Shown here piece by piece: positions 1 through 64,000 of a stretch of DNA of 64,000 bases. The DNA is from an uncultured Bacteroidota bacterium (GTDB lineage: Bacteria; Bacteroidota; Bacteroidia; Bacteroidales; SZUA-534). The position numbers and the translations under genes were made by a program. Each line of letters begins with the position of its first letter. The stretch's first letter is position 1. The notes beneath the pieces are model-generated. The model was not told the origin of the DNA. It worked only from the letters and a program-made list of their open reading frames with translations, and did not search any database. The stretch spans positions 5,932 to 69,931 of the forward strand of contig CAMJCK010000011.1 of assembly GCA_946404125.1 (NCBI GenBank), given 5' to 3'.

Positions 1-282
1 TTAGAGTTAGATTGGACTTGCCTTATTTGGGATGGTGACTTGCGCCGCAATAATAATTCTTGGGAATTTTTCGAGTTTAATGGTGGCAATAATTGGGACC
101 ACATAAACAAAAAAGAGCGTAAAGAATACCAAATCAACGCATATCGCGTGTTATTGACTCGCGCTCGTCAAGGAATGGTTATCTGTGTGCCAAAAGGTAA
201 TCCGGATGACAATACCCGCAAACCCGAGATTTACGACGGCACATATAATTATCTGAAATCATTAGGATTGAAAGAATTGTGA
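1..282 (+). CDS. DUF2075 / Schlafen-group-3-like DNA/RNA helicase domain protein, C-terminal part (5' truncated by window edge)
   Basis: Frame 1 is open from base 1 (LELDWTCLIWDGDLRR...) to TGA at 280-282. It contains the (G)LELDW and NAYRVLLTRARQGM motifs typical of the DUF2075 C-terminus. Confidence 0.8.
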   Translation, partial: LELDWTCLIWDGDLRRNNNSWEFFEFNGGNNWDHINKKERKEYQINAYRVLLTRARQGMVICVPKGNPDDNTRKPEIYDGTYNYLKSLGLKEL

Positions 283-300
283 AACAATCTTGCAAAATTG

Positions 301-308
301 TAAGTTTG
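301..308 (+). promoter_or_regulatory. Bacteroidetes -7 promoter box TAAGTTTG just upstream of the truncated NUDIX 5' copy
   Basis: Matches TAnnTTTG; ATG follows at 313. Confidence 0.45.
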
Positions 309-312
309 CATT

Positions 313-372
313 ATGAAAACAATCCAAGTCTCTGCCGCCATAATCCACGACCACGCCGGCCGCACTCAATAA
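313..372 (+). pseudogene. Truncated 5' duplicate of the downstream MutT-like NUDIX gene (MKTIQVSAAIIHDHAGRTQ*)
   Basis: 313-364 matches 1830-1881 at 46/52 nt. Homology ends 1 nt before the stop codon of the inserted AAA gene. Confidence 0.85.
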
Positions 373-1574
373 AGAAATCCAAACAGCCAAAGCGGAATTT
401 TATTGCCGAGAACATATTCCTCGTCCGATGCGGCGATGAAACTGTTGGCAACGCCCGCAATCTGCCGCCCGTCTTTCGAACGTCCGCCAACCTCAACGGT
501 AATTTGGTGGTCGATTGTGAAGTCGGCTGAAGTTTTGCTATATTCAACAGTATGATTGACAGATAATTGGTTGACAAAAAACACTTCGCGCAGAGTACCC
601 TCATTCACTTGTGTGCTGCATAGTGCGTACAATAGATTAGGGTTGTCAAGATAGATTTTGTCGGGTTTTTGCAACCGTTTGACGCTGTTTACATCAGAAT
701 AAAGCAGGCTGATAAGTCGCGCATCGGCCAGATACTGAATATATTGCAGCAATGAGTTTCGCGAGATTCCAACCAATGTGGCAAGTTTCACGGTGTCGAG
801 TTTGAATGGTAGCGAAGAAGCCAAGATGGAAAGCAAAGCCTTGATTTTCCGGTTGTTGGCCACATCAAACTGTCTCAGTTGGGGTAGTTCGGCATCAATG
901 GTGTTGTTCACAATGTTCTCAATCCGAGCGTAGTAATTGTTGCGCCCCTCTTTTTGGAATGGAAAACATCCATATTGCAAATATTCGGCAAATAATGGAA
1001 GTGGTCGCATCCGTGCATTAACTGCGGCGCATATGCTGTTGCCATTGGCCAGCACATCGTCGAGTGTGACGACGGGGAAATCTTCGCCGTAAAACATACG
1101 CAGATACTCGCGGAACGACAGGCAAGGCATAAAGTATGTAATGCAACGGCGCGAGAGGTCGGCTTCGCCATCGGTCAGGTTGCAAAGCGATGAGCCACTT
1201 ACAACAAAATGCATATCGGTAAACTCGTCATAGGCATTTTTAATTTCGATGTTCCAGTTTTTGTAGAAATGAACCTCGTCGAGAAAAAGGTGCGTGCCGC
1301 CCATCGCGTGAAAACGCTCAATAAACTCAAGCAGACCGTGGTTGCTGAAGTAGATATTGTCAAGGCTGATGTAAAGCACATTTGTGGTGTCGGTTGTACC
1401 GAAAACCTGTGCAATGCGTTGCGTCATCAGTGTGGTTTTGCCCACGCCGCGCTGTCCTTTAATCATCACAAGCCTCTCGTTCCAGTCGATTTTGTCCATC
1501 ATACTTCTGACAAAATCCAGACTGACATTTTGCATCCGGTTCAGGTGCCGTCTAATAAGAGTTTCCATATCCAT
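366..1574 (-). CDS. AAA+ ATPase, AAA_14 + DUF4143-like family
   Basis: Walker A GQRGVGKT, Walker B LFLDEVH, SGSS sensor, KIYLDNPNL, and a C-terminal D-F...EVGG restriction-endonuclease-like tail; 402 aa. Confidence 0.88.
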   Translation of the reverse strand: MDMETLIRRHLNRMQNVSLDFVRSMMDKIDWNERLVMIKGQRGVGKTTLMTQRIAQVFGTTDTTNVLYISLDNIYFSNHGLLEFIERFHAMGGTHLFLDEVHFYKNWNIEIKNAYDEFTDMHFVVSGSSLCNLTDGEADLSRRCITYFMPCLSFREYLRMFYGEDFPVVTLDDVLANGNSICAAVNARMRPLPLFAEYLQYGCFPFQKEGRNNYYARIENIVNNTIDAELPQLRQFDVANNRKIKALLSILASSLPFKLDTVKLATLVGISRNSLLQYIQYLADARLISLLYSDVNSVKRLQKPDKIYLDNPNLLYALCSTQVNEGTLREVFFVNQLSVNHTVEYSKTSADFTIDHQITVEVGGRSKDGRQIAGVANSFIAASDEEYVLGNKIPLWLFGFLY

Positions 1575-1601
1575 TGGTTTTATTCCACAAATATAATTAT
1601 T

Positions 1602-1685
1602 TGTTCAATGCAATGAACATTTTATCTGAAATTTTGTTCAATATCTTGAACATTCTGTTTGCAAATATGTTCAATGCAGTGAACA
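1602..1685. promoter_or_regulatory. Three palindromic TGTTCA-N6-TGAACA boxes with exact 33-bp period (putative operators of the AAA gene)
   Basis: Boxes at 1602-1619, 1635-1652 and 1668-1685, next to a minus-strand -7 box TATATTTG (1588-1595). Confidence 0.7.
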
Positions 1686-1829
1686 TATTTGCCGCAATTC
1701 CTTTTTTTTGCGCCATTTGTGCTCGAAAAGCCAATCATTTTGTTTCCTTATAGAAATAAATTTAATGCATTTTTGCCCTTGCAATAGGCAGTTGCCAATT
1801 ATACATTTTAAAAGACAAGATTTTCCAAA

Positions 1830-2219
1830 ATGAAAACAATCACCGTTTCAGCCGCCATAATCCACGACCACGCCTGCCGCATATTCGCCACTCAGCGCGG
1901 GTATGGCGATATGCAAGGCGGTTGGGAATTCCCAGGCGGCAAGATTGAAGCCGGCGAAACGCCCGAAGCAGCACTGAAACGCGAGATTCAGGAAGAATTG
2001 GATACGCAAATAGTTGTTGAGCAATTCATTACTACCATCGAATACGATTACCCCAAATTCCACCTTACAATGCACTGCTATTGGTGCCGTGTCGCGAGCG
2101 GCACTCTGACACTTAAAGAGCACAAAGCCGCCCGTTGGCTCGCAGCCAAAGATTTAGACACGGTTGACTGGCTGCCGGCGGATAAAATCGTAGTGGAAGA
2201 AATCAAAAGACGGTTGTAG
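1830..2219 (+). CDS. mutT: MutT-like NUDIX (deoxy)nucleoside triphosphate pyrophosphohydrolase
   Basis: Nudix box WEFPGGKIEAGETPEAALKREIQEEL; C-terminal WLPAD; 129 aa. Confidence 0.85.
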   Translation: MKTITVSAAIIHDHACRIFATQRGYGDMQGGWEFPGGKIEAGETPEAALKREIQEELDTQIVVEQFITTIEYDYPKFHLTMHCYWCRVASGTLTLKEHKAARWLAAKDLDTVDWLPADKIVVEEIKRRL

Positions 2220-2270
2220 ACATAAAGTTTTGCAGGCTTTTACGGCCAAACCATATCCACAATCATTAAC

Positions 2271-2290
2271 AAGCGGATTTAAATCCGCTT
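2271..2290. repeat. Perfect 20-bp REP-like palindrome AAGCGGATTTAAATCCGCTT
   Basis: Self-reverse-complementary, intergenic, 51 nt after the mutT stop. Confidence 0.6.
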
Positions 2291-2688
2291 AATCTATATT
2301 AATGCGGCAGGTTGAGGAAAAACAGCTATTCCGGCTTTATAAATAAATTGTAATAGCCCCAAACTCCGACGCATTTTTGCGCAAATCGTCACCAACCAAT
2401 CCGAAAAAATCCTCTTAAAAACGTTTCTGCGCATTCTGATTTTGTCAGTAAAGGGCGTGGGTAAAAACTTGTTTTCAACAAAATTCAGTGAAAAAGTCAG
2501 TTGACAAAATTATTTTTCCGGTTAACGGTATGTTATTAATGTGTTGATTAATAGATGTTTGTAAATCGACGTTTTGCTTGCGTATTTATAACATCTTGGA
2601 AATTAGAAAAATATTTTTGCGAATAGTTGCATTTTTAAAACAAGAGTCCTATATTCGTGGCGTTTTTCAAACAACACATTTTTTTATT

Positions 2689-3417
2689 ATGCCATACAGG
2701 AGATTACCTAACACGGATAGTGCGCGTTTGCGTGCAATGCAAAAAGCGCTTTCAAAATCGGAGGATGTTTTGCCGATGGATTTGCCGTACAGCGCGGCCA
2801 CACTTCAGGAGTTGCGCTATTTTCTGCCCGAATTCAATCAGGCAATTATGATGCAGCGCGATGTGTTCGAGCGTCAGACTTCGAAAAACAAACAGCATCA
2901 GGAGAGCTTCCGCAAGGCGCGGCTTTATATATCGCATTTCATTCAGGTACTGAACTTTGCAATCGCTCGTGGCGAGATGAAACCCGACACCCGCAAGTAT
3001 TTCGACCTGCCGTCGGACGAGACCAAGCTGCCGCAACTCAACACCGAGCGCGATGTGATAGAGTGGGGCCAGAAGCTTATTGATGGCGAGCAGAAGCGCT
3101 TGTCGGAGGGCCTGTCGCCTGTCACAAACCCCACAATTGCCCGCGTTAAGGTTCATTATGAGGATTTTGTGCGGCTCAATATCTCGCAGAAGGGACTGCA
3201 AGAAAACAACGCCAAGGCTTTGGCCAAGATTTCGGAGCTGCGCGGCCGGGCCGACAGCATTATCCTTGATTTGTGGAACGAGATTGAGGACCATTTCAGC
3301 AACAACGCGCCGGCCGTCAAACGTGAAAAGGCCGCTGAGTATGGTGTGTCGTATGTCTTCCGCAAAGGCGAAAAGGCTGACGCTGAGGAAGACGAGATTG
3401 ATTTGAAGTTGTTTTGA
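2689..3417 (+). CDS. Conserved hypothetical alpha-helical protein (Bacteroidota MPYRRLPNTD family)
   Basis: ATG at 2689 gives MPYRRLPNTDSARLRA, an N-terminus I recognise from Bacteroidales hypotheticals. Codon usage is host-like and a terminator follows. Confidence 0.75.
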   Translation: MPYRRLPNTDSARLRAMQKALSKSEDVLPMDLPYSAATLQELRYFLPEFNQAIMMQRDVFERQTSKNKQHQESFRKARLYISHFIQVLNFAIARGEMKPDTRKYFDLPSDETKLPQLNTERDVIEWGQKLIDGEQKRLSEGLSPVTNPTIARVKVHYEDFVRLNISQKGLQENNAKALAKISELRGRADSIILDLWNEIEDHFSNNAPAVKREKAAEYGVSYVFRKGEKADAEEDEIDLKLF

Positions 3418-3455
3418 CGGTTTTCGCAACTGTCTTTACAAATATCGCTGGATTT

Positions 3456-3483
3456 AAAAGGCGGGACAATGTCCTGCCTTTTT
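3456..3483 (+). terminator. Rho-independent terminator
   Basis: AAAAGGCGGGAC-AAT-GTCCTGCCTTTTT hairpin with U tract. Confidence 0.7.
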
Positions 3484-3542
3484 GTTTCTGATGAATTGAA
3501 CACGCAAATTTTCTATTTTTGCATTATTAAATAGTGTTACAG

Positions 3543-4163
3543 ATGAATTGCAAGACATTGACAATCAGCATAGGCCGTCAGTTTGGCTGCGGCGGCAGGG
3601 TTATTGGTCAGCGGTTGGCCGAGGAGTTGGGCTACGACTATTTCGACAAGGAGCTGCTGGCGCTGGCGGCAAAGGAGATTGGCTTTGAGCCGTCGGTGTT
3701 TGAGGAAATCGACGAGCAACCGCAAAAAGGTATCTTTCAGTCGTTTGGCGAGTTTGTGTCGATGCTCAGCCCGACCGACAACTATATGTCCGACGACCAT
3801 CTGTTCAAGGTGCAGAGCGATGTTATCCGCCGCCTGGCCATTGAGCGCAACTGCGTGATTGTGGGCCGCTGTTCCGACTATATTCTGCGCGATTTTCCGA
3901 ACTGCATCAGTGTTTTCTTGCACGCCGATTTGCCCGACCGCATCAAGCGTGTCTGCGCCCGGATGCCTATTGAGCAGGACAAGGCCCGCGCCCTGATTGA
4001 GCGCAACGACAAGCGCCGCGCCACCTATTATAATTACTATTCGAACAAGACCTGGGGCCGTGCTGAGACCTACGATTTGTGCCTTAGCGTGTCGCGGCTC
4101 GGCGTTGAGGAGACCGTGGCCGCCATCATCGATTACGTTAACCGGATGAAAGCGAGGCTGTGA
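3543..4163 (+). CDS. Cytidylate kinase-like family protein (Cytidylate_kin2)
   Basis: TISIGRQFGCGGRVIG P-loop variant, CVIVGRCSDYIL, RRATYYNYY, WG...YDLCL motifs. Confidence 0.85.
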   Translation: MNCKTLTISIGRQFGCGGRVIGQRLAEELGYDYFDKELLALAAKEIGFEPSVFEEIDEQPQKGIFQSFGEFVSMLSPTDNYMSDDHLFKVQSDVIRRLAIERNCVIVGRCSDYILRDFPNCISVFLHADLPDRIKRVCARMPIEQDKARALIERNDKRRATYYNYYSNKTWGRAETYDLCLSVSRLGVEETVAAIIDYVNRMKARL

Positions 4164-4177
4164 TTAATGGGGGGAGA

Positions 4178-4313
4178 GGTAAGAGTTTAGAGTTTAGGAA
4201 TTGTACCCGACACCAAATAATTGTTTAATCGGTGAATTGTTTAATCGGTGAATCGTTTGTTTGACCACAGACTTCAGTCTGTGGTCGTAATTCGTAATTC
4301 AAAATTCGTAATT
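4178..4313. repeat. Composite intergenic repeat cluster (short tandem units plus a 24-bp hairpin)
   Basis: AGAGTTT x2, TTGTTTAATCGGTGAA x2, GACCACAGAC-TTCA-GTCTGTGGTC (4263-4286), and TAATTCG units. Confidence 0.65.
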
Positions 4314-4387
4314 AACCAACACCCAATACCTGCCCCCTAACCATTACACTCTACTCTTTACTCACTACGCTTTACTCAAAAAATTTC

Positions 4388-4395
4388 TACCTTTG
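4388..4395 (+). promoter_or_regulatory. -7 promoter box TACCTTTG
   Basis: TAnnTTTG consensus about 20 nt upstream of the CCA-enzyme start. Confidence 0.55.
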
Positions 4396-4414
4396 CGGCT
4401 CAATTGGCAGTTTG

Positions 4415-5824
4415 ATGAAGGAATACCTTAACAATATCATTTTCAAAACAATATCGCAGATATTGGGCGAACGCGACCAGCAGGCTTTTGTCATTGGAGG
4501 GTTTGTGCGTGACAAGTTGCTCGGCCGTCCGTCGAAGGATATTGATGTGGTGACGCTTGGCAGCGGCATTGAGCTGGCGCAGGAGGTGGCCCGGCGGCTG
4601 CTGAAGAATCCGAAGGTGGCGACATACAAGAATTTCGGCACGGCAATGTTCCGCTATCGTGGTGTGGATGTGGAGTTTGTGGGCGCTCGCAAGGAGTCGT
4701 ACAACCGCAACTCGCGTAAGCCGGTGGTTGAAAATGGCACACTCGAAGACGACCAGCGCCGACGCGATTTCACCATCAACGCCTTGGCCATCGACCTTCA
4801 TCCCGACCGTTTTGGTCAGCTGGTGGACCCGTTCGGCGGCATCGAGGACTTGAAAAATCAGATTATCCGCACGCCGCTCGACCCCGACACCACCTATTCC
4901 GACGACCCGCTGCGTATGCTGCGCGCCATCCGTTTTGCCAGTCAGCTTGGCTTCCGCATCACCGATGAGTCGCTCGACTCGATTGTCCGCAACCTCGAGC
5001 GCATTCGAATCATTTCAATGGAGCGCGTGTCGGAGGAGTTCAACAAGATTATGCTGTCGCCACGTCCGTCGGCAGGTATTAAACTGCTGCAAAAGGTTGG
5101 CCTGCTGGCGATTGTGTTCCCGCAACTCGAGGCGCTGAAAGGCATTGAGGTGGTTGACGGCTGCCGCCACAAGGACAATTTTTACCATACGATGGAAGTG
5201 CTCGACAACATCTGCGAGCATACCGACGACCTTTGGCTGCGTTGGGCCGCGCTGTTGCACGACATTGGCAAGCCAGTCACCAAACGCTACGTGAAGGGTA
5301 CCGGCTGGACATTCCACGGCCACGAGTTTGTGGGCGGCAAGATGGTCCCCGGAATCTTCAAGAACCTGAAACTGCCGATGAACGAGAAGATGAAATACGT
5401 TCAGAAGCTGGTGATGCTGCATATGCGGCCCATTGTGCTGGTTGAGGAGATTGTCACCGACAGTGCCGTGCGCCGTCTGCTCTTTGAGGCCGGCGACGAC
5501 ATTGATGACTTGATGCTGCTCTGCGATGCCGACATCACATCGAAAAATCCCGACAAGGTGTCGCGCTATCTTGATAATTATCAGCTCGTAAGGCGCAAAT
5601 TGGTTGAGGTGGAGGAGAAGGACCGCGTGCGCAACTGGCAGCCACCAATAACGGGAGAGACCATCATCGAGACGTTTGCCCTGCCGCCGTGTCCCGCCAT
5701 CGGCATCATCAAAAGTGCCATCAAAGACGCCATTCTCGACGGCGTGATTGAAAACACACCGGAGGCGGCTTATCAGTTTATGCTGCAGAAAGGCGAGGAG
5801 TTGGGCTTGAAACCTGTGAAATAG
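4415..5824 (+). CDS. cca: CCA tRNA nucleotidyltransferase / poly(A) polymerase family with HD domain
   Basis: [33 protein letters not shown] and LLHDIGKP motifs. Confidence 0.9.
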
Positions 5825-5880
5825 GGTGATTGTGAATTAGTTGCAAAGGAATAAGTGTTAATTCCTAAATCCTAACTATC

Positions 5881-6381
5881 TTAATATTGGTCTTTCAGCA
5901 AGATGTAGTTCCGTGCCGATTGCTCAATCATTTCGCTGTTTTTCAACTCTTTGACTTTGGTGGCAGGAACACCTGCGTAGATGAATCCCGATTCAAGAGT
6001 GCGGCCGCCCAGAACAAGAGCGTTGGCCGCGACAATGGTTCCAGACTCAACCACTGCGTTGTCCAGAACCGTGGAGCCCATCCCGACAAGGACATAGTCT
6101 TTTATGATGGCGCCGTGCACAATGGCGTTGTGCCCGATGGTCACATTATTGCCGATGATGGTTGTTGAAACGCCTTCGGAGCTGTGAATTACCACGCCGT
6201 CCTGCACGTTGGTGTTGTTGCCGATGGTGATGGCGCCCGCGTCGCCGCGCAGCACGCTGCCGTACCAGATGCTGCAGTTGTCGCCAATCTCAACCTCGCC
6301 GATGATAGTTGCGTTTTCGGCAATAAAACAGTTGGCGCCAATGCGTGGCGTGAATCCGTTAAACGATTTTATGATAGCCAT
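5881..6381 (-). CDS. Gamma carbonic anhydrase family hexapeptide-repeat protein
   Basis: SIWYGSVLRGD, NVQDGVVIH, TIGHNAIVHG motifs. Confidence 0.9.
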   Translation of the reverse strand: MAIIKSFNGFTPRIGANCFIAENATIIGEVEIGDNCSIWYGSVLRGDAGAITIGNNTNVQDGVVIHSSEGVSTTIIGNNVTIGHNAIVHGAIIKDYVLVGMGSTVLDNAVVESGTIVAANALVLGGRTLESGFIYAGVPATKVKELKNSEMIEQSARNYILLKDQY

Positions 6382-6402
6382 TTGTGTGTGATTGAGCCGT
6401 TG

Positions 6403-6804
6403 TTAGAAGGCCACAAAGTTGATTGGACACTTGATTAGGTCGGTGAATTCCTTGCCCGTCTCAAGCATATCCTCGTCCTCTTTTTTGTATTGCCACTCAA
6501 TTGCGACTTGCAGTCCGCTCTCAAATAACTTGTTGATAAGCAGTACAATATCCAAAATGTATTTGGCAGATGACGAATTGAAATAGTCGTAGCAGAGTTT
6601 GAAAACCATCGGATTTTGGGCCGTTTTTGCCTTCAGCTCATCGTTGATATTTCGCTTAATATCTGTCAGCCAGTCAATAAGTTGCCCATAGAATGCCACT
6701 ACGTCCTCGGGGCGCGAGCAGCCTTTAATCTCGTACCGGTTGTTGTCGAAGTCGAAAAGTACCGACGGGGTGGTGCTTGTCCTTTCAATCTTGATGATTT
6801 CCAT
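6403..6804 (-). CDS. SiaC family regulatory phosphoprotein (DUF1987)
   Basis: TP-V-FD, GCSRPED...FY, YFNSSSAK, WQY..EDEDMLETGKEF; 133 aa. Confidence 0.85.
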   Translation of the reverse strand: MEIIKIERTSTTPSVLFDFDNNRYEIKGCSRPEDVVAFYGQLIDWLTDIKRNINDELKAKTAQNPMVFKLCYDYFNSSSAKYILDIVLLINKLFESGLQVAIEWQYKKEDEDMLETGKEFTDLIKCPINFVAF

Positions 6805-6808
6805 AATT

Positions 6809-7324
6809 TTACTGTTTCGGTTGGTCTGTTATGCTAATGGTGAAATTGATGTTCGAGCTCTCGCTGTCAATCGGTTCAACGGTGTATTTGATAGGCTCGC
6901 GCGAGCATCTAAGAATCTTCATCAGTCCAAGTCCGGCGCCGCCTTTCTCCGATATGTGCCCCTCGTGTATCGTCTTGCTGTAAAGCGCTTTAACTTCATC
7001 AAGCGACAAATTGTTCAGCTTGTCGATACGGTCGGTGAGTTGTTTCAAATCTTTGTTACCCACGCGGTTGCCAACGGAGAGCGAATAGTGTAATCCGTTT
7101 TGTATCAGCGAAAGCTTAATCTGCGGATTTTGCTCAGGGGTGTTGATGTTGAAATTGTGCCGGTATGCGTTTTCGAGCACCTCAACCATTATCGAAAACA
7201 TCCTGATTTTGCACTTAGGGCACTGAGTCTCAGGCATCCGCTGGTTGAAGAGTATCAGCAATTCCTCAATCTTTTCAAAGGTAATCTCACCTTCGTATTC
7301 CATTAATTGTTTGTAATCGTTCAT
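6809..7324 (-). CDS. SiaB family GHKL-type Ser/Thr protein kinase (DUF6272)
   Basis: YEGEIT, FSIMVEVLENAYRH (N-box-like) and KGGAGLGL (G-box); 4 nt from siaC. Confidence 0.82.
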   Translation of the reverse strand: MNDYKQLMEYEGEITFEKIEELLILFNQRMPETQCPKCKIRMFSIMVEVLENAYRHNFNINTPEQNPQIKLSLIQNGLHYSLSVGNRVGNKDLKQLTDRIDKLNNLSLDEVKALYSKTIHEGHISEKGGAGLGLMKILRCSREPIKYTVEPIDSESSNINFTISITDQPKQ

Positions 7325-7423
7325 CTTACAGCTGCTAAATTAGCTATTTGGTCAATGCCGTAATACTACTGTTTTTTGTTGAAAAAAACAACCCCCTAAT
7401 GTCCTTTTGCGTGTTTTTCGGAA

Positions 7424-8578
7424 CTATACGTATGCGCCGCGTTTCAGCATCGACACTTCCTTGTCGGTCAGGAAACGCCATTTGCCGCGGGGCAGGTTTT
7501 TCTTGGTCAGGCCGGCGTAATATACGCGGTCGAGCTTGCGCACGCGGTATTGCAGCGCCTCGAACATACGGCGCACAATGCGGTTGCGGCCCGAGTGGAT
7601 GACCACGCCAACCTCGCTCAAGTCGTCGGGATTGCAGTATTCAATCTCGTCGGCTTTGGCAGGACCGTCTTCAAGTTCGATTCCGTTAAGCATCTTCTCA
7701 ATGTCCTCCTCGGCCATCTTGCGGTCGAGTGTCACGTGGTAGATTTTCTGTTTGTTGTATTTCGGATGGCACAGATGCTCGGCAAGGTCGCCGTCGTTGG
7801 TTAGTAGTAGCAGGCCCGTGGTGGCGCGGTCGAGGCGGCCAACCGGATATACACGGCTCTTGATGGCGTCGCCAAGCAGGTCCATCACCGTTTTCTCGGC
7901 GTGCGGGTCGTCGGTGGTGGTCACGTAGTCTTTCGGCTTGTTGAGCAGAATATATGTCTTGCGCTCAGGCATCAGCGGGGCATCGTTGAATTTCACCACG
8001 TCGCCATAGTGTACTTTTGTACCTAACTCGGTGACAATCTTTCCGTTAATCGATATTACACCGGCCGTGATGTACTGGTCGGCGTCGCGGCGGCTGCACA
8101 CTCCGGCGTTGGCAATGTAGCGGTTCAGGCGGATGCCGTCGTCCTCGGTGAAGGTCGATTTGCTGTGGCTTTCGCCGTTCCGGCGCTGATAGCTCCTGCG
8201 CGGTGTTTGTTCATCGTCATCCACCGAGCGTTGGAATCGGGGTTTCCGGTTATTCCACGATTTTCGGTCATCGTCGTCATTATGCTGGAAACGAGGTTTG
8301 CGGCTCTTCCACGGAGTCTGTTCGCCATCATCGTCTCGCCATTTGTTATTGCCACGGAATCCCTGTTTTGAGCCGCGGCTGTCATTGTGGCGGTTGTCAC
8401 CGAAACGGTTGTTGCGGCGCGGACGCTCGTTGTCATCATCGTCGCCGAAACTGTGCGATTTGCTTTGCCTGAAATCGCGTTTTTTGTCGTAAGACCTTGA
8501 GTCACTTGAATTTTTGCGGAAGTCGGCACGGTTGTCACGACGGCCACCTTTGTTTCCTGAATTGAATTGCATAAACAT
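7424..8578 (-). CDS. rRNA pseudouridine synthase (RsuA/RluB/RluF family) with S4 domain and long disordered N-terminus
   Basis: RLNRYIANAGVCSRRDAD (S4), LLNKPKDY, PVGRLDRATTGLLLLTNDG catalytic motif, GRNRIVRRM. Confidence 0.92.
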   Translation of the reverse strand: MFMQFNSGNKGGRRDNRADFRKNSSDSRSYDKKRDFRQSKSHSFGDDDDNERPRRNNRFGDNRHNDSRGSKQGFRGNNKWRDDDGEQTPWKSRKPRFQHNDDDDRKSWNNRKPRFQRSVDDDEQTPRRSYQRRNGESHSKSTFTEDDGIRLNRYIANAGVCSRRDADQYITAGVISINGKIVTELGTKVHYGDVVKFNDAPLMPERKTYILLNKPKDYVTTTDDPHAEKTVMDLLGDAIKSRVYPVGRLDRATTGLLLLTNDGDLAEHLCHPKYNKQKIYHVTLDRKMAEEDIEKMLNGIELEDGPAKADEIEYCNPDDLSEVGVVIHSGRNRIVRRMFEALQYRVRKLDRVYYAGLTKKNLPRGKWRFLTDKEVSMLKRGAYV

Positions 8579-8592
8579 TTTATTTCAAGCCG

Positions 8593-8670
8593 CAAAGTTA
8601 TAAAAATTGGTTAACTGAAATTAACTATTCTCTTGCATCAAACACTTGTAATTCGAACTGCATATATTTG
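8593..8670. promoter_or_regulatory. Divergent -7 promoter boxes for the pseudouridine synthase and mntP genes
   Basis: TAACTTTG on the minus strand (8593-8600) and TATATTTG on the plus strand (8663-8670). Confidence 0.55.
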
Positions 8671-8687
8671 CGGCAAAATTTTCGCGT

Positions 8688-9245
8688 ATGAGCATCTTCG
8701 ATATTCTCATCATTGCCGTTGCGCTGGCAATGGACTGCTTTTCGGTGTCGGTGGCCGCGGGTGTGGCCATTGAGCGCCCGCGTTTTCGCACGGTGCTGGT
8801 TATGGCCGTTTTCTTCGGTGGTTTCCAAGGGCTTATGCCGGTTATTGGTTGGCTCACCGGTGGCAGTGTTGCTCATCTTATTCAGGCATTCGACCATTGG
8901 GTGGCTTTCGGTTTGTTGGCGTTCATCGGCGGAGGAATGATTCGAGAGTCGCTCGCGGGCGAGGAGAATAGGCCGCTTGATGTTACCAGAGTCAAGACTC
9001 TGTTTGAGCTTGCCGTCGCCACCAGCGTTGATGCTCTTGTGGTGGGTGTCGATTTGGGACTGATGCAGAACGCATTGGTTGTGCCGGCACTGATTATCGC
9101 CGCAGTGTCGTTCCTGCTGACGATTGTCGGTTTTTACCTTGGCGTTTATTTCAAGCGCATCTGCAAGTTCAACTTCGGGCTAGTCGGCGGCATTGTCCTC
9201 ATCTGCATCGGCCTGAAGATACTCATTGAGCACTTGATGAGCTGA
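8688..9245 (+). CDS. mntP: Manganese efflux pump MntP family
   Basis: ALAMDCFSVSV, FGGFQGLMP, DHWVAF, ATSVDAL motifs; about 6 TM segments. Confidence 0.9.
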   Translation: MSIFDILIIAVALAMDCFSVSVAAGVAIERPRFRTVLVMAVFFGGFQGLMPVIGWLTGGSVAHLIQAFDHWVAFGLLAFIGGGMIRESLAGEENRPLDVTRVKTLFELAVATSVDALVVGVDLGLMQNALVVPALIIAAVSFLLTIVGFYLGVYFKRICKFNFGLVGGIVLICIGLKILIEHLMS

Positions 9246-9282
9246 TGATTGTGATTGGTTATTACTGTGGACTTTTGTCCAA

Positions 9283-11406
9283 CTATCTTGCACCCAGTTC
9301 TTTAATCAATATCTCGTCAATGCTGCATTTTTTCTCTTGCGACTTTTTGATTGACGCCAAAATACGTTTGTCATCGTTCAGCCAAGTGTTAAGATTGACA
9401 GCGTTGTAGCGATTCCGATTCTCAAACACAGCACGTCTGGTAATGTCAGTATATGCGTTCTCAAAATAATTATCGGGAATCTTTTTCGTGTTTATTGGGA
9501 TATGTGAAATGTAGTCGTAGGCCAACCCGAAATGTTTTTTATTATATTGAGAAACAGCCATATTATAGAGGGCCGGCTGGTTTTCTGATGATATATTCAA
9601 CACTCGCTCGCAAGCCATAATTGCGTCATCATATTGTTCGCATTTTATGTACGATGTGCTTAGTGCCAAGAGCGTCAAAATGTGGTATGGTGCCACCTCC
9701 AAGGCCTGGTTAAATGCCACAATCGCAGCTTTGTCGTTGCCGCTCATCGACAGGGCAATACCCCTGAAATATAGTGTCGGAGCAGTGTAATTGTTGACAG
9801 TGTATGATTGCTGGTCGGCTTTGCGTGTCATCAGAATTACTTTTTGCCAATCTCCTTTGTAATAGTTTTTTAAGAGTTTTAGGTTTGCGTTTTCCCCGTC
9901 GTAGAATTGCAGCGATTGCACAAGTCCCACAATTGCAATGGCCGTGCAGAAGGCTATCAGCGCGGCAGTCGGAGCGATTTTGCGCTGTTCGGTGTTTTCG
10001 CTTTCGTTGCGATTGTCGGTCAGCACAATAGCGCAGAGCGAGAGCAGGACCAGATTGTGCTCAATGCGTTCGTGCGGATAGTCGAGCAACGAAACGAATA
10101 TCCATCCAATCAAAGCTGATACGGCTAAAACATTGAACGTTAGTATGCTTTTGTCGTTAGTCCGTTTAATGTTGGAATAGCCTATGGCAATAATTCCGAC
10201 AAAGAACACCAAATATCCTAACAGACCGATGATTCCTACCTCCGAGGCGAACCAGAGATAATCGTTGTGGGGGCGCTGGTAGGTCAAAGAGCCCTCGCGC
10301 AGTTTCTCGCCGAACTCGTCCACCCCGTATTTCGGAATCATAATCTGCCATTGTCCCGGACCCGAACCAATCAGCGGATGTTCTTTAATCATATCGATAG
10401 TCTTCTCCCAGATTATCTTGCGCATTGCCACCGACGATTCTCCGTGTTCGTTGTCGCGGTAACCGTATTTCTCTGGATTAATGGTCAGAAGGAAGCGTTC
10501 TTTTATGGTTTGCTCGATTTGCGTGTCGGTCAGGCTTACAATGCCAACACCTACGATTATTGCTGCTACTGGAGCCGCAATCAGCGCGATTTTTATACGT
10601 TTGTCAGTAGGTTGCCCTGTTTTACGCGGTTTGATGCGCAGCATATACACATATAATATAATAGCGGCAACGCCTGCCGATAGCAGAATTGCTCCAATCA
10701 CAGTACGGGTGAGCAAAAACGTTACTAAAGTCAAGTTGCTAATAACGATGATTATGCCAATACCAAACCATACCGCAGAGGTTATGCTATGCCGTTTAAG
10801 GTTGAAAATGTGGTAGATGGCTGTCGGCAGTGTTATGAATAGCAGCGATGCCAGAAGGTTTTTGTTTGAGCAGGTTGAGTAAATCCCCTCCATTATCTGG
10901 GTTAGATAGTACGACCTGTGCTGAGTGGCGGCTCTGTATTTGCTGAAATCGGCATTAGCCAGCTGCACTAAGGCTATGCCGATGAAAATGGCGCTGGTCA
11001 CTGTAATGGTCTTAATCAGAATATCGCGCATCTGCGGGTTGGCCTTCAGCATCTGATAAATCACAAAGAACCACATACATAGCATAAACTCTTTTGCGAT
11101 GTGGAAAAATGCCTCGTGGCCGTTAATCACGTTCACACACGAAACAATGTGCATTAGCATAAAAAGCGCCATTCCACCAAATATCACCGATTCGGTGCGG
11201 TCAAAGCTGAAACGTCCGCCTTTAATTGCGTAAATTACCATAATAGGTATCGATGCAAGCAAAAATACGGATAGTGCTACTTGGCGGGGCATAAGTGATG
11301 CGTCCATCATTGTGTCATCAGCCCATATGGTTGGAATTATGAGCATAAAAACCGAGGTTAATACGCCCGGAATCAAATTCTTGATTTTTTCAAACGAGAT
11401 ATTCAT
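9283..11406 (-). CDS. O-antigen ligase (Wzy_C)-like polytopic membrane protein with C-terminal TPRs
   Basis: Many TM segments; R..IW...MIKEHPLIGSGPG, PHNDYLW..SEVGIIG; TPR-like C-terminus. Confidence 0.82.
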   Translation of the reverse strand: MNISFEKIKNLIPGVLTSVFMLIIPTIWADDTMMDASLMPRQVALSVFLLASIPIMVIYAIKGGRFSFDRTESVIFGGMALFMLMHIVSCVNVINGHEAFFHIAKEFMLCMWFFVIYQMLKANPQMRDILIKTITVTSAIFIGIALVQLANADFSKYRAATQHRSYYLTQIMEGIYSTCSNKNLLASLLFITLPTAIYHIFNLKRHSITSAVWFGIGIIIVISNLTLVTFLLTRTVIGAILLSAGVAAIILYVYMLRIKPRKTGQPTDKRIKIALIAAPVAAIIVGVGIVSLTDTQIEQTIKERFLLTINPEKYGYRDNEHGESSVAMRKIIWEKTIDMIKEHPLIGSGPGQWQIMIPKYGVDEFGEKLREGSLTYQRPHNDYLWFASEVGIIGLLGYLVFFVGIIAIGYSNIKRTNDKSILTFNVLAVSALIGWIFVSLLDYPHERIEHNLVLLSLCAIVLTDNRNESENTEQRKIAPTAALIAFCTAIAIVGLVQSLQFYDGENANLKLLKNYYKGDWQKVILMTRKADQQSYTVNNYTAPTLYFRGIALSMSGNDKAAIVAFNQALEVAPYHILTLLALSTSYIKCEQYDDAIMACERVLNISSENQPALYNMAVSQYNKKHFGLAYDYISHIPINTKKIPDNYFENAYTDITRRAVFENRNRYNAVNLNTWLNDDKRILASIKKSQEKKCSIDEILIKELGAR

Positions 11407-11661
11407 TGTTGATAGCTATTTGCCGCAAAAATAATTTTCATTTTGTAACATATATATATATGAGGCATTATTTTCCCGTTAAACGGGATTTGTTGCTGAT
11501 GCATTGAAAGATAATAATTGCCGATTTGTCTAAAGATGATGGCCGTTGGTTTGAAAAAAAACATTTTTTATAAAAAAAAAGCTGATACACGTTCGTATGT
11601 AATGTTTTTTAGTACTTTTATTGCAGTTTCTGTTATGAAAAATTATAGAAGATTGAAGGTT

Positions 11662-12168
11662 ATGAAACGTATATTAATTTTGATTTTTGCAATCGTTAGC
11701 GTTAATATCTGCATCGCTCAGGATGCTAAATACAAGGCTATGTTTATCTACAACTTCACAAGGCAGATAGACTGGCCTGCAAGTGAGAAAAGCGGCGATT
11801 TCATAATTTGTGTGGTTAATCAAAACGAGATTCTTAATTATCTCAAAACAGCCGTCAATGGTAAAATGGTTGGAACTCAGCCGATTACGGTGGTGGGAGT
11901 GAAGTCGGTCGATGAAATTTCGAAATGCCACATTCTTTATTTGTCGTTCGCCGACAGCAAAGCAGACAAACTTGATGCTTTGGTTTCAAAGTTGGGCAAT
12001 TCGCCGTCGCTGATTGTAACCGACCGTCCCGGCTCGCTGAAACACGGAGCGTGCATCAATTTCCTGATGATGGACGATGTGCTGAAATTTGAGTTGAACA
12101 AGGCAGCGGCAACCGACCGCAAACTGCAGGTTAGCGCGCAACTTGAGGGCAAGGCATATAACAACTGA
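11662..12168 (+). CDS. YfiR family (DUF4154) exported protein
   Basis: Signal peptide MKRILILIFAIVSVNICIAQ; KAMFIYNFTRQIDWP, CHILY, INF...LKFELN motifs. Confidence 0.82.
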   Translation: MKRILILIFAIVSVNICIAQDAKYKAMFIYNFTRQIDWPASEKSGDFIICVVNQNEILNYLKTAVNGKMVGTQPITVVGVKSVDEISKCHILYLSFADSKADKLDALVSKLGNSPSLIVTDRPGSLKHGACINFLMMDDVLKFELNKAAATDRKLQVSAQLEGKAYNN

Positions 12169-12192
12169 AGCCAGGCAGACGAAAAAATGAAC

Positions 12193-12221
12193 AGACATCC
12201 ACTTGTGGGTGTCTTTTTTTT
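12193..12221 (+). terminator. Rho-independent terminator
   Basis: AGACATCCAC/GTGGGTGTCT stem followed by a T8 tract. Confidence 0.7.
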
Positions 12222-12386
12222 GCTTTGCCCAAAGCTCTTGAATAGTGGGCTTCCGGCGTCGGTTGGGACTAAAAAAACGGGATTTTTTAAGGTCGTTGAA
12301 TAAAAAAAAATAAAAATGCCGATTTTGTGGGGCTTACCTAAATAAAAATTCTATTTTTGGTGTAAAACAAATAAATGTTTTAAGCA

Positions 12387-14390
12387 ATGAATGCTCGTCT
12401 TACAATTTCTAATAAACTGCTTATCGGTTTTGGCTCGGTGCTTTTGGTTGTAATCGCCAATGGCTTGGTAACTTATTCAACATCAAATGCTAACAGAAAG
12501 CTCAACGAGGACATCCTTAACATCTACAATCCCTCGCTGACAGGTTTGAACGAGTGCAATGCGATGGTGAACAACTCGCAGATGCTTATCAAAAACTGGG
12601 TTTGGATTGACCAAACTCCCAACACTCCCGACAAACGCAAGCTTCAGGCAATGCACGATGTGCAGTTTCCGAAGCTTCAGGCGGAACTGATGGAGATTTC
12701 GAAAAACTGGGAGCCGGAGGAACGTGAGGCCCTTGTTTCGATATTGACAAGTATCAGCGATACGCTGTTCAGCTACCACAAGGAGATTATGAACAGCCTG
12801 AAGTCGCTGCTCGACTATAATGACCAGTTCATTAAGATGGATGCGGAAATGAAAGTCGAAGAGGGCGGAGAGGTTATTGAAGCCACTTATAAAATATTGG
12901 AGCGGGTTGAAGCACTCACCGAGGTGATATCGAAAAAGACTGAGGATGCCAATAAGGAGATGGCCGCCTCGTTCGCCTGGTTCCAGAACTTCGTGGTTTA
13001 TTCGGTGTTTGTTATCGTGATAATTGTTCTGATAGTCAGCATTCTGACAGCACGAAGCATCGTTGTCCCGGTTTACAAACTGAAGGAATTCCTGATTACA
13101 ATGACCAAAGGTATCCTGCCAAAAGACAAGCTGGTTACCAACAATGATGAAATTGGCGATATGGGTGATGCTCTGAACGGCTTTATTGAGTCGTTGCGGA
13201 GGACATCGGAATTTGCAGTTGAGATTGGTAATGGTAATTATAATTCTGAATATGAGGCTCTTGGTGAGGAAGATACGCTTGGTAATGCGCTTCTTGAAAT
13301 GCGCAAGAACCTGCGCAGTTCCGATGAGGCCAACAAGAAACGCCAGCGTGAGGACGAAATCCGCAACTGGACAACCAAGGGCTTGGCAGATTTTGGTGAC
13401 ATTCTGCGCCACAACTCAGAAAATATGGATGTGCTGTCGAGCAATGTTATGCGTCATTTGATTGACTATCTTGGTGTCAACCAGGGTGCAATTTACATTC
13501 TGAACGAGCAAGACCCCGACAACCAGTTCTTCGAGATGAAGAGTGCGGTGGCTTACAACCGCGAGAAATACCTGAAGGTGAATTTCGGCACTACCGAAGG
13601 ATTGGTTGGCCGGTGCGCATTTGAGAAACTGCCTGTATATCTGAAAGAAATTCCTGAAGAATACATCAAACTTACATCAGGTTTGGGCGGTGCCGAGCCG
13701 AACTACCTGCTGCTGGTTCCATTGGTTATCAATGAGAAGGTGCTTGGTGTGGTTGAGTTGGCTTCGTTCAACGAAATACCTCAGTATCAGATTGATTTCT
13801 TGCAAACCTTGGGCGAGAATATCGCATCAACAATATCGAATGTGCGGATTACCGAACAGACCAACAAGCTACTGTCGGAGTCGAAGATGAGAGGCGAGGA
13901 GCTGTCGTCGCAAGAGGAGGAGCTGCGCCAGAATATGGAGGAGCTTCAGGCAACACAGGAGGAGTCGGTTCGTCGCGAAAGCGAAATGCGCCTGGCTATG
14001 GACGCCATCAACAACACGCTTGGCACTATCGACATCGATATGAACGGCACAGTGATGGCAGTCAACGATATGATGCTGCGCTTGTCGCACGTTGACATAA
14101 ACGAGTTTGTCGGCAAGCAGTTTGTCGACCTTTACGTCCACTCGGAAGAAGACCGTGAGCGTTTTGAGGAGGCGTGGTCGAAAGTTTTGATGGGTGATAG
14201 CTGCAATTACGAGGTTACCAGCAACTTCCAAGGAATAGAGGTTACATTCACGCATTCGCTCACTCCGTACATTAATCAAATGGGCGATGTGGAGCGCGTG
14301 TTCGACCTTGTGGTGAATACAACAGGGCAAAAGGAAATTAACGCGAAAATCACGGCATTAGCAGCTTCATATAATAAGAGTAAGGCATAA
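12387..14390 (+). CDS. Membrane sensor: TM - helical periplasmic domain - TM - HAMP - GAF - coiled coil - PAS, with no recognisable output domain
   Basis: Two TMs; HAMP DEIGDMGDALN; GAF GLVGRCAFEK...LLLVPL...VLGVVELAS; QEEELRQNMEELQATQEE coil; C-terminal PAS. Confidence 0.8.
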   Translation: MNARLTISNKLLIGFGSVLLVVIANGLVTYSTSNANRKLNEDILNIYNPSLTGLNECNAMVNNSQMLIKNWVWIDQTPNTPDKRKLQAMHDVQFPKLQAELMEISKNWEPEEREALVSILTSISDTLFSYHKEIMNSLKSLLDYNDQFIKMDAEMKVEEGGEVIEATYKILERVEALTEVISKKTEDANKEMAASFAWFQNFVVYSVFVIVIIVLIVSILTARSIVVPVYKLKEFLITMTKGILPKDKLVTNNDEIGDMGDALNGFIESLRRTSEFAVEIGNGNYNSEYEALGEEDTLGNALLEMRKNLRSSDEANKKRQREDEIRNWTTKGLADFGDILRHNSENMDVLSSNVMRHLIDYLGVNQGAIYILNEQDPDNQFFEMKSAVAYNREKYLKVNFGTTEGLVGRCAFEKLPVYLKEIPEEYIKLTSGLGGAEPNYLLLVPLVINEKVLGVVELASFNEIPQYQIDFLQTLGENIASTISNVRITEQTNKLLSESKMRGEELSSQEEELRQNMEELQATQEESVRRESEMRLAMDAINNTLGTIDIDMNGTVMAVNDMMLRLSHVDINEFVGKQFVDLYVHSEEDRERFEEAWSKVLMGDSCNYEVTSNFQGIEVTFTHSLTPYINQMGDVERVFDLVVNTTGQKEINAKITALAASYNKSKA

Positions 14391-14410
14391 GGAGTAACGC
14401 TACAAAATAG

Positions 14411-14448
14411 AAGCGCGGAAAATCGCTTGCCGACTTTCCGCGCTTTTT
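14411..14448. terminator. Terminator hairpin between convergent genes
   Basis: AAGCGCGGAAA...TTTCCGCGCTT followed by T-rich sequence. Confidence 0.7.
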
Positions 14449-14468
14449 CTGTTTTAATGGTTTCAATC

Positions 14469-15929
14469 TTACTTCACAGGCACATTCTTCAGCGTCTCGA
14501 CCACCCAGCGGAAGAAACGCTCAACCGACGCAATGTTGACTGCCTCGTCGGGTGAGTGCGGGTGAACCAGGTGCGGACCGCAGGCCACCATATCCCAATT
14601 GGGGTATTTCGAGCCCAGAATGCCGCATTCCAAACCTGCGTGAACGGCCTTGATTTCGGCTTCTTTTCCGAACACCGAAACCGAAGTGCGGCGCATCACG
14701 TCGAGAATGGCCGACTTCATATTCGGCTTCCAGCCAGGGTAGCCGCCGTCGAATTCGGCCTCGGCTTCGGCCATATTGAACACGCAGCGCATCTGCTCGG
14801 CCAAATCGGCTTTTGCCGACTCAACCGACGAGCGCAACAGACTCTTAACCACAATCTTATCGCCTTCGAGTTTCACAATCGCCAGGTTCGACGACGTCTC
14901 GACCAAGCCCGCAACATCGGCGCTCATTCGGGCCACGCCGTTGGGGCAGGCATAGACGGCCTTTGTCAGGCGGCTGCCAACGCCGTCCGATATGGCCTTT
15001 TCGGGCATTGCCGCGGGCTCAATGCTGACGCGCAAATCGGGGTCGACGGTGTTGAGTTCCGATTTGACAATCTGCTCATATTCAGCCACATCGGCAGCAA
15101 TCTTGTCGGCATAGAAATCGGGCACCAGAATGGTGGCGAACGCCTCGCGCGGAATGGCGTTGCGCAGACTTCCGCCCTGAATGTCGGCCAAACGGACGCC
15201 AAACTTCGCCATAGCGCCGTTCAAATATCTGAAAATGATTTTGTTGGCGTTGCCGCGACCAAGGTTAATGTCGATTCCCGAATGTCCGCCGCGTAAGCCC
15301 GTGACGCTCAGTTTGAACGCCTTGTGGTGCTCGGGCACGGGTTTCAATTTGGCGTCGAAAGTGAAGGTTCCGTTGACGCCGCCAGCGCAGCCCACGCAGA
15401 GTTCGCCCTCGTCCTCATAGTCGCAGTTGATAAGCATATCGCCCTGCAAAACTCCTGATTTAATGCCATTTGCGCCAGTCATTCCCGTTTCCTCGTCGCA
15501 GGTGAAAAGCGCCTCAAGCGGGCCGTGCGCAACATCTTTAGACGCCAGAATGGCCATTGCCGTGGCCACGCCCATACCGTTGTCGGCGCCCAGGGTTGTG
15601 CCAGTGGCCTTCACCCATTCGCCATCGACGCGCGGCTGCACGGGGTCGGCAAGCCAGTCGTGACGGACATCGCTGTTGGCCTGCGGCACCATATCCATAT
15701 GGCCCTGCAGAATGACGCCGCGGCGGTTTTCCATTCCAGGCGTTGCGGGCTTGCGGATTATCACGTTGCCAATCTCATCGGCAAAAGCCTCAAGACCAAG
15801 GTTTTTACCAAAATCGAGAAGAAACTTGCGCACCTTTTCCTCGTGCTTCGACGGACGCGGCACTTGCGTCAGTTGGTAGAAATAGTCCCAAACCGCCTTG
15901 GGTTCGAGATTCGATAGTGGATTACTCAT
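14469..15929 (-). CDS. pepD: Aminoacyl-histidine dipeptidase (M20C)
   Basis: PRPSKHEE, LQGHMDMV, TTLGADNGMG, DEETGM, GGHSG, HAGLECG, HSPDE motifs. Confidence 0.95.
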   Translation of the reverse strand: MSNPLSNLEPKAVWDYFYQLTQVPRPSKHEEKVRKFLLDFGKNLGLEAFADEIGNVIIRKPATPGMENRRGVILQGHMDMVPQANSDVRHDWLADPVQPRVDGEWVKATGTTLGADNGMGVATAMAILASKDVAHGPLEALFTCDEETGMTGANGIKSGVLQGDMLINCDYEDEGELCVGCAGGVNGTFTFDAKLKPVPEHHKAFKLSVTGLRGGHSGIDINLGRGNANKIIFRYLNGAMAKFGVRLADIQGGSLRNAIPREAFATILVPDFYADKIAADVAEYEQIVKSELNTVDPDLRVSIEPAAMPEKAISDGVGSRLTKAVYACPNGVARMSADVAGLVETSSNLAIVKLEGDKIVVKSLLRSSVESAKADLAEQMRCVFNMAEAEAEFDGGYPGWKPNMKSAILDVMRRTSVSVFGKEAEIKAVHAGLECGILGSKYPNWDMVACGPHLVHPHSPDEAVNIASVERFFRWVVETLKNVPVK

Positions 15930-15935
15930 AGTATT
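15822..15935. repeat. 114-bp direct repeat, copy 1 (pepD 5' end plus 6 nt upstream)
   Basis: Identical to 17108-17221 (offset 1286). Confidence 0.95.
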
Positions 15936-15970
15936 TTTGATTTTGATAGTGTATGTAGTTGATTTATAGA

Positions 15971-17059
15971 TTAATAATCATTTAATTGTGCTTCTATTTC
16001 TCCGATTGTCGGAATCATTCCTTCTACTTTGGTCGGATATAGTTTTTCCAACTCAAATTCTGAAATCCCAATAGGTTGACTACTACCTTCGAGTGAATAT
16101 TGTGCAATAGTATTGTCTTTCGACTTGCAGACGAGCAAACCTATGGTCGGATTGTCGTCGGGGCGTTTGAGTATATGGTTGCAAGCCACCACATAAGTAC
16201 TCAACTGCCCGATATCGCCAGGCGAAAACTTCTCAACTTTAACTTCGATTACAACATAACAACGCAGTTGCAAATGATAAAACAATAAATCGATAAAATT
16301 CTCTGTTTCACCTATTTGTAAACGATATTCCTTACCAACGTAGGCGAATCCAGTTCCTAACTCTATAAGAAAATCGGTTATGTTTGATAGCAAAGCCTTT
16401 TTGAGCAACGATTCGTTGTATTCGCCACGAATTTCAGCAAACGCAAAGTTGTAAGGGTCTTTTGTTATTTCTTTGGCAAGACCACTCATAGCATCGGGAA
16501 GCGTAACTTCAAAATTGTTTATCGCCTTGCCTTCGCGCTCATAAAGGTTTGTGTCAAGGAAATTTAACAGCATTGCACGGCTCCAGCCGTTTTCAACGGT
16601 TTTGTGAACAAAGAACAATGCCTTTCCAACATCACCGCCACATTTATCGATAATGTAACGGTGGTGCCCCCAAGGTATTGAAAACAAATCGCTTCCTATT
16701 TTTCCCACAAGTTGTGGGATTTTTTCGGACTCTAATTTTCCTACAAGTTGTGGGAATATTTCAGTTTCTTGATTATAAAGAAGATAGAACTTTTTGCAAT
16801 AGTAAATGTTCGATTTAGAAAAACCTTCCACATTGGGTAATTCGTGCTTCAAATCGTTGCTCAACTGCATTATCACGCTTTCGCCCCAACGTTCCTCGAT
16901 ATGCATCTCAACAATATCGCGACCAAGTAACCAATTGAACAGCAACTTTTCCTGATTTACCTTTATTGCCGCCTTGATTTGGCAATGACGATACCGAACC
17001 GAAAGTTCTTTCAGCCATTGCTTGTATTCCGAGTCAATTACGGATATGTTCCTGCTCAT
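15971..17059 (-). CDS. DUF1016 / YhcG family PD-(D/E)XK nuclease domain protein
   Basis: WG..VI.QLS.DL, GFS.SN, IPWGHH, KDPYNF, ELGTGFAYVG, IDLLFY...VVIEVK, NPTIGLLVC motifs; AT-rich. Confidence 0.92.
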   Translation of the reverse strand: MSRNISVIDSEYKQWLKELSVRYRHCQIKAAIKVNQEKLLFNWLLGRDIVEMHIEERWGESVIMQLSNDLKHELPNVEGFSKSNIYYCKKFYLLYNQETEIFPQLVGKLESEKIPQLVGKIGSDLFSIPWGHHRYIIDKCGGDVGKALFFVHKTVENGWSRAMLLNFLDTNLYEREGKAINNFEVTLPDAMSGLAKEITKDPYNFAFAEIRGEYNESLLKKALLSNITDFLIELGTGFAYVGKEYRLQIGETENFIDLLFYHLQLRCYVVIEVKVEKFSPGDIGQLSTYVVACNHILKRPDDNPTIGLLVCKSKDNTIAQYSLEGSSQPIGISEFELEKLYPTKVEGMIPTIGEIEAQLNDY

Positions 17060-17095
17060 AAATACTTGTCAATTCAAGATTCATTCTGTTAAATA

Positions 17096-17215
17096 TCAGC
17101 ACGTTTCAAACTTGCGCACCTTTTCCTCGTGCTTCGACGGACGCGGCACTTGCGTCAGTTGGTAGAAATAGTCCCAAACCGCCTTGGGTTCGAGATTCGA
17201 TAGTGGATTACTCAT
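17096..17215 (-). pseudogene. Truncated 5' copy of pepD (first 36 codons, then ETC*); repeat copy 2
   Basis: 17108-17221 is identical to 15822-15935; TGA stop at 17096-17098. Confidence 0.9.
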
Positions 17216-17373
17216 AGTATTGTTGTTTTTGAATTTCTAAATGTTCATACTATTGATTTCAAATGTTTTAACGGTAAATCGAATTAGCCGTAAATTGCTT
17301 TTCAATTTAAAAAATCATTTCAAAGTTTGAAAACAATTCGCTACATTTACGCATCACTAAAAAACTCACAATT

Positions 17374-18795
17374 ATGAAAAAACAACTTCTGCTGATTGCA
17401 ACTGCCTTGTTTGCTGTTGGTTGCGCACAAAAATCCGATTACGAATGCCGATTCACTCTGAATGGCGAAACACATTTGACACTCAACTTCACAAACGTGA
17501 ATACACCCAAAACGTTCAATTTTTTCTACAATCAATCGTTCCCATTGGACCAACACAGATATACATTTCGCGTCGAGAGTGATACGACATTTGAATACAT
17601 CTTGCCACTGAACCATCCGGCTGAAGCGATATGCTATTGCGACAATATTGAATTCAATATGTTTTTGGTTCAAAACGAACCACTTACGGCGAATGTGAAT
17701 TTTGCAAACAGCGAAGTTACTTTCGAAGGATTCACGAAACAGATTTGCTACTATCTGTCAAATAATCCAACATGGTTGTATGAAGATTTTGAAAATGACG
17801 AATCGTGCTTTACAAAAATTGATTCGAGATACGCTGATAAACAAAAAAGCCTTGATTCAGCTTACACCGCCGGCTTAATACCCAAATGGTTCCGCGATTT
17901 TCAAACCGATAATCTATCATTCTATAAAGTTTTTTTTAAACAGGGTTATGCTAATGAGGATTTAAACAAAATGGGCATTTTAAGAAAAAATGAGCCAATT
18001 CGTGAAAGCCAATATTATTGGGCAGACGATTACATAAACTTCCTATGTATGTTCAGTGCACCACGATTCGACACGCTTTTAGGACAAAACGTCAACAATG
18101 AAGTATTTTATGAATATGTTCAAGACAACATCAACACCGTTAAAAGCAATCTGTCTGAAGAAATCACATCATACTTTACGGCTTCGCGGCTGTCGAACTA
18201 TTTGATTTTTTTACAAAAAGCACATAACCAATCGGAATACAATGAGAAGAACAAATATCTAAACAGGTTGATTGAAGCCAATTCGAGCCTGATAAAAGAC
18301 ACAGCTCTGCTCAACTATGTCACTACAGAACAAGCAAACACCTACAACGAATTACTTGCTAAAAAAATGCTGAAAAAAGGCGACAAAGCCCCTAATTTCT
18401 ACCTTAAAAATCTTGACAATGAATCAGTTTCGCTTTCAAATTTTGCTGACAAATTGGTGCTACTCAATTTTTGGAATACTCATTGTGAAGGATGCATAGC
18501 CAGAACTCCACAAAAAAACGCACTTGTTGAGAAATACGGGAAACAAGGGTTCGAACTTGTCAATATCTGCCTTGAAGATGCTCCAGAAGCCTGCCAACAG
18601 ATTGTAAAAGACAACAATGCGTTAGGCAGTCATTTAATTTGCAAGGGAAAATGGGCTCAAAACTTGCATGACAGTTATTGGATAACCGGTGTTGCGCATT
18701 ATACTTTGATTGACCGTAATGGACTTATTATAAAAAATCGCATCGAATCGGACTCAATTGAATATTACATCAAGAAATACATCTCGGTGAAATAG
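17374..18795 (+). CDS. Lipoprotein with C-terminal TlpA/redoxin (thioredoxin-like) domain
   Basis: Lipobox FAVGC; GDKAPNF, LLNFWNTHCEGC CxxC motif; AT-rich. Confidence 0.8.
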   Translation: MKKQLLLIATALFAVGCAQKSDYECRFTLNGETHLTLNFTNVNTPKTFNFFYNQSFPLDQHRYTFRVESDTTFEYILPLNHPAEAICYCDNIEFNMFLVQNEPLTANVNFANSEVTFEGFTKQICYYLSNNPTWLYEDFENDESCFTKIDSRYADKQKSLDSAYTAGLIPKWFRDFQTDNLSFYKVFFKQGYANEDLNKMGILRKNEPIRESQYYWADDYINFLCMFSAPRFDTLLGQNVNNEVFYEYVQDNINTVKSNLSEEITSYFTASRLSNYLIFLQKAHNQSEYNEKNKYLNRLIEANSSLIKDTALLNYVTTEQANTYNELLAKKMLKKGDKAPNFYLKNLDNESVSLSNFADKLVLLNFWNTHCEGCIARTPQKNALVEKYGKQGFELVNICLEDAPEACQQIVKDNNALGSHLICKGKWAQNLHDSYWITGVAHYTLIDRNGLIIKNRIESDSIEYYIKKYISVK

Positions 18796-18828
18796 TCACG
18801 AAACAGCCATAAAACTTGTTGGCGGGGG

Positions 18829-19317
18829 CTATTCCCCCTCAACCTTGCACTCGCGGAAGTTCATTTCGGCTTGCGCTTTCTCGCGCGGCATAGTGAAATA
18901 GGTGCAAGTGGCTTCGGTGCAGACAACGCCTTCGCTGTCGGCAATTTGCGCATCGATAATGACAATATTGCGACGCTGCTCACGAATGTGGCCGCTAATG
19001 GTTATCTTGCCCTTGCTGATTAGCACAGGCTTGCGGTAGCGAGTCTCCATCTTCGAAGTTACGCCAGCCGTCTGCAGTTTGCGCGAAACCACCCAACCGC
19101 AGAGTTCGTCGAGCAAAGTGGCCTGAATGCCGCCGTGCAGCGTGTCGAGCCAACTCTGATAGTTGGTGTTCGGCTGCCACTCGGACACAATGTTGTCGCC
19201 GTCCTCGAAGAAGCAAAGGTGAAGGCCGAACGGGTTGTCGGGTGAGCATCCGAAGCAGTTGTACTTGGCCATTGTCGCCCAAGGGTTTATAATGCGTTTT
19301 AAATCCATATTATTCAT
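18829..19317 (-). CDS. PaaI family (hotdog-fold) thioesterase
   Basis: CFGCSPDNPFGL, LHGGIQATLLDE motifs. Confidence 0.88.
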   Translation of the reverse strand: MNNMDLKRIINPWATMAKYNCFGCSPDNPFGLHLCFFEDGDNIVSEWQPNTNYQSWLDTLHGGIQATLLDELCGWVVSRKLQTAGVTSKMETRYRKPVLISKGKITISGHIREQRRNIVIIDAQIADSEGVVCTEATCTYFTMPREKAQAEMNFRECKVEGE

Positions 19318-19440
19318 TTACAATCGTTTGTATATTATTTCTCTATGGCGTTAATGAGAGAAAACGCCGCCACATCTTCACAAAAAGAGTACCAATTTTG
19401 AGAAAGAAAAAGGCGACAGACTGATAAAAAACTGATATTA

Positions 19441-19640
19441 ACCACGGAACACACGAAAAACACGGAAACAATAAAAAACGGCAATCGAACAAGTTCAATT
19501 GCCTACTTAAAACACGGAATTGAAAATTCAAGTTCTGAACTTTCTCATTATATTAAGGTTTTAACCTTAATATAATGCTTATTTATAATACATTACGTGT
19601 GTATTGTAATCATTTCCGTGTTTTCTGTGCTTTCCGTGGT
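19441..19640. repeat. MITE/REP-like element: 28-bp imperfect terminal inverted repeats with internal palindromes
   Basis: 19441-19468 vs reverse complement of 19613-19640: 24/28 identical. Internal hairpin with perfect 15-bp arms at 19546-19577. Confidence 0.7.
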
Positions 19641-19739
19641 GAAAAATAAGTTCAGTGAGAATCATAGCCAAGAAAAAATGTGGAATCTTCTGAAAAATTG
19701 GTTTTTAGAATCAATTCTATTGTAAATTCGCAACCGACA

Positions 19740-20216
19740 ATGGAACGATTGCGAAAATACGCTACAATATTGACACTCATACTGTTGAGTGGCTACATTG
19801 TTTGTCTGTTTACCGACGATTTCGACAACACGGCATTTGCACAAACCGAAATGCAGATTAGCGCAGAATTCGACAATGACGATTTTGACGACGACGGGAC
19901 CGACGATTTCTGCATCAGCCGTCCCACAACTTCGCAACGCATATCAAACACTTTGAACTGCAACGTTTTATGCGGTAAAGAGCAGACTGCGGCAAAGCGC
20001 TCATCGGTGCAAATGTCGGGACTGACGCACAGCCTGGCGCCCAACAAAAGCAACAGCTCGGCCTCATATTATTCTGAAATTAAAGGTGGTGTGGACTGCG
20101 GTTCGCACCATATTTTTTTATATCAATTCATTAACTTAAAATTTTTACACAATGAGAAAGTTTTTTTCAATTGCGTTTTTGGTGCTGGCTTTCGCACTAA
20201 ACGCGTGTTCGGGTGA
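19740..20216 (+). CDS. Hypothetical protein with N-terminal hydrophobic segment and acidic patch (doubtful 3' end)
   Basis: ATG at 19740, signal-like N-terminus; overlaps the next gene by 65 nt. Confidence 0.35.
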   Translation: MERLRKYATILTLILLSGYIVCLFTDDFDNTAFAQTEMQISAEFDNDDFDDDGTDDFCISRPTTSQRISNTLNCNVLCGKEQTAAKRSSVQMSGLTHSLAPNKSNSSASYYSEIKGGVDCGSHHIFLYQFINLKFLHNEKVFFNCVFGAGFRTKRVFG

Positions 20217-20586
20217 GCGCAAAGGCAGTTTCGAGCAATTGCCGAAAGGCGCGCAAGAGATTATTGTTCAGCATTTTGACAAGACGGGAATCGCATCTGT
20301 CAAAATCGATAACGACGACAGGGCAACTGAATACGAAGTGCGTTTTGCCAACGGCGCCGAAGTGGATTTCGACCAAGACGGCAATCTGAAAAAGATTGAA
20401 TGCAAGCCGAATCCTGTGCCTGAAGCGCTGATTGCGAACGAGATTGTGGCTTACGTGAAGGACAACTACCCATCGAGCCTGATTGTGGAATGGGAAAAAG
20501 AGAAGAAGGGCTCGAAAGTTGAGTTGAGCAACGGCGTTGAACTCATTTTCAACAACTTAAATCAGTTTATAGGAATCGATAAATAA
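20152..20586 (+). CDS. PepSY-like (BLIP-like) domain lipoprotein
   Basis: Lipobox LNAC; LPKGAQ..I..HF, YEVRF.NG.EVDFD..G repeats. Confidence 0.82.
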   Translation: MRKFFSIAFLVLAFALNACSGERKGSFEQLPKGAQEIIVQHFDKTGIASVKIDNDDRATEYEVRFANGAEVDFDQDGNLKKIECKPNPVPEALIANEIVAYVKDNYPSSLIVEWEKEKKGSKVELSNGVELIFNNLNQFIGIDK

Positions 20587-20591
20587 CAGAC

Positions 20592-20625
20592 AGGCTGTGC
20601 GGCAACGTACAGCCTTCATTTTTTT
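20592..20625 (+). terminator. Terminator-like hairpin
   Basis: AGGCTGTGCG-GCAA-CGTACAGCCT followed by a T-rich tail. Confidence 0.55.
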
Positions 20626-20630
20626 GTAAT

Positions 20631-22319
20631 ATGGATATTATCAGCATTTTAACGGCCATTCTCACACTCTTGGCGGGCATCGGTGTTTTTCTGATTGCCT
20701 GCAATGTTATGAGCACCCATCTTGAGAATGCGAGCAGTCATAGTTTGAAACGCCTTTTTGCCAAAACGGGCAAGAGCAAATGGCTGGGCGTCGGCATTGG
20801 AACGGTTGGCACGGCGGCCATTCAAAGTTCTGGCGCAGTGACGGTTATGGTCATCGGTTTTGTCAATGTGGGCATAATGTCGCTGGCACAGGCGGCCACG
20901 ATAATCTACGGCGCCAACATCGGCACGACCGTTACAGCGCAGATTGTGGCGCTGGGTATGTTCGGCGGCAACAGCCTGTCGACAACCGTCATTTTCTCGG
21001 CGTTTATGGGCATTGGCGTTTTTATGGCAATGTTCGGCAAACGCGAGCGGCTGAAGTTGTGCGGCAACATTCTGGCTGGCTTCGGCTTGCTGTTTGTGGG
21101 CCTGCACACAATGTCGAACGCTATGGACGACTTTGCCTCGCTCGACTCGGTTAAAATGTTTCTGGCGAGCATCGGTAACCCGCTGATTCTGGTGCTGATA
21201 GGCACGCTGCTCACGGCCATAATCCAATCGTCGTCGGTGCTGACATCGATAGTTATCACAATGGTTTTCAGCGGACTTATCAACCTCAACCAAGGCATCT
21301 ACCTGACAATGGGCTCGAACATCGGCTCGTGCGTGGTGGCCATAATTGCGGCCATCGGCAGCGGCACCAACGCCCGCCGCACCGCCCTGCTGCACCTTGT
21401 GTTCAATGTTATGGGCGTGGTGCTATTCCTGCTTATCGCACTGACACTCAATTTGTTCTCGAAGTCGGCTGTTGATTTCGGACGAATTTTCGAGACATTC
21501 TTTCCGCACGCGCCGCAACTGCAACTGGCAATGTTCCACACCATTTTCAACGTCTGCACAATGCTGGTCGCCCTGCCGCTGACCGAGCGCCTTGTGAGCC
21601 TCGTCTGCCGCATAATTCCCGACGCGCCGAGTGCCGAAAACGCCGACAAGCCGCATCTCTACTTCCTCGACGAGACAATGCTGCGCACGCCGATTATGGC
21701 TGTCAGGCAGTTGAAGGCCGAAATTGAGAATATGGCCGATATGGCTGTCAGAAATTTCCAACTGTCAATCGAGATTGTTACTCAGTTGGATTTCAAGCAT
21801 TTAGAACGATTTAAAAAGACCGAGAGCGAACTCAACTTTCTGAACAGCGAAATCACTCGCTACGTGGTTGCGCTGTCGGGCAAGCCAATGAGCGATTTCG
21901 ACAATAAGTTCCTGAATTCGAGCATCAAAAGTGCGAGCGACCTTGAGCGCATCGGCGATTATGCGGTGAACATTGTGGAATACGCCACCAATCTGAAACA
22001 GCAGGAAGCGTCGTTTTCGGCGGCGGCCATAAGTGAGATTGCCGAAATGAACGGGCTGATTGCCGATTTGTACAAAGAGATTAAAACGGCTTTTCACGAC
22101 CACGATTTTGCGGCTCTTGAAAGGGCTAATCTGATTGAAGACAAGATAGATAGCATCACATTACGAATGGAAAGCAACCATATTGAGCGGCTTGTGGCGG
22201 GCGAATGCAGGCCGCAGGTTGGCGCCGAATATATCTCGCTTGCGCAAAACTCCGAGCGCGTTGCCGACCACTTGATAAATGTTGGCAAGAGTATTAGGAA
22301 GTTTGCACAGGAAACCTAA
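20631..22319 (+). CDS. Na+/phosphate cotransporter (NptA/YjbB) with PhoU-like C-terminus
   Basis: Duplicated QSS and GANIG/GSNIG motifs; DLERIGDYAVNI and ERVADH PhoU motifs. Confidence 0.92.
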   Translation: MDIISILTAILTLLAGIGVFLIACNVMSTHLENASSHSLKRLFAKTGKSKWLGVGIGTVGTAAIQSSGAVTVMVIGFVNVGIMSLAQAATIIYGANIGTTVTAQIVALGMFGGNSLSTTVIFSAFMGIGVFMAMFGKRERLKLCGNILAGFGLLFVGLHTMSNAMDDFASLDSVKMFLASIGNPLILVLIGTLLTAIIQSSSVLTSIVITMVFSGLINLNQGIYLTMGSNIGSCVVAIIAAIGSGTNARRTALLHLVFNVMGVVLFLLIALTLNLFSKSAVDFGRIFETFFPHAPQLQLAMFHTIFNVCTMLVALPLTERLVSLVCRIIPDAPSAENADKPHLYFLDETMLRTPIMAVRQLKAEIENMADMAVRNFQLSIEIVTQLDFKHLERFKKTESELNFLNSEITRYVVALSGKPMSDFDNKFLNSSIKSASDLERIGDYAVNIVEYATNLKQQEASFSAAAISEIAEMNGLIADLYKEIKTAFHDHDFAALERANLIEDKIDSITLRMESNHIERLVAGECRPQVGAEYISLAQNSERVADHLINVGKSIRKFAQET

Positions 22320-22320
22320 A

Positions 22321-24513
22321 TCACAACTTCTCCAGCACAAATCGTAACATCTTGTTATACAGGTGCCAACGCGTGTTGCCGCCGTAAATGCTGTGGTTGC
22401 GGTTGGTGTAGACGAAATAGTCGAACTGCTTGTCGGCCTGAACCAACGCCTCGCACATTTCGGCCGAGTTTTGCCAATGCACATTGTCGTCGGCACTGCC
22501 GTGAATGAGCAGCAGATTGCCCTGTAAATCAGCGGCGTGCGTGATTGGAGAGTTAAGGTCGTAGCCGTCGGCGTTCACTTGCGGCGTGCGCATAAAACGC
22601 TCGGTGTAGATATTGTCGTAGTAGCGCCAGTTGGTGACGGGCGCAACCGCAATGCCAGCCTTGAAGGTGCCGTTGCCTTGCGTCAGGCAGTTGAGCACCA
22701 TAAAACCGCCGAAACTCCAGCCCCAAATGCCAACGCGGTCGGCAGCAACGTATGGCAGCGATTTCAGATAACGGTCGGCGGCGAGTTGGTCGGCGAGTTC
22801 GTATTTGCCTAACTGCAAATAAGTTACCTTTCGGAAAGCCTCGCCACGCGCGCCTGTTCCGCGGCCGTCGCAGCAGAAAACAATGTAGCCGTTGGCGGCC
22901 AGCACTTGCTCCCAGCCAGCATCGAACTGATTGAGAACCTGCTGAGAGTTTGGACCGCTATATTGTACCATCAGCACGGGATATTGCTTTGCAGGATTGA
23001 AATCGTGCGGCTTTATCATCCACGCATTCAGGCTGATACCTTCGTCGGTGGTGAATTGCAGAAATTCCTTCGGGCAGAACTGACGGCTTTTCAACGTGTC
23101 GGCAAGGGCGGCGTTATCCTCCAGAACACGCAACTGCTTGCCACAACGTTCGTGCAGAGTGTAAATGGTTGGTGTAGAAGCATTTGAAAATTCGCTAATG
23201 TAATATTTGAAGCCTTTGCTGAAAACAAAATCATTGGTTCCCAACTGCCTGCTTAACAATGTTTTGGCCGTGCCATTGGCTTTTACCGAATAGACATCGC
23301 GGTTTGGCGCTCCGCGCTCTGCGCTTTGGTAGAAAATGGTGTTGGTGCGCTCGTCAAATCCGTAGAAATCAGTAACATCCCACTCGCCTTTGGTAACCTG
23401 ATTGAGCAGCGTGCCGTCGGCTTTGTGCAGATAAATGTGGCTCCAGCCGTCGCGCTCGCTCATTATCAAGAACTTAGAACCGTCGGCATTGAATGTCAGA
23501 TAGTCGAAAAACGACTCGTCGATATACCACTTATTTTGCTCATTGTAAAACACTTGCGTGGTTCCGTCGGCGGGATTGGCGTAGAGCAGTTCAAGGTGGT
23601 TCTGCAAGCGGTTCAGCCTGTAAACCACCAATTTACCCGCAGGACTCCAGGTTATGCGCGGAATGTATTGGTCGGTCTCCGCACCAACATCGATTTGAGT
23701 CTTGTGGCCATCGGAAAACGAATAGTTCCAGACAGTTACAACCGAATTGGCCTCGCCAGCCTTGGGGTATTTGTATGAATAGGTCGACGGGTAGAGTGCG
23801 TTTTCAGCCTTGCGCGGCGCTTGGCCAGCAAAAACCGAGAATCCATAAGTGCGCACCGCCGACTCGTCGAAGCGGCACCACGCCAGATTGTGGCTGTCGG
23901 GTGACCAGCAGAAGGCGCGATTGTACTCAAACTCCTCCTCGTAAACCCAGTCGGGAATGCCGTTGATTATCTTGTTGAACTCGCCGTCGGTTGTAATCTG
24001 CGTCTCCGAACCGTTGGCCAAATTTCTGACATACAGGTTGTTGCCGCTAACATACGCCACCATTGTGCCATCGGGCGACAGTGTCGCCACTTGCTGACGG
24101 CGGCTGTCGGACACGGCCGTGAGTTTCTTGGCGGCAACGTCCCAAACGTGGTAATTGGCTGTAAATGAGCGTCGATAGATATTCTGCCGATTGGTGTAGA
24201 AAAGGATTTTCCGCTCATCGGCACTGAATCTGAAGTTCGACAAATAGTTTATCGTGCTGTCGCCAAACTGCTCCACCGTGGCCAATGTAGCCACTTTTTC
24301 GCCAGTCTTGTAACTGTATTTTGCTATCGCCAAACCATCCTCAATAACAGCATAATGCAGCCCGTCGCTCATCGGGGTGATAGCGTCAATGCCGTTCTCG
24401 TAGAACGTGCCTTTTCTCATTATGTCATCGAGAGTGATTTTTGTTACTTCCGATTGGCATATAGCATTGGTTGTCAGTAGAATAAATGCAAAAACAAATG
24501 ATAAACCTTTCAT
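22321..24513 (-). CDS. Dipeptidyl peptidase IV (S9B)
   Basis: DWVYEEE, GWSFGG nucleophile, HGSADDNVH, NHSI; signal peptide from MKGLSF. Confidence 0.93.
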   Translation of the reverse strand: MKGLSFVFAFILLTTNAICQSEVTKITLDDIMRKGTFYENGIDAITPMSDGLHYAVIEDGLAIAKYSYKTGEKVATLATVEQFGDSTINYLSNFRFSADERKILFYTNRQNIYRRSFTANYHVWDVAAKKLTAVSDSRRQQVATLSPDGTMVAYVSGNNLYVRNLANGSETQITTDGEFNKIINGIPDWVYEEEFEYNRAFCWSPDSHNLAWCRFDESAVRTYGFSVFAGQAPRKAENALYPSTYSYKYPKAGEANSVVTVWNYSFSDGHKTQIDVGAETDQYIPRITWSPAGKLVVYRLNRLQNHLELLYANPADGTTQVFYNEQNKWYIDESFFDYLTFNADGSKFLIMSERDGWSHIYLHKADGTLLNQVTKGEWDVTDFYGFDERTNTIFYQSAERGAPNRDVYSVKANGTAKTLLSRQLGTNDFVFSKGFKYYISEFSNASTPTIYTLHERCGKQLRVLEDNAALADTLKSRQFCPKEFLQFTTDEGISLNAWMIKPHDFNPAKQYPVLMVQYSGPNSQQVLNQFDAGWEQVLAANGYIVFCCDGRGTGARGEAFRKVTYLQLGKYELADQLAADRYLKSLPYVAADRVGIWGWSFGGFMVLNCLTQGNGTFKAGIAVAPVTNWRYYDNIYTERFMRTPQVNADGYDLNSPITHAADLQGNLLLIHGSADDNVHWQNSAEMCEALVQADKQFDYFVYTNRNHSIYGGNTRWHLYNKMLRFVLEKL

Positions 24514-24583
24514 TGTATTAGTGTTAAAAGCCTTCAAAACAAAAGCAGTACAAGGTTGTAAGAATTTTTGTCTTTATAAAATG

Positions 24584-24612
24584 AAAAAGGCCGTCTTTAC
24601 CGACAGCCTTTT
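24584..24612 (-). terminator. Rho-independent terminator of the redoxin gene
   Basis: AAAAAGGCCGTC-TTTACC-GACAGCCTTTT. Confidence 0.6.
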
Positions 24613-24630
24613 ACTATTTGATTATCAACG

Positions 24631-26067
24631 TTATTTCTTCTTATCCTTCCGCGCATACTCGTCATCGAGCACTTTCTCAAGTGTCTCAACATCAATGCGT
24701 TTGGCAATGATTTTCTTGCCACGGTCGAGTAGGTAGATTGACGGTGTGCTGCGAATGTCGTAGAACAGGCGGAATCCCGATTGGTTGTACGGGTCCCAAG
24801 CGTTTATCCAGTTTTCAAGTCCTTGACTTTCAATAAACTTGCCCCATTCTTCCTTGTCGGTTTGGGTGTAAATGCCCATCACCTCAACGCCGCGCTCCCA
24901 GAACTTGTCGGCCAAAGCCTTCATTTTAGGCGTGGCCTTCTTGCAGTGTCCGCACGACGGCTCAAAGAAGAACAAAACAGTGTATTCGGCATTGACGCCC
25001 GAAATGGTTACCGGTTGGTCATCGTAAGTGTATAGCTTTAACTCAACAGCCTGATTTCCAACCTGATTGTAACGCAGTTCCTCGACGCGTTCGCGAAGTT
25101 TCTCGAGCCAAGTCGAATCGGCCCAAGTGGCGCGACCGTTCAGGTAATAGTTGTCGCCAAAAAAGACGAGCACCTTGTCCATACCCATAATGTCGCTGTT
25201 GTTGTACTTGTTGAAGATTGTCTGCAGCAGAAAACGGAACACCTCATCGCAGCCTTCGGCCTTGTCGAGCAGCATTTTGCTCTCCTTGATAATGGTGTCG
25301 GGCGCCTGAAGAATCATCTTCTCGAAATAGCGGTCGATTTTCTTTTGGAAAAATTCCGTACGAAGCAACCTTGCATCCTGAAAATCAACATTATCGAAGA
25401 AGTGTTTCTTGTAGAATTTGTATTGGAATGCCGAGTCGAGCACATTTCCTGCCGAATCGCGCGGAAAGTCGGGAATGTCAATGTCTTTGTTGATACGCAA
25501 AACGGCTGCCAAAAGCGATTTCTGATGGTTGGTTTCAATATCGTCCCAGCGGGCCATAACCTCATTGGAAAGAATCGCCAGACTATCCTTAATTGCCTTT
25601 CCTTCATTGCCTTTCGCTTTGGTCAAGTGTTTGCGCAATTCCAATGCTTTGGCGTTTTGGGCAATCATAAATTGTTGATAGTCAACATACATCTTTACTT
25701 CATCGCTGCCTTCCGACTTCAGATATTTAGTCAAATCGGAAGCATCGCCAGTGAATTTTGTCGAGACGCTGAAATTCTGCTCATTATCAATCATCAGCTC
25801 GAAGATGGTGTTGCCCGGCACAAGCACGAAGTAAATTCCGCCTTCGAGTTTCTTGTCGCCCTTGAACGCGCCGTTGGCCTTCTTGTCGAGTTTGAGAGTG
25901 TCTTTAACATACTGTTTGTCACCAAAATAGTAGCCCAAATAGACGGTGCTGTCGGCCAGGCCGTCGATGTGCACCTTAATGTTGTAGCCGCCATCGGCTT
26001 TGGCAAAACCGCAGCTCAGAACCGCCAGAATCGCCACCAAACAATATTTTATCGACCTCATTTTCAT
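24631..26067 (-). CDS. DUF4369/DUF5106 + thioredoxin-like (redoxin) exported protein
   Basis: Signal peptide; YLGYYFGDKQY, HFFDNVDF.D.RLLRT, FFEPSCGHCKK CxxC, STPSIYLLD. Confidence 0.82.
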   Translation of the reverse strand: MKMRSIKYCLVAILAVLSCGFAKADGGYNIKVHIDGLADSTVYLGYYFGDKQYVKDTLKLDKKANGAFKGDKKLEGGIYFVLVPGNTIFELMIDNEQNFSVSTKFTGDASDLTKYLKSEGSDEVKMYVDYQQFMIAQNAKALELRKHLTKAKGNEGKAIKDSLAILSNEVMARWDDIETNHQKSLLAAVLRINKDIDIPDFPRDSAGNVLDSAFQYKFYKKHFFDNVDFQDARLLRTEFFQKKIDRYFEKMILQAPDTIIKESKMLLDKAEGCDEVFRFLLQTIFNKYNNSDIMGMDKVLVFFGDNYYLNGRATWADSTWLEKLRERVEELRYNQVGNQAVELKLYTYDDQPVTISGVNAEYTVLFFFEPSCGHCKKATPKMKALADKFWERGVEVMGIYTQTDKEEWGKFIESQGLENWINAWDPYNQSGFRLFYDIRSTPSIYLLDRGKKIIAKRIDVETLEKVLDDEYARKDKKK

Positions 26068-26093
26068 TTAGGATTTAGTAATTAGAATTTAGT

Positions 26094-26109
26094 CCCGATA
26101 GCTATCGGG
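26094..26109. repeat. REP-like palindrome CCCGATAGCTATCGGG within a TTAG-heptamer array
   Basis: Perfect 16-bp palindrome; an identical core occurs at 37419-37434. Confidence 0.75.
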
Positions 26110-26186
26110 GTTAGTGTTAGTTTACCTTGTTCTTACCTTTCTCAACTATCAGATAGTCTTTCCTCTAAACTTTCCCCTCTTAACCT

Positions 26187-27203
26187 TTAGAAGTTGTACA
26201 TTATACCAACGCCGGCAATCTCTTTAAATTGTATGCGTTTGCTGAATTTGGTGGTTCCGTCGGGGTTGGTTCCAACAGGCACGTCGATGTCGTCGTCGTA
26301 AATCAAATGCGTTGACACACTGACGGTTATGTACTTGTTCACTTTCATTGCAATTTGGGTTTCCCAGCTTACGTCGATGTTCTGCGGATTGTGCAGATAG
26401 TTCGAGAAGAAGTCGGCTTTCGATGTGATTGACAGGTTTTTAAGAGCCTCAGCCTCAAAGTCGCTCTTGCTGAACAGCAGTCGCAAGTAACCACCGAACT
26501 CACCGCGCGATTTCTTTCCTGATTTTACCAATGTGCGGCTGATAACCAGGCCGGTGGAGTCTGTAATCTCTTTGTATTCAGCAGCATCAACACCGTAAGA
26601 GCCGGCGTCGGCAAGGTCTTGGTCGTTCACAATAGTATATTTAAGTGTGAGCGGAGCCAGGAATGCGCTGAAATAGCTGTTTGGCTTGTAGTCGAGACCG
26701 ATGGCGCCAATTATGTAGGCCGGAGCCAGGAACGACGAAATCTTGTTCTTGGTGCTGTCGTTCACATAGTCGTAACCGTTGGTCATCTGCGATTTGAAGC
26801 TCAGCATTGCCGCGTAGTAGAGCGATTTGTAGGCCTCGTAGCCGTATTTCGACGAGAAATCGATGCGGTCGTCGGTCTTGCGGAAATCATCAACATCGCC
26901 TTGCTTCATAAGACCATAGCCAAGGTCGAGAGTGTTGTCCCACGTGTTTTTGCCTTTTCTGAAGTTGGCGTGAGCGTTGAACGCGCCGTTAATCGATATT
27001 GAATTCTCACCGCCGGCAACCCAGTGCGAGAGCGATGTCTGCGTGGCGTTGAGCGATGCCACACCGCCTAATTTCCATCCTTGAGTTGTGTCGGAATCGT
27101 GACTGCGAAGAGCTTTTTCAGCATCGGTAATTTGTGCCGAGGCAAACTGTGTGCACCCTACAAGTGCCGCAACAGCAATAAATTTTACTTTCATTTTGCA
27201 CAT
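26187..27203 (-). CDS. DUF3078 family outer-membrane beta-barrel protein
   Basis: W..GG..SLN.TQ..L..W.AGG, WDN.L.L.YG, RKTDDRID, FLAPAY; C-terminal YNF. Confidence 0.85.
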   Translation of the reverse strand: MCKMKVKFIAVAALVGCTQFASAQITDAEKALRSHDSDTTQGWKLGGVASLNATQTSLSHWVAGGENSISINGAFNAHANFRKGKNTWDNTLDLGYGLMKQGDVDDFRKTDDRIDFSSKYGYEAYKSLYYAAMLSFKSQMTNGYDYVNDSTKNKISSFLAPAYIIGAIGLDYKPNSYFSAFLAPLTLKYTIVNDQDLADAGSYGVDAAEYKEITDSTGLVISRTLVKSGKKSRGEFGGYLRLLFSKSDFEAEALKNLSITSKADFFSNYLHNPQNIDVSWETQIAMKVNKYITVSVSTHLIYDDDIDVPVGTNPDGTTKFSKRIQFKEIAGVGIMYNF

Positions 27204-27363
27204 ATTTAAAAGATTCCCAAAAATACACACACAAATGATAAATGGCATTGCCGACGTCAAATTTTTCTGACACTTCGGCTATTTGTGAGTCGCATTTTCT
27301 CGCGCAAGCGTTCCAATAACAGAAAAATCACTATCTTACAACTCGAAATTAACATATTGAATT

Positions 27364-29514
27364 ATGCCTACAGACGACGCTATCAGCGGCACAACCAACA
27401 TTCGGGAAGTACTCGAACGGCTGCGGATAAAAGAGCCTTCAATTTGCTCTGCTATTGAGAGTTATATTGATAACGAAACGGCTGAGCTGCACTCCGCCAG
27501 GAGCCAGCAGGCAGCCGCCGAGGCCGAGTTGGCCAGAACCAGGATGCTCTGCGACGCGTGCGGCCAGAGCTCCGTGTTGCTGATGCCCGATTCTGACGAC
27601 CGCTTGCTGATGCATTGGATTATCGCCAAAGAAACGCCGGTCACCGCCGATTTGCTCGAAACCACAGCCTGTGTTGGCCGTCAGTTGTCCGATTTTCTGA
27701 CTTCGGAAACCGAATTCCGGGTGCCCGATGGTGTCAGCGAGAACTTCAGAGGCACGTTCGATGCGGTCACAATTGGGGGCAAACGATTGAAAATCCAGGT
27801 TTTCGGTCAAGCCGACGGCTCGGTTGTGTGCCACATTGTCGATGGTACCAATGATAATTTGCTGAATCTTCATTATCAGCGTTTTAAGTTGGTTGGCGAG
27901 GTTTTGGATGTTGTATATTCCGCCAAGGAGAACGATGAGATTTTTGAGGAGGTCATTGAGCGGGTGGGAGCGCATTTCGCACTCAAGCGCATTCTGGTTT
28001 TCCTCGACAAGCAATCGGCCACTGTTGGCCAGCTCAGCTACCAGTGGACAGCGCCGGGCGTTGGCGGTGTACCGGCCGAGTCGCACGTTCCTTACGCCGA
28101 ATGTCCGTCGTGGCTGAAAATGCTGAAAGACAACAATATGATTAAAGCCGACAATCTGTCGGTGCTGCCGCCCGATGTGGCTCGTGTGCTGAATGGTATG
28201 GGGCTGCACTGTATTTGTGTTTTCCCGCTCCGACGGGTGCAGGCCAATGTGCTGTGTGGCTCGGTGCTGTTTGAGGCGGCCGATGGCGCAACCATCGACG
28301 AGCAGGAAGTCAGGTATCTGGAAATTGTTGGAACTCTGCTCTCGGGGCACATCACGCGCAAGCTGATAACTGATGACCTTGTGCTTCAAAAGGAGCGTGC
28401 CGAGGAGGCCGACCGTCTGAAATCGTCGTTCCTGGTCAATGTCAGCCGCGACATTCGCATACCAATGAACAACATCATCGGCTTCAGCGACTTGTTGGCC
28501 GACGAGGACCTGACGCAAACCGAGCGCGAGGAGTTCCTTGATATGATTAACAAAAGCGGTCAGGACCTTATAACATTGATTGACAATATTATCGATATTT
28601 CGAAAATTGAAACCGGCCAGATGACCATTAAAAAGGAGGAGATTCAGCTTTCTCCGCTGCTCAACGACATTCTGGCCGTCTTCCAAAACAACCATCTGCT
28701 TGACGACCGCGACGACCTGTCGCTGCAAATCGACATCGCTCCAAAGTTCAGCGATATGAAAATCAGAACCGATATTTTCAAATTCCGGCAGGTTTTCATC
28801 AATATTGTCGATAACGCAATCAAGTTCACCCCGAGCGGCTTTGTGAAATTCGGTGTGAGCCGCGTGTGGAACGATACCATCGAATTCTACGTCCAGGACA
28901 CTGGCATCGGCATTCCGGAAAGTCAGCAAGAGCTTATTTTCCAGCGTTTTGTAAGGCTCGACCACAAATACGAAAACGAGTTCACCGGCACCGGCCTTGG
29001 GCTGCCCATCTGCAAAGGCATTATTGAGATGCTTGGCGGAAATATGCGTGTGGTGTCGATTCCGGGCAAGGGCTCAACGTTCTATTTCACTCATCCATTG
29101 CAACATAAGTATGTTGAATCGTTGAACAATGCGCGCGATGCCAAACCTACCTATGATTGGGCCGACCGCAAAATCGCAATCGTCAACAACGGGGTGCAGG
29201 ACCGCAAATATCTCGACCACGTGCTGTCGAGCACGGGCATTTCCATTGTCTGGCTCGATGTCAGCGATGCCGTCAAATATTTTGAAGACGGCGGTTTGGC
29301 CGATGTGGTGGTGGTGGAGCTGTCGCCGGCGAGCCTCGAAACCATTGTGCGGATAAAGGGGATGACTCACGTGCCGATTATTGCGCAGTCGCAGGGCGAG
29401 AATGTGGAGCGCGACCGAGCTATGGCTATGGCGGCCGGTTGCGCCGAGTATATTGCCAAACCGCTGAATGCCAACAAATTCCTGACGGCGCTCAACTCGC
29501 TGATGGCAAAATAA
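27364..29514 (+). CDS. GAF - HisKA - HATPase - REC hybrid protein; degenerate (pseudo)histidine kinase
   Basis: Intact N/G1/F/G2 boxes (NIVDNAIKFT, DTGIGI, GTGLGL). H-box reads SRDIRIP instead of SHEIRTP, and the receiver lacks its Asp residues. Confidence 0.85.
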   Translation: MPTDDAISGTTNIREVLERLRIKEPSICSAIESYIDNETAELHSARSQQAAAEAELARTRMLCDACGQSSVLLMPDSDDRLLMHWIIAKETPVTADLLETTACVGRQLSDFLTSETEFRVPDGVSENFRGTFDAVTIGGKRLKIQVFGQADGSVVCHIVDGTNDNLLNLHYQRFKLVGEVLDVVYSAKENDEIFEEVIERVGAHFALKRILVFLDKQSATVGQLSYQWTAPGVGGVPAESHVPYAECPSWLKMLKDNNMIKADNLSVLPPDVARVLNGMGLHCICVFPLRRVQANVLCGSVLFEAADGATIDEQEVRYLEIVGTLLSGHITRKLITDDLVLQKERAEEADRLKSSFLVNVSRDIRIPMNNIIGFSDLLADEDLTQTEREEFLDMINKSGQDLITLIDNIIDISKIETGQMTIKKEEIQLSPLLNDILAVFQNNHLLDDRDDLSLQIDIAPKFSDMKIRTDIFKFRQVFINIVDNAIKFTPSGFVKFGVSRVWNDTIEFYVQDTGIGIPESQQELIFQRFVRLDHKYENEFTGTGLGLPICKGIIEMLGGNMRVVSIPGKGSTFYFTHPLQHKYVESLNNARDAKPTYDWADRKIAIVNNGVQDRKYLDHVLSSTGISIVWLDVSDAVKYFEDGGLADVVVVELSPASLETIVRIKGMTHVPIIAQSQGENVERDRAMAMAAGCAEYIAKPLNANKFLTALNSLMAK

Positions 29515-29848
29515 TTGTCCAGAGTTTGAACAGGTTAGAGGGCGGTGACCAGTTTCGCAGCCTTGGTTTTCGGGCAAAAACTTGTCGCAAAGCGAAATGC
29601 CGACGATGTGCGCTTGCGTGCGGGACTTGTTTTGTGAGGTTTAATAAAATTCGTTCATAATCAACAGGTTGTGTTGAAAGATGAATATTTTATGTATTTT
29701 TTTTCATTTTTCGGTTGAATAATCGGGGAATAATGTTCGGTTGCGTTGTATTTTGAATAGATTTGTCGACGAAACCGGAGTCGGGCAGGTGCCTTTGCGG
29801 TTACTGCCGGACAATTCTGAAAATCGATATAAATAATTGAAAAACAAT

Positions 29849-31216
29849 ATGAAAACTGCAAAACTATTAAGCGAATCGAAGGCCGCGCGTTGGGCGGCGT
29901 TGGTAATTGTCTCGTTCACAATGATGTGGGGGTATTTCCTTACCGACGCCCTGTCGCCGCTGATGACAATGCTCGAAGAGCAGATGGGCTGGACAAGCCT
30001 TGAGTTCGGACAGTTCAACTGGGCCTACTGCTGGTTCAACGTGTTCCTGTTTATGCTCATTTTCGGCGGAATCGTTCTCGACAAGATGGGGGTGCGGTTC
30101 ACAGGAATTGTTACTTGTGTGCTGATGCTCACTGGCGCGCTAATTAAGTATTATGCAGTGAATTACATATCGCCCGACGCCGCAGCTGGCACCATTTTCG
30201 GAATGCGCACGCAGGTGTTTGTGGCCTGCTTTGGTTACGCTATTTTTGCCGTGGGCACCGAGAACTGTGGAATCACCGTGTCGAAGGTCATAACCAAATG
30301 GTTTGCTGGCAAAGAGTTAGCCTTGGCAATGGGCGTTCAGGTGGCCGTGGCCCGACTCGGAACCGCCGCCGCTCTGGTCTTCAGCCCGATGATTGTCAAG
30401 CATTTCTCGCTTTCGGCGCCGCTGCTCTTCTCGGCAGTTCTGCTCTGCATCGGTTTGCTGGCTTATCTTGTTTTCTGTCAGATGGATAAGCGTTTCGATG
30501 CCGAAGTTGCCCAACAGCAGGGTGAATCTGACGACATCTTCAAGGTGAAAGACCTGAAGCTAATCATCACCAACAAAGGCTTTTGGCTATTGGCCTTGCT
30601 CTGCCTGATGTTCTACTCGGCCGTGTTCCCGTTTATGAAGTACGCCGCATCGCTGATGGAAAACAAATACGGCGTCAGCACCACGCTGGCGGGCATTATC
30701 CCAAGCTTGATTCCGTTCGGCAACCTTATAATGACGCCGCTTTTCGGTAGCATCTACGACAAGAAGGGCCGTGGCGCCACCATTATGATTATCGGCTCGC
30801 TGCTGCTCATTCTGGTGCACGTTCTGTTCGCCCTTCCGCTGATGAACTACTGGTGGTTTGCCGCCTTCATAATGATTGTGCTGGGTGTGGCCTTCTCACT
30901 TGTGCCGTCGGCAATGTGGCCGAGTGTGCCGAAAATCATCCCGCAGAAACTGCTTGGCTCGGCCTACGCGCTCATTTTCTGGGTGCAGAACATCGGTCTG
31001 GGCTTCGTTCCGCTGTTCATCGGTTTCGTTCTCGACAAATATTGCCGCGCAGGTGTGCGCATAGTCAATGGCACCGAAGTGACGCAGTACAACTACACTC
31101 TGCCAATGGCGATTTTCGCCCTGTTCGGCATTGTGGCTCTGCTGCTTGCGCTGATGCTCAAACGCGAAGACGCCCGCAAGGGGTACGGACTTGAGAAACC
31201 GAATGTGAAGGGGTAA
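29849..31216 (+). CDS. MFS transporter (MFSD1-like Bacteroidota family)
   Basis: About 12 TMs; GGIVLDKMGVR motif A, KWFAGKELALAMG, DKKGRG. Confidence 0.9.
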   Translation: MKTAKLLSESKAARWAALVIVSFTMMWGYFLTDALSPLMTMLEEQMGWTSLEFGQFNWAYCWFNVFLFMLIFGGIVLDKMGVRFTGIVTCVLMLTGALIKYYAVNYISPDAAAGTIFGMRTQVFVACFGYAIFAVGTENCGITVSKVITKWFAGKELALAMGVQVAVARLGTAAALVFSPMIVKHFSLSAPLLFSAVLLCIGLLAYLVFCQMDKRFDAEVAQQQGESDDIFKVKDLKLIITNKGFWLLALLCLMFYSAVFPFMKYAASLMENKYGVSTTLAGIIPSLIPFGNLIMTPLFGSIYDKKGRGATIMIIGSLLLILVHVLFALPLMNYWWFAAFIMIVLGVAFSLVPSAMWPSVPKIIPQKLLGSAYALIFWVQNIGLGFVPLFIGFVLDKYCRAGVRIVNGTEVTQYNYTLPMAIFALFGIVALLLALMLKREDARKGYGLEKPNVKG

Positions 31217-31235
31217 TTGCTTGGGAAATAATTGG

Positions 31236-31676
31236 TTACCTGGTTGTGATTGCCAGCCTTTCCGCAATCCGTTCCGCCGCAACATTCCCGCTTTTTATCG
31301 CTGCTGATAATTTGCTGATTTTCAGTTCTGCTTTTGCAAAATCCGCCATCCATTGGCAAGCGCGGGTTCCAATGCCTTTGTTCCAAAAATCGGGGCCAAG
31401 CCAAACTACTATTTCAGCCGAGTCACCGCTGATGTTGCGCAGGCCAACATTGCCAATCACGTCGCCATAGTAGATGATGGGGAAGTTGCTGTTGCTCTGC
31501 AGGTTATCGGCAACCCACACAAGCGCGTCGTCGTAGGTGAACGGCGATGGGAACCAACTCTGCATTTGGGCGGCAATCAGCCGGTTGTTCGAGTAGAACG
31601 CCAACGATGGCTCGTCGCCCGTGCGGTATGGTCTGATAATCAGGTCGTTGCTTTCGTAAAACATCTTGCTATTCAT
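31236..31676 (-). CDS. GNAT N-acetyltransferase (RimJ/RimL family)
   Basis: IGNVGL, WLGPDFWNKGIG acetyl-CoA motif, N.AA.R. Start could be 31676 or 31664. Confidence 0.75.
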   Translation of the reverse strand: MNSKMFYESNDLIIRPYRTGDEPSLAFYSNNRLIAAQMQSWFPSPFTYDDALVWVADNLQSNSNFPIIYYGDVIGNVGLRNISGDSAEIVVWLGPDFWNKGIGTRACQWMADFAKAELKISKLSAAIKSGNVAAERIAERLAITTR

Positions 31677-32952
31677 TTCCGGCAATGGCCGTAACCATAT
31701 TGTCCAAATCAAAATACTTGTTTGCAATTGCTTGCAAGTCAGCAGGCTGGGTGTTGAGGATGGTGGCTTGTTCCTCATCAAAATAGTCGATGCCCGAACA
31801 GAGGTCGACGGCTCTCGAAACAGCCTCGAAGCTGTTGAACGGCCCGTCGAAAATCTGCAGAAGCTCGCCCATCATATAGTTGCGCACAAGAGCCATTTCG
31901 GTATCACTAATCGGCTCGTCTTTAAGCTTTTGCATCTCTTTTCTAACCTCGTTGGCAACCTGCAGCGAGTGGCCCGATTTTATGTCGCCGTAAACGCACA
32001 GCAGTCCGCTCTGCGCCTGGGGTTGCAGCCGCGAGTAGATGCCGTAGGTGTAGCCTTTCTCCTTGCGGATGTTGGTCATCAGCCGCGAGCCGAAATAGCC
32101 GCCCAGAACCATAGTCAGCATATTCAGCTTGTGGTAGTCGGGGTGGTCCATTTTTATTGTTCTGAGGCCCATTCGCAGACTCGATTGCACGGCTTCTTCG
32201 CGTTTGATAATCTGCGTTTTGTCGCCAGCTATTGGCTCAAAAGGAAACTCATTCAAGCTGCATTTTGCGCCAATTTTTATTTTGCCGATGGTGGCCTCGA
32301 TGGCTTGCATCACTTGGTCGGTTACATATCCGGCAACCATCAGCCGGCAGTTTGCCGCGCAGTAGTGCGGAGCGTGGAAATCTTGCAGAATTTTGCTTGT
32401 AACACGGTCGTAATCAATAAGTTCGGCGTGTCTCCCGTAAGGGTGGGCGCCATACACCATTTGGTGCATCGCATTGTTGGCCAAAACCGCTGTTTTTGTC
32501 TGATTCACAATGAATTTGTGCTTACGGTCGGTCAACACGGTTTTCAGCTCCGTTTCCGGATAAACGCACTCTTCAATCAGCTCGCAGAGCAGCGGCAGCA
32601 GCTTGTCGAGGTACTTGTTCAGGCAGAAGAGCGAGATTGCCGCGTGGTCGAAATTGCTGTCGGTGCGCAGCTCGGCGCCGTAAAAGTCGAATGTGTCGGC
32701 AATCTGCTGAGCCGTGTGGTGCCGCGTGCCGCTCACCAGCATTGTGTTGGCAGTTGACGCCACCAGCAACTGGTTCGAGTGGATGACTCCGGCATTGAAC
32801 ATAAGTTCAACAACCACAATCTCTTGCGAGCCTCCCGACAGCACGTGGTAAGGCATCTTGTTTGCCAGAAAACCGCACTCGTCGGTTGGTATGTTTATCT
32901 TTGTAATTTGATGATATTCAGGGGCAATCTGCCGGTTTAGCTCTTTGTTCAT
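31669..32952 (-). CDS. M16 family peptidase, non-catalytic subunit
   Basis: LGGYFGSRLMTNIRKEKGYTYGI motif; no HxxEH. Confidence 0.88.
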   Translation of the reverse strand: MNKELNRQIAPEYHQITKINIPTDECGFLANKMPYHVLSGGSQEIVVVELMFNAGVIHSNQLLVASTANTMLVSGTRHHTAQQIADTFDFYGAELRTDSNFDHAAISLFCLNKYLDKLLPLLCELIEECVYPETELKTVLTDRKHKFIVNQTKTAVLANNAMHQMVYGAHPYGRHAELIDYDRVTSKILQDFHAPHYCAANCRLMVAGYVTDQVMQAIEATIGKIKIGAKCSLNEFPFEPIAGDKTQIIKREEAVQSSLRMGLRTIKMDHPDYHKLNMLTMVLGGYFGSRLMTNIRKEKGYTYGIYSRLQPQAQSGLLCVYGDIKSGHSLQVANEVRKEMQKLKDEPISDTEMALVRNYMMGELLQIFDGPFNSFEAVSRAVDLCSGIDYFDEEQATILNTQPADLQAIANKYFDLDNMVTAIAGNE

Positions 32953-34199
32953 TGCTTGCTTTTTTGAGCCGATTTATAAAATATTGTCGAGCTGTTTTCG
33001 GGGCGGAACAGGTATCGGGCGGTTTGGGCAATGTCTTCCACGCTGACTTTCTGATAGTTATCGGCATCGGTATTAATCATCGAGGCATCGCCAAGCATCT
33101 CGTAGTAGGCAAGGTTCATAGCTTTGTTGAGCACGTTCACCTCCGAGATGGTTTTCTTCACCTCAATGTTGTTCTTAACCTTGGTCAGCTCGTGGTCGGT
33201 TATCGGTTGCTCCCACAGCGACCTGAGTTCGTTGCAGATGCACATTTCGGCCTGTTCGAGCGTCACTCCGTCGCTCAGCTTTCCCTCAACAATGAACAGT
33301 CCCGGGTCGGTTTCGCCGGTTATGTAGGCGTTCACGTCGGTGAATGTTTTTTGCTCTTTTACAAGATGTTGCTTCAGCCGCCCTGACTCGCCGCCGGCCA
33401 GAATGTCCGAAATCAGGTCGGTGGCGTGGTAGCGCGGGCCTAGACGGCTGTCCATATGGAAACCTATGTAGATGGCGTTGAGCGGCTCGTTGCGCTTGAG
33501 AACAAGGAGTTGCGGAACTGTCTGCTCCGGCTCCACGGGCAGCGGCGCAATGTGTGTGTCGCGGCGCGGAATCGGTCCGAACCATTTCTCTGCCAGAGCT
33601 TTAACCTGCTCGGTCTCAACATCGCCGGCCACCACCAGAATGGCGTTGTTTGGGGCGTAGTAGTTGTAGAAGAAGCTGTTAACCTCGTCAAGACTGGCAA
33701 ATCGAATCTCCTGAGTGTCTTTGCCGATGGTCGGCCACATATAAGGGTGCCGTTTGTAGGCCAAATATCTCATCATCAGAAACCAATCGCCGTAAGGCTT
33801 GTTCAGGTAGCGTTGGTTATATTCCTCAATCACAACGTTTTTCTGTATCTCAAGTTTCTCCGGAGTGATGCCCAGCTCCAGCATCCGGTCCGATTCGAGC
33901 CAAAAAGCCGTTTCAATGTTTTGTTTTGGCAGAGTGATGTAGTAGTTGGTGTAGTCGTTGGTTGTGAACGCGTTACACTCGCCACCGGCCAGTTGTAGCT
34001 GGTGGTCAAAGTCGGCAACGTTTTTCGACCCGTCGAACATCAGATGCTCAAAGAGGTGCGCAAACCCGGTGCGGTCGGGATTCTCGTTGCGCGCACCTAC
34101 CTTGTACAACAGGTTGACGGCTACAATCGGAGTCGTTTTGTCTTGATGCACAATTAGTTGCAAACCATTGTCGAGTGTTGTTCTGTCAAAGCGTATCAT
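32949..34199 (-). CDS. M16 family zinc peptidase, catalytic subunit
   Basis: GFAHLFEHLMF (HxxEH), NAFT, LESDRM; 4-nt overlap with its partner gene. Confidence 0.92.
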   Translation of the reverse strand: MIRFDRTTLDNGLQLIVHQDKTTPIVAVNLLYKVGARNENPDRTGFAHLFEHLMFDGSKNVADFDHQLQLAGGECNAFTTNDYTNYYITLPKQNIETAFWLESDRMLELGITPEKLEIQKNVVIEEYNQRYLNKPYGDWFLMMRYLAYKRHPYMWPTIGKDTQEIRFASLDEVNSFFYNYYAPNNAILVVAGDVETEQVKALAEKWFGPIPRRDTHIAPLPVEPEQTVPQLLVLKRNEPLNAIYIGFHMDSRLGPRYHATDLISDILAGGESGRLKQHLVKEQKTFTDVNAYITGETDPGLFIVEGKLSDGVTLEQAEMCICNELRSLWEQPITDHELTKVKNNIEVKKTISEVNVLNKAMNLAYYEMLGDASMINTDADNYQKVSVEDIAQTARYLFRPENSSTIFYKSAQKSKQ

Positions 34200-34262
34200 A
34201 AGGAGACCTTGTGTCGCAAATGTATTATTTTAATGATATATTGTAAGAATTATATTTGCGGA

Positions 34263-35822
34263 ATGAAACTGCTTTTTTGCATAGTTTTTTGTGTTTCCCC
34301 GATGTTTTTGAGGCTCTCGGCGCAACCGTTGTGCGGTGGGCGGCCGGTGGGTTTGCGCAAAGCGATGCCGAGTTTGTACGAAGTGGCGCAACTGCCTTCG
34401 CGTCAGCAACTTGCGCAAAGCGAATTCGGCGGGTTGGCCGTTAACCCCGATGTGTTCGCGGCGCCCATTGCCACCGATTTCAATCCGTGCAACAGCGGGC
34501 AGTGGGAGAGTGCGGGCGACACCTGTGTCTGGCGTCTGGCCATCAGTTCGCCCGGGGCTTTTTCGCTCAATCTTCTGTTTGCCGATGTCTCGATGCCCGA
34601 CGGCGCGAGCCTCTATCTCTACAGCGCCGACACCACCGAGGTTCTTGGCGCATATACAGCCGAGAATAATTCCGCGTTTCTGCCAACTCCGCCCATTGCC
34701 GGCGACGTGGTTGTGGTGGAATATAACGAACCAGTAAATGCTGATTTTCAGGGCTTTTTCAATATTACGCAGGTGGCTCACGATTTCAAAGGCGCTTTCG
34801 CCGAAGAGCCAAAGCCAGGCAAGTGCCAAGTGGGGTTAACCGACGAGCAGAGGCATGAGTGGGGCAACGAGCGGCGGGCCGTCTGCCGCATTCTGGTTGG
34901 CGGAACCACCTTATGCACAGGCACTTTGCTCGCCACTGCCGACCATTCGTTTGAGCCATATGTGCTCACAGCCCGCCATTGCATCTATTCTGAAAAACAG
35001 GCGCAGTCGAGCATTTTCTTTTTTAACTACGATGATTACGATATACCTGAAAAGCAATATGTTGCGGGTTCAAGTCTTGTCGCAGTCAAGAACAACGACG
35101 ACGGATTCCTCGATTTTGCTCTTGTTCGGCTAAAAGGCGGGATACCAGACTATTACGACGTTTATTACGCCGGATGGGATGTCGGCGGCTCGCTGCCCCG
35201 AGGCGGCACTTGCATTCATCATCCGCAGGGCGGACCGGTGGCCATTGCCATCGATGCCGATTCGCTGCTGGCGGCTTCGTACCGCAATTTCGACTCTGGC
35301 ACGTTCCTCAATGTTGCCGAATGGGACGAGGGCGCCACGGAGCAAGGCTCGTCGGGTGCGCCGCTTTTCGACGCCAATCATCGTGTGGTGGGCTTGCTTG
35401 CTGGTGGCGATTCCGACTGCGACTACCCGATGAACGATTATTTCCAGATGCTGTCGGTTTGCTACAGTCGCTATAGCTTTGATTCATTGCAACTTGCGCA
35501 TTGGCTCAATCCGGGTTCGCTGCCAGTAACCCACATTGACGGCTCGTTTGGCAACGGAACTGCCATCGGCGGGAAAAAAGCTGACACGCGGGTTGCAATC
35601 TACCCCAATCCAGCCACGACCGAAATCCGCTTGACGGCTGAAAACGAAATGGTTACATCGGTTACGATTTTCGATTTTTCCGGCCGTGTGGTGCTTAAAA
35701 AACGCATCGACAACAAAAAAAACGTTACGCTCAATGTTGGCCGTTTGCCGGCGGGCGTGTATGTTTGCAGCATTGAATTTGCCAATGGCGATTTTGGCAA
35801 AACGTTGATAATTAAGGAATAA
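34263..35822 (+). CDS. Lysyl-endopeptidase-like S1 serine protease with T9SS type A sorting domain
   Basis: TARHC, DFALV, GSSGAP catalytic triad; C-terminal IYPNPA...G..V...GVY..K.IIKE. Confidence 0.88.
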   Translation: MKLLFCIVFCVSPMFLRLSAQPLCGGRPVGLRKAMPSLYEVAQLPSRQQLAQSEFGGLAVNPDVFAAPIATDFNPCNSGQWESAGDTCVWRLAISSPGAFSLNLLFADVSMPDGASLYLYSADTTEVLGAYTAENNSAFLPTPPIAGDVVVVEYNEPVNADFQGFFNITQVAHDFKGAFAEEPKPGKCQVGLTDEQRHEWGNERRAVCRILVGGTTLCTGTLLATADHSFEPYVLTARHCIYSEKQAQSSIFFFNYDDYDIPEKQYVAGSSLVAVKNNDDGFLDFALVRLKGGIPDYYDVYYAGWDVGGSLPRGGTCIHHPQGGPVAIAIDADSLLAASYRNFDSGTFLNVAEWDEGATEQGSSGAPLFDANHRVVGLLAGGDSDCDYPMNDYFQMLSVCYSRYSFDSLQLAHWLNPGSLPVTHIDGSFGNGTAIGGKKADTRVAIYPNPATTEIRLTAENEMVTSVTIFDFSGRVVLKKRIDNKKNVTLNVGRLPAGVYVCSIEFANGDFGKTLIIKE

Positions 35823-35823
35823 A

Positions 35824-36495
35824 ATGGTTAAAGGTGTAATTTTCGACTTCAACGGGACAATGTTTCTCGACTCGCCGCTGCACGAGCGTGCGTGGATTGA
35901 TATGGCAAAAAAACTGCGTCCCGAGCCGCTTGGCATCGAGGAGTTTTACACCAATCTGCAAGGCCGCACCAATCTGCAAATAATCAGCTATCTGCTTGGC
36001 CGTCAGCCTTCTGCCGATGAACTTGAGCGCATAACCGAGGAGAAGGAGCTGCTCTACCGAACCCGTTGCTCTGCACCTGACGGCTTGCACACGCTTGCGC
36101 CCGGAGTCGAGGATTTTCTGAACCAACTGGCGCCCACAGGCATTCCATTTACCATAGCCACAGGCTCTTACAAGCCCAACGTTGAGTTCTATTTCAGCCA
36201 TTTGCATCTCGGAAAGTGGTTTAATTTCGATGATGTGATTTACGATGACGGCACCTATCCGGGCAAACCGTCGCCCGACATATTCCTGAAAGCTGCCGAA
36301 AAGATTGGCGTTAAGCCGGCCGATTGTCTGGTTTTTGAGGACTCCTACGCGGGAATCCGCTCGGCAGTGGCAGCCGGCATTGGCCGCATAGTAACCGTTG
36401 AGCGCTCGCTCGATGCGGCTAAAGTTGCGCAGATTGGCAAGGTTTTCGCTATGCGCGATGGTTTTGTTGGGTTGGATATCAGTGTGTTACATTAA
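35824..36495 (+). CDS. HAD-IA family phosphatase (beta-phosphoglucomutase-like)
   Basis: IFDFNGT, GKPSPDIF, FEDS motifs. Confidence 0.88.
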   Translation: MVKGVIFDFNGTMFLDSPLHERAWIDMAKKLRPEPLGIEEFYTNLQGRTNLQIISYLLGRQPSADELERITEEKELLYRTRCSAPDGLHTLAPGVEDFLNQLAPTGIPFTIATGSYKPNVEFYFSHLHLGKWFNFDDVIYDDGTYPGKPSPDIFLKAAEKIGVKPADCLVFEDSYAGIRSAVAAGIGRIVTVERSLDAAKVAQIGKVFAMRDGFVGLDISVLH

Positions 36496-36605
36496 AACCG
36501 GATACTTTTCTGCAATCTTTGATTGTTTACAATCGGTTGATTATTCGATTTTTGTGCGCCGTCGAGCCTTTCGCGGAAACCGTACATTTGTAAAAAATCG
36601 GAATA

Positions 36606-36827
36606 ATGGTTAAACGCGACCCAAAGCTGTCCAGAACGCACAAAATCAGCATCGCCTTGAACGATTACGAGGTGGCGGCGCTCGACAAGTATTGCAAGAA
36701 ATACAGGGTGAAAAACCGCACCAAACTTGTGCGTGAGATTCTGTTTACCAAGATTTTCACCGATTTCAACAGCAATCCGCCAACGCTTTTCGGTGAGGAC
36801 GAAATGGCGCGCCTGGCTCAGAAATGA
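36606..36827 (+). CDS. Small hypothetical protein (ribbon-helix-helix-like)
   Basis: Basic 73-aa ORF with beta-helix-helix pattern and PPTLF tail, in operon context. Confidence 0.6.
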   Translation: MVKRDPKLSRTHKISIALNDYEVAALDKYCKKYRVKNRTKLVREILFTKIFTDFNSNPPTLFGEDEMARLAQK

Positions 36828-36854
36828 TTCGTTAAATATTTGATTCTAAACAAT

Positions 36855-37364
36855 ATGGCAAACTTTAAAGATTTGGTTCAAATTCGCTATTCGTGCCGCA
36901 ACTACAGTCCGATAGCCATCGACCGCTCAATTATTGAGCAACTGCTTGAAACTGCGCACTTTGCACCGTCGGCAACCAACGCTCAGCCGTGGCGCGTGTT
37001 TGTGCTCAACACACCGGAAAGTCTTGCCAAAGTGCGTCGGGCATATAATCGTGAATGGTTTGCCACTGCACCCGTGGTGCTGATGCTCTGCGCTCAGACT
37101 AGCAAGGCTTGGACTCGTGCCGACGGCAAGAACCACGCCGACATCGACCTTGCCATTCTTGCCGACCATCTGACGCTTGCCGCCGCCGATATGGGGCTCG
37201 CCACCTGTTGGGTTTGCAACTTCGACGCTGCAATGCTCTCAAAGGATTTCAACCTTGACGCCGACTGCAAACCGGTGGTTCTGTTGCCGTTAGGCGCCCC
37301 AGCCACCGACGACATTCCCGAAAAGAAGCGCAAAGACATTTCCGAATTTGTGGAATGGATGTAG
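36855..37364 (+). CDS. Nitroreductase family protein
   Basis: RYSCRNY, APSATNAQPW, LAAADMGLATCWV. Confidence 0.9.
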   Translation: MANFKDLVQIRYSCRNYSPIAIDRSIIEQLLETAHFAPSATNAQPWRVFVLNTPESLAKVRRAYNREWFATAPVVLMLCAQTSKAWTRADGKNHADIDLAILADHLTLAAADMGLATCWVCNFDAAMLSKDFNLDADCKPVVLLPLGAPATDDIPEKKRKDISEFVEWM

Positions 37365-37369
37365 TTTGT

Positions 37370-37450
37370 GGTGAATTGTTGAATCGATGAATCGAATTCC
37401 ATTTTTTCAATCCTTCATCCCGATAGCTATCGGGACTTCAATCCTTCAAT
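37370..37450. repeat. Octamer array (GTGAATxx / TTCAATCC) containing the palindrome TCCCGATAGCTATCGGGA
   Basis: 18-bp palindrome at 37418-37435 interrupts TTCAATCC units. Confidence 0.72.
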
Positions 37451-37451
37451 T

Positions 37452-37676
37452 ATGCGTGAATTTGAACTTCAACCAATGCCCGACGGCTCAGAGCTGTACA
37501 TCGAGCTTAATAAACTTATTAAATTACTGAGAATCAGCGAAAGCGGGGCTCAAGCCAATCAGTTTGTCGAAGACGGCATTGTCAAGCTCAACGGTCAGAC
37601 AGAGAGCCGCAAACGCGCCAAACTTCGCCACGGCGATGTGGTAGAGGTTCTTGGAAACACTATTAAAATAGTGTGA
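37452..37676 (+). CDS. S4-domain RNA-binding protein (YbcJ/YaaA-like)
   Basis: YIELNKLIK, ESGAQA, V.LNG..E.RKRAKL..GD. Confidence 0.85.
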   Translation: MREFELQPMPDGSELYIELNKLIKLLRISESGAQANQFVEDGIVKLNGQTESRKRAKLRHGDVVEVLGNTIKIV

Positions 37677-37835
37677 TTCAGCGCATTTCCGTTGTGCGCT
37701 TGCGCCATCGCGAGATTATTATTTCATTCCCGGCCGCTATCGGGGACACCGTGGTTACAAACTCCCAAAAACACGCAGAGCCGCGCCTTAGCGCAGCCCC
37801 GCAATGATTGTTTATAGTCGGTTTATGATGAAATC

Positions 37836-40394
37836 CTAGTCTTTAATTATCTCCTTAAACGCCAGTCCGAAAATCAGATAGCCTGTGTTGCCGGCGATGG
37901 TGCCTTCGTTCTGTCCCCAAAGGAACGGCCAATCGTCGTAGTTCTCAAAGTGGTCGGGTTTGCGGAACAGGATGCCGGGCGCCATATTGCCCGGAATGAA
38001 CGAGAAGTCGGCGCGGTTGTTGCCGTAGAAGACCGCCTTTGGACGGGTGGCGCCCACCACAGCAACCAACGAATAGTTGTGGTACGGATGGCAGCCAAAG
38101 AGCCAGGCGGCTGTCTTGAAGGCGTATTCCTTGCCGATGATGTCGGGGAAGTATTTGTGGGCATAGCAAACGGTGGTGCCGTACGATACCGTTTGGCCGC
38201 CGCCAGCCCAGTTGCCCAACCCGATTGGAATCCCGTAAGGGTTGACGATGTCGAGGCTGTCCAGATAAACCTTGTATTTCTCGATGTATGGACGGAGTTT
38301 CTCTTTGTAACTGTCTGGCATATAAGCAACTGCGTCTAAAGCGGTTTGAATTGCGTAGTTAACGTTGTTGTCCAATGCCCTCCAAATCTTCTTCTCAAAA
38401 TTATCCAGATACTGCTGCTCGTGAGTGGCGGCGTAGAGTTGGATGTCGGCGGCCACATCGCCAAATCCGCGGAGCGAGAGCTCGTCGTGCTCGCCGCTTG
38501 TGAAACGGTTGTTGCTGCGGCGTTTCGCGATAAGCTCCTGAGCCTCTTTAAACAGACGTTTCGACTGCGTGAGGGCGCGGTCGGCCAAGTCATCGTTGTA
38601 GCCTTTGAGCACACGGCTTGCTGCGGCGAACATTGTGGCGGCGCGGTTGTCGAGCATCGGGTTGCGTGTCGTGAACGCCCACATATCGTCCTTGGTGCCA
38701 GAGCGTTTGCCGTCGGCCGATTTGGTGTATGGCGGCAGCGACGGGTCGTAGTGCAGACCATCGGTGATTGAGGCCGCATCGCCAAGGTGGTGGTAGTTGT
38801 CGAGCACACCGTTTGAAAGTGTTGACGACATATGTCCGATGTTTTCGGCCTGAGCCACAAGGTTGAGCACGCCGTGCTCGATATATTGCAGAATGTCAGG
38901 CACACCGTCGGGACGGTGGAGGTCAACATAACGCTGTTTCTCGTCAACAAAAGTCTCGTCGCGCTCCGAGCGGAACAGCTCCCACACGCGCACAAGGTTC
39001 TGAACCACACTGATGTTGGAGCCGGTTTCGATGTCGAAGTCGCCCGCATCGAAATATCCGCCCACGTTCAGGCCCGGAATCAGCTCGTAGGGCTTGTATT
39101 TGGTGTCGGTGGTTTCGCCTTGGTGGTGAAGGTCGAAGTGGTCAGATGGCGGCGCCTGAATGTAGCCCTCTTTGAAAGGCTCGCCGTGCCAGATGCGGTA
39201 GCCCTCGTTCACGGTGATGTGGTTCATATGGATTGGAATCCAAATGTCGCTCGTGGCGTCGGTGATTTTGTCATACACGTTGTCGTTGATGATGAAATGC
39301 CCGGTTTTGGTGTCGCCGTACTCAATGCAGTAAACGCCCGGCTCTTTCACCGTCGAGAAATCGAATTTCACATAATTATATTTGAAATAGGCGCCCCAGA
39401 AATCGGTTTTGCCCTCGTAAGCTATTGTCTCGTTGGCGTTTTCGTCGATTTTCAGGATTTTTGCTGTGGGCAGAATCTTGTCGTTTTTGTCGAGTTCGAT
39501 AACTGCCGTTTTGGGCTGCGACGGGATGTAACCCACTTGCGAGAAACCGATGTTTGGCTTGCGAATCCAGCCTTCGATGGCGTTTGGTTCGATGGTCCAC
39601 TCAACCACTTTGCCAGTTTTGCCCGCCGGCAGAACGCTGCGGAGCACGAACCATCCGTTTTGCGCGAGCATACGGCCGTCGTATAGGCTGATTTCGTTCT
39701 CTTTCGACGAGACTTTTATCAGACGCTCCGGGTCGTCCGACGCCATCACGAAAGTGTGTGCGGTTTCAATCGGCAGCGGGTCAACAAACTTGCCTGTGCC
39801 GCGGTCGTCGTAAGTCCTGAACCCTTTGAACTGCTTGGGTTTCTGACTGTTGTCGCGCGTTGTGGTGGCGCTTGCGGCGTATTTCGGCAGCAGGCCCGGA
39901 CGGTTGTCGGCCAGATAAGTTTTCGACCAGTATTGCGACGGCAGAAACTCGAGGTTGAAACCGGCTTCGCCCGCAAGTACCTCAGGCACAGGCTTATCCA
40001 GATAAACCGAGATTCTCACCGCGTTGTCTTCGGCCTGCGCCACAATGCGCGAGTTGAAATCATAATCCTCGTAACGCAGCGTCACCTCAATGCTTTTCGC
40101 ATCGGTGTCCACCTTGCGCTCGATGGTTTTGGGCACAAGGTCCCACTGCTCGGGCGTGTTGTTGAGTCTCACGGCGCCGCCTTGCACGGTGCGCACTCCG
40201 TGGTGGATGATTTCGATGCCCGAGTTTTTCTCGTCGTTGAATCCTCCGTTGAAGGTGTTGCTGTAAATCAGAACGTTAACCCCCTGACGTTCAAAATATT
40301 CGCGGTCGTTGAGCACGAAACCCGCATTCTCTTTTTGAGTGTTGCAGCCAGCCACTGCCAACACCATTGCTAATGGTAATAGTGATTTTCGCAT
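37836..40394 (-). CDS. Glycoside hydrolase family 9 lipoprotein (Ig-like + (alpha/alpha)6)
   Basis: Lipobox VAGC; SQVGY.P..PK.A Ig-like domain; GGYFDAGD; C-terminal NEGTI. Confidence 0.88.
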   Translation of the reverse strand: MRKSLLPLAMVLAVAGCNTQKENAGFVLNDREYFERQGVNVLIYSNTFNGGFNDEKNSGIEIIHHGVRTVQGGAVRLNNTPEQWDLVPKTIERKVDTDAKSIEVTLRYEDYDFNSRIVAQAEDNAVRISVYLDKPVPEVLAGEAGFNLEFLPSQYWSKTYLADNRPGLLPKYAASATTTRDNSQKPKQFKGFRTYDDRGTGKFVDPLPIETAHTFVMASDDPERLIKVSSKENEISLYDGRMLAQNGWFVLRSVLPAGKTGKVVEWTIEPNAIEGWIRKPNIGFSQVGYIPSQPKTAVIELDKNDKILPTAKILKIDENANETIAYEGKTDFWGAYFKYNYVKFDFSTVKEPGVYCIEYGDTKTGHFIINDNVYDKITDATSDIWIPIHMNHITVNEGYRIWHGEPFKEGYIQAPPSDHFDLHHQGETTDTKYKPYELIPGLNVGGYFDAGDFDIETGSNISVVQNLVRVWELFRSERDETFVDEKQRYVDLHRPDGVPDILQYIEHGVLNLVAQAENIGHMSSTLSNGVLDNYHHLGDAASITDGLHYDPSLPPYTKSADGKRSGTKDDMWAFTTRNPMLDNRAATMFAAASRVLKGYNDDLADRALTQSKRLFKEAQELIAKRRSNNRFTSGEHDELSLRGFGDVAADIQLYAATHEQQYLDNFEKKIWRALDNNVNYAIQTALDAVAYMPDSYKEKLRPYIEKYKVYLDSLDIVNPYGIPIGLGNWAGGGQTVSYGTTVCYAHKYFPDIIGKEYAFKTAAWLFGCHPYHNYSLVAVVGATRPKAVFYGNNRADFSFIPGNMAPGILFRKPDHFENYDDWPFLWGQNEGTIAGNTGYLIFGLAFKEIIKD

Positions 40395-40582
40395 AACAGA
40401 ACTATTAAATATTTGGTTAAAAGTAAGATATTATTTTCACTTTCCAATGCCTGCCGCTTAGGTGCTTTTGGGGCTTAAAGCCGATATGCAGGCATTGCAA
40501 ATGTCTATTATTCAGCCGCTTTCTCGATATGGGCATTGTTGCCGATGGGAGGGTATAGGTGCCGATTTATCGCCCAAGCGCA

Positions 40583-40640
40583 CAAAACTAACGATTGCCG
40601 CAGAGTTTTTTGTGTCGATGATTTTCCGCTTTTGGTCGAT
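40583..40640 (-). promoter_or_regulatory. GH9 promoter: -7 box TAGTTTTG plus ATCGAC direct repeat with 21-bp period
   Basis: CAAAACTA at 40583-40590; GTCGAT at 40614-40619 and 40635-40640. Confidence 0.45.
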
Positions 40641-40730
40641 ATGGCAGATGTGTAAGTGTCAGATATTCAAAGTTTTGCTACAAACGGCCTCTGCATTGCA
40701 CAATACATCTCAGAGCCGGAGCATAAAAAC

Positions 40731-40765
40731 AAAAAAGCCCGACTAACTTTCGTTAATCAGGCTTC
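40731..40765 (-). terminator. Terminator downstream of tRNA-Asp
   Basis: Minus strand reads AAGCCTGATTAAC-GAAA-GTTAGTCGGGCTTTTTT. Confidence 0.75.
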
Positions 40766-40768
40766 TTG

Positions 40769-40842
40769 CGGTGCGGACGAGACTCGAACTCGCGACCCCC
40801 GGCGTGACAGGCCGATATTCTAACCGACTGAACTACCGCACC
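40769..40842 (-). tRNA. tRNA-Asp (GTC), CCA not encoded
   Basis: Reverse complement GGTGCGGTAGTTCAGTCGGTTAGAATATCGGCCTGTCACGCCGGGGGTCGCGAGTTCGAGTCTCGTCCGCACCG folds as a cloverleaf with anticodon GTC. Confidence 0.95.
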
Positions 40843-41091
40843 ATTTGTCAGAACTATGTTGCTGTTTCATTTCCGAAAAGCGATGCAAAAGTAGCGCCTT
40901 TTTTCATATTCGCAATAGCCGTGGACGCAAAAATCAAAAAATATTTTTCCGACCGGCGTAACCCATTATTATTCAATTTTGTTGGTTTTGCTTTTTGGCT
41001 CAAAATCGGGTTTAAAATGCTGCCGGCAGTTGCCGATTCCCGCAAAAAATGTATTTTCACGGCATATTTTTATCACGTAAAACTCAAAATT

Positions 41092-41658
41092 ATGGAAAAG
41101 AGAATAGGTTTTGGCCCGCGTTTGGGCGCTTATGTTATCGACATTGTATTTGTCTGGATTCTATCGCTGATACTCAGCCGTGTGTCAACATCGTGGATGG
41201 CCGTTTTGGCTCAGCAGCAAGTTGATGGGTTGGTTTCGTCGAATCCGTTTTTCGCGCAGATATATACGCCCGAAATGCTCAGTATGGTTGTTGCAACCAC
41301 TCGTATCTCGCTGATATGCATCTTTGCGGAACTGATTTATTTCTCGACAGAGATTTTCCTTGGCGCATCGGTGGGCAAGATGCTTTTGGGGCTCAAAATT
41401 GCCAATGCCGATGGCGGCAATGCTTCGGTTGGGGCGCTCATAGGACGTTATCTGCTGAAACACGTTAAGAGAGTTTGCACAGTGTTGGCGTTCCTTGTCT
41501 TGGCAGGAATGTTCAATTTCATTGGCTCTCTTTTCGGTTTCGTCATTTTCATCGGCTGCTTCTTTGCCGCTGGTGACCGCCATCAGGCTCTGCACGATAT
41601 GCTGTGCCATACAGTTGTGGTGCGGAAGGGAGAGAATGTAGAGAATGTAGAGGGGTAG
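41092..41658 (+). CDS. RDD family membrane protein
   Basis: GFGPRLGAYVID, SVGKMLLGLKI, QALHDML..T.VV; real start is ATG 41092. Confidence 0.88.
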   Translation: MEKRIGFGPRLGAYVIDIVFVWILSLILSRVSTSWMAVLAQQQVDGLVSSNPFFAQIYTPEMLSMVVATTRISLICIFAELIYFSTEIFLGASVGKMLLGLKIANADGGNASVGALIGRYLLKHVKRVCTVLAFLVLAGMFNFIGSLFGFVIFIGCFFAAGDRHQALHDMLCHTVVVRKGENVENVEG

Positions 41659-41705
41659 AATTCTTGATAGTCATATTGAAATTTGCAAATTGATTATTAT
41701 TAATT

Positions 41706-42536
41706 ATGAATCAAGAACTTTTTAAAACAGATGAGATTGCGTCAGCTATTACTCGAATTATTGATGAATCTCAAAAATATTGCTTCATCGTAACACCTTA
41801 CTATAATGTTTGGGACCAATTGGCTAAGTCGTTAGCGAAGGCAGCACAGCAACAGAAAAAGTTGGTTTTCTTTATTCGGTATGAAGTCGATTATGTTGAA
41901 GGCGGAATTAATTATAAGCGCATTAAAGTACTTATTGATTATGGGTTCGATGTCGTTTATGTGAAAAATCTTCACGCCAAGCTCTATATGAACGAGAAGG
42001 AAATTCTTGTTACCTCATTAAATATGTACGATAAATCAGTACGAGCTAATTTTGAGTTGGGAATCAATATTAGAGGGAGAAGCGAGTATTTCAAGAAAAA
42101 CTTTATTGAAAATGAATTGCTTGGCGCGAAGGAATACTATGGTCAAAATGGACTGGAAGAATGCTATAGAATTGTTGAAGGACGCTATTTTGCAGAAAAA
42201 AGAGAAAGAGAAGAGGAGGAGAAAAAGAAAGAAGAAGAAAGATTGCAAGCGGAAATGAAAAGGAAAGAAGAACGGGCTCAATTGTTGTCGGAACGTAATT
42301 CTGAACTTGAAAATAATGAAAACAAGGGATTTTGCATTAGATGTGGAACTGTAATTCCTCTAGATTCCACAAGACCTTTTTGCTTGGATTGCTATAAAAA
42401 GTGGGCATCGTGGGGAAATTACGATTGGCAGGAAAAATACTGCCACGTATGTGGAAAAGAATTTAATAACATTTCAATGAGAAAACCGTGTTGTAGCCAA
42501 CATTTGAAAAGTCAAAATAAGCCATCATATTTTTAG
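41706..42536 (+). CDS. Phospholipase D-like (single HKD-variant) nuclease domain + coiled coil + C-terminal Cys-rich zinc finger
   Basis: IVTPY, LHAKLYMNE, TSLNM..S...N.ELG; CIRC, CLDC, CHVC, CCSQH; AT-rich. Confidence 0.78.
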   Translation: MNQELFKTDEIASAITRIIDESQKYCFIVTPYYNVWDQLAKSLAKAAQQQKKLVFFIRYEVDYVEGGINYKRIKVLIDYGFDVVYVKNLHAKLYMNEKEILVTSLNMYDKSVRANFELGINIRGRSEYFKKNFIENELLGAKEYYGQNGLEECYRIVEGRYFAEKREREEEEKKKEEERLQAEMKRKEERAQLLSERNSELENNENKGFCIRCGTVIPLDSTRPFCLDCYKKWASWGNYDWQEKYCHVCGKEFNNISMRKPCCSQHLKSQNKPSYF

Positions 42537-42564
42537 TGGAACTGCTTAGTTTATGTCATAATAA

Positions 42565-42825
42565 TCCCTCATTGAGGAAGAAAATCTTTAAGAAAGTCCC
42601 TCATTGAGGGATTTTTACGACAAAGCCCCGTTTAGAAAAGCCGAATGGGGCTTTTTGTCGCATCACAAAAAAAGCAACCATAAGGTTGCTTATAATTCTG
42701 TTTCCGATTGTTATCGTATTCCGTGCGTTCCGGAGTTAAAAACGTAGTGTAAATCTGTGTAGTCTTGTGTCATCTGTGCGATAATAATCTGCGTGAATCC
42801 GTTAAATCAGTTCAATCTGCGTTCA
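42565..42825. repeat. Intergenic cluster of palindromes and 9-mer-period ATCTGTGT-type repeats
   Basis: TCCCTCATTGAGG x2 (42565, 42597); AAAGCCCC...GGGGCTTT; AAGCAACC-ATAA-GGTTGCTT; TGTGTCATCTGTGCGAT at 42766-42782. Confidence 0.6.
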
Positions 42826-42829
42826 AAGT

Positions 42830-43240
42830 TTAACTCAAAATTGTTCCGAAAATATTCCTTCGTCCGCCGTAGTTGCGGAACTCGCACAAATAAATTCCCT
42901 GCCACGTGCCCAAGTTCAGTTTGTGGTTGGTGATGGGAATTGTCACCGACGGCCCAATCATTGATGCCTTGATGTGGGCGGGCATATCGTCGGCGCCTTC
43001 GGTGTCGTGCGTGTAGTTGGGGTCGCGTTCGGGAATGAGTTTGTCGAACACGTACTCAAAGTCGGCGCGGACGGCAGGGTCGGCGTTCTCGTTTATCGAC
43101 AGCGCGGCCGATGTGTGCTGAATCATTAGGTGCAGCAAGCCGCTCTCAGGCAGTTCGGGCAGGCTCTTGATGATGGTGCCCGTTATCAGGTGATATCCCC
43201 TTTGATAGTTGGGAAGAGTGATTTGAAATTGCGATACCAT
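42830..43240 (-). CDS. yjbQ: Secondary thiamine-phosphate synthase enzyme YjbQ (UPF0047)
   Basis: QHTSAALSINENADP, EGADDMPAHIK, LGTWQGIYLCEFR. Confidence 0.92.
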   Translation of the reverse strand: MVSQFQITLPNYQRGYHLITGTIIKSLPELPESGLLHLMIQHTSAALSINENADPAVRADFEYVFDKLIPERDPNYTHDTEGADDMPAHIKASMIGPSVTIPITNHKLNLGTWQGIYLCEFRNYGGRRNIFGTILS

Positions 43241-43441
43241 AGTTGATACTCTTTTAGTTACCTATAATTGTTTTTCTCAATAACTCGTTTCTAAATATAG
43301 CACGAAGTTGATTAAAAAACCGAAGCCGCTGAAAAATTTTTTTGAGTTGCGGGTAATCTTCCGCCAATAATAATCCCGCAATGGTCAGCGTTTGTGTTTT
43401 TGCGTTTGTGTTTTTATATTTTTGCGGCAAAATCACCGTTT

Positions 43442-45880
43442 GTGAGAAATTTTCTATTGGCGATATTGATATTGGCGGCAGGCGCGGTTTCTGCGCAGAC
43501 CTGCATTTTCGGACGCGTCACCAATCAGTCGGGCGAGCCGCTTGAGTTCGTCAATGTGGTGCTGAAGGACAATGTGGCAGGCACCGTCACCAATCAGAAC
43601 GGCGAGTACCGCCTGAATATCGCTTCGGGCAAATCGGTTTACGTATCGTTCTCGATGATTGGCTATCAGACGCGCTGGGAACAGGTGATGCTTGCCGACG
43701 GGCAGCAGCGGCGGCTCGATGTCGATTTGGTGGCAACGTCGCAAGAACTTGAGCAGGTGACAGTTGAAGACGTGCAGGTGCGCAAGAGCACGCTTACGCG
43801 ATTGAATCCCAAGGTGATGGGCGTGCTGCCCGACGCTTCGGGAAGCATTGAGAGCTTGATTAAGACGATGCCTGGCGTGGCCGCCAACAACGAGTTGAGT
43901 TCGCAGTATTCGGTGCGCGGCGGCAGTTTCGACGAGAACCTTGTGTATGTCAATGGAATAGAAGTCTATCGGCCGTTTCTGGTGCGCTCGGGCGAGCAGG
44001 AAGGCTTGAGTTTCGTCAACAGCGATATGGTGTCGTCGCTGCTCTTTTCGGCAGGCGGTTTCGATGCCAAATACGGCGACAAGATGTCATCAGTTCTCGA
44101 CATTAAATATAAGCGTCCCGCAGGGTGGGGCGGAACGGCTTCGGGAAGCCTTTTCGGCGGCTCGGTGATGCTTCACGGCGACAGTTTCAACCACCGTTTC
44201 CATCACATTTCGGGCATCCGCTACAAGCGCAACAAATACCTGCTCAACTCGCTTGAGACATCGGGCGACTACGACCCGCGATTCGTTGATTTTCAGACAT
44301 ATCTGTCGTTCGATCTGACCGACCGCATTGAGTTGGGATTTATGGGCAACTGCTCGAGCAACGTCTATAATTTTCTGCCGCGCAACCGCCGCACCAAATT
44401 CGGCCTTTTCAATCAGCCGATGGAATTGCGGATGTTCTTCGAAGGTGCTGAAAAAGACGCATTTAACACCTATACAGGCGCCCTTTCGGCCGATTTCAAA
44501 GTCAACGACGGCTTCAGCCTGAAACTCACGGCGTCGGCATTCAGCACGCACGAGAGCGAAACCTACGACATTTTGAGCGAATACTTTATAAATGAGATAG
44601 ATAACGCCGTGGGCGCAAGTTCCTACGGCGACAGCGTGAGCACCGTGGGCATTGGCGCGTTCCGCAATCACGGACGTAACTATCTCGATGCCAAAGTGTT
44701 AAGCGTTGAGCACAAAGGCTTGTTCAGCAGCGGCAACCACTTCCTGAATTGGGGCTTATCGGTTCAGCGTCAGCAGATTGACGACAACCTTTCGGAATGG
44801 ACAATGATTGATTCGGCAGGCTACTCGATGCCGCACCGTCCCGACAAGGTGAATATGAGTTACAGTCTGCGCGCCAATAACAGCGTCAAATCCAATAGGT
44901 TACAGGCTTATGTGCAGGATGTTTATCAGTTTATGTTCGACTCGTCGGAAATGCACCTGACCGTGGGGCTGCGCGCCAACTATTGGACGTTCAACGACGA
45001 ACTGCTCGTTTCGCCCCGCGTGAGTCTGTCGTACAAACCCAATTGGCAGCGCGACATTGTGTTCAAACTTTCGGGCGGATATTACTATCAATCACCATTT
45101 TACAAAGAGATGCGAATGACCGACGGGCAGATAAACAGCGACATTCGTGCGCAGAAATCGCTGCATTTTGTGGCTGGCGCCGATTGGAATTTCACTGCCT
45201 GGAACCGTCCGTTCAAGTTTATTACCGAACTGTATTACAAAAAGTTGACCGACCTTATATCGTACCAAATCGACAACCTGCGCACCATTTACTCGGGCCG
45301 CAACGATGCCGATGGCTACGCGATGGGGCTCGATATGAAAATCAATGGCGAGTTTGTGAAGGGCGTCGATTCGTGGTTCAGCTTGTCGCTGATGCAGACC
45401 GAAGAAGACATTCGCAACGACGTGTGGGTTAAAACCGATGCCGACGGCAACGAGTGCACAACCCACCCTGGCTACATTCCGCGCCCCACCGACCAACGGC
45501 TGAATATCAGTATGTTCTTTCAGGATTATTTCCCTGGCAACCCCGACTACAAGGTACACCTGCAAATCAACTACGGCTCGCGGCTGCCGTTTGGGCCGCC
45601 ACAGTCGCCACGTTATATGGCCACAGGCCGTATGTCGTCATACCAGCGAGTTGATTTGGGCTTCTCGAAAAGCCTGAAAAATAGCGAGCGTACCTACTCA
45701 AAGAGCCATCCGTTCTATTACGTGAAGGAAGCGTGGATTTGCGCAGAGGTGCTCAACGTTATCGACCGCCGCAACGTGGCTTCGTTCGAGTGGGTGACCG
45801 ATTTCGCCAACCGCCAGTATGCCGTAGAGAACTCGCTCACAGGCCGACGGTTCAATGTGAAGTTGAATGTGAATTTCTAG
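43442..45880 (+). CDS. TonB-dependent receptor with N-terminal CarboxypepD_reg-like domain
   Basis: GTG start with signal peptide; GTVTNQNGEY, SVRGGSFDENLVYVNG plug motif; C-terminal LNVNF. Confidence 0.9.
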   Translation: MRNFLLAILILAAGAVSAQTCIFGRVTNQSGEPLEFVNVVLKDNVAGTVTNQNGEYRLNIASGKSVYVSFSMIGYQTRWEQVMLADGQQRRLDVDLVATSQELEQVTVEDVQVRKSTLTRLNPKVMGVLPDASGSIESLIKTMPGVAANNELSSQYSVRGGSFDENLVYVNGIEVYRPFLVRSGEQEGLSFVNSDMVSSLLFSAGGFDAKYGDKMSSVLDIKYKRPAGWGGTASGSLFGGSVMLHGDSFNHRFHHISGIRYKRNKYLLNSLETSGDYDPRFVDFQTYLSFDLTDRIELGFMGNCSSNVYNFLPRNRRTKFGLFNQPMELRMFFEGAEKDAFNTYTGALSADFKVNDGFSLKLTASAFSTHESETYDILSEYFINEIDNAVGASSYGDSVSTVGIGAFRNHGRNYLDAKVLSVEHKGLFSSGNHFLNWGLSVQRQQIDDNLSEWTMIDSAGYSMPHRPDKVNMSYSLRANNSVKSNRLQAYVQDVYQFMFDSSEMHLTVGLRANYWTFNDELLVSPRVSLSYKPNWQRDIVFKLSGGYYYQSPFYKEMRMTDGQINSDIRAQKSLHFVAGADWNFTAWNRPFKFITELYYKKLTDLISYQIDNLRTIYSGRNDADGYAMGLDMKINGEFVKGVDSWFSLSLMQTEEDIRNDVWVKTDADGNECTTHPGYIPRPTDQRLNISMFFQDYFPGNPDYKVHLQINYGSRLPFGPPQSPRYMATGRMSSYQRVDLGFSKSLKNSERTYSKSHPFYYVKEAWICAEVLNVIDRRNVASFEWVTDFANRQYAVENSLTGRRFNVKLNVNF

Positions 45881-46105
45881 GTCGAAAACGCTTTGCGCAG
45901 ACGCTGTCGTTTGTATAGGCGATTGAGCGAAGATTCAACTTGTCGGAATATCCGACAGTTTCGCAAGGGAGGTAGAAGTTAGCGAGAGTTACTTGGTGAA
46001 GAATAGTGCAAGAGAAAAAGTAATGAGGATGACTGCTTAAGTTTGATGAATGGCTCGATTATGTTTTCATTCCGAATAAATTGACTGTATGCAGCATTTT
46101 CTTTC

Positions 46106-46113
46106 TATATTTG
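46106..46113 (+). promoter_or_regulatory. -7 promoter box TATATTTG about 240 nt upstream of the XRE gene
   Basis: TAnnTTTG consensus in AT-rich context. Confidence 0.5.
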
Positions 46114-46202
46114 CTCAAAAGAACAATGTTTAATGTAAATGATTCAAATAGGGAATAGATAATTTAAATTACTAACATATAGAACTTTACGTTCTCGTTC
46201 CG

Positions 46203-46354
46203 CTTATCGCATAACCCCAAATAAAATTGTATCGGAATGAGTGGCGAGTGGTTCACGCTTTAGTGCGTGAACCGTTTCGTGCTTATTAGATACAATGGTA
46301 GGGGTACCGCGATAAGATGATAAGCACACAAACGAAACGGTTTACGCTTTTTTT
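46203..46354 (+). ncRNA. Candidate structured cis-regulatory leader with two mutually exclusive folds
   Basis: A rod (46203-46316) competes with a 16-bp stem (46265-46280/46332-46347) that is followed by T7 and then ATG. Confidence 0.5.
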
Positions 46355-46621
46355 ATGGATAACGGCACCACCATACATATTGGCAGGATTATTGAATCGG
46401 TTATGAAAAGCCAAGGCCGTAGCCCGTCTTGGCTTGCAGCGCAAATATGTTGCAACCGCGACAATATTTATAAAATCTTCCGCCGCCAACACATTGATTC
46501 CGAATTGCTTTTGAAAATCTCGGTTGCACTAGATGTCGATTTCTTCCAACACTACGTTGCCGCTCTTCGGACAAAAAAGATACAAAACGTATTGCAAACA
46601 GATACGCTTGCACAATTATAG
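46355..46621 (+). CDS. XRE/Cro-like helix-turn-helix transcriptional regulator (Bacteroidales type)
   Basis: IHIG..I..V....GRS.SWLA..I.C.R.NIYKIF.R..ID.ELL.KIS.AL..DFF pattern. Confidence 0.85.
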   Translation: MDNGTTIHIGRIIESVMKSQGRSPSWLAAQICCNRDNIYKIFRRQHIDSELLLKISVALDVDFFQHYVAALRTKKIQNVLQTDTLAQL

Positions 46622-46672
46622 ATACCATTTGCAATACCAACTTTGTATTGGTTGAAATTAAAAGTGAGTATT

Positions 46673-49600
46673 ATGTTTAAAAGAATTTTGTTTTTAGGTT
46701 TTTCCATTTGTCTTGCGCAAGGCATTAAAGCACAAAAAACTGATAGTGGTTGGTATGTTCCAGGTTACACGGAACAAATAGCAATGAGTTATTTTAACAG
46801 CACTACAATGCTTGCGCCAGTAGAAGGAATATGGCAGAGTTCTGATGGTTACAAGTATGCCATTGAAAAAGATGTGGAAAATGGACGAAGAGTTTCAAGT
46901 AAATTTAGGGTGATCGTTATAGAATCAAGTTTTGATGGTTGGGAACTTGGGGAAATTAAAGGATTTATAACGCAAGGTAGTGTTGAAAGCATTTATTCGT
47001 TCAAATACTATACACGACCGTCTGATAGGTCAAGCACATCATCGCAAAATGTTTTTCTGATGATTGAAAGCCCTGTCATAATGACTTTCGAAAGGATTGA
47101 TGCAAGTGGAAAAATAGCTATGTATAGAATCTATCCTCAAGTAGATGGAAGTGTTGGCGGAGGTTCTGCTTCGCAAAGCATTGCGCCACAATGGTATGGC
47201 TCGGGAATTGTGATTGCAGATAAATATATCGCCACAAACAATCACGTGGTTGAGAATGCCCAATCATTGGCAGTAAGTGGCGTTAGTGGTGATTTCAACA
47301 AAACATACAAAGTGCAAGTTGTTGCAGTGGACAAAAATAACGACCTTGCTATTGTTAAAGTTATTGATGAGAAGTTTCAAGGGTTTGGAATGATACCATA
47401 CGGATTCAATTTTTCCACAGTTGATGTGGGTACAGAAATCTTTGCTTTGGGTTATCCAAAGACAGATATTATGGGTTATGAAGTGAAAGTTACGAATGGA
47501 ATCATAAATTCTAAAACAGGTTTTCAAGGCGATGTTTCAAGGTATCAGATGTCCGCGACAATAACTAATGGTAATAGTGGTGGGCCAGTGTTTGATTATA
47601 AAGGAAATCTGATTGGAATCTCTGTGAGCGGAATTGCAAAAGCAGATGTCGCACAAAATGTTAACTATGCTGTAAAATCGATTTATTTGCAGACGCTTAT
47701 TCAAAGTTGTACTGAAAAAATAAATGTCCCGAATGGAAATATTATCGCCAATTTCCAATTGTCTGATAAAATTAAAGCCATTACGCCTTTTGTATTAATG
47801 ATTATTGCCAACACAGAAACAGGTAATGGTATATATTCTACAAGTGGAATTTCTCAAGGCTCACCAATGCCACAACAAGGTCCCGACAAGGAAAGAGCAG
47901 AGTTTCTTGAAAAACGTGCAAGAGAGAAGTATGGCAATCAAGATTATTACGGAGCTTATGCCGACATTAAAGAATCGGTAAGACTTTTCCCCAAACCGGA
48001 ATCGCATCATTTAAGATATTACGTTGCTTTAACTGTAGGTAATGATACAGCATTGGCAATAGAATCCTTAAAATATTGCATCAGCAATAATTATGAATTG
48101 GAAGATTGTAATGGCGCTTTGGGGTATATTTATAGTATTCAAAAAAAATACAATGAAGCTATAACGTATTTGACAAGTGCTTTGGCAGAAAACAAGAGAA
48201 ATGTTGGTGCGTTATATACTAGAGCTCTATGTAAAACAGGGCTTAATGATAAAGTAGGGGCAATTGCTGATTATATGCAGGCGATAAAATATGAAGGACT
48301 TGTTGATGGCAACTATGGAACCATATACAATAATTTAGCCTTTGCATACCTTCAAATGAACAATTATGAACTTGCCGAAAAATATATAAAGGAGGCATTG
48401 AAACGCGAACGTATGGAATGGTATATCTGGGACACTGATGGTGAATTAGCTTACAAAATAGGAGATTATGAGCGGTGCGTTAAAAGTATGAATAATGCAA
48501 TAACCATTAATAAATACGAGAACTCCTATTATTATAGGATATTGGCTAAAATCAAATTGAATAATCTTTTAGGCGCTTATCACGATATAGAAATATTGAA
48601 GACAATGAATAAAGAAAGAGCCGATTCTCTAATACGTACGATTGATGTGAGTAAAATCGACTTTGAACAAGAAGACGGTTATGAAGAAATAATTGCTACA
48701 CCAATAGTTGGAAATAAAAGTCATAATTATTTGTATGTTAAAGCTATAGAAAAAACATCTGAATATACGGCAATTCATTTTATTATTAGTGCTGTTGGTA
48801 CTGACGGATATTCATATAATGTTGACAGAAACAGCTTTATTCAAGATGAAACCGAAAAATATTATCTACTCAAGGCTGATAAAATTGCTTTAAATCCGCA
48901 AGTGAGCAATGTTTGGCCAAATATGAAGGAGGAATTTGTTTTGTACTTCCCCGCTGTCAACAAGGAGTGCACTTCTTTGAGTTTTTATAATGAGGTTGGT
49001 GATGTGTGGTTTATACATAATATCCAAATGAAATCGTCGGTTATAAAAAATGAGGATTGGAATAAGACACAAAAAGGAGGTTCCGTAGGTTCAAGTAATG
49101 TTAAATACTTACCAGGTGCAATGCAAATTAATGTTGATGGTTATGGAACCATTGAAATGATAAAGGTTGAGGCCGGGTCGTTTAAAATGGGAGCGACAAA
49201 AGAACAAGGAGCTGGTGGCGTGGACAATAATGAGTATCCCGTTCATAGTGTAACCATTGTTAATGATTATTATATCGGTAAGTTCGAAGTTACTCAACGT
49301 TTATGGAATTTTGTTATGAAAAAAAATCCATCAGGATATATTGGAGATGAGTTGCCAGTAGCCAATGTTACCTGGAAAGAATGCCAAGAATTTATAGTAA
49401 AATTAAGAGTGTTAACAGGTAAGAATTTTCGATTACCTACTGAAGCAGAATGGGAATTTGCCGCGCGTGGAGGTAATAAAAGTTGTGGTTACAAGTATAG
49501 TGGGAGTAACGTCCTAGATGATGTTGCTTGGCATAGGGTAAATGCCCGAGGTCGGTTGCAATTGGTCGGAACTAAACGGCCTAACGAATTAGGAATTTAC

Positions 49601-49819
49601 GATATGAGTGGTAATGTTCTTGAATGGTGTTATGATTACTATGGTAAATATAATTTGAACTCCCAGGCAAGCCCCAAAGGTCCAGAGTCGGGAGTTAGGC
49701 GCGTATTGCGTGGAGGCGCTGTAAGGTGGGAATCTACAGGATGCCGAGTGTCGGCCAGATATGGTGAACGCGCAGGAGAAAGAGATGAACATTTTGGTTT
49801 TAGGTTGGCGTGTGATTAA
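46673..49819 (+). CDS. Exported multidomain protein: trypsin-like (Trypsin_2) protease - TPR repeats - beta domain - FGE-sulfatase (SUMF1) domain
   Basis: Signal peptide; ATNNHVV, NDLAI, GNSGGP; TPRs; RLPTEAEWEFAARGG, PNELGIYDMSGNVLEW, GFRL; AT-rich. Confidence 0.85.
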   Translation: MFKRILFLGFSICLAQGIKAQKTDSGWYVPGYTEQIAMSYFNSTTMLAPVEGIWQSSDGYKYAIEKDVENGRRVSSKFRVIVIESSFDGWELGEIKGFITQGSVESIYSFKYYTRPSDRSSTSSQNVFLMIESPVIMTFERIDASGKIAMYRIYPQVDGSVGGGSASQSIAPQWYGSGIVIADKYIATNNHVVENAQSLAVSGVSGDFNKTYKVQVVAVDKNNDLAIVKVIDEKFQGFGMIPYGFNFSTVDVGTEIFALGYPKTDIMGYEVKVTNGIINSKTGFQGDVSRYQMSATITNGNSGGPVFDYKGNLIGISVSGIAKADVAQNVNYAVKSIYLQTLIQSCTEKINVPNGNIIANFQLSDKIKAITPFVLMIIANTETGNGIYSTSGISQGSPMPQQGPDKERAEFLEKRAREKYGNQDYYGAYADIKESVRLFPKPESHHLRYYVALTVGNDTALAIESLKYCISNNYELEDCNGALGYIYSIQKKYNEAITYLTSALAENKRNVGALYTRALCKTGLNDKVGAIADYMQAIKYEGLVDGNYGTIYNNLAFAYLQMNNYELAEKYIKEALKRERMEWYIWDTDGELAYKIGDYERCVKSMNNAITINKYENSYYYRILAKIKLNNLLGAYHDIEILKTMNKERADSLIRTIDVSKIDFEQEDGYEEIIATPIVGNKSHNYLYVKAIEKTSEYTAIHFIISAVGTDGYSYNVDRNSFIQDETEKYYLLKADKIALNPQVSNVWPNMKEEFVLYFPAVNKECTSLSFYNEVGDVWFIHNIQMKSSVIKNEDWNKTQKGGSVGSSNVKYLPGAMQINVDGYGTIEMIKVEAGSFKMGATKEQGAGGVDNNEYPVHSVTIVNDYYIGKFEVTQRLWNFVMKKNPSGYIGDELPVANVTWKECQEFIVKLRVLTGKNFRLPTEAEWEFAARGGNKSCGYKYSGSNVLDDVAWHRVNARGRLQLVGTKRPNELGIYDMSGNVLEWCYDYYGKYNLNSQASPKGPESGVRRVLRGGAVRWESTGCRVSARYGERAGERDEHFGFRLACD

Positions 49820-50332
49820 ATGTGTGAAATAGTGCTTGAATTGATTCTTTCATTTATTAAAGGAATAATACTGCTATTCCGAAAGCCCATTTTGGACGTG
49901 AAATTTAATTATGTCACGTCATCTCAAGTTTTGATGGGTATGAGTTCGTACCAGAACGGAGAAAGCGTTCTCGTGAGAGATGCAAAATCCGATTATTGTC
50001 TGTCGGTTACATACGCTCTTATTGTCACAAATAATTCACCAATAACAGCATATAGTGTAAAATTGGAAAAAAACAATTCATTACCTAATGATAAAAACAC
50101 ATTAGACAAAGGTACTCTGGTTATTGAGGATAAAAATATGACATTGAGAGACGGGGAGAATGTTGCTTATAAAATTACATATTCAAAAGAGTTTTATGGA
50201 AAAACAGGTCACGAGATAAAAAAGATATTAGTGAATTTTCATTGGACTGGAGAAATAAATATTATATACAAAAAGCGGAAACGTGTTTTGCAGAAAATCG
50301 TAAAAATCGAAACCGGGAAAATAGTGCTTTAA
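49820..50332 (+). CDS. Hypothetical protein with N-terminal hydrophobic anchor
   Basis: 170-aa ORF starting immediately after the previous stop codon; same AT-rich composition. Confidence 0.55.
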   Translation: MCEIVLELILSFIKGIILLFRKPILDVKFNYVTSSQVLMGMSSYQNGESVLVRDAKSDYCLSVTYALIVTNNSPITAYSVKLEKNNSLPNDKNTLDKGTLVIEDKNMTLRDGENVAYKITYSKEFYGKTGHEIKKILVNFHWTGEINIIYKKRKRVLQKIVKIETGKIVL

Positions 50333-50404
50333 TTTTAAAGCATTGGGAATGCTAAATAGAGCCACCGCATCGTTTTTCTTAAACTTTGCAGCGTTTTTTT
50401 GTGC

Positions 50405-50715
50405 TCACAGCACCGCCGCAATCTTTCTAATTCCTTTCAAATCATTGGCCACCGTCTTGTTGTTTCGGGTGGTTCGCATATTTTACTTTGTTTGCAGATA
50501 CATTAGTGCGTCAGCGGGGACGTTGAGTGCGGCTTCGAACATAAGAGCGGTTTTGGCTGTCAGCGAGCGGTGTCAGTTCAGTATCTCATTAACCACCGAA
50601 TAGGTAAGGCCAATGTTGTCGGCCCATTGCCGTTGGTTTATGCCGCGTGCTTCTATTTTGTCTTTCAAAACTTTGCCTGGAAGTGTGGAAAATGCTCCGT
50701 AGCCAAATTACCCAC
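50405..50715 (-). pseudogene. higA: HigA-family (XRE) addiction-module antitoxin pseudogene
   Basis: Minus strand reads ...STLPGKVLKDKIEARGINQRQWADNIGLTYSVVNEILN*HRSLTAKTALMFEAALNVPADALMYLQTK*NMRT...IRKIAAVL*. In-frame stops at 50573-50575 and 50483-50485, plus a probable 5' frameshift. Confidence 0.82.
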
Positions 50716-50730
50716 AGTTCTTTCTATTAA

Positions 50731-50770
50731 AAATCTGTGCCAATCTGTTAAATCTGTGTCATCTGCGTTC
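50731..50770. repeat. 9-mer-period AATCTGTG/ATCTGCG repeat array
   Basis: AAATCTGTGCCAATCTGTTAAATCTGTGTCATCTGCGTTC; related to 42751-42823 and 56597-56623. Confidence 0.6.
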
Positions 50771-51758
50771 AGTAATTTTCCTTCTCTCTGTTTTTCACCG
50801 CTTTAGTCATAAACAAGCGCTCGAATTTGTCGAGAGGCATACTGTTGGTGCATTTCACAAAAATGAAGGTGATGATGCAGGCATAGACAAAGCGGAACAG
50901 CACCACGCCCGTCCAGTGGCCGCCCATTGAGAGCATAAGCAGCGTGTCTTCTATAATGCTGTGAAACAGCCCCATAAGCGTCATTGAGTAGAAGATGCCT
51001 TTTATGTCGATGTCCTTCTGGCGGCTCTCTTCAATCAGCAGGCCGCCGCCGTAAGCGATGCCAAGAGTAAGGCCAATAATGGTAATCGGCAGAACTTTCT
51101 GGCTGATTCCCAGCCATTTGAGCGTGGGTTCCATCACTTTGTTCACAATGCGGATTAGCCCAGTAACATCGAGCAAATGCAAGAAGATTACCAAAGTGAA
51201 TATCACGCAAGTGATTATGGCATAGTTTTTTAACTCGTTCAGCGCCCACGCGCCCCAACTTGTTTGCGTTGTGGTGAGGAACGGCGATATGGTGGCTTCG
51301 TCCTGCAAAGCACCGAGCGCGTTGTACATTCTTGACATCAGAATGCCCAGCAGAATGGCGAAAACAAAGCGGATGGCGGTCATCACCCACGCCTTGACGC
51401 CCGTTTTCTGCGCGATGGTAATCTCGATGGGGAAGGTGTGCGCCACCAGCATCATTGTAAACAGAGTGGTCATCTGCGCCACAGTCATCGGTTCCATCTG
51501 CGGATAGATGCTGAAAAGAGTTAGAAAACCGCCGTAAATGTTTACAACCATTGTAGTTAGCCACACAATAGAGGTTTCGGCCGGAAGTCCCACAATCTGC
51601 ATCACCGGCTCAAGGTAGTCGCAGATGTACGATAGCAGTCCCCATTGCTGTATGAATCTGATTATTATTGAGATAGGCACCATAAACTTGAAGAGCGTCA
51701 GGCAGGAGTTCTTGCCGCGGTGCCACACATAATCGAAAAATGCTTGCAGTTGCGCCAT
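50769..51758 (-). CDS. Nucleoside-recognition (Gate) domain membrane protein
   Basis: Two repeated halves (LEPVM..VGLP; MEP.LKWLGI), GL..G..YGGG, HS.IEDT. Confidence 0.75.
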   Translation of the reverse strand: MAQLQAFFDYVWHRGKNSCLTLFKFMVPISIIIRFIQQWGLLSYICDYLEPVMQIVGLPAETSIVWLTTMVVNIYGGFLTLFSIYPQMEPMTVAQMTTLFTMMLVAHTFPIEITIAQKTGVKAWVMTAIRFVFAILLGILMSRMYNALGALQDEATISPFLTTTQTSWGAWALNELKNYAIITCVIFTLVIFLHLLDVTGLIRIVNKVMEPTLKWLGISQKVLPITIIGLTLGIAYGGGLLIEESRQKDIDIKGIFYSMTLMGLFHSIIEDTLLMLSMGGHWTGVVLFRFVYACIITFIFVKCTNSMPLDKFERLFMTKAVKNREKENY

Positions 51759-51830
51759 TGTCAATCTGAATTGAGCCGCGAAAATAGTGCGATTTTCATA
51801 AAAATCAGCAATAAATCCGTCGAGCGTAAA

Positions 51831-52082
51831 TTATTGATATAGCATATTTTCGAGGACGGCAACCGCTTCCGCGATGTCGTTGGCAAAGCGGGAGTGGTCG
51901 CGCAGGAAATCGGCTCGACCGCGGGCCAGAGTCTTGTAAAGTTCCTGGTTCATCTCGTCGGCATAATCGCCAATGGCAATCTCAATATCGTCTTTCTGCC
52001 AGTCGAGAGTGGAGTGGGCGTAGATTCGCTCCTTCTGGTGCAGAAAACTGTAGGCGGTCTCAATGCAGTCTTTCCCAATCAT
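51831..52082 (-). CDS. Hypothetical protein
   Basis: 83-aa ORF with a 4-nt overlap to the DUF4250 gene; host-like codon usage. Confidence 0.6.
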   Translation of the reverse strand: MIGKDCIETAYSFLHQKERIYAHSTLDWQKDDIEIAIGDYADEMNQELYKTLARGRADFLRDHSRFANDIAEAVAVLENMLYQ

Positions 52083-52282
52083 TGCGCATTGTAGTTTTCG
52101 GGGCGGAACTGGCGTTGTTCTTCGCTGTAAACAAATCCGTTGGCCAGCAGTCGGGCTTTAATCTCGTCGGGCTCACGGTTGAAGTTGTAGCAAAGCGATT
52201 CGAGCGAGTCGAATTCCTCATCGCGAAGCAGCATATTGATGCTTGAAACCAGAATAGCGGGGTCGTTAGGCAGAAAGTCCAT
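52079..52282 (-). CDS. DUF4250 domain protein
   Basis: LP.DP.IL.S.IN..LRD...SL..LC......G..Y....QF pattern. Confidence 0.82.
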   Translation of the reverse strand: MDFLPNDPAILVSSINMLLRDEEFDSLESLCYNFNREPDEIKARLLANGFVYSEEQRQFRPENYNAQ

Positions 52283-52400
52283 ATTTCTATTATTTTTTTT
52301 GCCGCAAATGTATCTTTTTCCTCAAAATTGCGTATTAGGGTATGTTTTGCTGTGCGGCAAAATTAATTTGTTGATTTATAAATATTTAAAAAGTTGATAT

Positions 52401-52637
52401 ATGGAAAACAGTGCTTGCGCCAAACTCGAGAAGTGTCCGATTTTTCAAAAAGGCATTTTGGTAAACGATTATACCGGTGTGGCATATAAGAATATGTATT
52501 GCCTTGTGCCCGGCAAGTTTAAAGAGTGCAAGCGATTCCAGGCTTCTACGGCGACAGGCAAACCCGTACCTGAAAGTATTATGCCGAATTCAAAGAAAAG
52601 CTTGGAAGAGATTATTAACATAATCAACTCAAAATAA
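52401..52637 (+). CDS. Small Cys-rich hypothetical protein
   Basis: C-x4-CPIF...YC...CKRF...P..IMPN; own terminator downstream. Confidence 0.65.
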   Translation: MENSACAKLEKCPIFQKGILVNDYTGVAYKNMYCLVPGKFKECKRFQASTATGKPVPESIMPNSKKSLEEIINIINSK

Positions 52638-52667
52638 GATTTTTAGGTTTTTCTTGGAGATAAACTG

Positions 52668-52700
52668 AAGGCCGGATTCTGTAGTCTGGCCTTTTCTTTT
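52668..52700 (+). terminator. Rho-independent terminator
   Basis: AAGGCCGGAT...GTCTGGCCTT followed by T-rich sequence. Confidence 0.6.
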
Positions 52701-52754
52701 TTCTAGATTTTAAAAAAAGTTTTGTCACCCTATTGCAACAAACGGAAAAACCAC

Positions 52755-52762
52755 TACTTTTG
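52755..52762 (+). promoter_or_regulatory. -7 promoter box TACTTTTG for tRNA-Glu
   Basis: TAnnTTTG 25 nt upstream of the tRNA. Confidence 0.6.
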
Positions 52763-52787
52763 CACCCGTCAAAACGACAAACTAACT

Positions 52788-52862
52788 GGTCGATTCGTCT
52801 AACGGTTAGGACGAGAGATTCTCAATCTCTAAATAGGAGTTCGATTCTCCTATCGACTACCA
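52788..52862 (+). tRNA. tRNA-Glu (CTC) with encoded CCA
   Basis: GGTCGAT/ATCGACT acceptor stem; AGAGA-TTCTCAA-TCTCT anticodon arm; AGGAG-TTCGATT-CTCCT T arm. Confidence 0.93.
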
Positions 52863-52887
52863 AAGCTGCGGAAAGGCAGCTTTTTTT
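52862..52887 (+). terminator. Terminator after tRNA-Glu
   Basis: AAAGCTGC-GGAAAG-GCAGCTTT followed by a T tract. Confidence 0.65.
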
Positions 52888-52937
52888 GTTTAAAGCAGTT
52901 TTTGTGCTGTTTATGAACCTTTTAACGATGTATTGTT

Positions 52938-54461
52938 ATGGAAAGACGTGTTAGAGTGCGCTTTGCACCAAGTCCCACAGGAGCCCTTCACATTGGAGGC
53001 GTCCGCACCGCTTTGTACAACTATCTGTTTGCCCGCAGCCACGGCGGCGATTTTATTCTTCGTATCGAAGATACTGACTCTCAGCGTTTTGTGCCTGGGG
53101 CCGAAGCCTATATTATAGAGGCGCTGAAATGGTGCGGCATAAAAACCGACGAAGGCGTAGAGCAGGGCGGACCGCACGCACCTTACCGCCAAAGTGAGCG
53201 CAAGGCAATCTATCTGCAATACGCTCAGCAACTTATCGATTCGGGCAACGCCTACTATGCGTTCGATTCGGCTGAGTCGCTCGACGCTATGCGCAAAGAG
53301 GCAGAGTCGAAAGGACAGACATTTGCATATAACTATCAGGTTCGCAATCAGTTGGAAACATCGCTCAAACTTTCGGCCGACGAGGTTCGTCAGCGCATCG
53401 AGCGTGGTGACCAATGGGTTGTCCGCTTTAAAATGCCTGAAAACGAGAATGTTGAGATGGACGATATAATCCGCGGACACATCACCATCAACACATCGAC
53501 ATTGGACGACAAGGTGCTCTACAAATCGGCCGACCAACTGCCGACCTACCACCTGGCTAACATTGTCGATGACCATCTGATGGAGATTTCGCACGTCATC
53601 CGCGGCGAGGAGTGGCTTCCGTCGCTGCCGCTGCACTACCTGCTTTACCGCGCTTTCGGCTGGACCGACACGCAGCCGCAGTTTGCGCACCTTCCGCTGC
53701 TGCTTAAGCCGCAAGGGCAGGGCAAACTCTCGAAACGCGACGGCGACAAGTTCGGTTTCCCCGTGTTCCCGCTGCGTTGGGTTGCACCCGACGGCGAGGT
53801 TTCGGCTGGATACCGCGAAGACGGCTATCTGCCTGAGGCATTTATAAATATGCTGGCTCTGCTGGGCTGGAATCCTGGTACAGAGCAGGAGATTTTCTCG
53901 ATGGACGAACTCATTTCGGCCTTCTCGCTCGAGAAAGTGAGCAAGGCAGGAGCAAGGTTCAATCCTGAAAAGGCAAAATGGTTCAACGCACAGTATATCC
54001 GCAAGTGCGACGATGCCAAACTTGCTGAATTACTGCTTCCTATGCTCGCCGAGAAGGGCGTTTCAACAACTGCGGAGCGCGCCGCCAAGGCCGTGTCGCT
54101 GATTAAGGAGCGCGCCACTTTCCCCAAGGATTTGCTGCCGCTCACCGAGTATATGTTTGTCGCGCCAAGCAGTTACGACGAAAAGTCGGTTGCCAAGTTC
54201 TGGAAGCCCGAAAATGTTGATAATCTGAAGAAACTGGCCGCCAAACTGGCTGAGTTCGACAAGATTACCGCAGCCGAGACCGAGCCCGCCATTCATCAAT
54301 GGATTGTCGATAACCAAATGTCGATGGGGCAGTTGATGAACACTCTGCGAATCGCCATTCTGGGTATCAGCCAAGGCCCGAGCATCTTCGACATCTGCGA
54401 GTTTATCGGCAAGGATGAGACGCTGAAACGCATTGAAAAGGCTATTGCAACAATCGCGTAA
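52938..54461 (+). CDS. gltX: Glutamate--tRNA ligase
   Basis: RFAPSPTGALHIGG (HIGH), RIEDTD, HVIRGEEW, KLSKR (KMSKS). Confidence 0.97.
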   Translation: MERRVRVRFAPSPTGALHIGGVRTALYNYLFARSHGGDFILRIEDTDSQRFVPGAEAYIIEALKWCGIKTDEGVEQGGPHAPYRQSERKAIYLQYAQQLIDSGNAYYAFDSAESLDAMRKEAESKGQTFAYNYQVRNQLETSLKLSADEVRQRIERGDQWVVRFKMPENENVEMDDIIRGHITINTSTLDDKVLYKSADQLPTYHLANIVDDHLMEISHVIRGEEWLPSLPLHYLLYRAFGWTDTQPQFAHLPLLLKPQGQGKLSKRDGDKFGFPVFPLRWVAPDGEVSAGYREDGYLPEAFINMLALLGWNPGTEQEIFSMDELISAFSLEKVSKAGARFNPEKAKWFNAQYIRKCDDAKLAELLLPMLAEKGVSTTAERAAKAVSLIKERATFPKDLLPLTEYMFVAPSSYDEKSVAKFWKPENVDNLKKLAAKLAEFDKITAAETEPAIHQWIVDNQMSMGQLMNTLRIAILGISQGPSIFDICEFIGKDETLKRIEKAIATIA

Positions 54462-54486
54462 TGAATTGATTGTCAAAAATAACGAT

Positions 54487-54517
54487 AAAAAGGTGCGACA
54501 TTGTTGCACCTTTTTTT
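54487..54517 (+). terminator. Rho-independent terminator of gltX
   Basis: AAAAAGGTGCGACA-T-TGTTGCACCTTTTTTT. Confidence 0.75.
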
Positions 54518-54573
54518 ATTAAAGATTGTTTCAAATTGGCCGCGTTTCTATCTTTGGCGAAAATCTGAAAGAC

Positions 54574-56589
54574 GTGCATTTTCTCTTTCCAACGGTTTTG
54601 TGGGCATTGGCGGCGCTGGCCGTCCCTGTGGTGGTGCATTTGTTCAATTTCCGCCGATACAGGATTTTGCCGTTCAGCAACACGCAGTTTATCAAGGCGA
54701 TACAGAGTGAGCAGCGCACGCGTTACACTTTGCGCCAATGGCTTTTGCTGTTGTTGAGGCTGCTGGCGGTGGCACTCATTGTGCTGGCATTCGCGCAGCC
54801 TTATATCCCTAAAAACGAGGACGATAACATTCAAAAAACACGAGTTGCGGTTTACATTGACAACTCGTTCAGTATGGAGGCTGGCGACGACCACGGAACG
54901 CTGCTCGAACGCGCCAAAACGCAGGCTTGCCAACTGGTTGACGCATTTCCCGTTGGAACGGATTATCTGCTGATAACCAATGATATGGACCCGCAGCAAC
55001 AGCGTTGGGTGGGAGCGGAGCAGTTCTCCGATTGGGTGCGCCGCGTGCAGTCGACGCACATTGTCGCCGAAATTGACGAAGTGCTTCACCGTCAGCAGAT
55101 TATCGGGCGCGACACTAATGTAGTGCTCTATTCGTTCCTGTTCACCGACCTGCACAAGCCGTCGTTCGTGCTCAAAAACTCGCAACCCGACGGCCGTCAG
55201 CATATTTTTCTGACACCCGAAGCCAACGGCTCGCGCAACAATATCAGCGTTGATTCACTGTGGTTTAGCTCGCCTGGATTGTATGTCGGCAAGGTTGAGG
55301 AGATGACCGTCCGCCTGCGCAACCACGGTAGCGAGCCGCTCTCGAACCTTAATCTGCAGGTTTTTGTCAACGACACAATGAAGAACACCGTGCCGTTCTC
55401 GATTGAGCCCAACAGCGCGCTCGACGTGAAGTGCACTTTCCTGCACAGCCGTCAGGGCTGGAACAGCGGCTACGTGGCCATTCAGGATTACCCAATCACG
55501 TTCGATAACCGACTGTTTTTCAGTTTTAACATTCAACGGCATACTAACGTTTTGTGTATCAGCGATAAAACCGATGTTGATTATCTTGCCGCGCTCTACC
55601 GAACCGACAGTGCGGTGCTTTACCGCCGCGTGTCGCCGTTTAGTGTTAAATATGATAAACTTACTGACAATCAGTTGATTGTACTCGATTCGCCCGTACA
55701 GTTGTCGTCGGGAGCGGTGGAGCAGTTGGCCAAGTTTGTGGCGTCAGGCGGACATTTGGTGCTGCTGCCGTCGCGCGAAGGCGATTTCGACCAGTTGCTG
55801 CGAGCCACCAACGGTCCGCAAATGAAGGGGTGGATTGCGCAAAACGGCGCGGCGGCCAATCTGAACACGCGCCACAGCCTTTTCCGCGACGCCTTTTCCG
55901 ACCGCCCCAAAAACTACTCAATGCCCACGTATGACGGATTTTTCGAGGTTGCGGCCACTTCGCGCCAGCGCATAACGCGCCTTTTCGACACCGAGCCAGG
56001 CGGACTGCTGATGTTTGAATACGGCTGCGGGCAAGGCAGAATCTACGTTTCAGCCGTTCCGCTCGCCGCCGCCCGCACCAACCTGATGTTCCACCCCGTT
56101 TTCGTGCCGCTGTTCTACAATATGGCCATTCAGAGCACCACGCCTGGGCGATTGTACACCACGCTTGCCGCCAATATGCAGTTGCCTGTCAATGTGCAAG
56201 ATGCGTCGAAAAATATATCGCTTGTTCAGGCCGATGGCGCGGCGTTTTTTCCCGTCAAGCGGATAGATGGCGGTGGTGTTGTGCTCTATCCCGATGCCGC
56301 CGAACTGACGGCGGGAAACTACTTGCTCAAGGCTGAAAATGGGACTGTTGGATATGCGTCGTTGAATTTCGACCGTGCGGAGTCAGTGCAGCAGTTCTAT
56401 GAGCCCGACGACGCCGCTGAAATGTTGCGGCAGCGCGGGTTTAACGTCGATATTCTGAAGGCGGGCGACTCATTTGCCGATTCGGTGGCAGCCACCCAGA
56501 CCGACTTTGGGCTTTGGCGGCTGTTTGCCTTGCTCGCATTGGTGGTCCTGCTTGCGGAGACGGCGCTGTTGAGGCTTTGGCGGAATTGA
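54574..56589 (+). CDS. BatA N-terminal domain + vWA-like membrane-anchored protein
   Basis: GTG start; F..P..LW.L..L.VPVVVHLFNFRR, YIDNSFSM (vWA DxSxS), C-terminal TM. Confidence 0.85.
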   Translation: MHFLFPTVLWALAALAVPVVVHLFNFRRYRILPFSNTQFIKAIQSEQRTRYTLRQWLLLLLRLLAVALIVLAFAQPYIPKNEDDNIQKTRVAVYIDNSFSMEAGDDHGTLLERAKTQACQLVDAFPVGTDYLLITNDMDPQQQRWVGAEQFSDWVRRVQSTHIVAEIDEVLHRQQIIGRDTNVVLYSFLFTDLHKPSFVLKNSQPDGRQHIFLTPEANGSRNNISVDSLWFSSPGLYVGKVEEMTVRLRNHGSEPLSNLNLQVFVNDTMKNTVPFSIEPNSALDVKCTFLHSRQGWNSGYVAIQDYPITFDNRLFFSFNIQRHTNVLCISDKTDVDYLAALYRTDSAVLYRRVSPFSVKYDKLTDNQLIVLDSPVQLSSGAVEQLAKFVASGGHLVLLPSREGDFDQLLRATNGPQMKGWIAQNGAAANLNTRHSLFRDAFSDRPKNYSMPTYDGFFEVAATSRQRITRLFDTEPGGLLMFEYGCGQGRIYVSAVPLAAARTNLMFHPVFVPLFYNMAIQSTTPGRLYTTLAANMQLPVNVQDASKNISLVQADGAAFFPVKRIDGGGVVLYPDAAELTAGNYLLKAENGTVGYASLNFDRAESVQQFYEPDDAAEMLRQRGFNVDILKAGDSFADSVAATQTDFGLWRLFALLALVVLLAETALLRLWRN

Positions 56590-56596
56590 TGTTAAA

Positions 56597-56650
56597 ATCG
56601 CACAGATGACACAGAATACACAGCATTTCACTGATTTATGATTCGGATTG
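56597..56650. repeat. 9-mer-period CACAGAT repeat array (inverted relative to the 42755 copy)
   Basis: 56597-56613 ATCGCACAGATGACACA is the exact reverse complement of 42766-42782. Confidence 0.65.
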
Positions 56651-56779
56651 AATCTGTGAAAATCGGTTAGAGCCGATTCGTTAAATTCGCTTATCCGCCT
56701 GTGGATATTCGTAAAAAAGAAAAGTAATTCGTTGAATTGGTTTAATTCGGTGATTAAGGATAATTAGTTGATAAAGAAT

Positions 56780-57538
56780 ATGATAGAGATATGTGCATTG
56801 GCGTCGGGGAGTAACGGCAACTGTTATTATATTGGTAATGAGAGCGATGCCGTGCTGATTGATGCGGGTATTCACCTTAAATGTCTGATAGATAGAACGA
56901 AAACTGCAGGCGTTGATATTGGCAAGGTGCGTGCGGTCTTCATTTCGCACGAGCACACCGACCACGTCTGCGGCGCTTACGGCATTGGCAAGCGGCTCTG
57001 TCTGCCGTTCTACTTCACCCGAAAAACGTTTAACAACACCCGCGGTCAGTTCCGCCCCGCCGAAGTGCGCTTTTTTGAGCCAGGCGATGTCTGCGATGTG
57101 TTCGGCATTCAGGTGCACACCTTCGGCAAGCGCCACGATGCGTCGGACCCGTGCAGTTTTGTGGTCGAAACAAACGGCCGCAAAATCGGCGTGATGACCG
57201 ACATTGGCATTGTCACCGAGGCGGTTTCCGACCATTTCGCGCAGTGCGACGCGGTTTTTCTCGAGTCGAACTACGATGAGGATATGCTCTGGCACGGCTC
57301 GTACCCATATTATCTGAAGCAACGTGTGGCTTCCGAAGTCGGGCATTTGTCTAACAACCAATCATTTGAGTTGGCTTTGCAGCACGCTTCACCAACGCTG
57401 TCGCACATTTTCCTGTCGCATATTTCCGCCGACAATAACACCATAGAAAAAGCATTAGCTGCCTTTGCACAAATCGCTCAAAATGTGACAGTTCTGCCCA
57501 CGTCGCGGCACGAGGCTTCGGCGGTGGTGAGACTTTGA
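56780..57538 (+). CDS. MBL-fold metallo-hydrolase (YycJ/WalJ-like)
   Basis: LASGSNGN, SHEHTDH (HxHxDH), LESNYD, GHLSN, LSHIS. Confidence 0.9.
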   Translation: MIEICALASGSNGNCYYIGNESDAVLIDAGIHLKCLIDRTKTAGVDIGKVRAVFISHEHTDHVCGAYGIGKRLCLPFYFTRKTFNNTRGQFRPAEVRFFEPGDVCDVFGIQVHTFGKRHDASDPCSFVVETNGRKIGVMTDIGIVTEAVSDHFAQCDAVFLESNYDEDMLWHGSYPYYLKQRVASEVGHLSNNQSFELALQHASPTLSHIFLSHISADNNTIEKALAAFAQIAQNVTVLPTSRHEASAVVRL

Positions 57539-57572
57539 ATTTAATGAATTTGGAGCCCTACCGATGTGCTAA

Positions 57573-57785
57573 ATGAGTGGTGCCAGACACAAATTGTCTG
57601 GTTATGACGCTTTCAAAACACTGCCAATATTTCAGACTGGAAGGGTATAGTGGCATTTCTGTATTTTGTGCGTGTCTAACGATATTATTTCCGAGTACCG
57701 CGAAATCATTGAGCAACTAGTGTCTGCCGATGTCGCTGAAAGCGTAGTGAGTTGGCTTTATGAATGTCAGTTTGTTGACCAGTAA
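57573..57785 (+). pseudogene. PIN-domain toxin pseudogene (putative TA toxin component)
   Basis: Fragments VVPDTNCLVMTLSK and, after a frameshift, CILCVSNDIISEYREIIEQLVSADVAESVV...FVDQ*. These resemble the VVLDTN...LCVSNEI..EY.E PIN toxin pattern. Confidence 0.7.
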
Positions 57786-57939
57786 CCTTTTTGATGTTGT
57801 CCCTCGGAAGGTGCTTGACTACGCTGAATATTGCGGCTCAAATCTAACCACACTTCATTTGCTCAAAAGCCCCCACGTTTTTTACTCAACAATTTGATTT
57901 TTACATCTTTTTGTTGGATTTTGCTTAATCAAAAGTCAT

Positions 57940-58479
57940 TTACTCTTTGCGTGGAAATTTTCCAAGAACCGCCTCGCAATCAACAACATTCGCAAATTCT
58001 TTCTCAAAATTTGGTGTCATTATGCCTTTGCCAATTGAGTTGCGGATTTCGTCGAGCGGCCAGAAACGGGCGTCGTCAATCTCGTCGTTGCGGCTCACGA
58101 GCGGCTTGTCAGTGACGGTTGCGAAGACGTTTATCATTTCGCTCTCAACCGCCGACTGCCATTTGTAACTTGTGATTGCAATCGGCTCAAAGTCGGTCAG
58201 GCCGATTTCTTCGCGGGCTTCGCGGCGTAGGGCGACGGCAATTTCTTCGCCGTAGGCAATGTGTCCGCCAACGGCAGTGTCCCATTTGCCTGGTTGGATT
58301 CGTTTGGTTAGGGCGCGTTTTTGCAGGTAGAGTTCGCCCTGCGGATTGAAAACGTGCAGATGCACAACAGGATGCAGCAGAGTGCGGTCGGAATGACATT
58401 GGCTGCGCAGCGCTTTGCCAATCACGTTGCCCTGGTCGTCAACCAGCGGCAGAATCTCTTCAGTTTCAGAAATGGTCAT
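57940..58479 (-). CDS. NUDIX hydrolase (IDI/YfcD-like)
   Basis: LHPVVHLHVF, LYLQKR, PGKWDTAVGGH..YGE....AL.REAREEIG. Confidence 0.88.
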   Translation of the reverse strand: MTISETEEILPLVDDQGNVIGKALRSQCHSDRTLLHPVVHLHVFNPQGELYLQKRALTKRIQPGKWDTAVGGHIAYGEEIAVALRREAREEIGLTDFEPIAITSYKWQSAVESEMINVFATVTDKPLVSRNDEIDDARFWPLDEIRNSIGKGIMTPNFEKEFANVVDCEAVLGKFPRKE

Positions 58480-58485
58480 TTTTGG

Positions 58486-58581
58486 GGTGAATCGGTGAAT
58501 CGGTGAAGGTTGAAAGGTTTAACAAGTTTAACAGGTTGAAATTATTCATTCAGTCAATCCTTCAATCCTTCAGTCCTTCAA
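58486..58581. repeat. Octamer/nonamer tandem arrays in opposing orientation
   Basis: (GGTGAATC)x2-3, GTTTAACA x2, then (TTCAATCC/TTCAGTCC)x3; the same units occur at 4228 and 37370. Confidence 0.65.
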
Positions 58582-59874
58582 TTATTTCTTCGACAGCGGA
58601 ATAATCAGTTCGTCGCCCACTTCAAGTTGCTCGCCGTCAGAGAGTTGGTTCGCTTTGATGATGTCTGATGCGGGGTTGCCGTATCGTGCGGCAATCGATT
58701 CAATGGTCTCGCCGTTGGCAATCTTGTGAATGGCCTTTACGGGGATTTTCAGCCGAGCGCCGACAATTAGTTGGGTGGCGGCTTCGCCGTTTATTTCTTC
58801 GAGTTTTGCAAGCGGCACATTGTAGCGCAATCCGATGCGGAACAGGTTCTGGCCCTTCTCAACAACGTGAATGTGTATCTTGTTGTCGTCCATTGGTTTG
58901 GCTTGTTTTGTGGCAGGCTCGGCAGTCTTTGCGTTTTTGTTTTCGGCTTGAGCGTTGGCCTGGCTTGCGGCTTGCGGTTGCTCAACGGTTTGATTAGCAG
59001 CCGTTTGCTCTTGCTTGGCGGGCTCGCTTACTGGCGTCGGTGCGGCGGTTTGCTCAATTGGCTGACGCTCGGGCGCGCCTTCGTTCACCTTGTGCTTGTA
59101 AATCTCGTAAAACACTATGATAAAGAGCAATAGCGACGATACAATGGCCAATGTGCGCCATATCGATACCTGCGGTTCCTTCTTTTTTGTCATTGTTGAA
59201 AAGTCAATTACTTGTACCGAAACATTGTCAGCGCCGCCAGCGTTGTTCGCCAACTCAATCAGGCGTGCGGTCTTCATTTCCGACGACATATCGCTGTTGT
59301 TCAAGACTTCAAATATTTCGTTGTCAGACAGTTGGCTGGTCAGACCGTCGGAGCAGAGCAGGAATGTCTCGTTGCCGTCGAGTTGGATAGGGTTCTTGCA
59401 GACGCTGAATTTGATGTTTTTCTCTTTGCCAACCAGCACGCTCACTTCGCCGTTCTCAACGTGGTCGCGGGTGATTTGGGCAATCTGGCCGTCTTTGTGG
59501 ATGTAGATGCGGCTGTTGCCCGCCGATGCGTAGTAGGCTTCGTCGTTCTGGACAATCAAGATGGCCAGGGTTGAACCGATGCCGTTGTATTTCTCATTCG
59601 TATTTGCTTGATTGAAAACGCAATAGTTGGCATACGACACCGCGTTTGTCAAGGCGTTCGAAAGGTTGCTGTACGAGCGGTCGAAAAAGTAGCGTTTGAT
59701 TTCTTCGGTGGTGATTTTTGCCGCCAGTGCGCCGCCGAACTCAACGCCGTCGTGGCCGTCGCAAACTGCAAAAACGTGTCCGTCGGCAATCGGAAACTCA
59801 ACAACGGCGTCGGTGTTGTGTTCCTTTACCTTGCCTAAATTGCTGATACTGCCGAAGTTTATGTTGAATTTCAT
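58582..59874 (-). CDS. PP2C-family phosphatase domain - TM - Ala/Gln/Pro linker - two LysM domains
   Basis: VCDGHDG, GSTL, LCSDGL, GGADNVSV; TM segment; HVVEKGQNLFRIG.RY and HKIANGETIESIA.RY LysM repeats. Confidence 0.85.
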   Translation of the reverse strand: MKFNINFGSISNLGKVKEHNTDAVVEFPIADGHVFAVCDGHDGVEFGGALAAKITTEEIKRYFFDRSYSNLSNALTNAVSYANYCVFNQANTNEKYNGIGSTLAILIVQNDEAYYASAGNSRIYIHKDGQIAQITRDHVENGEVSVLVGKEKNIKFSVCKNPIQLDGNETFLLCSDGLTSQLSDNEIFEVLNNSDMSSEMKTARLIELANNAGGADNVSVQVIDFSTMTKKKEPQVSIWRTLAIVSSLLLFIIVFYEIYKHKVNEGAPERQPIEQTAAPTPVSEPAKQEQTAANQTVEQPQAASQANAQAENKNAKTAEPATKQAKPMDDNKIHIHVVEKGQNLFRIGLRYNVPLAKLEEINGEAATQLIVGARLKIPVKAIHKIANGETIESIAARYGNPASDIIKANQLSDGEQLEVGDELIIPLSKK

Positions 59875-59973
59875 TGTTGTCACAATTTCTTTGGCGCAAA
59901 ACTAACATTTTGAAATTTAGTAACCAATTGCAACGCAAGATGATTTAATTATTTTTGGCAAAAATTTAAAGTT

Positions 59974-61653
59974 ATGGCAGAAGACAACAAAGTTATTTTC
60001 TCGATGGTGGGAGTGGGCAAGACCATTCCGCCGCAAAAAAAGATATTGAACAACATTTATTTGTCGTTTTTCTACGGCGTCAAAATCGGCATTTTGGGCT
60101 TGAACGGCGCGGGAAAATCGACGCTGATGAAGATTATCGCTGGCGTTGACAAGAGTTTCGAAGGCGAAGTTGTCTTCTCGCCTGGCTATTCGGTCGGCTA
60201 TCTGGAGCAGGAACCGCAACTCGACCCGCAAAAGACTGTGCGTGAAGTGGTTGAAGAAGGCACGGCCGAAGTTGTCGCTTTGCTGAAGGAGTATGAAGAA
60301 GTGAACCTGAAGTTTGCCGAGCCGATGAGCGACGATGAAATGACCAAACTCATTGAGCGTCAGGGCGAACTGACCGAACTGATTGAGCAGCACAACGGTT
60401 GGGAACTCGACAGCACCCTGGAGCGCGCGATGGACGCATTGCGCTGTCCGCCAGCCGATTGGAAGATTGAAAACCTTTCGGGTGGTGAGCGCCGCCGTGT
60501 GGCTTTGTGCCGATTGCTTTTGCAAGAACCTGACATTCTGCTACTTGATGAGCCAACCAACCACCTTGACGCAGAATCGGTGCAGTGGCTCGAAGCACAT
60601 TTGCAGCAATACAAAGGCACGGTTATTGCCGTTACTCACGACCGTTATTTTCTTGATAATGTGGCAGGTTGGATTCTCGAACTCGACCGCGGCGAGGGTA
60701 TTCCCTGGAAGGGCAACTACTCGTCGTGGCTTGAGCAGAAGACCAAGCGCCTGGAGATGGAAGAGAAGACCGAGAGCCGCCGCCGAAAGACTCTTGAGCG
60801 CGAGTTGGAGTGGGTGCGTATGGCCCCGAAAGCCCGCCAAGCCAAGCAGAAAGCGCGTTTGAACGCTTACGACCGCCTGCTCAACGAAGACACAAAAGAG
60901 AAGGAGCAGACGCTCGAAATCTTCATTCCGAACGGACCGCGTTTGGGTACGAATGTTATTGAAGCACACAATGTTAGCAAAGCATACGGTGACAAGCTGC
61001 TCTACGAGAACCTGAATTTTGTTCTGCCGCAAAACGGCATTGTCGGCGTCATTGGTCCGAACGGCGCTGGCAAAACCACGCTTTTCCGCCTGATTATGGG
61101 CATTGAGAAACCCGACAGCGGCGAGTTCAAAGTGGGAGAGACCGTCAAACTCGGCTATATCGACCAGATGCACGCCAAAATCGACCCCGAAAAGACTGTA
61201 TATCAGATAATTTCAGATGGATTGGACGAGATAAAAATCGGCGGACGGTTTGTTAATGCGCGGGCCTATCTGTCGCGTTTCAACTTCTCGGGTGCCGACC
61301 AGGAGAAGAAGGCAGGAGTGCTTTCGGGCGGCGAGCGAAACCGCCTGCACTTGGCTCTCACGCTCAAATCGGAGGCCAACGTGCTGCTGCTCGACGAGCC
61401 AGGCAACGACATTGATGTGAACACCTTGCGCGCCCTTGAAGAAGGACTTGAAAATTTTGCAGGTTGCGCCGTCGTTATCTCACACGACCGCTGGTTTCTC
61501 GACCGCGTGGCCACTCACATTCTGGCGTTCGAAGGCGACTCGCAAGTCTATTTCTTCGAAGGCTCATACTCTGAATATGAGGAAAATAAGAAGAAACGTA
61601 TGGGCGACATTGAGCCGCATCGCATTAAGTATCGGAAACTGAAAGAGAATTAA
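59974..61653 (+). CDS. ettA: Energy-dependent translational throttle protein (ABC-F)
   Basis: Two ABC domains ([32 protein letters not shown]); LERELEWVR linker. Confidence 0.95.
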
Positions 61654-61666
61654 AATCCGCAACATT

Positions 61667-62530
61667 ATGACCGCAAAACCAACATCTGAAACACCTACAA
61701 GCACAACAGCAAAACACCATTTGCTGTTGCTTGTGCTTGTTGTGCTGTTTCAATTGTTGGTAAATCAGGCGGTTGCAATCGCAGTGGATACTCTTCCGGT
61801 GGAGCCGTCGGCCGATACAATTGTCGCGCTACCATCAGTTGACACAGTCATCGCGCCAGCGCCAACAGCCGACTACCAGTTCCGGGCCAAGCGGCTGATT
61901 CTGCCGGCGGCGCTCATCACCGTTGGCGCCATTGGCGTGAAAAACGACTGGGTTTGCGATGTCAAACTCAACGTGCGCGACGGTCTCGACGATTGGCTTG
62001 GGAACGAGCGTAAATTGCGAATCGACGACCAGATTCAGTACCTGCCGGCCGCAGCATTCATCGGTCTCGATTATCTTGGAGTGAAGGCAAAGCACCCTCT
62101 GCGCGAGCGCATTGCGGTTGTGGTCACATCATACGTGGCTATGGGGACAATGGTGCGCGGAGTCAAATGGGTTATCAACGAGGAACGCCCCGATTCGAGA
62201 AAGAAGAACTCATTTCCGTCGGGACACACAGCCACTTCGTTCACCGGCGCCGAGCTGATACGCATTGAGTATGGTCCCGCGGCAGGCGGATGCGCTTACG
62301 CAGTGGCCGCCGGCATCGCCTTTATGCGCCTCTACAACGACCGCCATTGGCTCAACGATGTGGTTGGCGGTGCCGGATTCGGCATATTGTCGGCTCGCGT
62401 CGGTTATTGGCTGCTTCCCATTGAGCGTCGGCTTTTCAAGTGGGACAAATCATCGGCCACAACAGCCGTGGTGCCTGTCTTCAATCCCGCCGACAACAGT
62501 TTCGGAATGGCAATGACAGTTGTTTTTTAG
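61667..62530 (+). CDS. PAP2 superfamily phosphatase (membrane)
   Basis: K......RP, SFPSGHT, R.Y..RHWL.DV motifs. Confidence 0.88.
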   Translation: MTAKPTSETPTSTTAKHHLLLLVLVVLFQLLVNQAVAIAVDTLPVEPSADTIVALPSVDTVIAPAPTADYQFRAKRLILPAALITVGAIGVKNDWVCDVKLNVRDGLDDWLGNERKLRIDDQIQYLPAAAFIGLDYLGVKAKHPLRERIAVVVTSYVAMGTMVRGVKWVINEERPDSRKKNSFPSGHTATSFTGAELIRIEYGPAAGGCAYAVAAGIAFMRLYNDRHWLNDVVGGAGFGILSARVGYWLLPIERRLFKWDKSSATTAVVPVFNPADNSFGMAMTVVF

Positions 62531-62660
62531 GTAACCACGCTCTCGAAACCCACATCGGGATTGACCTCCTAACTGTGACTTTTTATTGCTTCGATAGAAA
62601 TATCTTGTCTCTAACCAAACTAATCCAAATTTATCCTAACGCAAATTATTCGTTTGGTAG

Positions 62661-62694
62661 AAAAAAAAGCCGCGAACCCTTTCGGATTCGCGGC
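62661..62694 (-). terminator. Rho-independent terminator of nrdD
   Basis: Minus strand reads GCCGCGAATCC-GAAA-GGGTTCGCGGC-T8. Confidence 0.75.
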
Positions 62695-62723
62695 CTGAAT
62701 AAACTTATTATCTAACCTGATTT

Positions 62724-64000
62724 CTATGCCTTTGCGGCGGCCATTTTCTCGGCCTTGACAGTCTCGTTGACTGCCTGTTTTGCTGCTGCGGTTTCCTGTG
62801 TGCTGGCGCTGTCCTCGATGGTGCGGTTGAGCATCGATTTGTGATAGTAGCGCAGGCTGTGCTCCAACTGACGGGCCGAACTGAAGTTCGAAACGCGTTT
62901 CAGGTAGCCGATTACGCGTGTGCCGTAGTCAACGTTGGTTGAGCCGCATTTGCTGCACTTCTGCAGGGTGCGCTTGTCGATATAGTTGCACTCGTTGCAG
63001 ATGGTGATTTTAATGTTGAAGCAGAAGTAGTTGCAACCAGCCTTGGCGGTAGCCTCGAGCAGACGAAGGAATCCTTCTTTGGTTGGTGCCTCCTCCAGAT
63101 TCAGGTGCAGAGCCGAACCGCCGTCGAGATACTGTATGATGTCGCGGCCGTGAAGGCTGATTTTGTCCAGAATGTTGATTGTCGGGTCCTCAACAGGGTA
63201 GAAGTACGAGTTGTAGCAGTCGCGCGGAACGAACAGACCGTCCTTCTTGTCCCACATTGCGTTCTTCACGCCTAGGTTCTCGGCCGGAACAAACTCGGTG
63301 TTGAACATACAGCCGTATTTCTTTTTAGCCTCTTTGTTCACCTCGTAGATAACCTTCAGGTGTTTCGATACAAAATCTTTGTACTCCTTGGTGTTGCGAG
63401 CCGAAATGCCCTGGCTCTCGGCTGCCTCAACCATTCCGTTAATGCCGATTGTCGAGAACTGCTTGTTGAGCGAGATGAAGCCTGCCGAGTAAACCGGAAG
63501 CAGACCTGCCTCAACATATTGTTCGATAATCTTGCGGTAAGCAACCTGATATTTGATAATTTTCCAGATTTCGGTTCTCAAGTCGCGGCCTTGCTGAACC
63601 AGACGGTTCATATTCAGCGTGATGACGTTTACAGAGCCTGTTGATACGCCACCAGCGCCAAGCGAGTAGCTGAACGTGTTGTCCGACAACTCGTTGCGCA
63701 AGCGGCAGCACGATGCAAGGCTGTCGGCGTTTTCCGACTGATAGATGAAGAACGAGTTGCCCTCGCTCAACTCCTGGGCAGCCTTGTTGGCGAAATCCTG
63801 GTCAACAGGCTTGCCGTCTTTCACAAGCATAGCGGCTGTCACAACAGGGAATGTCAGAATGGCTTTGGTGCGCTCCTTGTTGAACCAGCGCATAAAGTGC
63901 CACTGCAACTTATTGAGTGTCTCCCAGTTTGGTGCGGTCATATCGGGGAAGACAAACGAGCCGAAGATGCTTTGGAAATACTCTTTGTCGAAAATTGAGA
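62724..64000 (-). CDS. nrdD: Anaerobic (class III) ribonucleoside-triphosphate reductase, C-terminal part (runs off window)
   Basis: Frame is open to the window edge (SIFDKEYF...); SCCRL, TEFVPAENL, CNEC/CSKC zinc site, RVIGYL glycyl-radical motif. Confidence 0.93.
   Translation of the reverse strand, partial: SIFDKEYFQSIFGSFVFPDMTAPNWETLNKLQWHFMRWFNKERTKAILTFPVVTAAMLVKDGKPVDQDFANKAAQELSEGNSFFIYQSENADSLASCCRLRNELSDNTFSYSLGAGGVSTGSVNVITLNMNRLVQQGRDLRTEIWKIIKYQVAYRKIIEQYVEAGLLPVYSAGFISLNKQFSTIGINGMVEAAESQGISARNTKEYKDFVSKHLKVIYEVNKEAKKKYGCMFNTEFVPAENLGVKNAMWDKKDGLFVPRDCYNSYFYPVEDPTINILDKISLHGRDIIQYLDGGSALHLNLEEAPTKEGFLRLLEATAKAGCNYFCFNIKITICNECNYIDKRTLQKCSKCGSTNVDYGTRVIGYLKRVSNFSSARQLEHSLRYYHKSMLNRTIEDSASTQETAAAKQAVNETVKAEKMAAAKA

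Follow-up and report, generated by a model that had tools for sequence, protein, structure and literature searches.

Lone accessory genes between a gene stub and an intact gene copy in a rumen Bacteroidales genome: probable capture by homology-facilitated illegitimate recombination

How does a single accessory gene, with no mobility gene beside it, come to lie between the first codons of a housekeeping gene and a complete copy of that same gene? Two loci within 17 kb raise this question in our window, a 64,000-nucleotide stretch of contig CAMJCK010000011.1 from an uncultured Bacteroidales bacterium (assembly GCA_946404125.1; the genome is called G000 here). A first-pass annotation made from the letters alone had seen in them a candidate for an undescribed mobility system that is tied to PD-(D/E)XK-type cargo genes and duplicates gene starts, and had proposed homology-facilitated illegitimate recombination or nuclease-assisted homing as its route.

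At the first locus, a repeat search of the window returned a 60-nt direct-repeat pair of 85% identity (305-364 / 1822-1881) that consists of 8 nt of upstream sequence and the first 52 nt of a NUDIX gene (17 codons plus one base). The first copy (305..364, plus strand), with its 8-nt leader and 52 coding nt, is the resident, recipient start. It runs on from native upstream DNA and ends at a joint with the 3′ end of the cargo at 364/365; over its 52 coding nt it is identical to the one copy that the empty-site congener G011 has. That cargo (366..1574, minus strand, 402 aa) is the one gene of a 1457-nt insert and encodes an AAA_14 ATPase (E 1.8e-26) whose C-terminal region weakly resembles DUF4143, at 25 bits and so under the 28.1 cut-off. 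Three palindromic units of the TGTTCA-N6-TGAACA type, at 33-nt spacing, lie 25-125 nt upstream of its start codon (1599..1699) and probably serve the promoter of the cargo as an operator array. The working NUDIX gene is preceded by a cargo-linked leader (1717..1829, plus strand) that does not resemble the native leader and shares ∼83% identity with the one in front of a second NUDIX gene of G011. The second repeat copy (1822..1881, plus strand) forms the start of this gene and is a donor-type allele, differing at 6 of 52 coding nt from copy 1 and the native alleles. The gene itself is complete (1830..2219, plus strand; 129 aa; NUDIX E 6e-18).

The second locus lies on the minus strand throughout, and its repeat pair is longer and more alike (15822-15946 / 17108-17232; 125 nt, 98%), holding 17 nt of upstream sequence and the first 108 nt (36 codons) of a pepD-like M20 dipeptidase gene. 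The intact gene (14469..15929; 486 aa; Peptidase_M20 and M20_dimer) includes the repeat copy that adjoins the gene body (15822..15946), which is made up of the working start and 17 nt of leader; this leader extends over 15947-15970 as cargo-linked sequence common to G000 and G001. The cargo (15971..17059, 362 aa), again the one gene of its insert (1161 nt), encodes a DUF1016_N and YhcG_C protein in which the PD-(D/E)XK domain of YhcG_C scores E 3e-57, and two 36-nt tandem units stand within its coding sequence (16696-16767). The 48 nt upstream of the cargo (17060..17107) end at 17107/17108 in a putative illegitimate joint with codon 36 of the pepD stub; G001 and an independent metagenome contig have the same joint. 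The stub (17108..17232) carries the resident pepD start of 36 codons with the native leader and runs into native upstream DNA. Gene-start repeats around a lone cargo at two loci, phased palindromic or tandem units with both cargos, and host genes left intact were thus all described correctly in the first-pass annotation.

Its statement that mobility genes are lacking also stood. In a profile search of window 1-19317, 0 of 19 ORFs matched an integrase or transposase family (the ORF at 2578-3417 matched no family in the same scan). Genome-wide, one of 25 cargo segments showed terminal inverted repeats, a marginal 10-nt match, and the 25 segments shared no end motif above shuffles.

The two loci are not isolated cases, as ∼25 such repeat-flanked cassettes occur in the 3.46-Mb genome. 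When we counted isolated two-copy repeats of 35-260 nt with at least 84% identity, 300-5000 nt apart on the same contig, we found 23 direct and 0 inverted pairs, compared with 68 direct and 62 inverted pairs across different contigs, where orientation is arbitrary. Exact-word spans gave the same picture, with 12 direct versus 1 inverted at 30 nt or more and 93 versus 88 at 14-19 nt. Local direct repeats exceed chance. The NUDIX and pepD repeats each have exactly two copies in the genome, and the listed local pairs, 35-234 nt long, have only their own two or three. At the loci that we read, one repeat boundary often falls at or near a start or stop codon, the point beyond which the genomes are no longer homologous. 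Repeats also span gene 3′ ends and intergenic DNA, so that the proposed tie to gene starts did not survive. Neither did the tie to PD-(D/E)XK cargo, since ATPases, toxin-antitoxin pairs, transporters, an outer-membrane barrel protein and unannotated genes are carried as well; the non-nuclease cargos include an ArsP permease, a Na/Pi transporter, the barrel, an isochorismatase with an acetyltransferase, and a WG-repeat protein. The architecture has no specificity for AAA_14-DUF4143 or DUF1016 cargos.

The same families were followed across genomes. Direct repeats of 34-269 nt tightly bracket 9 of 71 DUF1016 loci, a count that leaves out one locus whose repeat we read as an hsdS conserved region, and direct repeats bracket 6 of 23 usable DUF4143 loci; bracketing inverted repeats were found in neither locus set. 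The control family PF00144 gave 1/25, and against this one control the enrichment is weak (p = 0.038 for DUF4143, 0.21 for DUF1016 and 0.10 pooled). The enrichment foreseen in the first-pass annotation therefore holds as a raw frequency of direct repeats and is weak as an excess over the control. Under a purely passive model, such an excess could be explained only by high turnover of these genes.

Close relatives supplied the alleles needed to tell which copy is which. At pepD, four congeners (G004, G012, G002 and G015) have a single copy that runs into upstream DNA, with the cargo absent. At NUDIX, six (G011, G012, G004, G009, G010 and G001) have a single copy with both flanks aligned, and the cargo has no match at these empty sites. 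The pepD stub and its upstream flank agree column for column with the aligned empty-site alleles of G004 and G012, and G002 differs by one base. The working pepD leader, on the other hand, is the same in G000 and G001 despite their differing native upstream sequences. Since the two pepD coding copies are identical to each other and only the leader differs, the leader alone marks the working copy as foreign. At NUDIX, copy 1 carries the native allele and copy 2 the foreign one over the whole repeat, and in the comparison with one congener the divergence runs on beyond it: relative to the closest congener, G012, mismatches per 60 nt from the ATG number 7, 6, 10, 1, 1 and 5. In this single comparison, divergence is high for approximately the first 180 nt and low after, exceeding the 52-nt repeat, which suggests, on G012 alone, a donor tract longer than the repeat. 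Relative to G004 and G011, the whole gene is evenly ∼9% diverged. The foreign NUDIX 5′ allele and the cargo-side leader are linked in G000 and also in remnants in G012 and G004. Both stubs are the resident copy, and the working NUDIX 5′ end with its leader is a foreign allele travelling with the cargo.

A donor allele for NUDIX or pepD was found neither in the 40 relatives searched nor among the best 80 DUF1016 loci (one genome per species) or the metagenome contigs covered by one exact-word scan. Donor-like alleles were found at a sister locus in the same genome, C31, which has a 56-nt repeat of 100% identity. Here G004 is recipient-like and empty, and G008 and G014 are donor-like at 97%, with one repeat copy only and with the same acetyltransferase gene, which has another 3′ end there and is followed by the Na/Pi-transporter cargo. 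In G000, the sequence switches from donor-like to recipient-like inside TG(G/C)CAGCGGCAG, where 11 of 12 positions match. At C31 the two sequences thus meet in 12 nt of microhomology within the shared gene, and donor-like, recipient-like and product alleles are all found. Two further loci have both empty and donor-like congeners, namely the clpB 3′ end, where the cargo follows clpB with one repeat copy in G004 and the contigs of G012 join as an empty site, and a gene 3′ end with a 179-nt repeat that terminates exactly at the stop codon. At clpB and C31, the cargo arrived with a foreign gene tail.

Taken together, the resident stubs, the cargo-linked foreign start and leader, and the C31 triad with its microhomology joint make homology-facilitated illegitimate recombination, the first of the two routes named at the outset, the best fit and in our view the probable explanation: one acquisition event per locus by the host's recombination machinery, with no self-moving element. 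Homing assisted by a nuclease found no direct support. We envisage that DNA of a related bacterium, in which the cargo already adjoined the same housekeeping gene, would enter by transformation or conjugation; ComEC and DprA homologues are present, although the same families also match non-competent control genomes and are thus merely permissive. One end of the incoming DNA would recombine homologously within the shared NUDIX or pepD gene, and the other end, which has no homologue, would form an illegitimate joint shortly inside the resident gene copy, probably through microhomology of a few bases. Because a complete gene start with its leader would come in on the donor piece, the part of the resident start that lies between gene boundary and joint would stay behind as a stub of 17 or 36 codons. 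What looks like a target duplication would then be one resident and one imported copy, with one repeat boundary where the likeness of donor and recipient stops, at the gene start, and the other at the illegitimate joint. Once formed, the structure could spread among congeners by ordinary homologous recombination and decay by deletion. Since donors for NUDIX and pepD were not found, we infer for both window loci the mechanism that the C31 alleles display.

A serious alternative to such a linear two-ended event, which we nonetheless think unlikely, is a Campbell-type circular route. A small circle with the cargo and a piece of the neighbouring gene (52 or 108-125 nt) would integrate by a single homologous crossover, the repeat would be the whole homology of the circle, and the cassette could later loop out via its repeats and re-enter relatives. 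Such a crossover yields exactly the architecture seen. In E. coli conjugation with one-sided homology (PMC3240628), a duplication-diagnostic PCR product was obtained from 56/60 plasmid integrants, and the 14 that were sequenced had duplications of 109-950 bp, ascribed to one crossover in which the circular molecule was truncated; true illegitimate-joint events were rarer. Repeat-cargo-repeat-cargo-repeat arrays in G000, at C52 and C33, also speak for circles, and the scarcity of local repeats below ∼30 nt above the inverted background would fit a minimum homology length. The allele distribution argues the other way. Over the length of the NUDIX repeat, the stub has only native and the working copy only foreign sequence, and in the comparison with G012 foreign-like divergence continues for ∼130 nt past the repeat end, a pattern that a circle with 52 nt of homology would not give. 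Furthermore, the C31 microhomology joins donor DNA beyond the cargo to the recipient gene, as in a linear two-ended event.

We regard as improbable a true long target duplication, in which the cargo proteins, PD-(D/E)XK DUF1016/DUF4143 proteins among others, would break the target and repair would copy 35-230 nt to both sides. For type I-IV restriction-modification systems, PMC2853133 describes this same architecture and suggests that double-strand breakage is involved, and the bracketed fractions of DUF1016 and DUF4143 loci relative to the control point in the same direction, as do the 7 of 26 AAA_14, ATPase_2 or DUF1016 genes of this genome that are bracketed by repeats. Breakage by the cargo product is difficult to reconcile with non-nuclease cargos in the same architecture, with a cargo-side NUDIX copy that is a foreign allele with a foreign leader, with the foreign gene tails at clpB and C31, or with repeat boundaries that often coincide with the end of inter-genome homology at start or stop codons; the pooled enrichment is weak as well. 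A related idea, to which we likewise give little credence, is that solitary PD-(D/E)XK/AAA genes (DUF1016/YhcG, AAA_14-DUF4143, ATPase_2) raise their own one-sided capture by nicking or breaking the landing-site or incoming DNA, and later loop out via the repeats and re-enter relatives. If so, they would form a recombinase-free class of selfish genes, with nothing for "ends" but segments borrowed from genes of the host.

Similar direct repeats arise from integrative elements that insert at the end of a gene and bring a substitute for that end, and IS200-like and HUH-type enzymes are encoded elsewhere in the genome. Integration in trans by a site-specific recombinase or a transposase, for which the repeats would be attachment sites or target-site duplications, is nevertheless very improbable given listed repeat pairs limited to their own two or three copies, variable repeat lengths, cargo ends with no shared motif and next to no terminal inverted repeats, and a 17-kb stretch with no recombinase gene. 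Misassembly of a fragmented short-read genome, whose 102 contigs have ends overlapping by 55 nt, and for which repeats of this size could have misled the assembler, hardly deserves consideration because the two repeat copies differ in sequence and the structures recur elsewhere, at pepD in G001 and, at 98.6%, in the independent metagenome contig, and at NUDIX in G008 (80%) and, with the cargo deleted, in G003, while metagenome contigs from two further studies span the DUF1016 cargo and enter both repeats.

The entry of single accessory genes without mobility genes is rarely visible in natural genomes, and ∼25 readable footprints are kept here. Capture by homology-facilitated illegitimate recombination offers a concrete and testable way in which solitary genes of the defence type (DUF1016, AAA_14-DUF4143, ATPase_2), as well as ordinary genes, could spread among rumen Bacteroidales while the neighbouring genes still work. 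For annotation, where a lone accessory gene is preceded by the short stub of another gene, the stub would be read as the mark of a capture event and not as a pseudogene of concern.

Among known systems, the cassettes differ from site-specific integrative elements in having no integrase among the ORFs scanned and no conserved attachment core or shared end motif, and from DNA transposons in having no transposase among those ORFs, next to no inverted termini and no fixed repeat length. They resemble the circular insertion-duplication of PMC3240628 in that part of a homologous gene is duplicated around the insert; that route needs a circular donor with the duplicated segment only, and the NUDIX alleles and C31 joint fit a linear two-ended event better. 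In the T6SS effector-immunity and Rhs/CDI toxin-tip displacement arrays treated in PMC5361080, repeated capture at a single conserved gene leaves fragments orphaned, and homology-facilitated illegitimate recombination is invoked for these gene arrays too. Those arrays grow at the 3′ end of one toxin gene family, whereas the anchors here are unrelated housekeeping genes used at either end.

The closest precedent is the "insertion with long target duplication" of restriction-modification systems (Furuta, Abe and Kobayashi 2010; PMC2853133), so that the architecture, contrary to the first-pass annotation, was already in print. That paper describes one or a few genes without a mobility gene, between locus-specific direct repeats of variable length (>30 bp to ∼420 bp) that occur once at the empty site of a related genome, in Helicobacter, Haemophilus, Neisseria, Campylobacter and other hosts, and reads the repeats as target duplication, possibly from DNA breakage; in many cases a start or stop codon lies within the repeat, which leaves the neighbouring gene intact. 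Our loci share repeats above 30 bp (60 and 125 nt) with no further copy in the genome, a single repeat copy at empty sites of relatives with both flanks aligned, and inserts below 20 kb (1457 and 1161 nt) that neither contain nor adjoin an integrase, transposase or phage gene. They differ in host, a rumen Bacteroidales lineage, and in cargo: in place of restriction-modification genes they hold AAA_14-DUF4143 and DUF1016/YhcG, and other cassettes of the genome carry many genes that encode no nuclease. At NUDIX at least, moreover, one "copy" is a foreign allele and no duplicate of the target. The description of insertion with long target duplication is reportedly also credited to Nobusato et al. 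(2000). We found no statement linking it to homology-facilitated illegitimate recombination in the parts of the literature searched that were available. On the proposed reading, our loci would share with the latter process a homologous anchor on one side, a microhomology joint on the other (12 nt at the sister locus C31) and foreign DNA captured beside the anchor. Experimental homology-facilitated illegitimate recombination, studied by de Vries and Wackernagel (2002) and Prudhomme et al. (2002), is said to mostly delete recipient DNA. In contrast, the joint here falls inside the region shared with the donor, and for this reason a piece of the recipient gene survives as the second copy. Our results indicate that "long target duplications" can arise without element-encoded machinery, from a crossover in a shared gene and an illegitimate joint inside it.

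A repeat search of the window, together with a reading of the sequence, found the two-locus architecture to be exactly as the first-pass annotation had described it, with a stub, a single cargo gene, and an intact neighbor at each locus. At the NUDIX locus, a 60-nt direct repeat (305-364 and 1822-1881, 85% identical) consists of 8 nt of leader and the initial 52 nt of the NUDIX gene at 1830-2219. At the pepD locus, a 125-nt direct repeat (15822-15946 and 17108-17232, 98% identical) consists of 17 nt of leader and the initial 36 codons of an M20 dipeptidase (pepD-like) gene on the minus strand (14469-15929). Each repeat pair encloses a single complete gene on the minus strand, which a family scan assigned to an AAA_14 ATPase whose DUF4143 match is weak and falls below the cut-off (366-1574) at NUDIX and to a DUF1016_N and YhcG_C protein (15971-17059) at pepD. 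Integrase and transposase families had zero matches among the genes scanned in 1-19317, which otherwise include a cytidylate kinase, a pseudouridine synthase, an O-antigen-ligase-like protein, and a poly(A)-polymerase-type nucleotidyltransferase with an HD domain. The NUDIX stub is immediately preceded by the 3′ end of a Schlafen-group-3-type helicase gene (1-282), inside which the window begins. Three palindromic units of the TGTTCA-N6-TGAACA type, spaced by 33 nt, lie 25-125 nt upstream of the AAA_14-DUF4143 gene (1599-1699). Partly conserved in the 80%-identical cassette of the congener G008, they look like an operator array by which this gene might regulate itself.

Empty pepD sites, that is, alleles with a single copy and without cargo, were present in four of the congeners (G004, G012, G002, and G015), where one pepD start runs on into upstream DNA. 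Upon alignment, the pepD stub and upstream flank of the genome under study (G000) equaled the G004 and G012 empty-site alleles column for column and differed from that of G002 by one base. The working pepD copy has a leader unlike that of the stub and the same as that of G001, which carries the same DUF1016 cassette (∼94-96% identical) with the joint likewise at codon 36. Despite this common cargo-side leader, the native sequence upstream of pepD in G001 is of another type than that in G000. The pepD-upstream site is a hotspot, since four further congeners (G003, G007, G008, and G014) carry other DNA there without a repeat. In the first three, this DNA includes members of an unannotated multi-copy family, which encodes a protein of ∼215-258 aa without a Pfam match (e.g., G000:C4:3278-4309, L020 2269-3042) and has, in each of the 15 congener genomes, many DNA matches at 66-75%. 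Other members are found next to pepD in G011 and after clpB in G004, G015, and G001.

The NUDIX site is empty in six congeners. G008 carries the complete structure at 80% identity, and G003 carries it with an internal deletion in the cargo; besides their empty sites, G012 and G004 hold remnants of the cassette elsewhere. The stub (copy 1) is the G011 native allele over all 52 coding nt. In the working gene (copy 2), 6 of the 52 nt differ, and this variant reappears together with the cargo-side leader in the G012 and G004 remnants. Against G012, the closest congener, mismatches in the NUDIX gene per 60 nt from the ATG number 7, 6, 10, 1, 1, and 5; against G004 and G011, divergence is even, at about 9%. 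The foreign NUDIX tract would, by the one comparison with G012, seem to run ∼180 nt, extending past the repeat. Upstream of the NUDIX gene, nested NUDIX fragments (a stub, another start truncated after 32 nt, and a piece of the gene body) occur in L067 (G004:C24, 3131-3523 and 6167-6752) and L066 (G012:C9, 3153-3595) and look like debris of successive insertions and deletions. In G011, a second NUDIX gene stands head-to-head with a C5 DNA methylase gene (L065, G011:C16, 1626-3690), and its leader resembles the cargo-side leader at 1717-1829 of the window. We ruled it out as a donor arrangement because the neighbor is the methylase and not an AAA gene.

Alleles resembling donor, recipient, and product could be compared on contig C31 of G000, where the two copies of a 56-nt repeat are 100% identical and enclose an acetyltransferase gene's 3′ end together with a Na/Pi-cotransporter gene. 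At this locus, G004 is recipient-like, having the 5′ part of the gene, one repeat copy, another 3′ end, and then a decarboxylase gene. The donor-like alleles, at 97% identity, are those of G008 and G014, which have the gene with the G000-type 3′ end followed by the transporter; past the transporter, their DNA reads ...TGGCAGCGGCAG and then diverges from G000. The switch from donor-like to recipient-like sequence in G000 falls exactly within TGCCAGCGGCAG, the initial 12 nt of the repeat. A homologous crossover upstream combined with an illegitimate joint at microhomology would give this pattern, the repeat arising because the likeness between donor and recipient genes ends 56 nt past the microhomology used. 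Two further loci can be read in the same way. At the 3′ end of clpB, G012 is empty, G004 has cargo after clpB with a single repeat copy, and G000 and G003 have the repeat and an imported 12-codon tail. At another gene 3′ end, whose 179-nt repeat runs precisely to the stop codon, the site is empty in G001 and G010, while in G011 and G007 the cargo adjoins the gene. Mismatch profiles of pepD and clpB against congeners reflected ordinary mosaicism and did not locate a crossover.

The best-supported mechanism is homology-facilitated illegitimate recombination with DNA of a relative in which the cargo already lay beside the same gene. Of the two gene-end copies, the one on the cargo side would be imported, and the other would be a remnant of the resident gene, reaching from the gene boundary to the joint. 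This model accounts for a repeat boundary often at or near a start or stop codon, for the wide variation in repeat length, for the neighbor gene being left intact, and for nested fragments piling up at hotspots, and it needs no element-encoded enzyme or end sequence. Because donors of the window loci were not found in congeners, in the best 80 DUF1016 loci (for the pepD cassette; at most 73% protein identity, the G001 equivalent excepted), or in a metagenome contig scan (exact 20-nt matches, returning the same pepD structure only), we infer the mechanism at both window loci from their allele patterns and by analogy. The main competing explanation is that a small circular molecule carrying the cargo integrated through a single crossover. 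In a study of Escherichia coli conjugation, 56 of 60 PCR-analyzed clones had duplications attributed to such an event, with 14 sequenced duplications of 109-950 bp (PMC3240628); however, a circular crossover accounts for the NUDIX alleles and for the joint at C31 less well than recombination with a relative's DNA does, although it may apply at other loci. G000 has ComEC and DprA homologues, which are also present in non-competent control genomes. The lineage inhabits the ruminant rumen or gut, as indicated by the G001 equivalent (a water-buffalo omasum MAG) and by public runs with matches. Contigs from four such runs gave low cover of the AAA_14-DUF4143 cargo and, in one run, one 1516-nt skip from 15935 to 17452, neither of which lends itself to interpretation.

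Comparison of the G000 assembly (3.46 Mb, 102 contigs) against itself by blastn revealed numerous additional short direct repeats, each specific to its locus, around segments of 0.7-3 kb. When isolated repeats with two copies, 35-260 nt long and ≥84% identical, were sorted by orientation, those 300-5000 nt apart on one contig were 23 direct versus 0 inverted, and those on different contigs, where orientation is arbitrary, were 68 direct versus 62 inverted. An exact-word scan gave 12 direct versus 1 inverted for spans of at least 30 nt and 93 versus 88 for spans of 14-19 nt; at 20-29 nt, 4 versus 2 is background, and a hidden class of shorter repeats was therefore rejected. We counted ∼25 cassettes, leaving out repeats within one gene (C2 90403, C4 86405), tandem paralogues (C9, C18 1-2910, C74, C76, C13), and ambiguous cases (C12 50773, C35, C58, C82, C94, C24 13411). 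Their repeats are 35-234 nt long, 84-100% identical, and fall on gene starts, on the 3′ ends of genes together with terminators, on intergenic hairpins, and in one case on a gene interior. The assembly probably under-counts young cassettes, since perfect repeats longer than 55 nt would break contigs: 56 pairs of contig ends overlap by 40-85 nt, nearly all of those listed by exactly 55 nt, which is the mark of a k=55 assembly graph, and several repeats sit at contig ends (C18, C33, C39, C61).

The cassettes carry four ATPase_2/AAA_14 genes (∼475 aa each), two AAA_14-DUF4143 genes, one DUF1016 gene, one Schlafen-AlbA_2/HATPase_c_4 gene, a PIN toxin pair, a HepT/MNT pair, an ORF6N/RhuM/KilA-N trio, an ArsP permease, the Na/Pi cotransporter, an isochorismatase with an acetyltransferase, a peptidyl-arginine deiminase, an outer-membrane beta-barrel, a WG-repeat protein, and, in ∼8 cases, genes without a Pfam match. 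Hence the pattern, which had been tied to solitary PD-(D/E)XK genes, is genome-wide and its cargo diverse, transporters and an outer-membrane beta-barrel included. That the cargos are a transposing family was rejected, as paralogues in the genome share only 64-80% coding similarity and lack common ends; across 25 cargo segments, no common end motif rose above shuffles, and terminal inverted repeats occurred at only one, marginally. Two cassettes are repeat-cargo-repeat-cargo-repeat arrays. In C52:16909-20571 (L024), three copies of a 58-nt hairpin-containing repeat separate an AAA_14-DUF4143 gene and an ATPase_2 gene, which means two captures at one spot; C33 8790-11184 is a similar three-copy array with small genes, a DUF6572 gene among them. 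At C51:3422-6880 (L023), a gene for an IS200-like Y1 transposase precedes ORF6N, RhuM, and KilA-N genes that are flanked by 83-nt repeats, the whole lying immediately upstream of a gene for a C5 cytosine methylase. At C58:16641-17680 (L025 2063-2986), a 53-nt direct repeat (85%) flanks a gene that has a replication initiator domain of the filamentous-phage type (Phage_CRI); this may be a small integrated single-strand DNA element instead of a capture footprint.

Across genomes, we took the best 80 DUF1016 loci, one genome per species, of which 71 had at least 700 nt on each side; the G001 cassette (L086, short flanks) was counted apart. Direct repeats bracket the gene at 16 loci, and tight single-gene brackets of 34-269 nt occur at 10/71, or at 9/71 with 8 different targets once L115 is dropped, its repeat looking, by translated motif, like a conserved region of a type I specificity gene. 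Some repeats span the ribosome-binding site of the gene downstream together with its first codons, and in one case the translated start resembles that of a cytosine methylase; others span the final codons of a large gene upstream. In L109, L115, and L117 (Bacteroides, Bacteroidaceae), translation of the repeats flanking the DUF1016 gene gives what we take to be hsdS conserved regions, so that the gene would sit within a type I restriction locus. If so, hsdS repeats mimic the capture footprint, and surveys must exclude them. For DUF4143, sampled as one genome per family of the order, 6 of 23 usable loci are bracketed by direct repeats of 29-96 nt. Bracketing inverted repeats were found at none of the DUF1016 loci tested and 0/23 DUF4143 loci; the sole control family, PF00144 (ordinary enzymes), had 1/25 direct and 1/25 inverted. 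The enrichment predicted for these two families was thus seen in the counts but was weak by Fisher tests against this control (DUF4143, p = 0.038; DUF1016, p = 0.21; both pooled, p = 0.10). Within G000, 7 of 26 AAA_14, ATPase_2, or DUF1016 genes are bracketed, against a rough all-gene share of ∼1% that assumes an estimated ∼2,900 genes and ∼38 cargo genes. The AAA_14, ATPase_2, DUF1016, and DUF4143 families are over-represented among cassettes relative to PF00144 and the all-gene rate, which are not turnover-matched comparators.

Taken together, the capture footprint is real and recurrent. In place of the undescribed mobility system that had been proposed, the loci bear the footprint of host-mediated gene capture, an architecture already in print. 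PMC2853133 describes "insertion with long target duplication" of restriction-modification genes in various bacteria, with repeats of 30 to ∼420 bp, empty sites, and no mobility genes. There, the repeats often span start or stop codons, so that the target gene is spared, and the authors suggest that DNA breakage made by the cargo is possibly involved (PMC2853133). The literature searched did not join long target duplication with homology-facilitated illegitimate recombination, and this architecture was absent from the titles and abstract openings among the DUF1016/YhcG matches listed. The present loci match the published description in architecture, whereas their cargo families and lineage are new, and they add allele-level evidence that the "duplication" consists of one resident copy and one imported copy.
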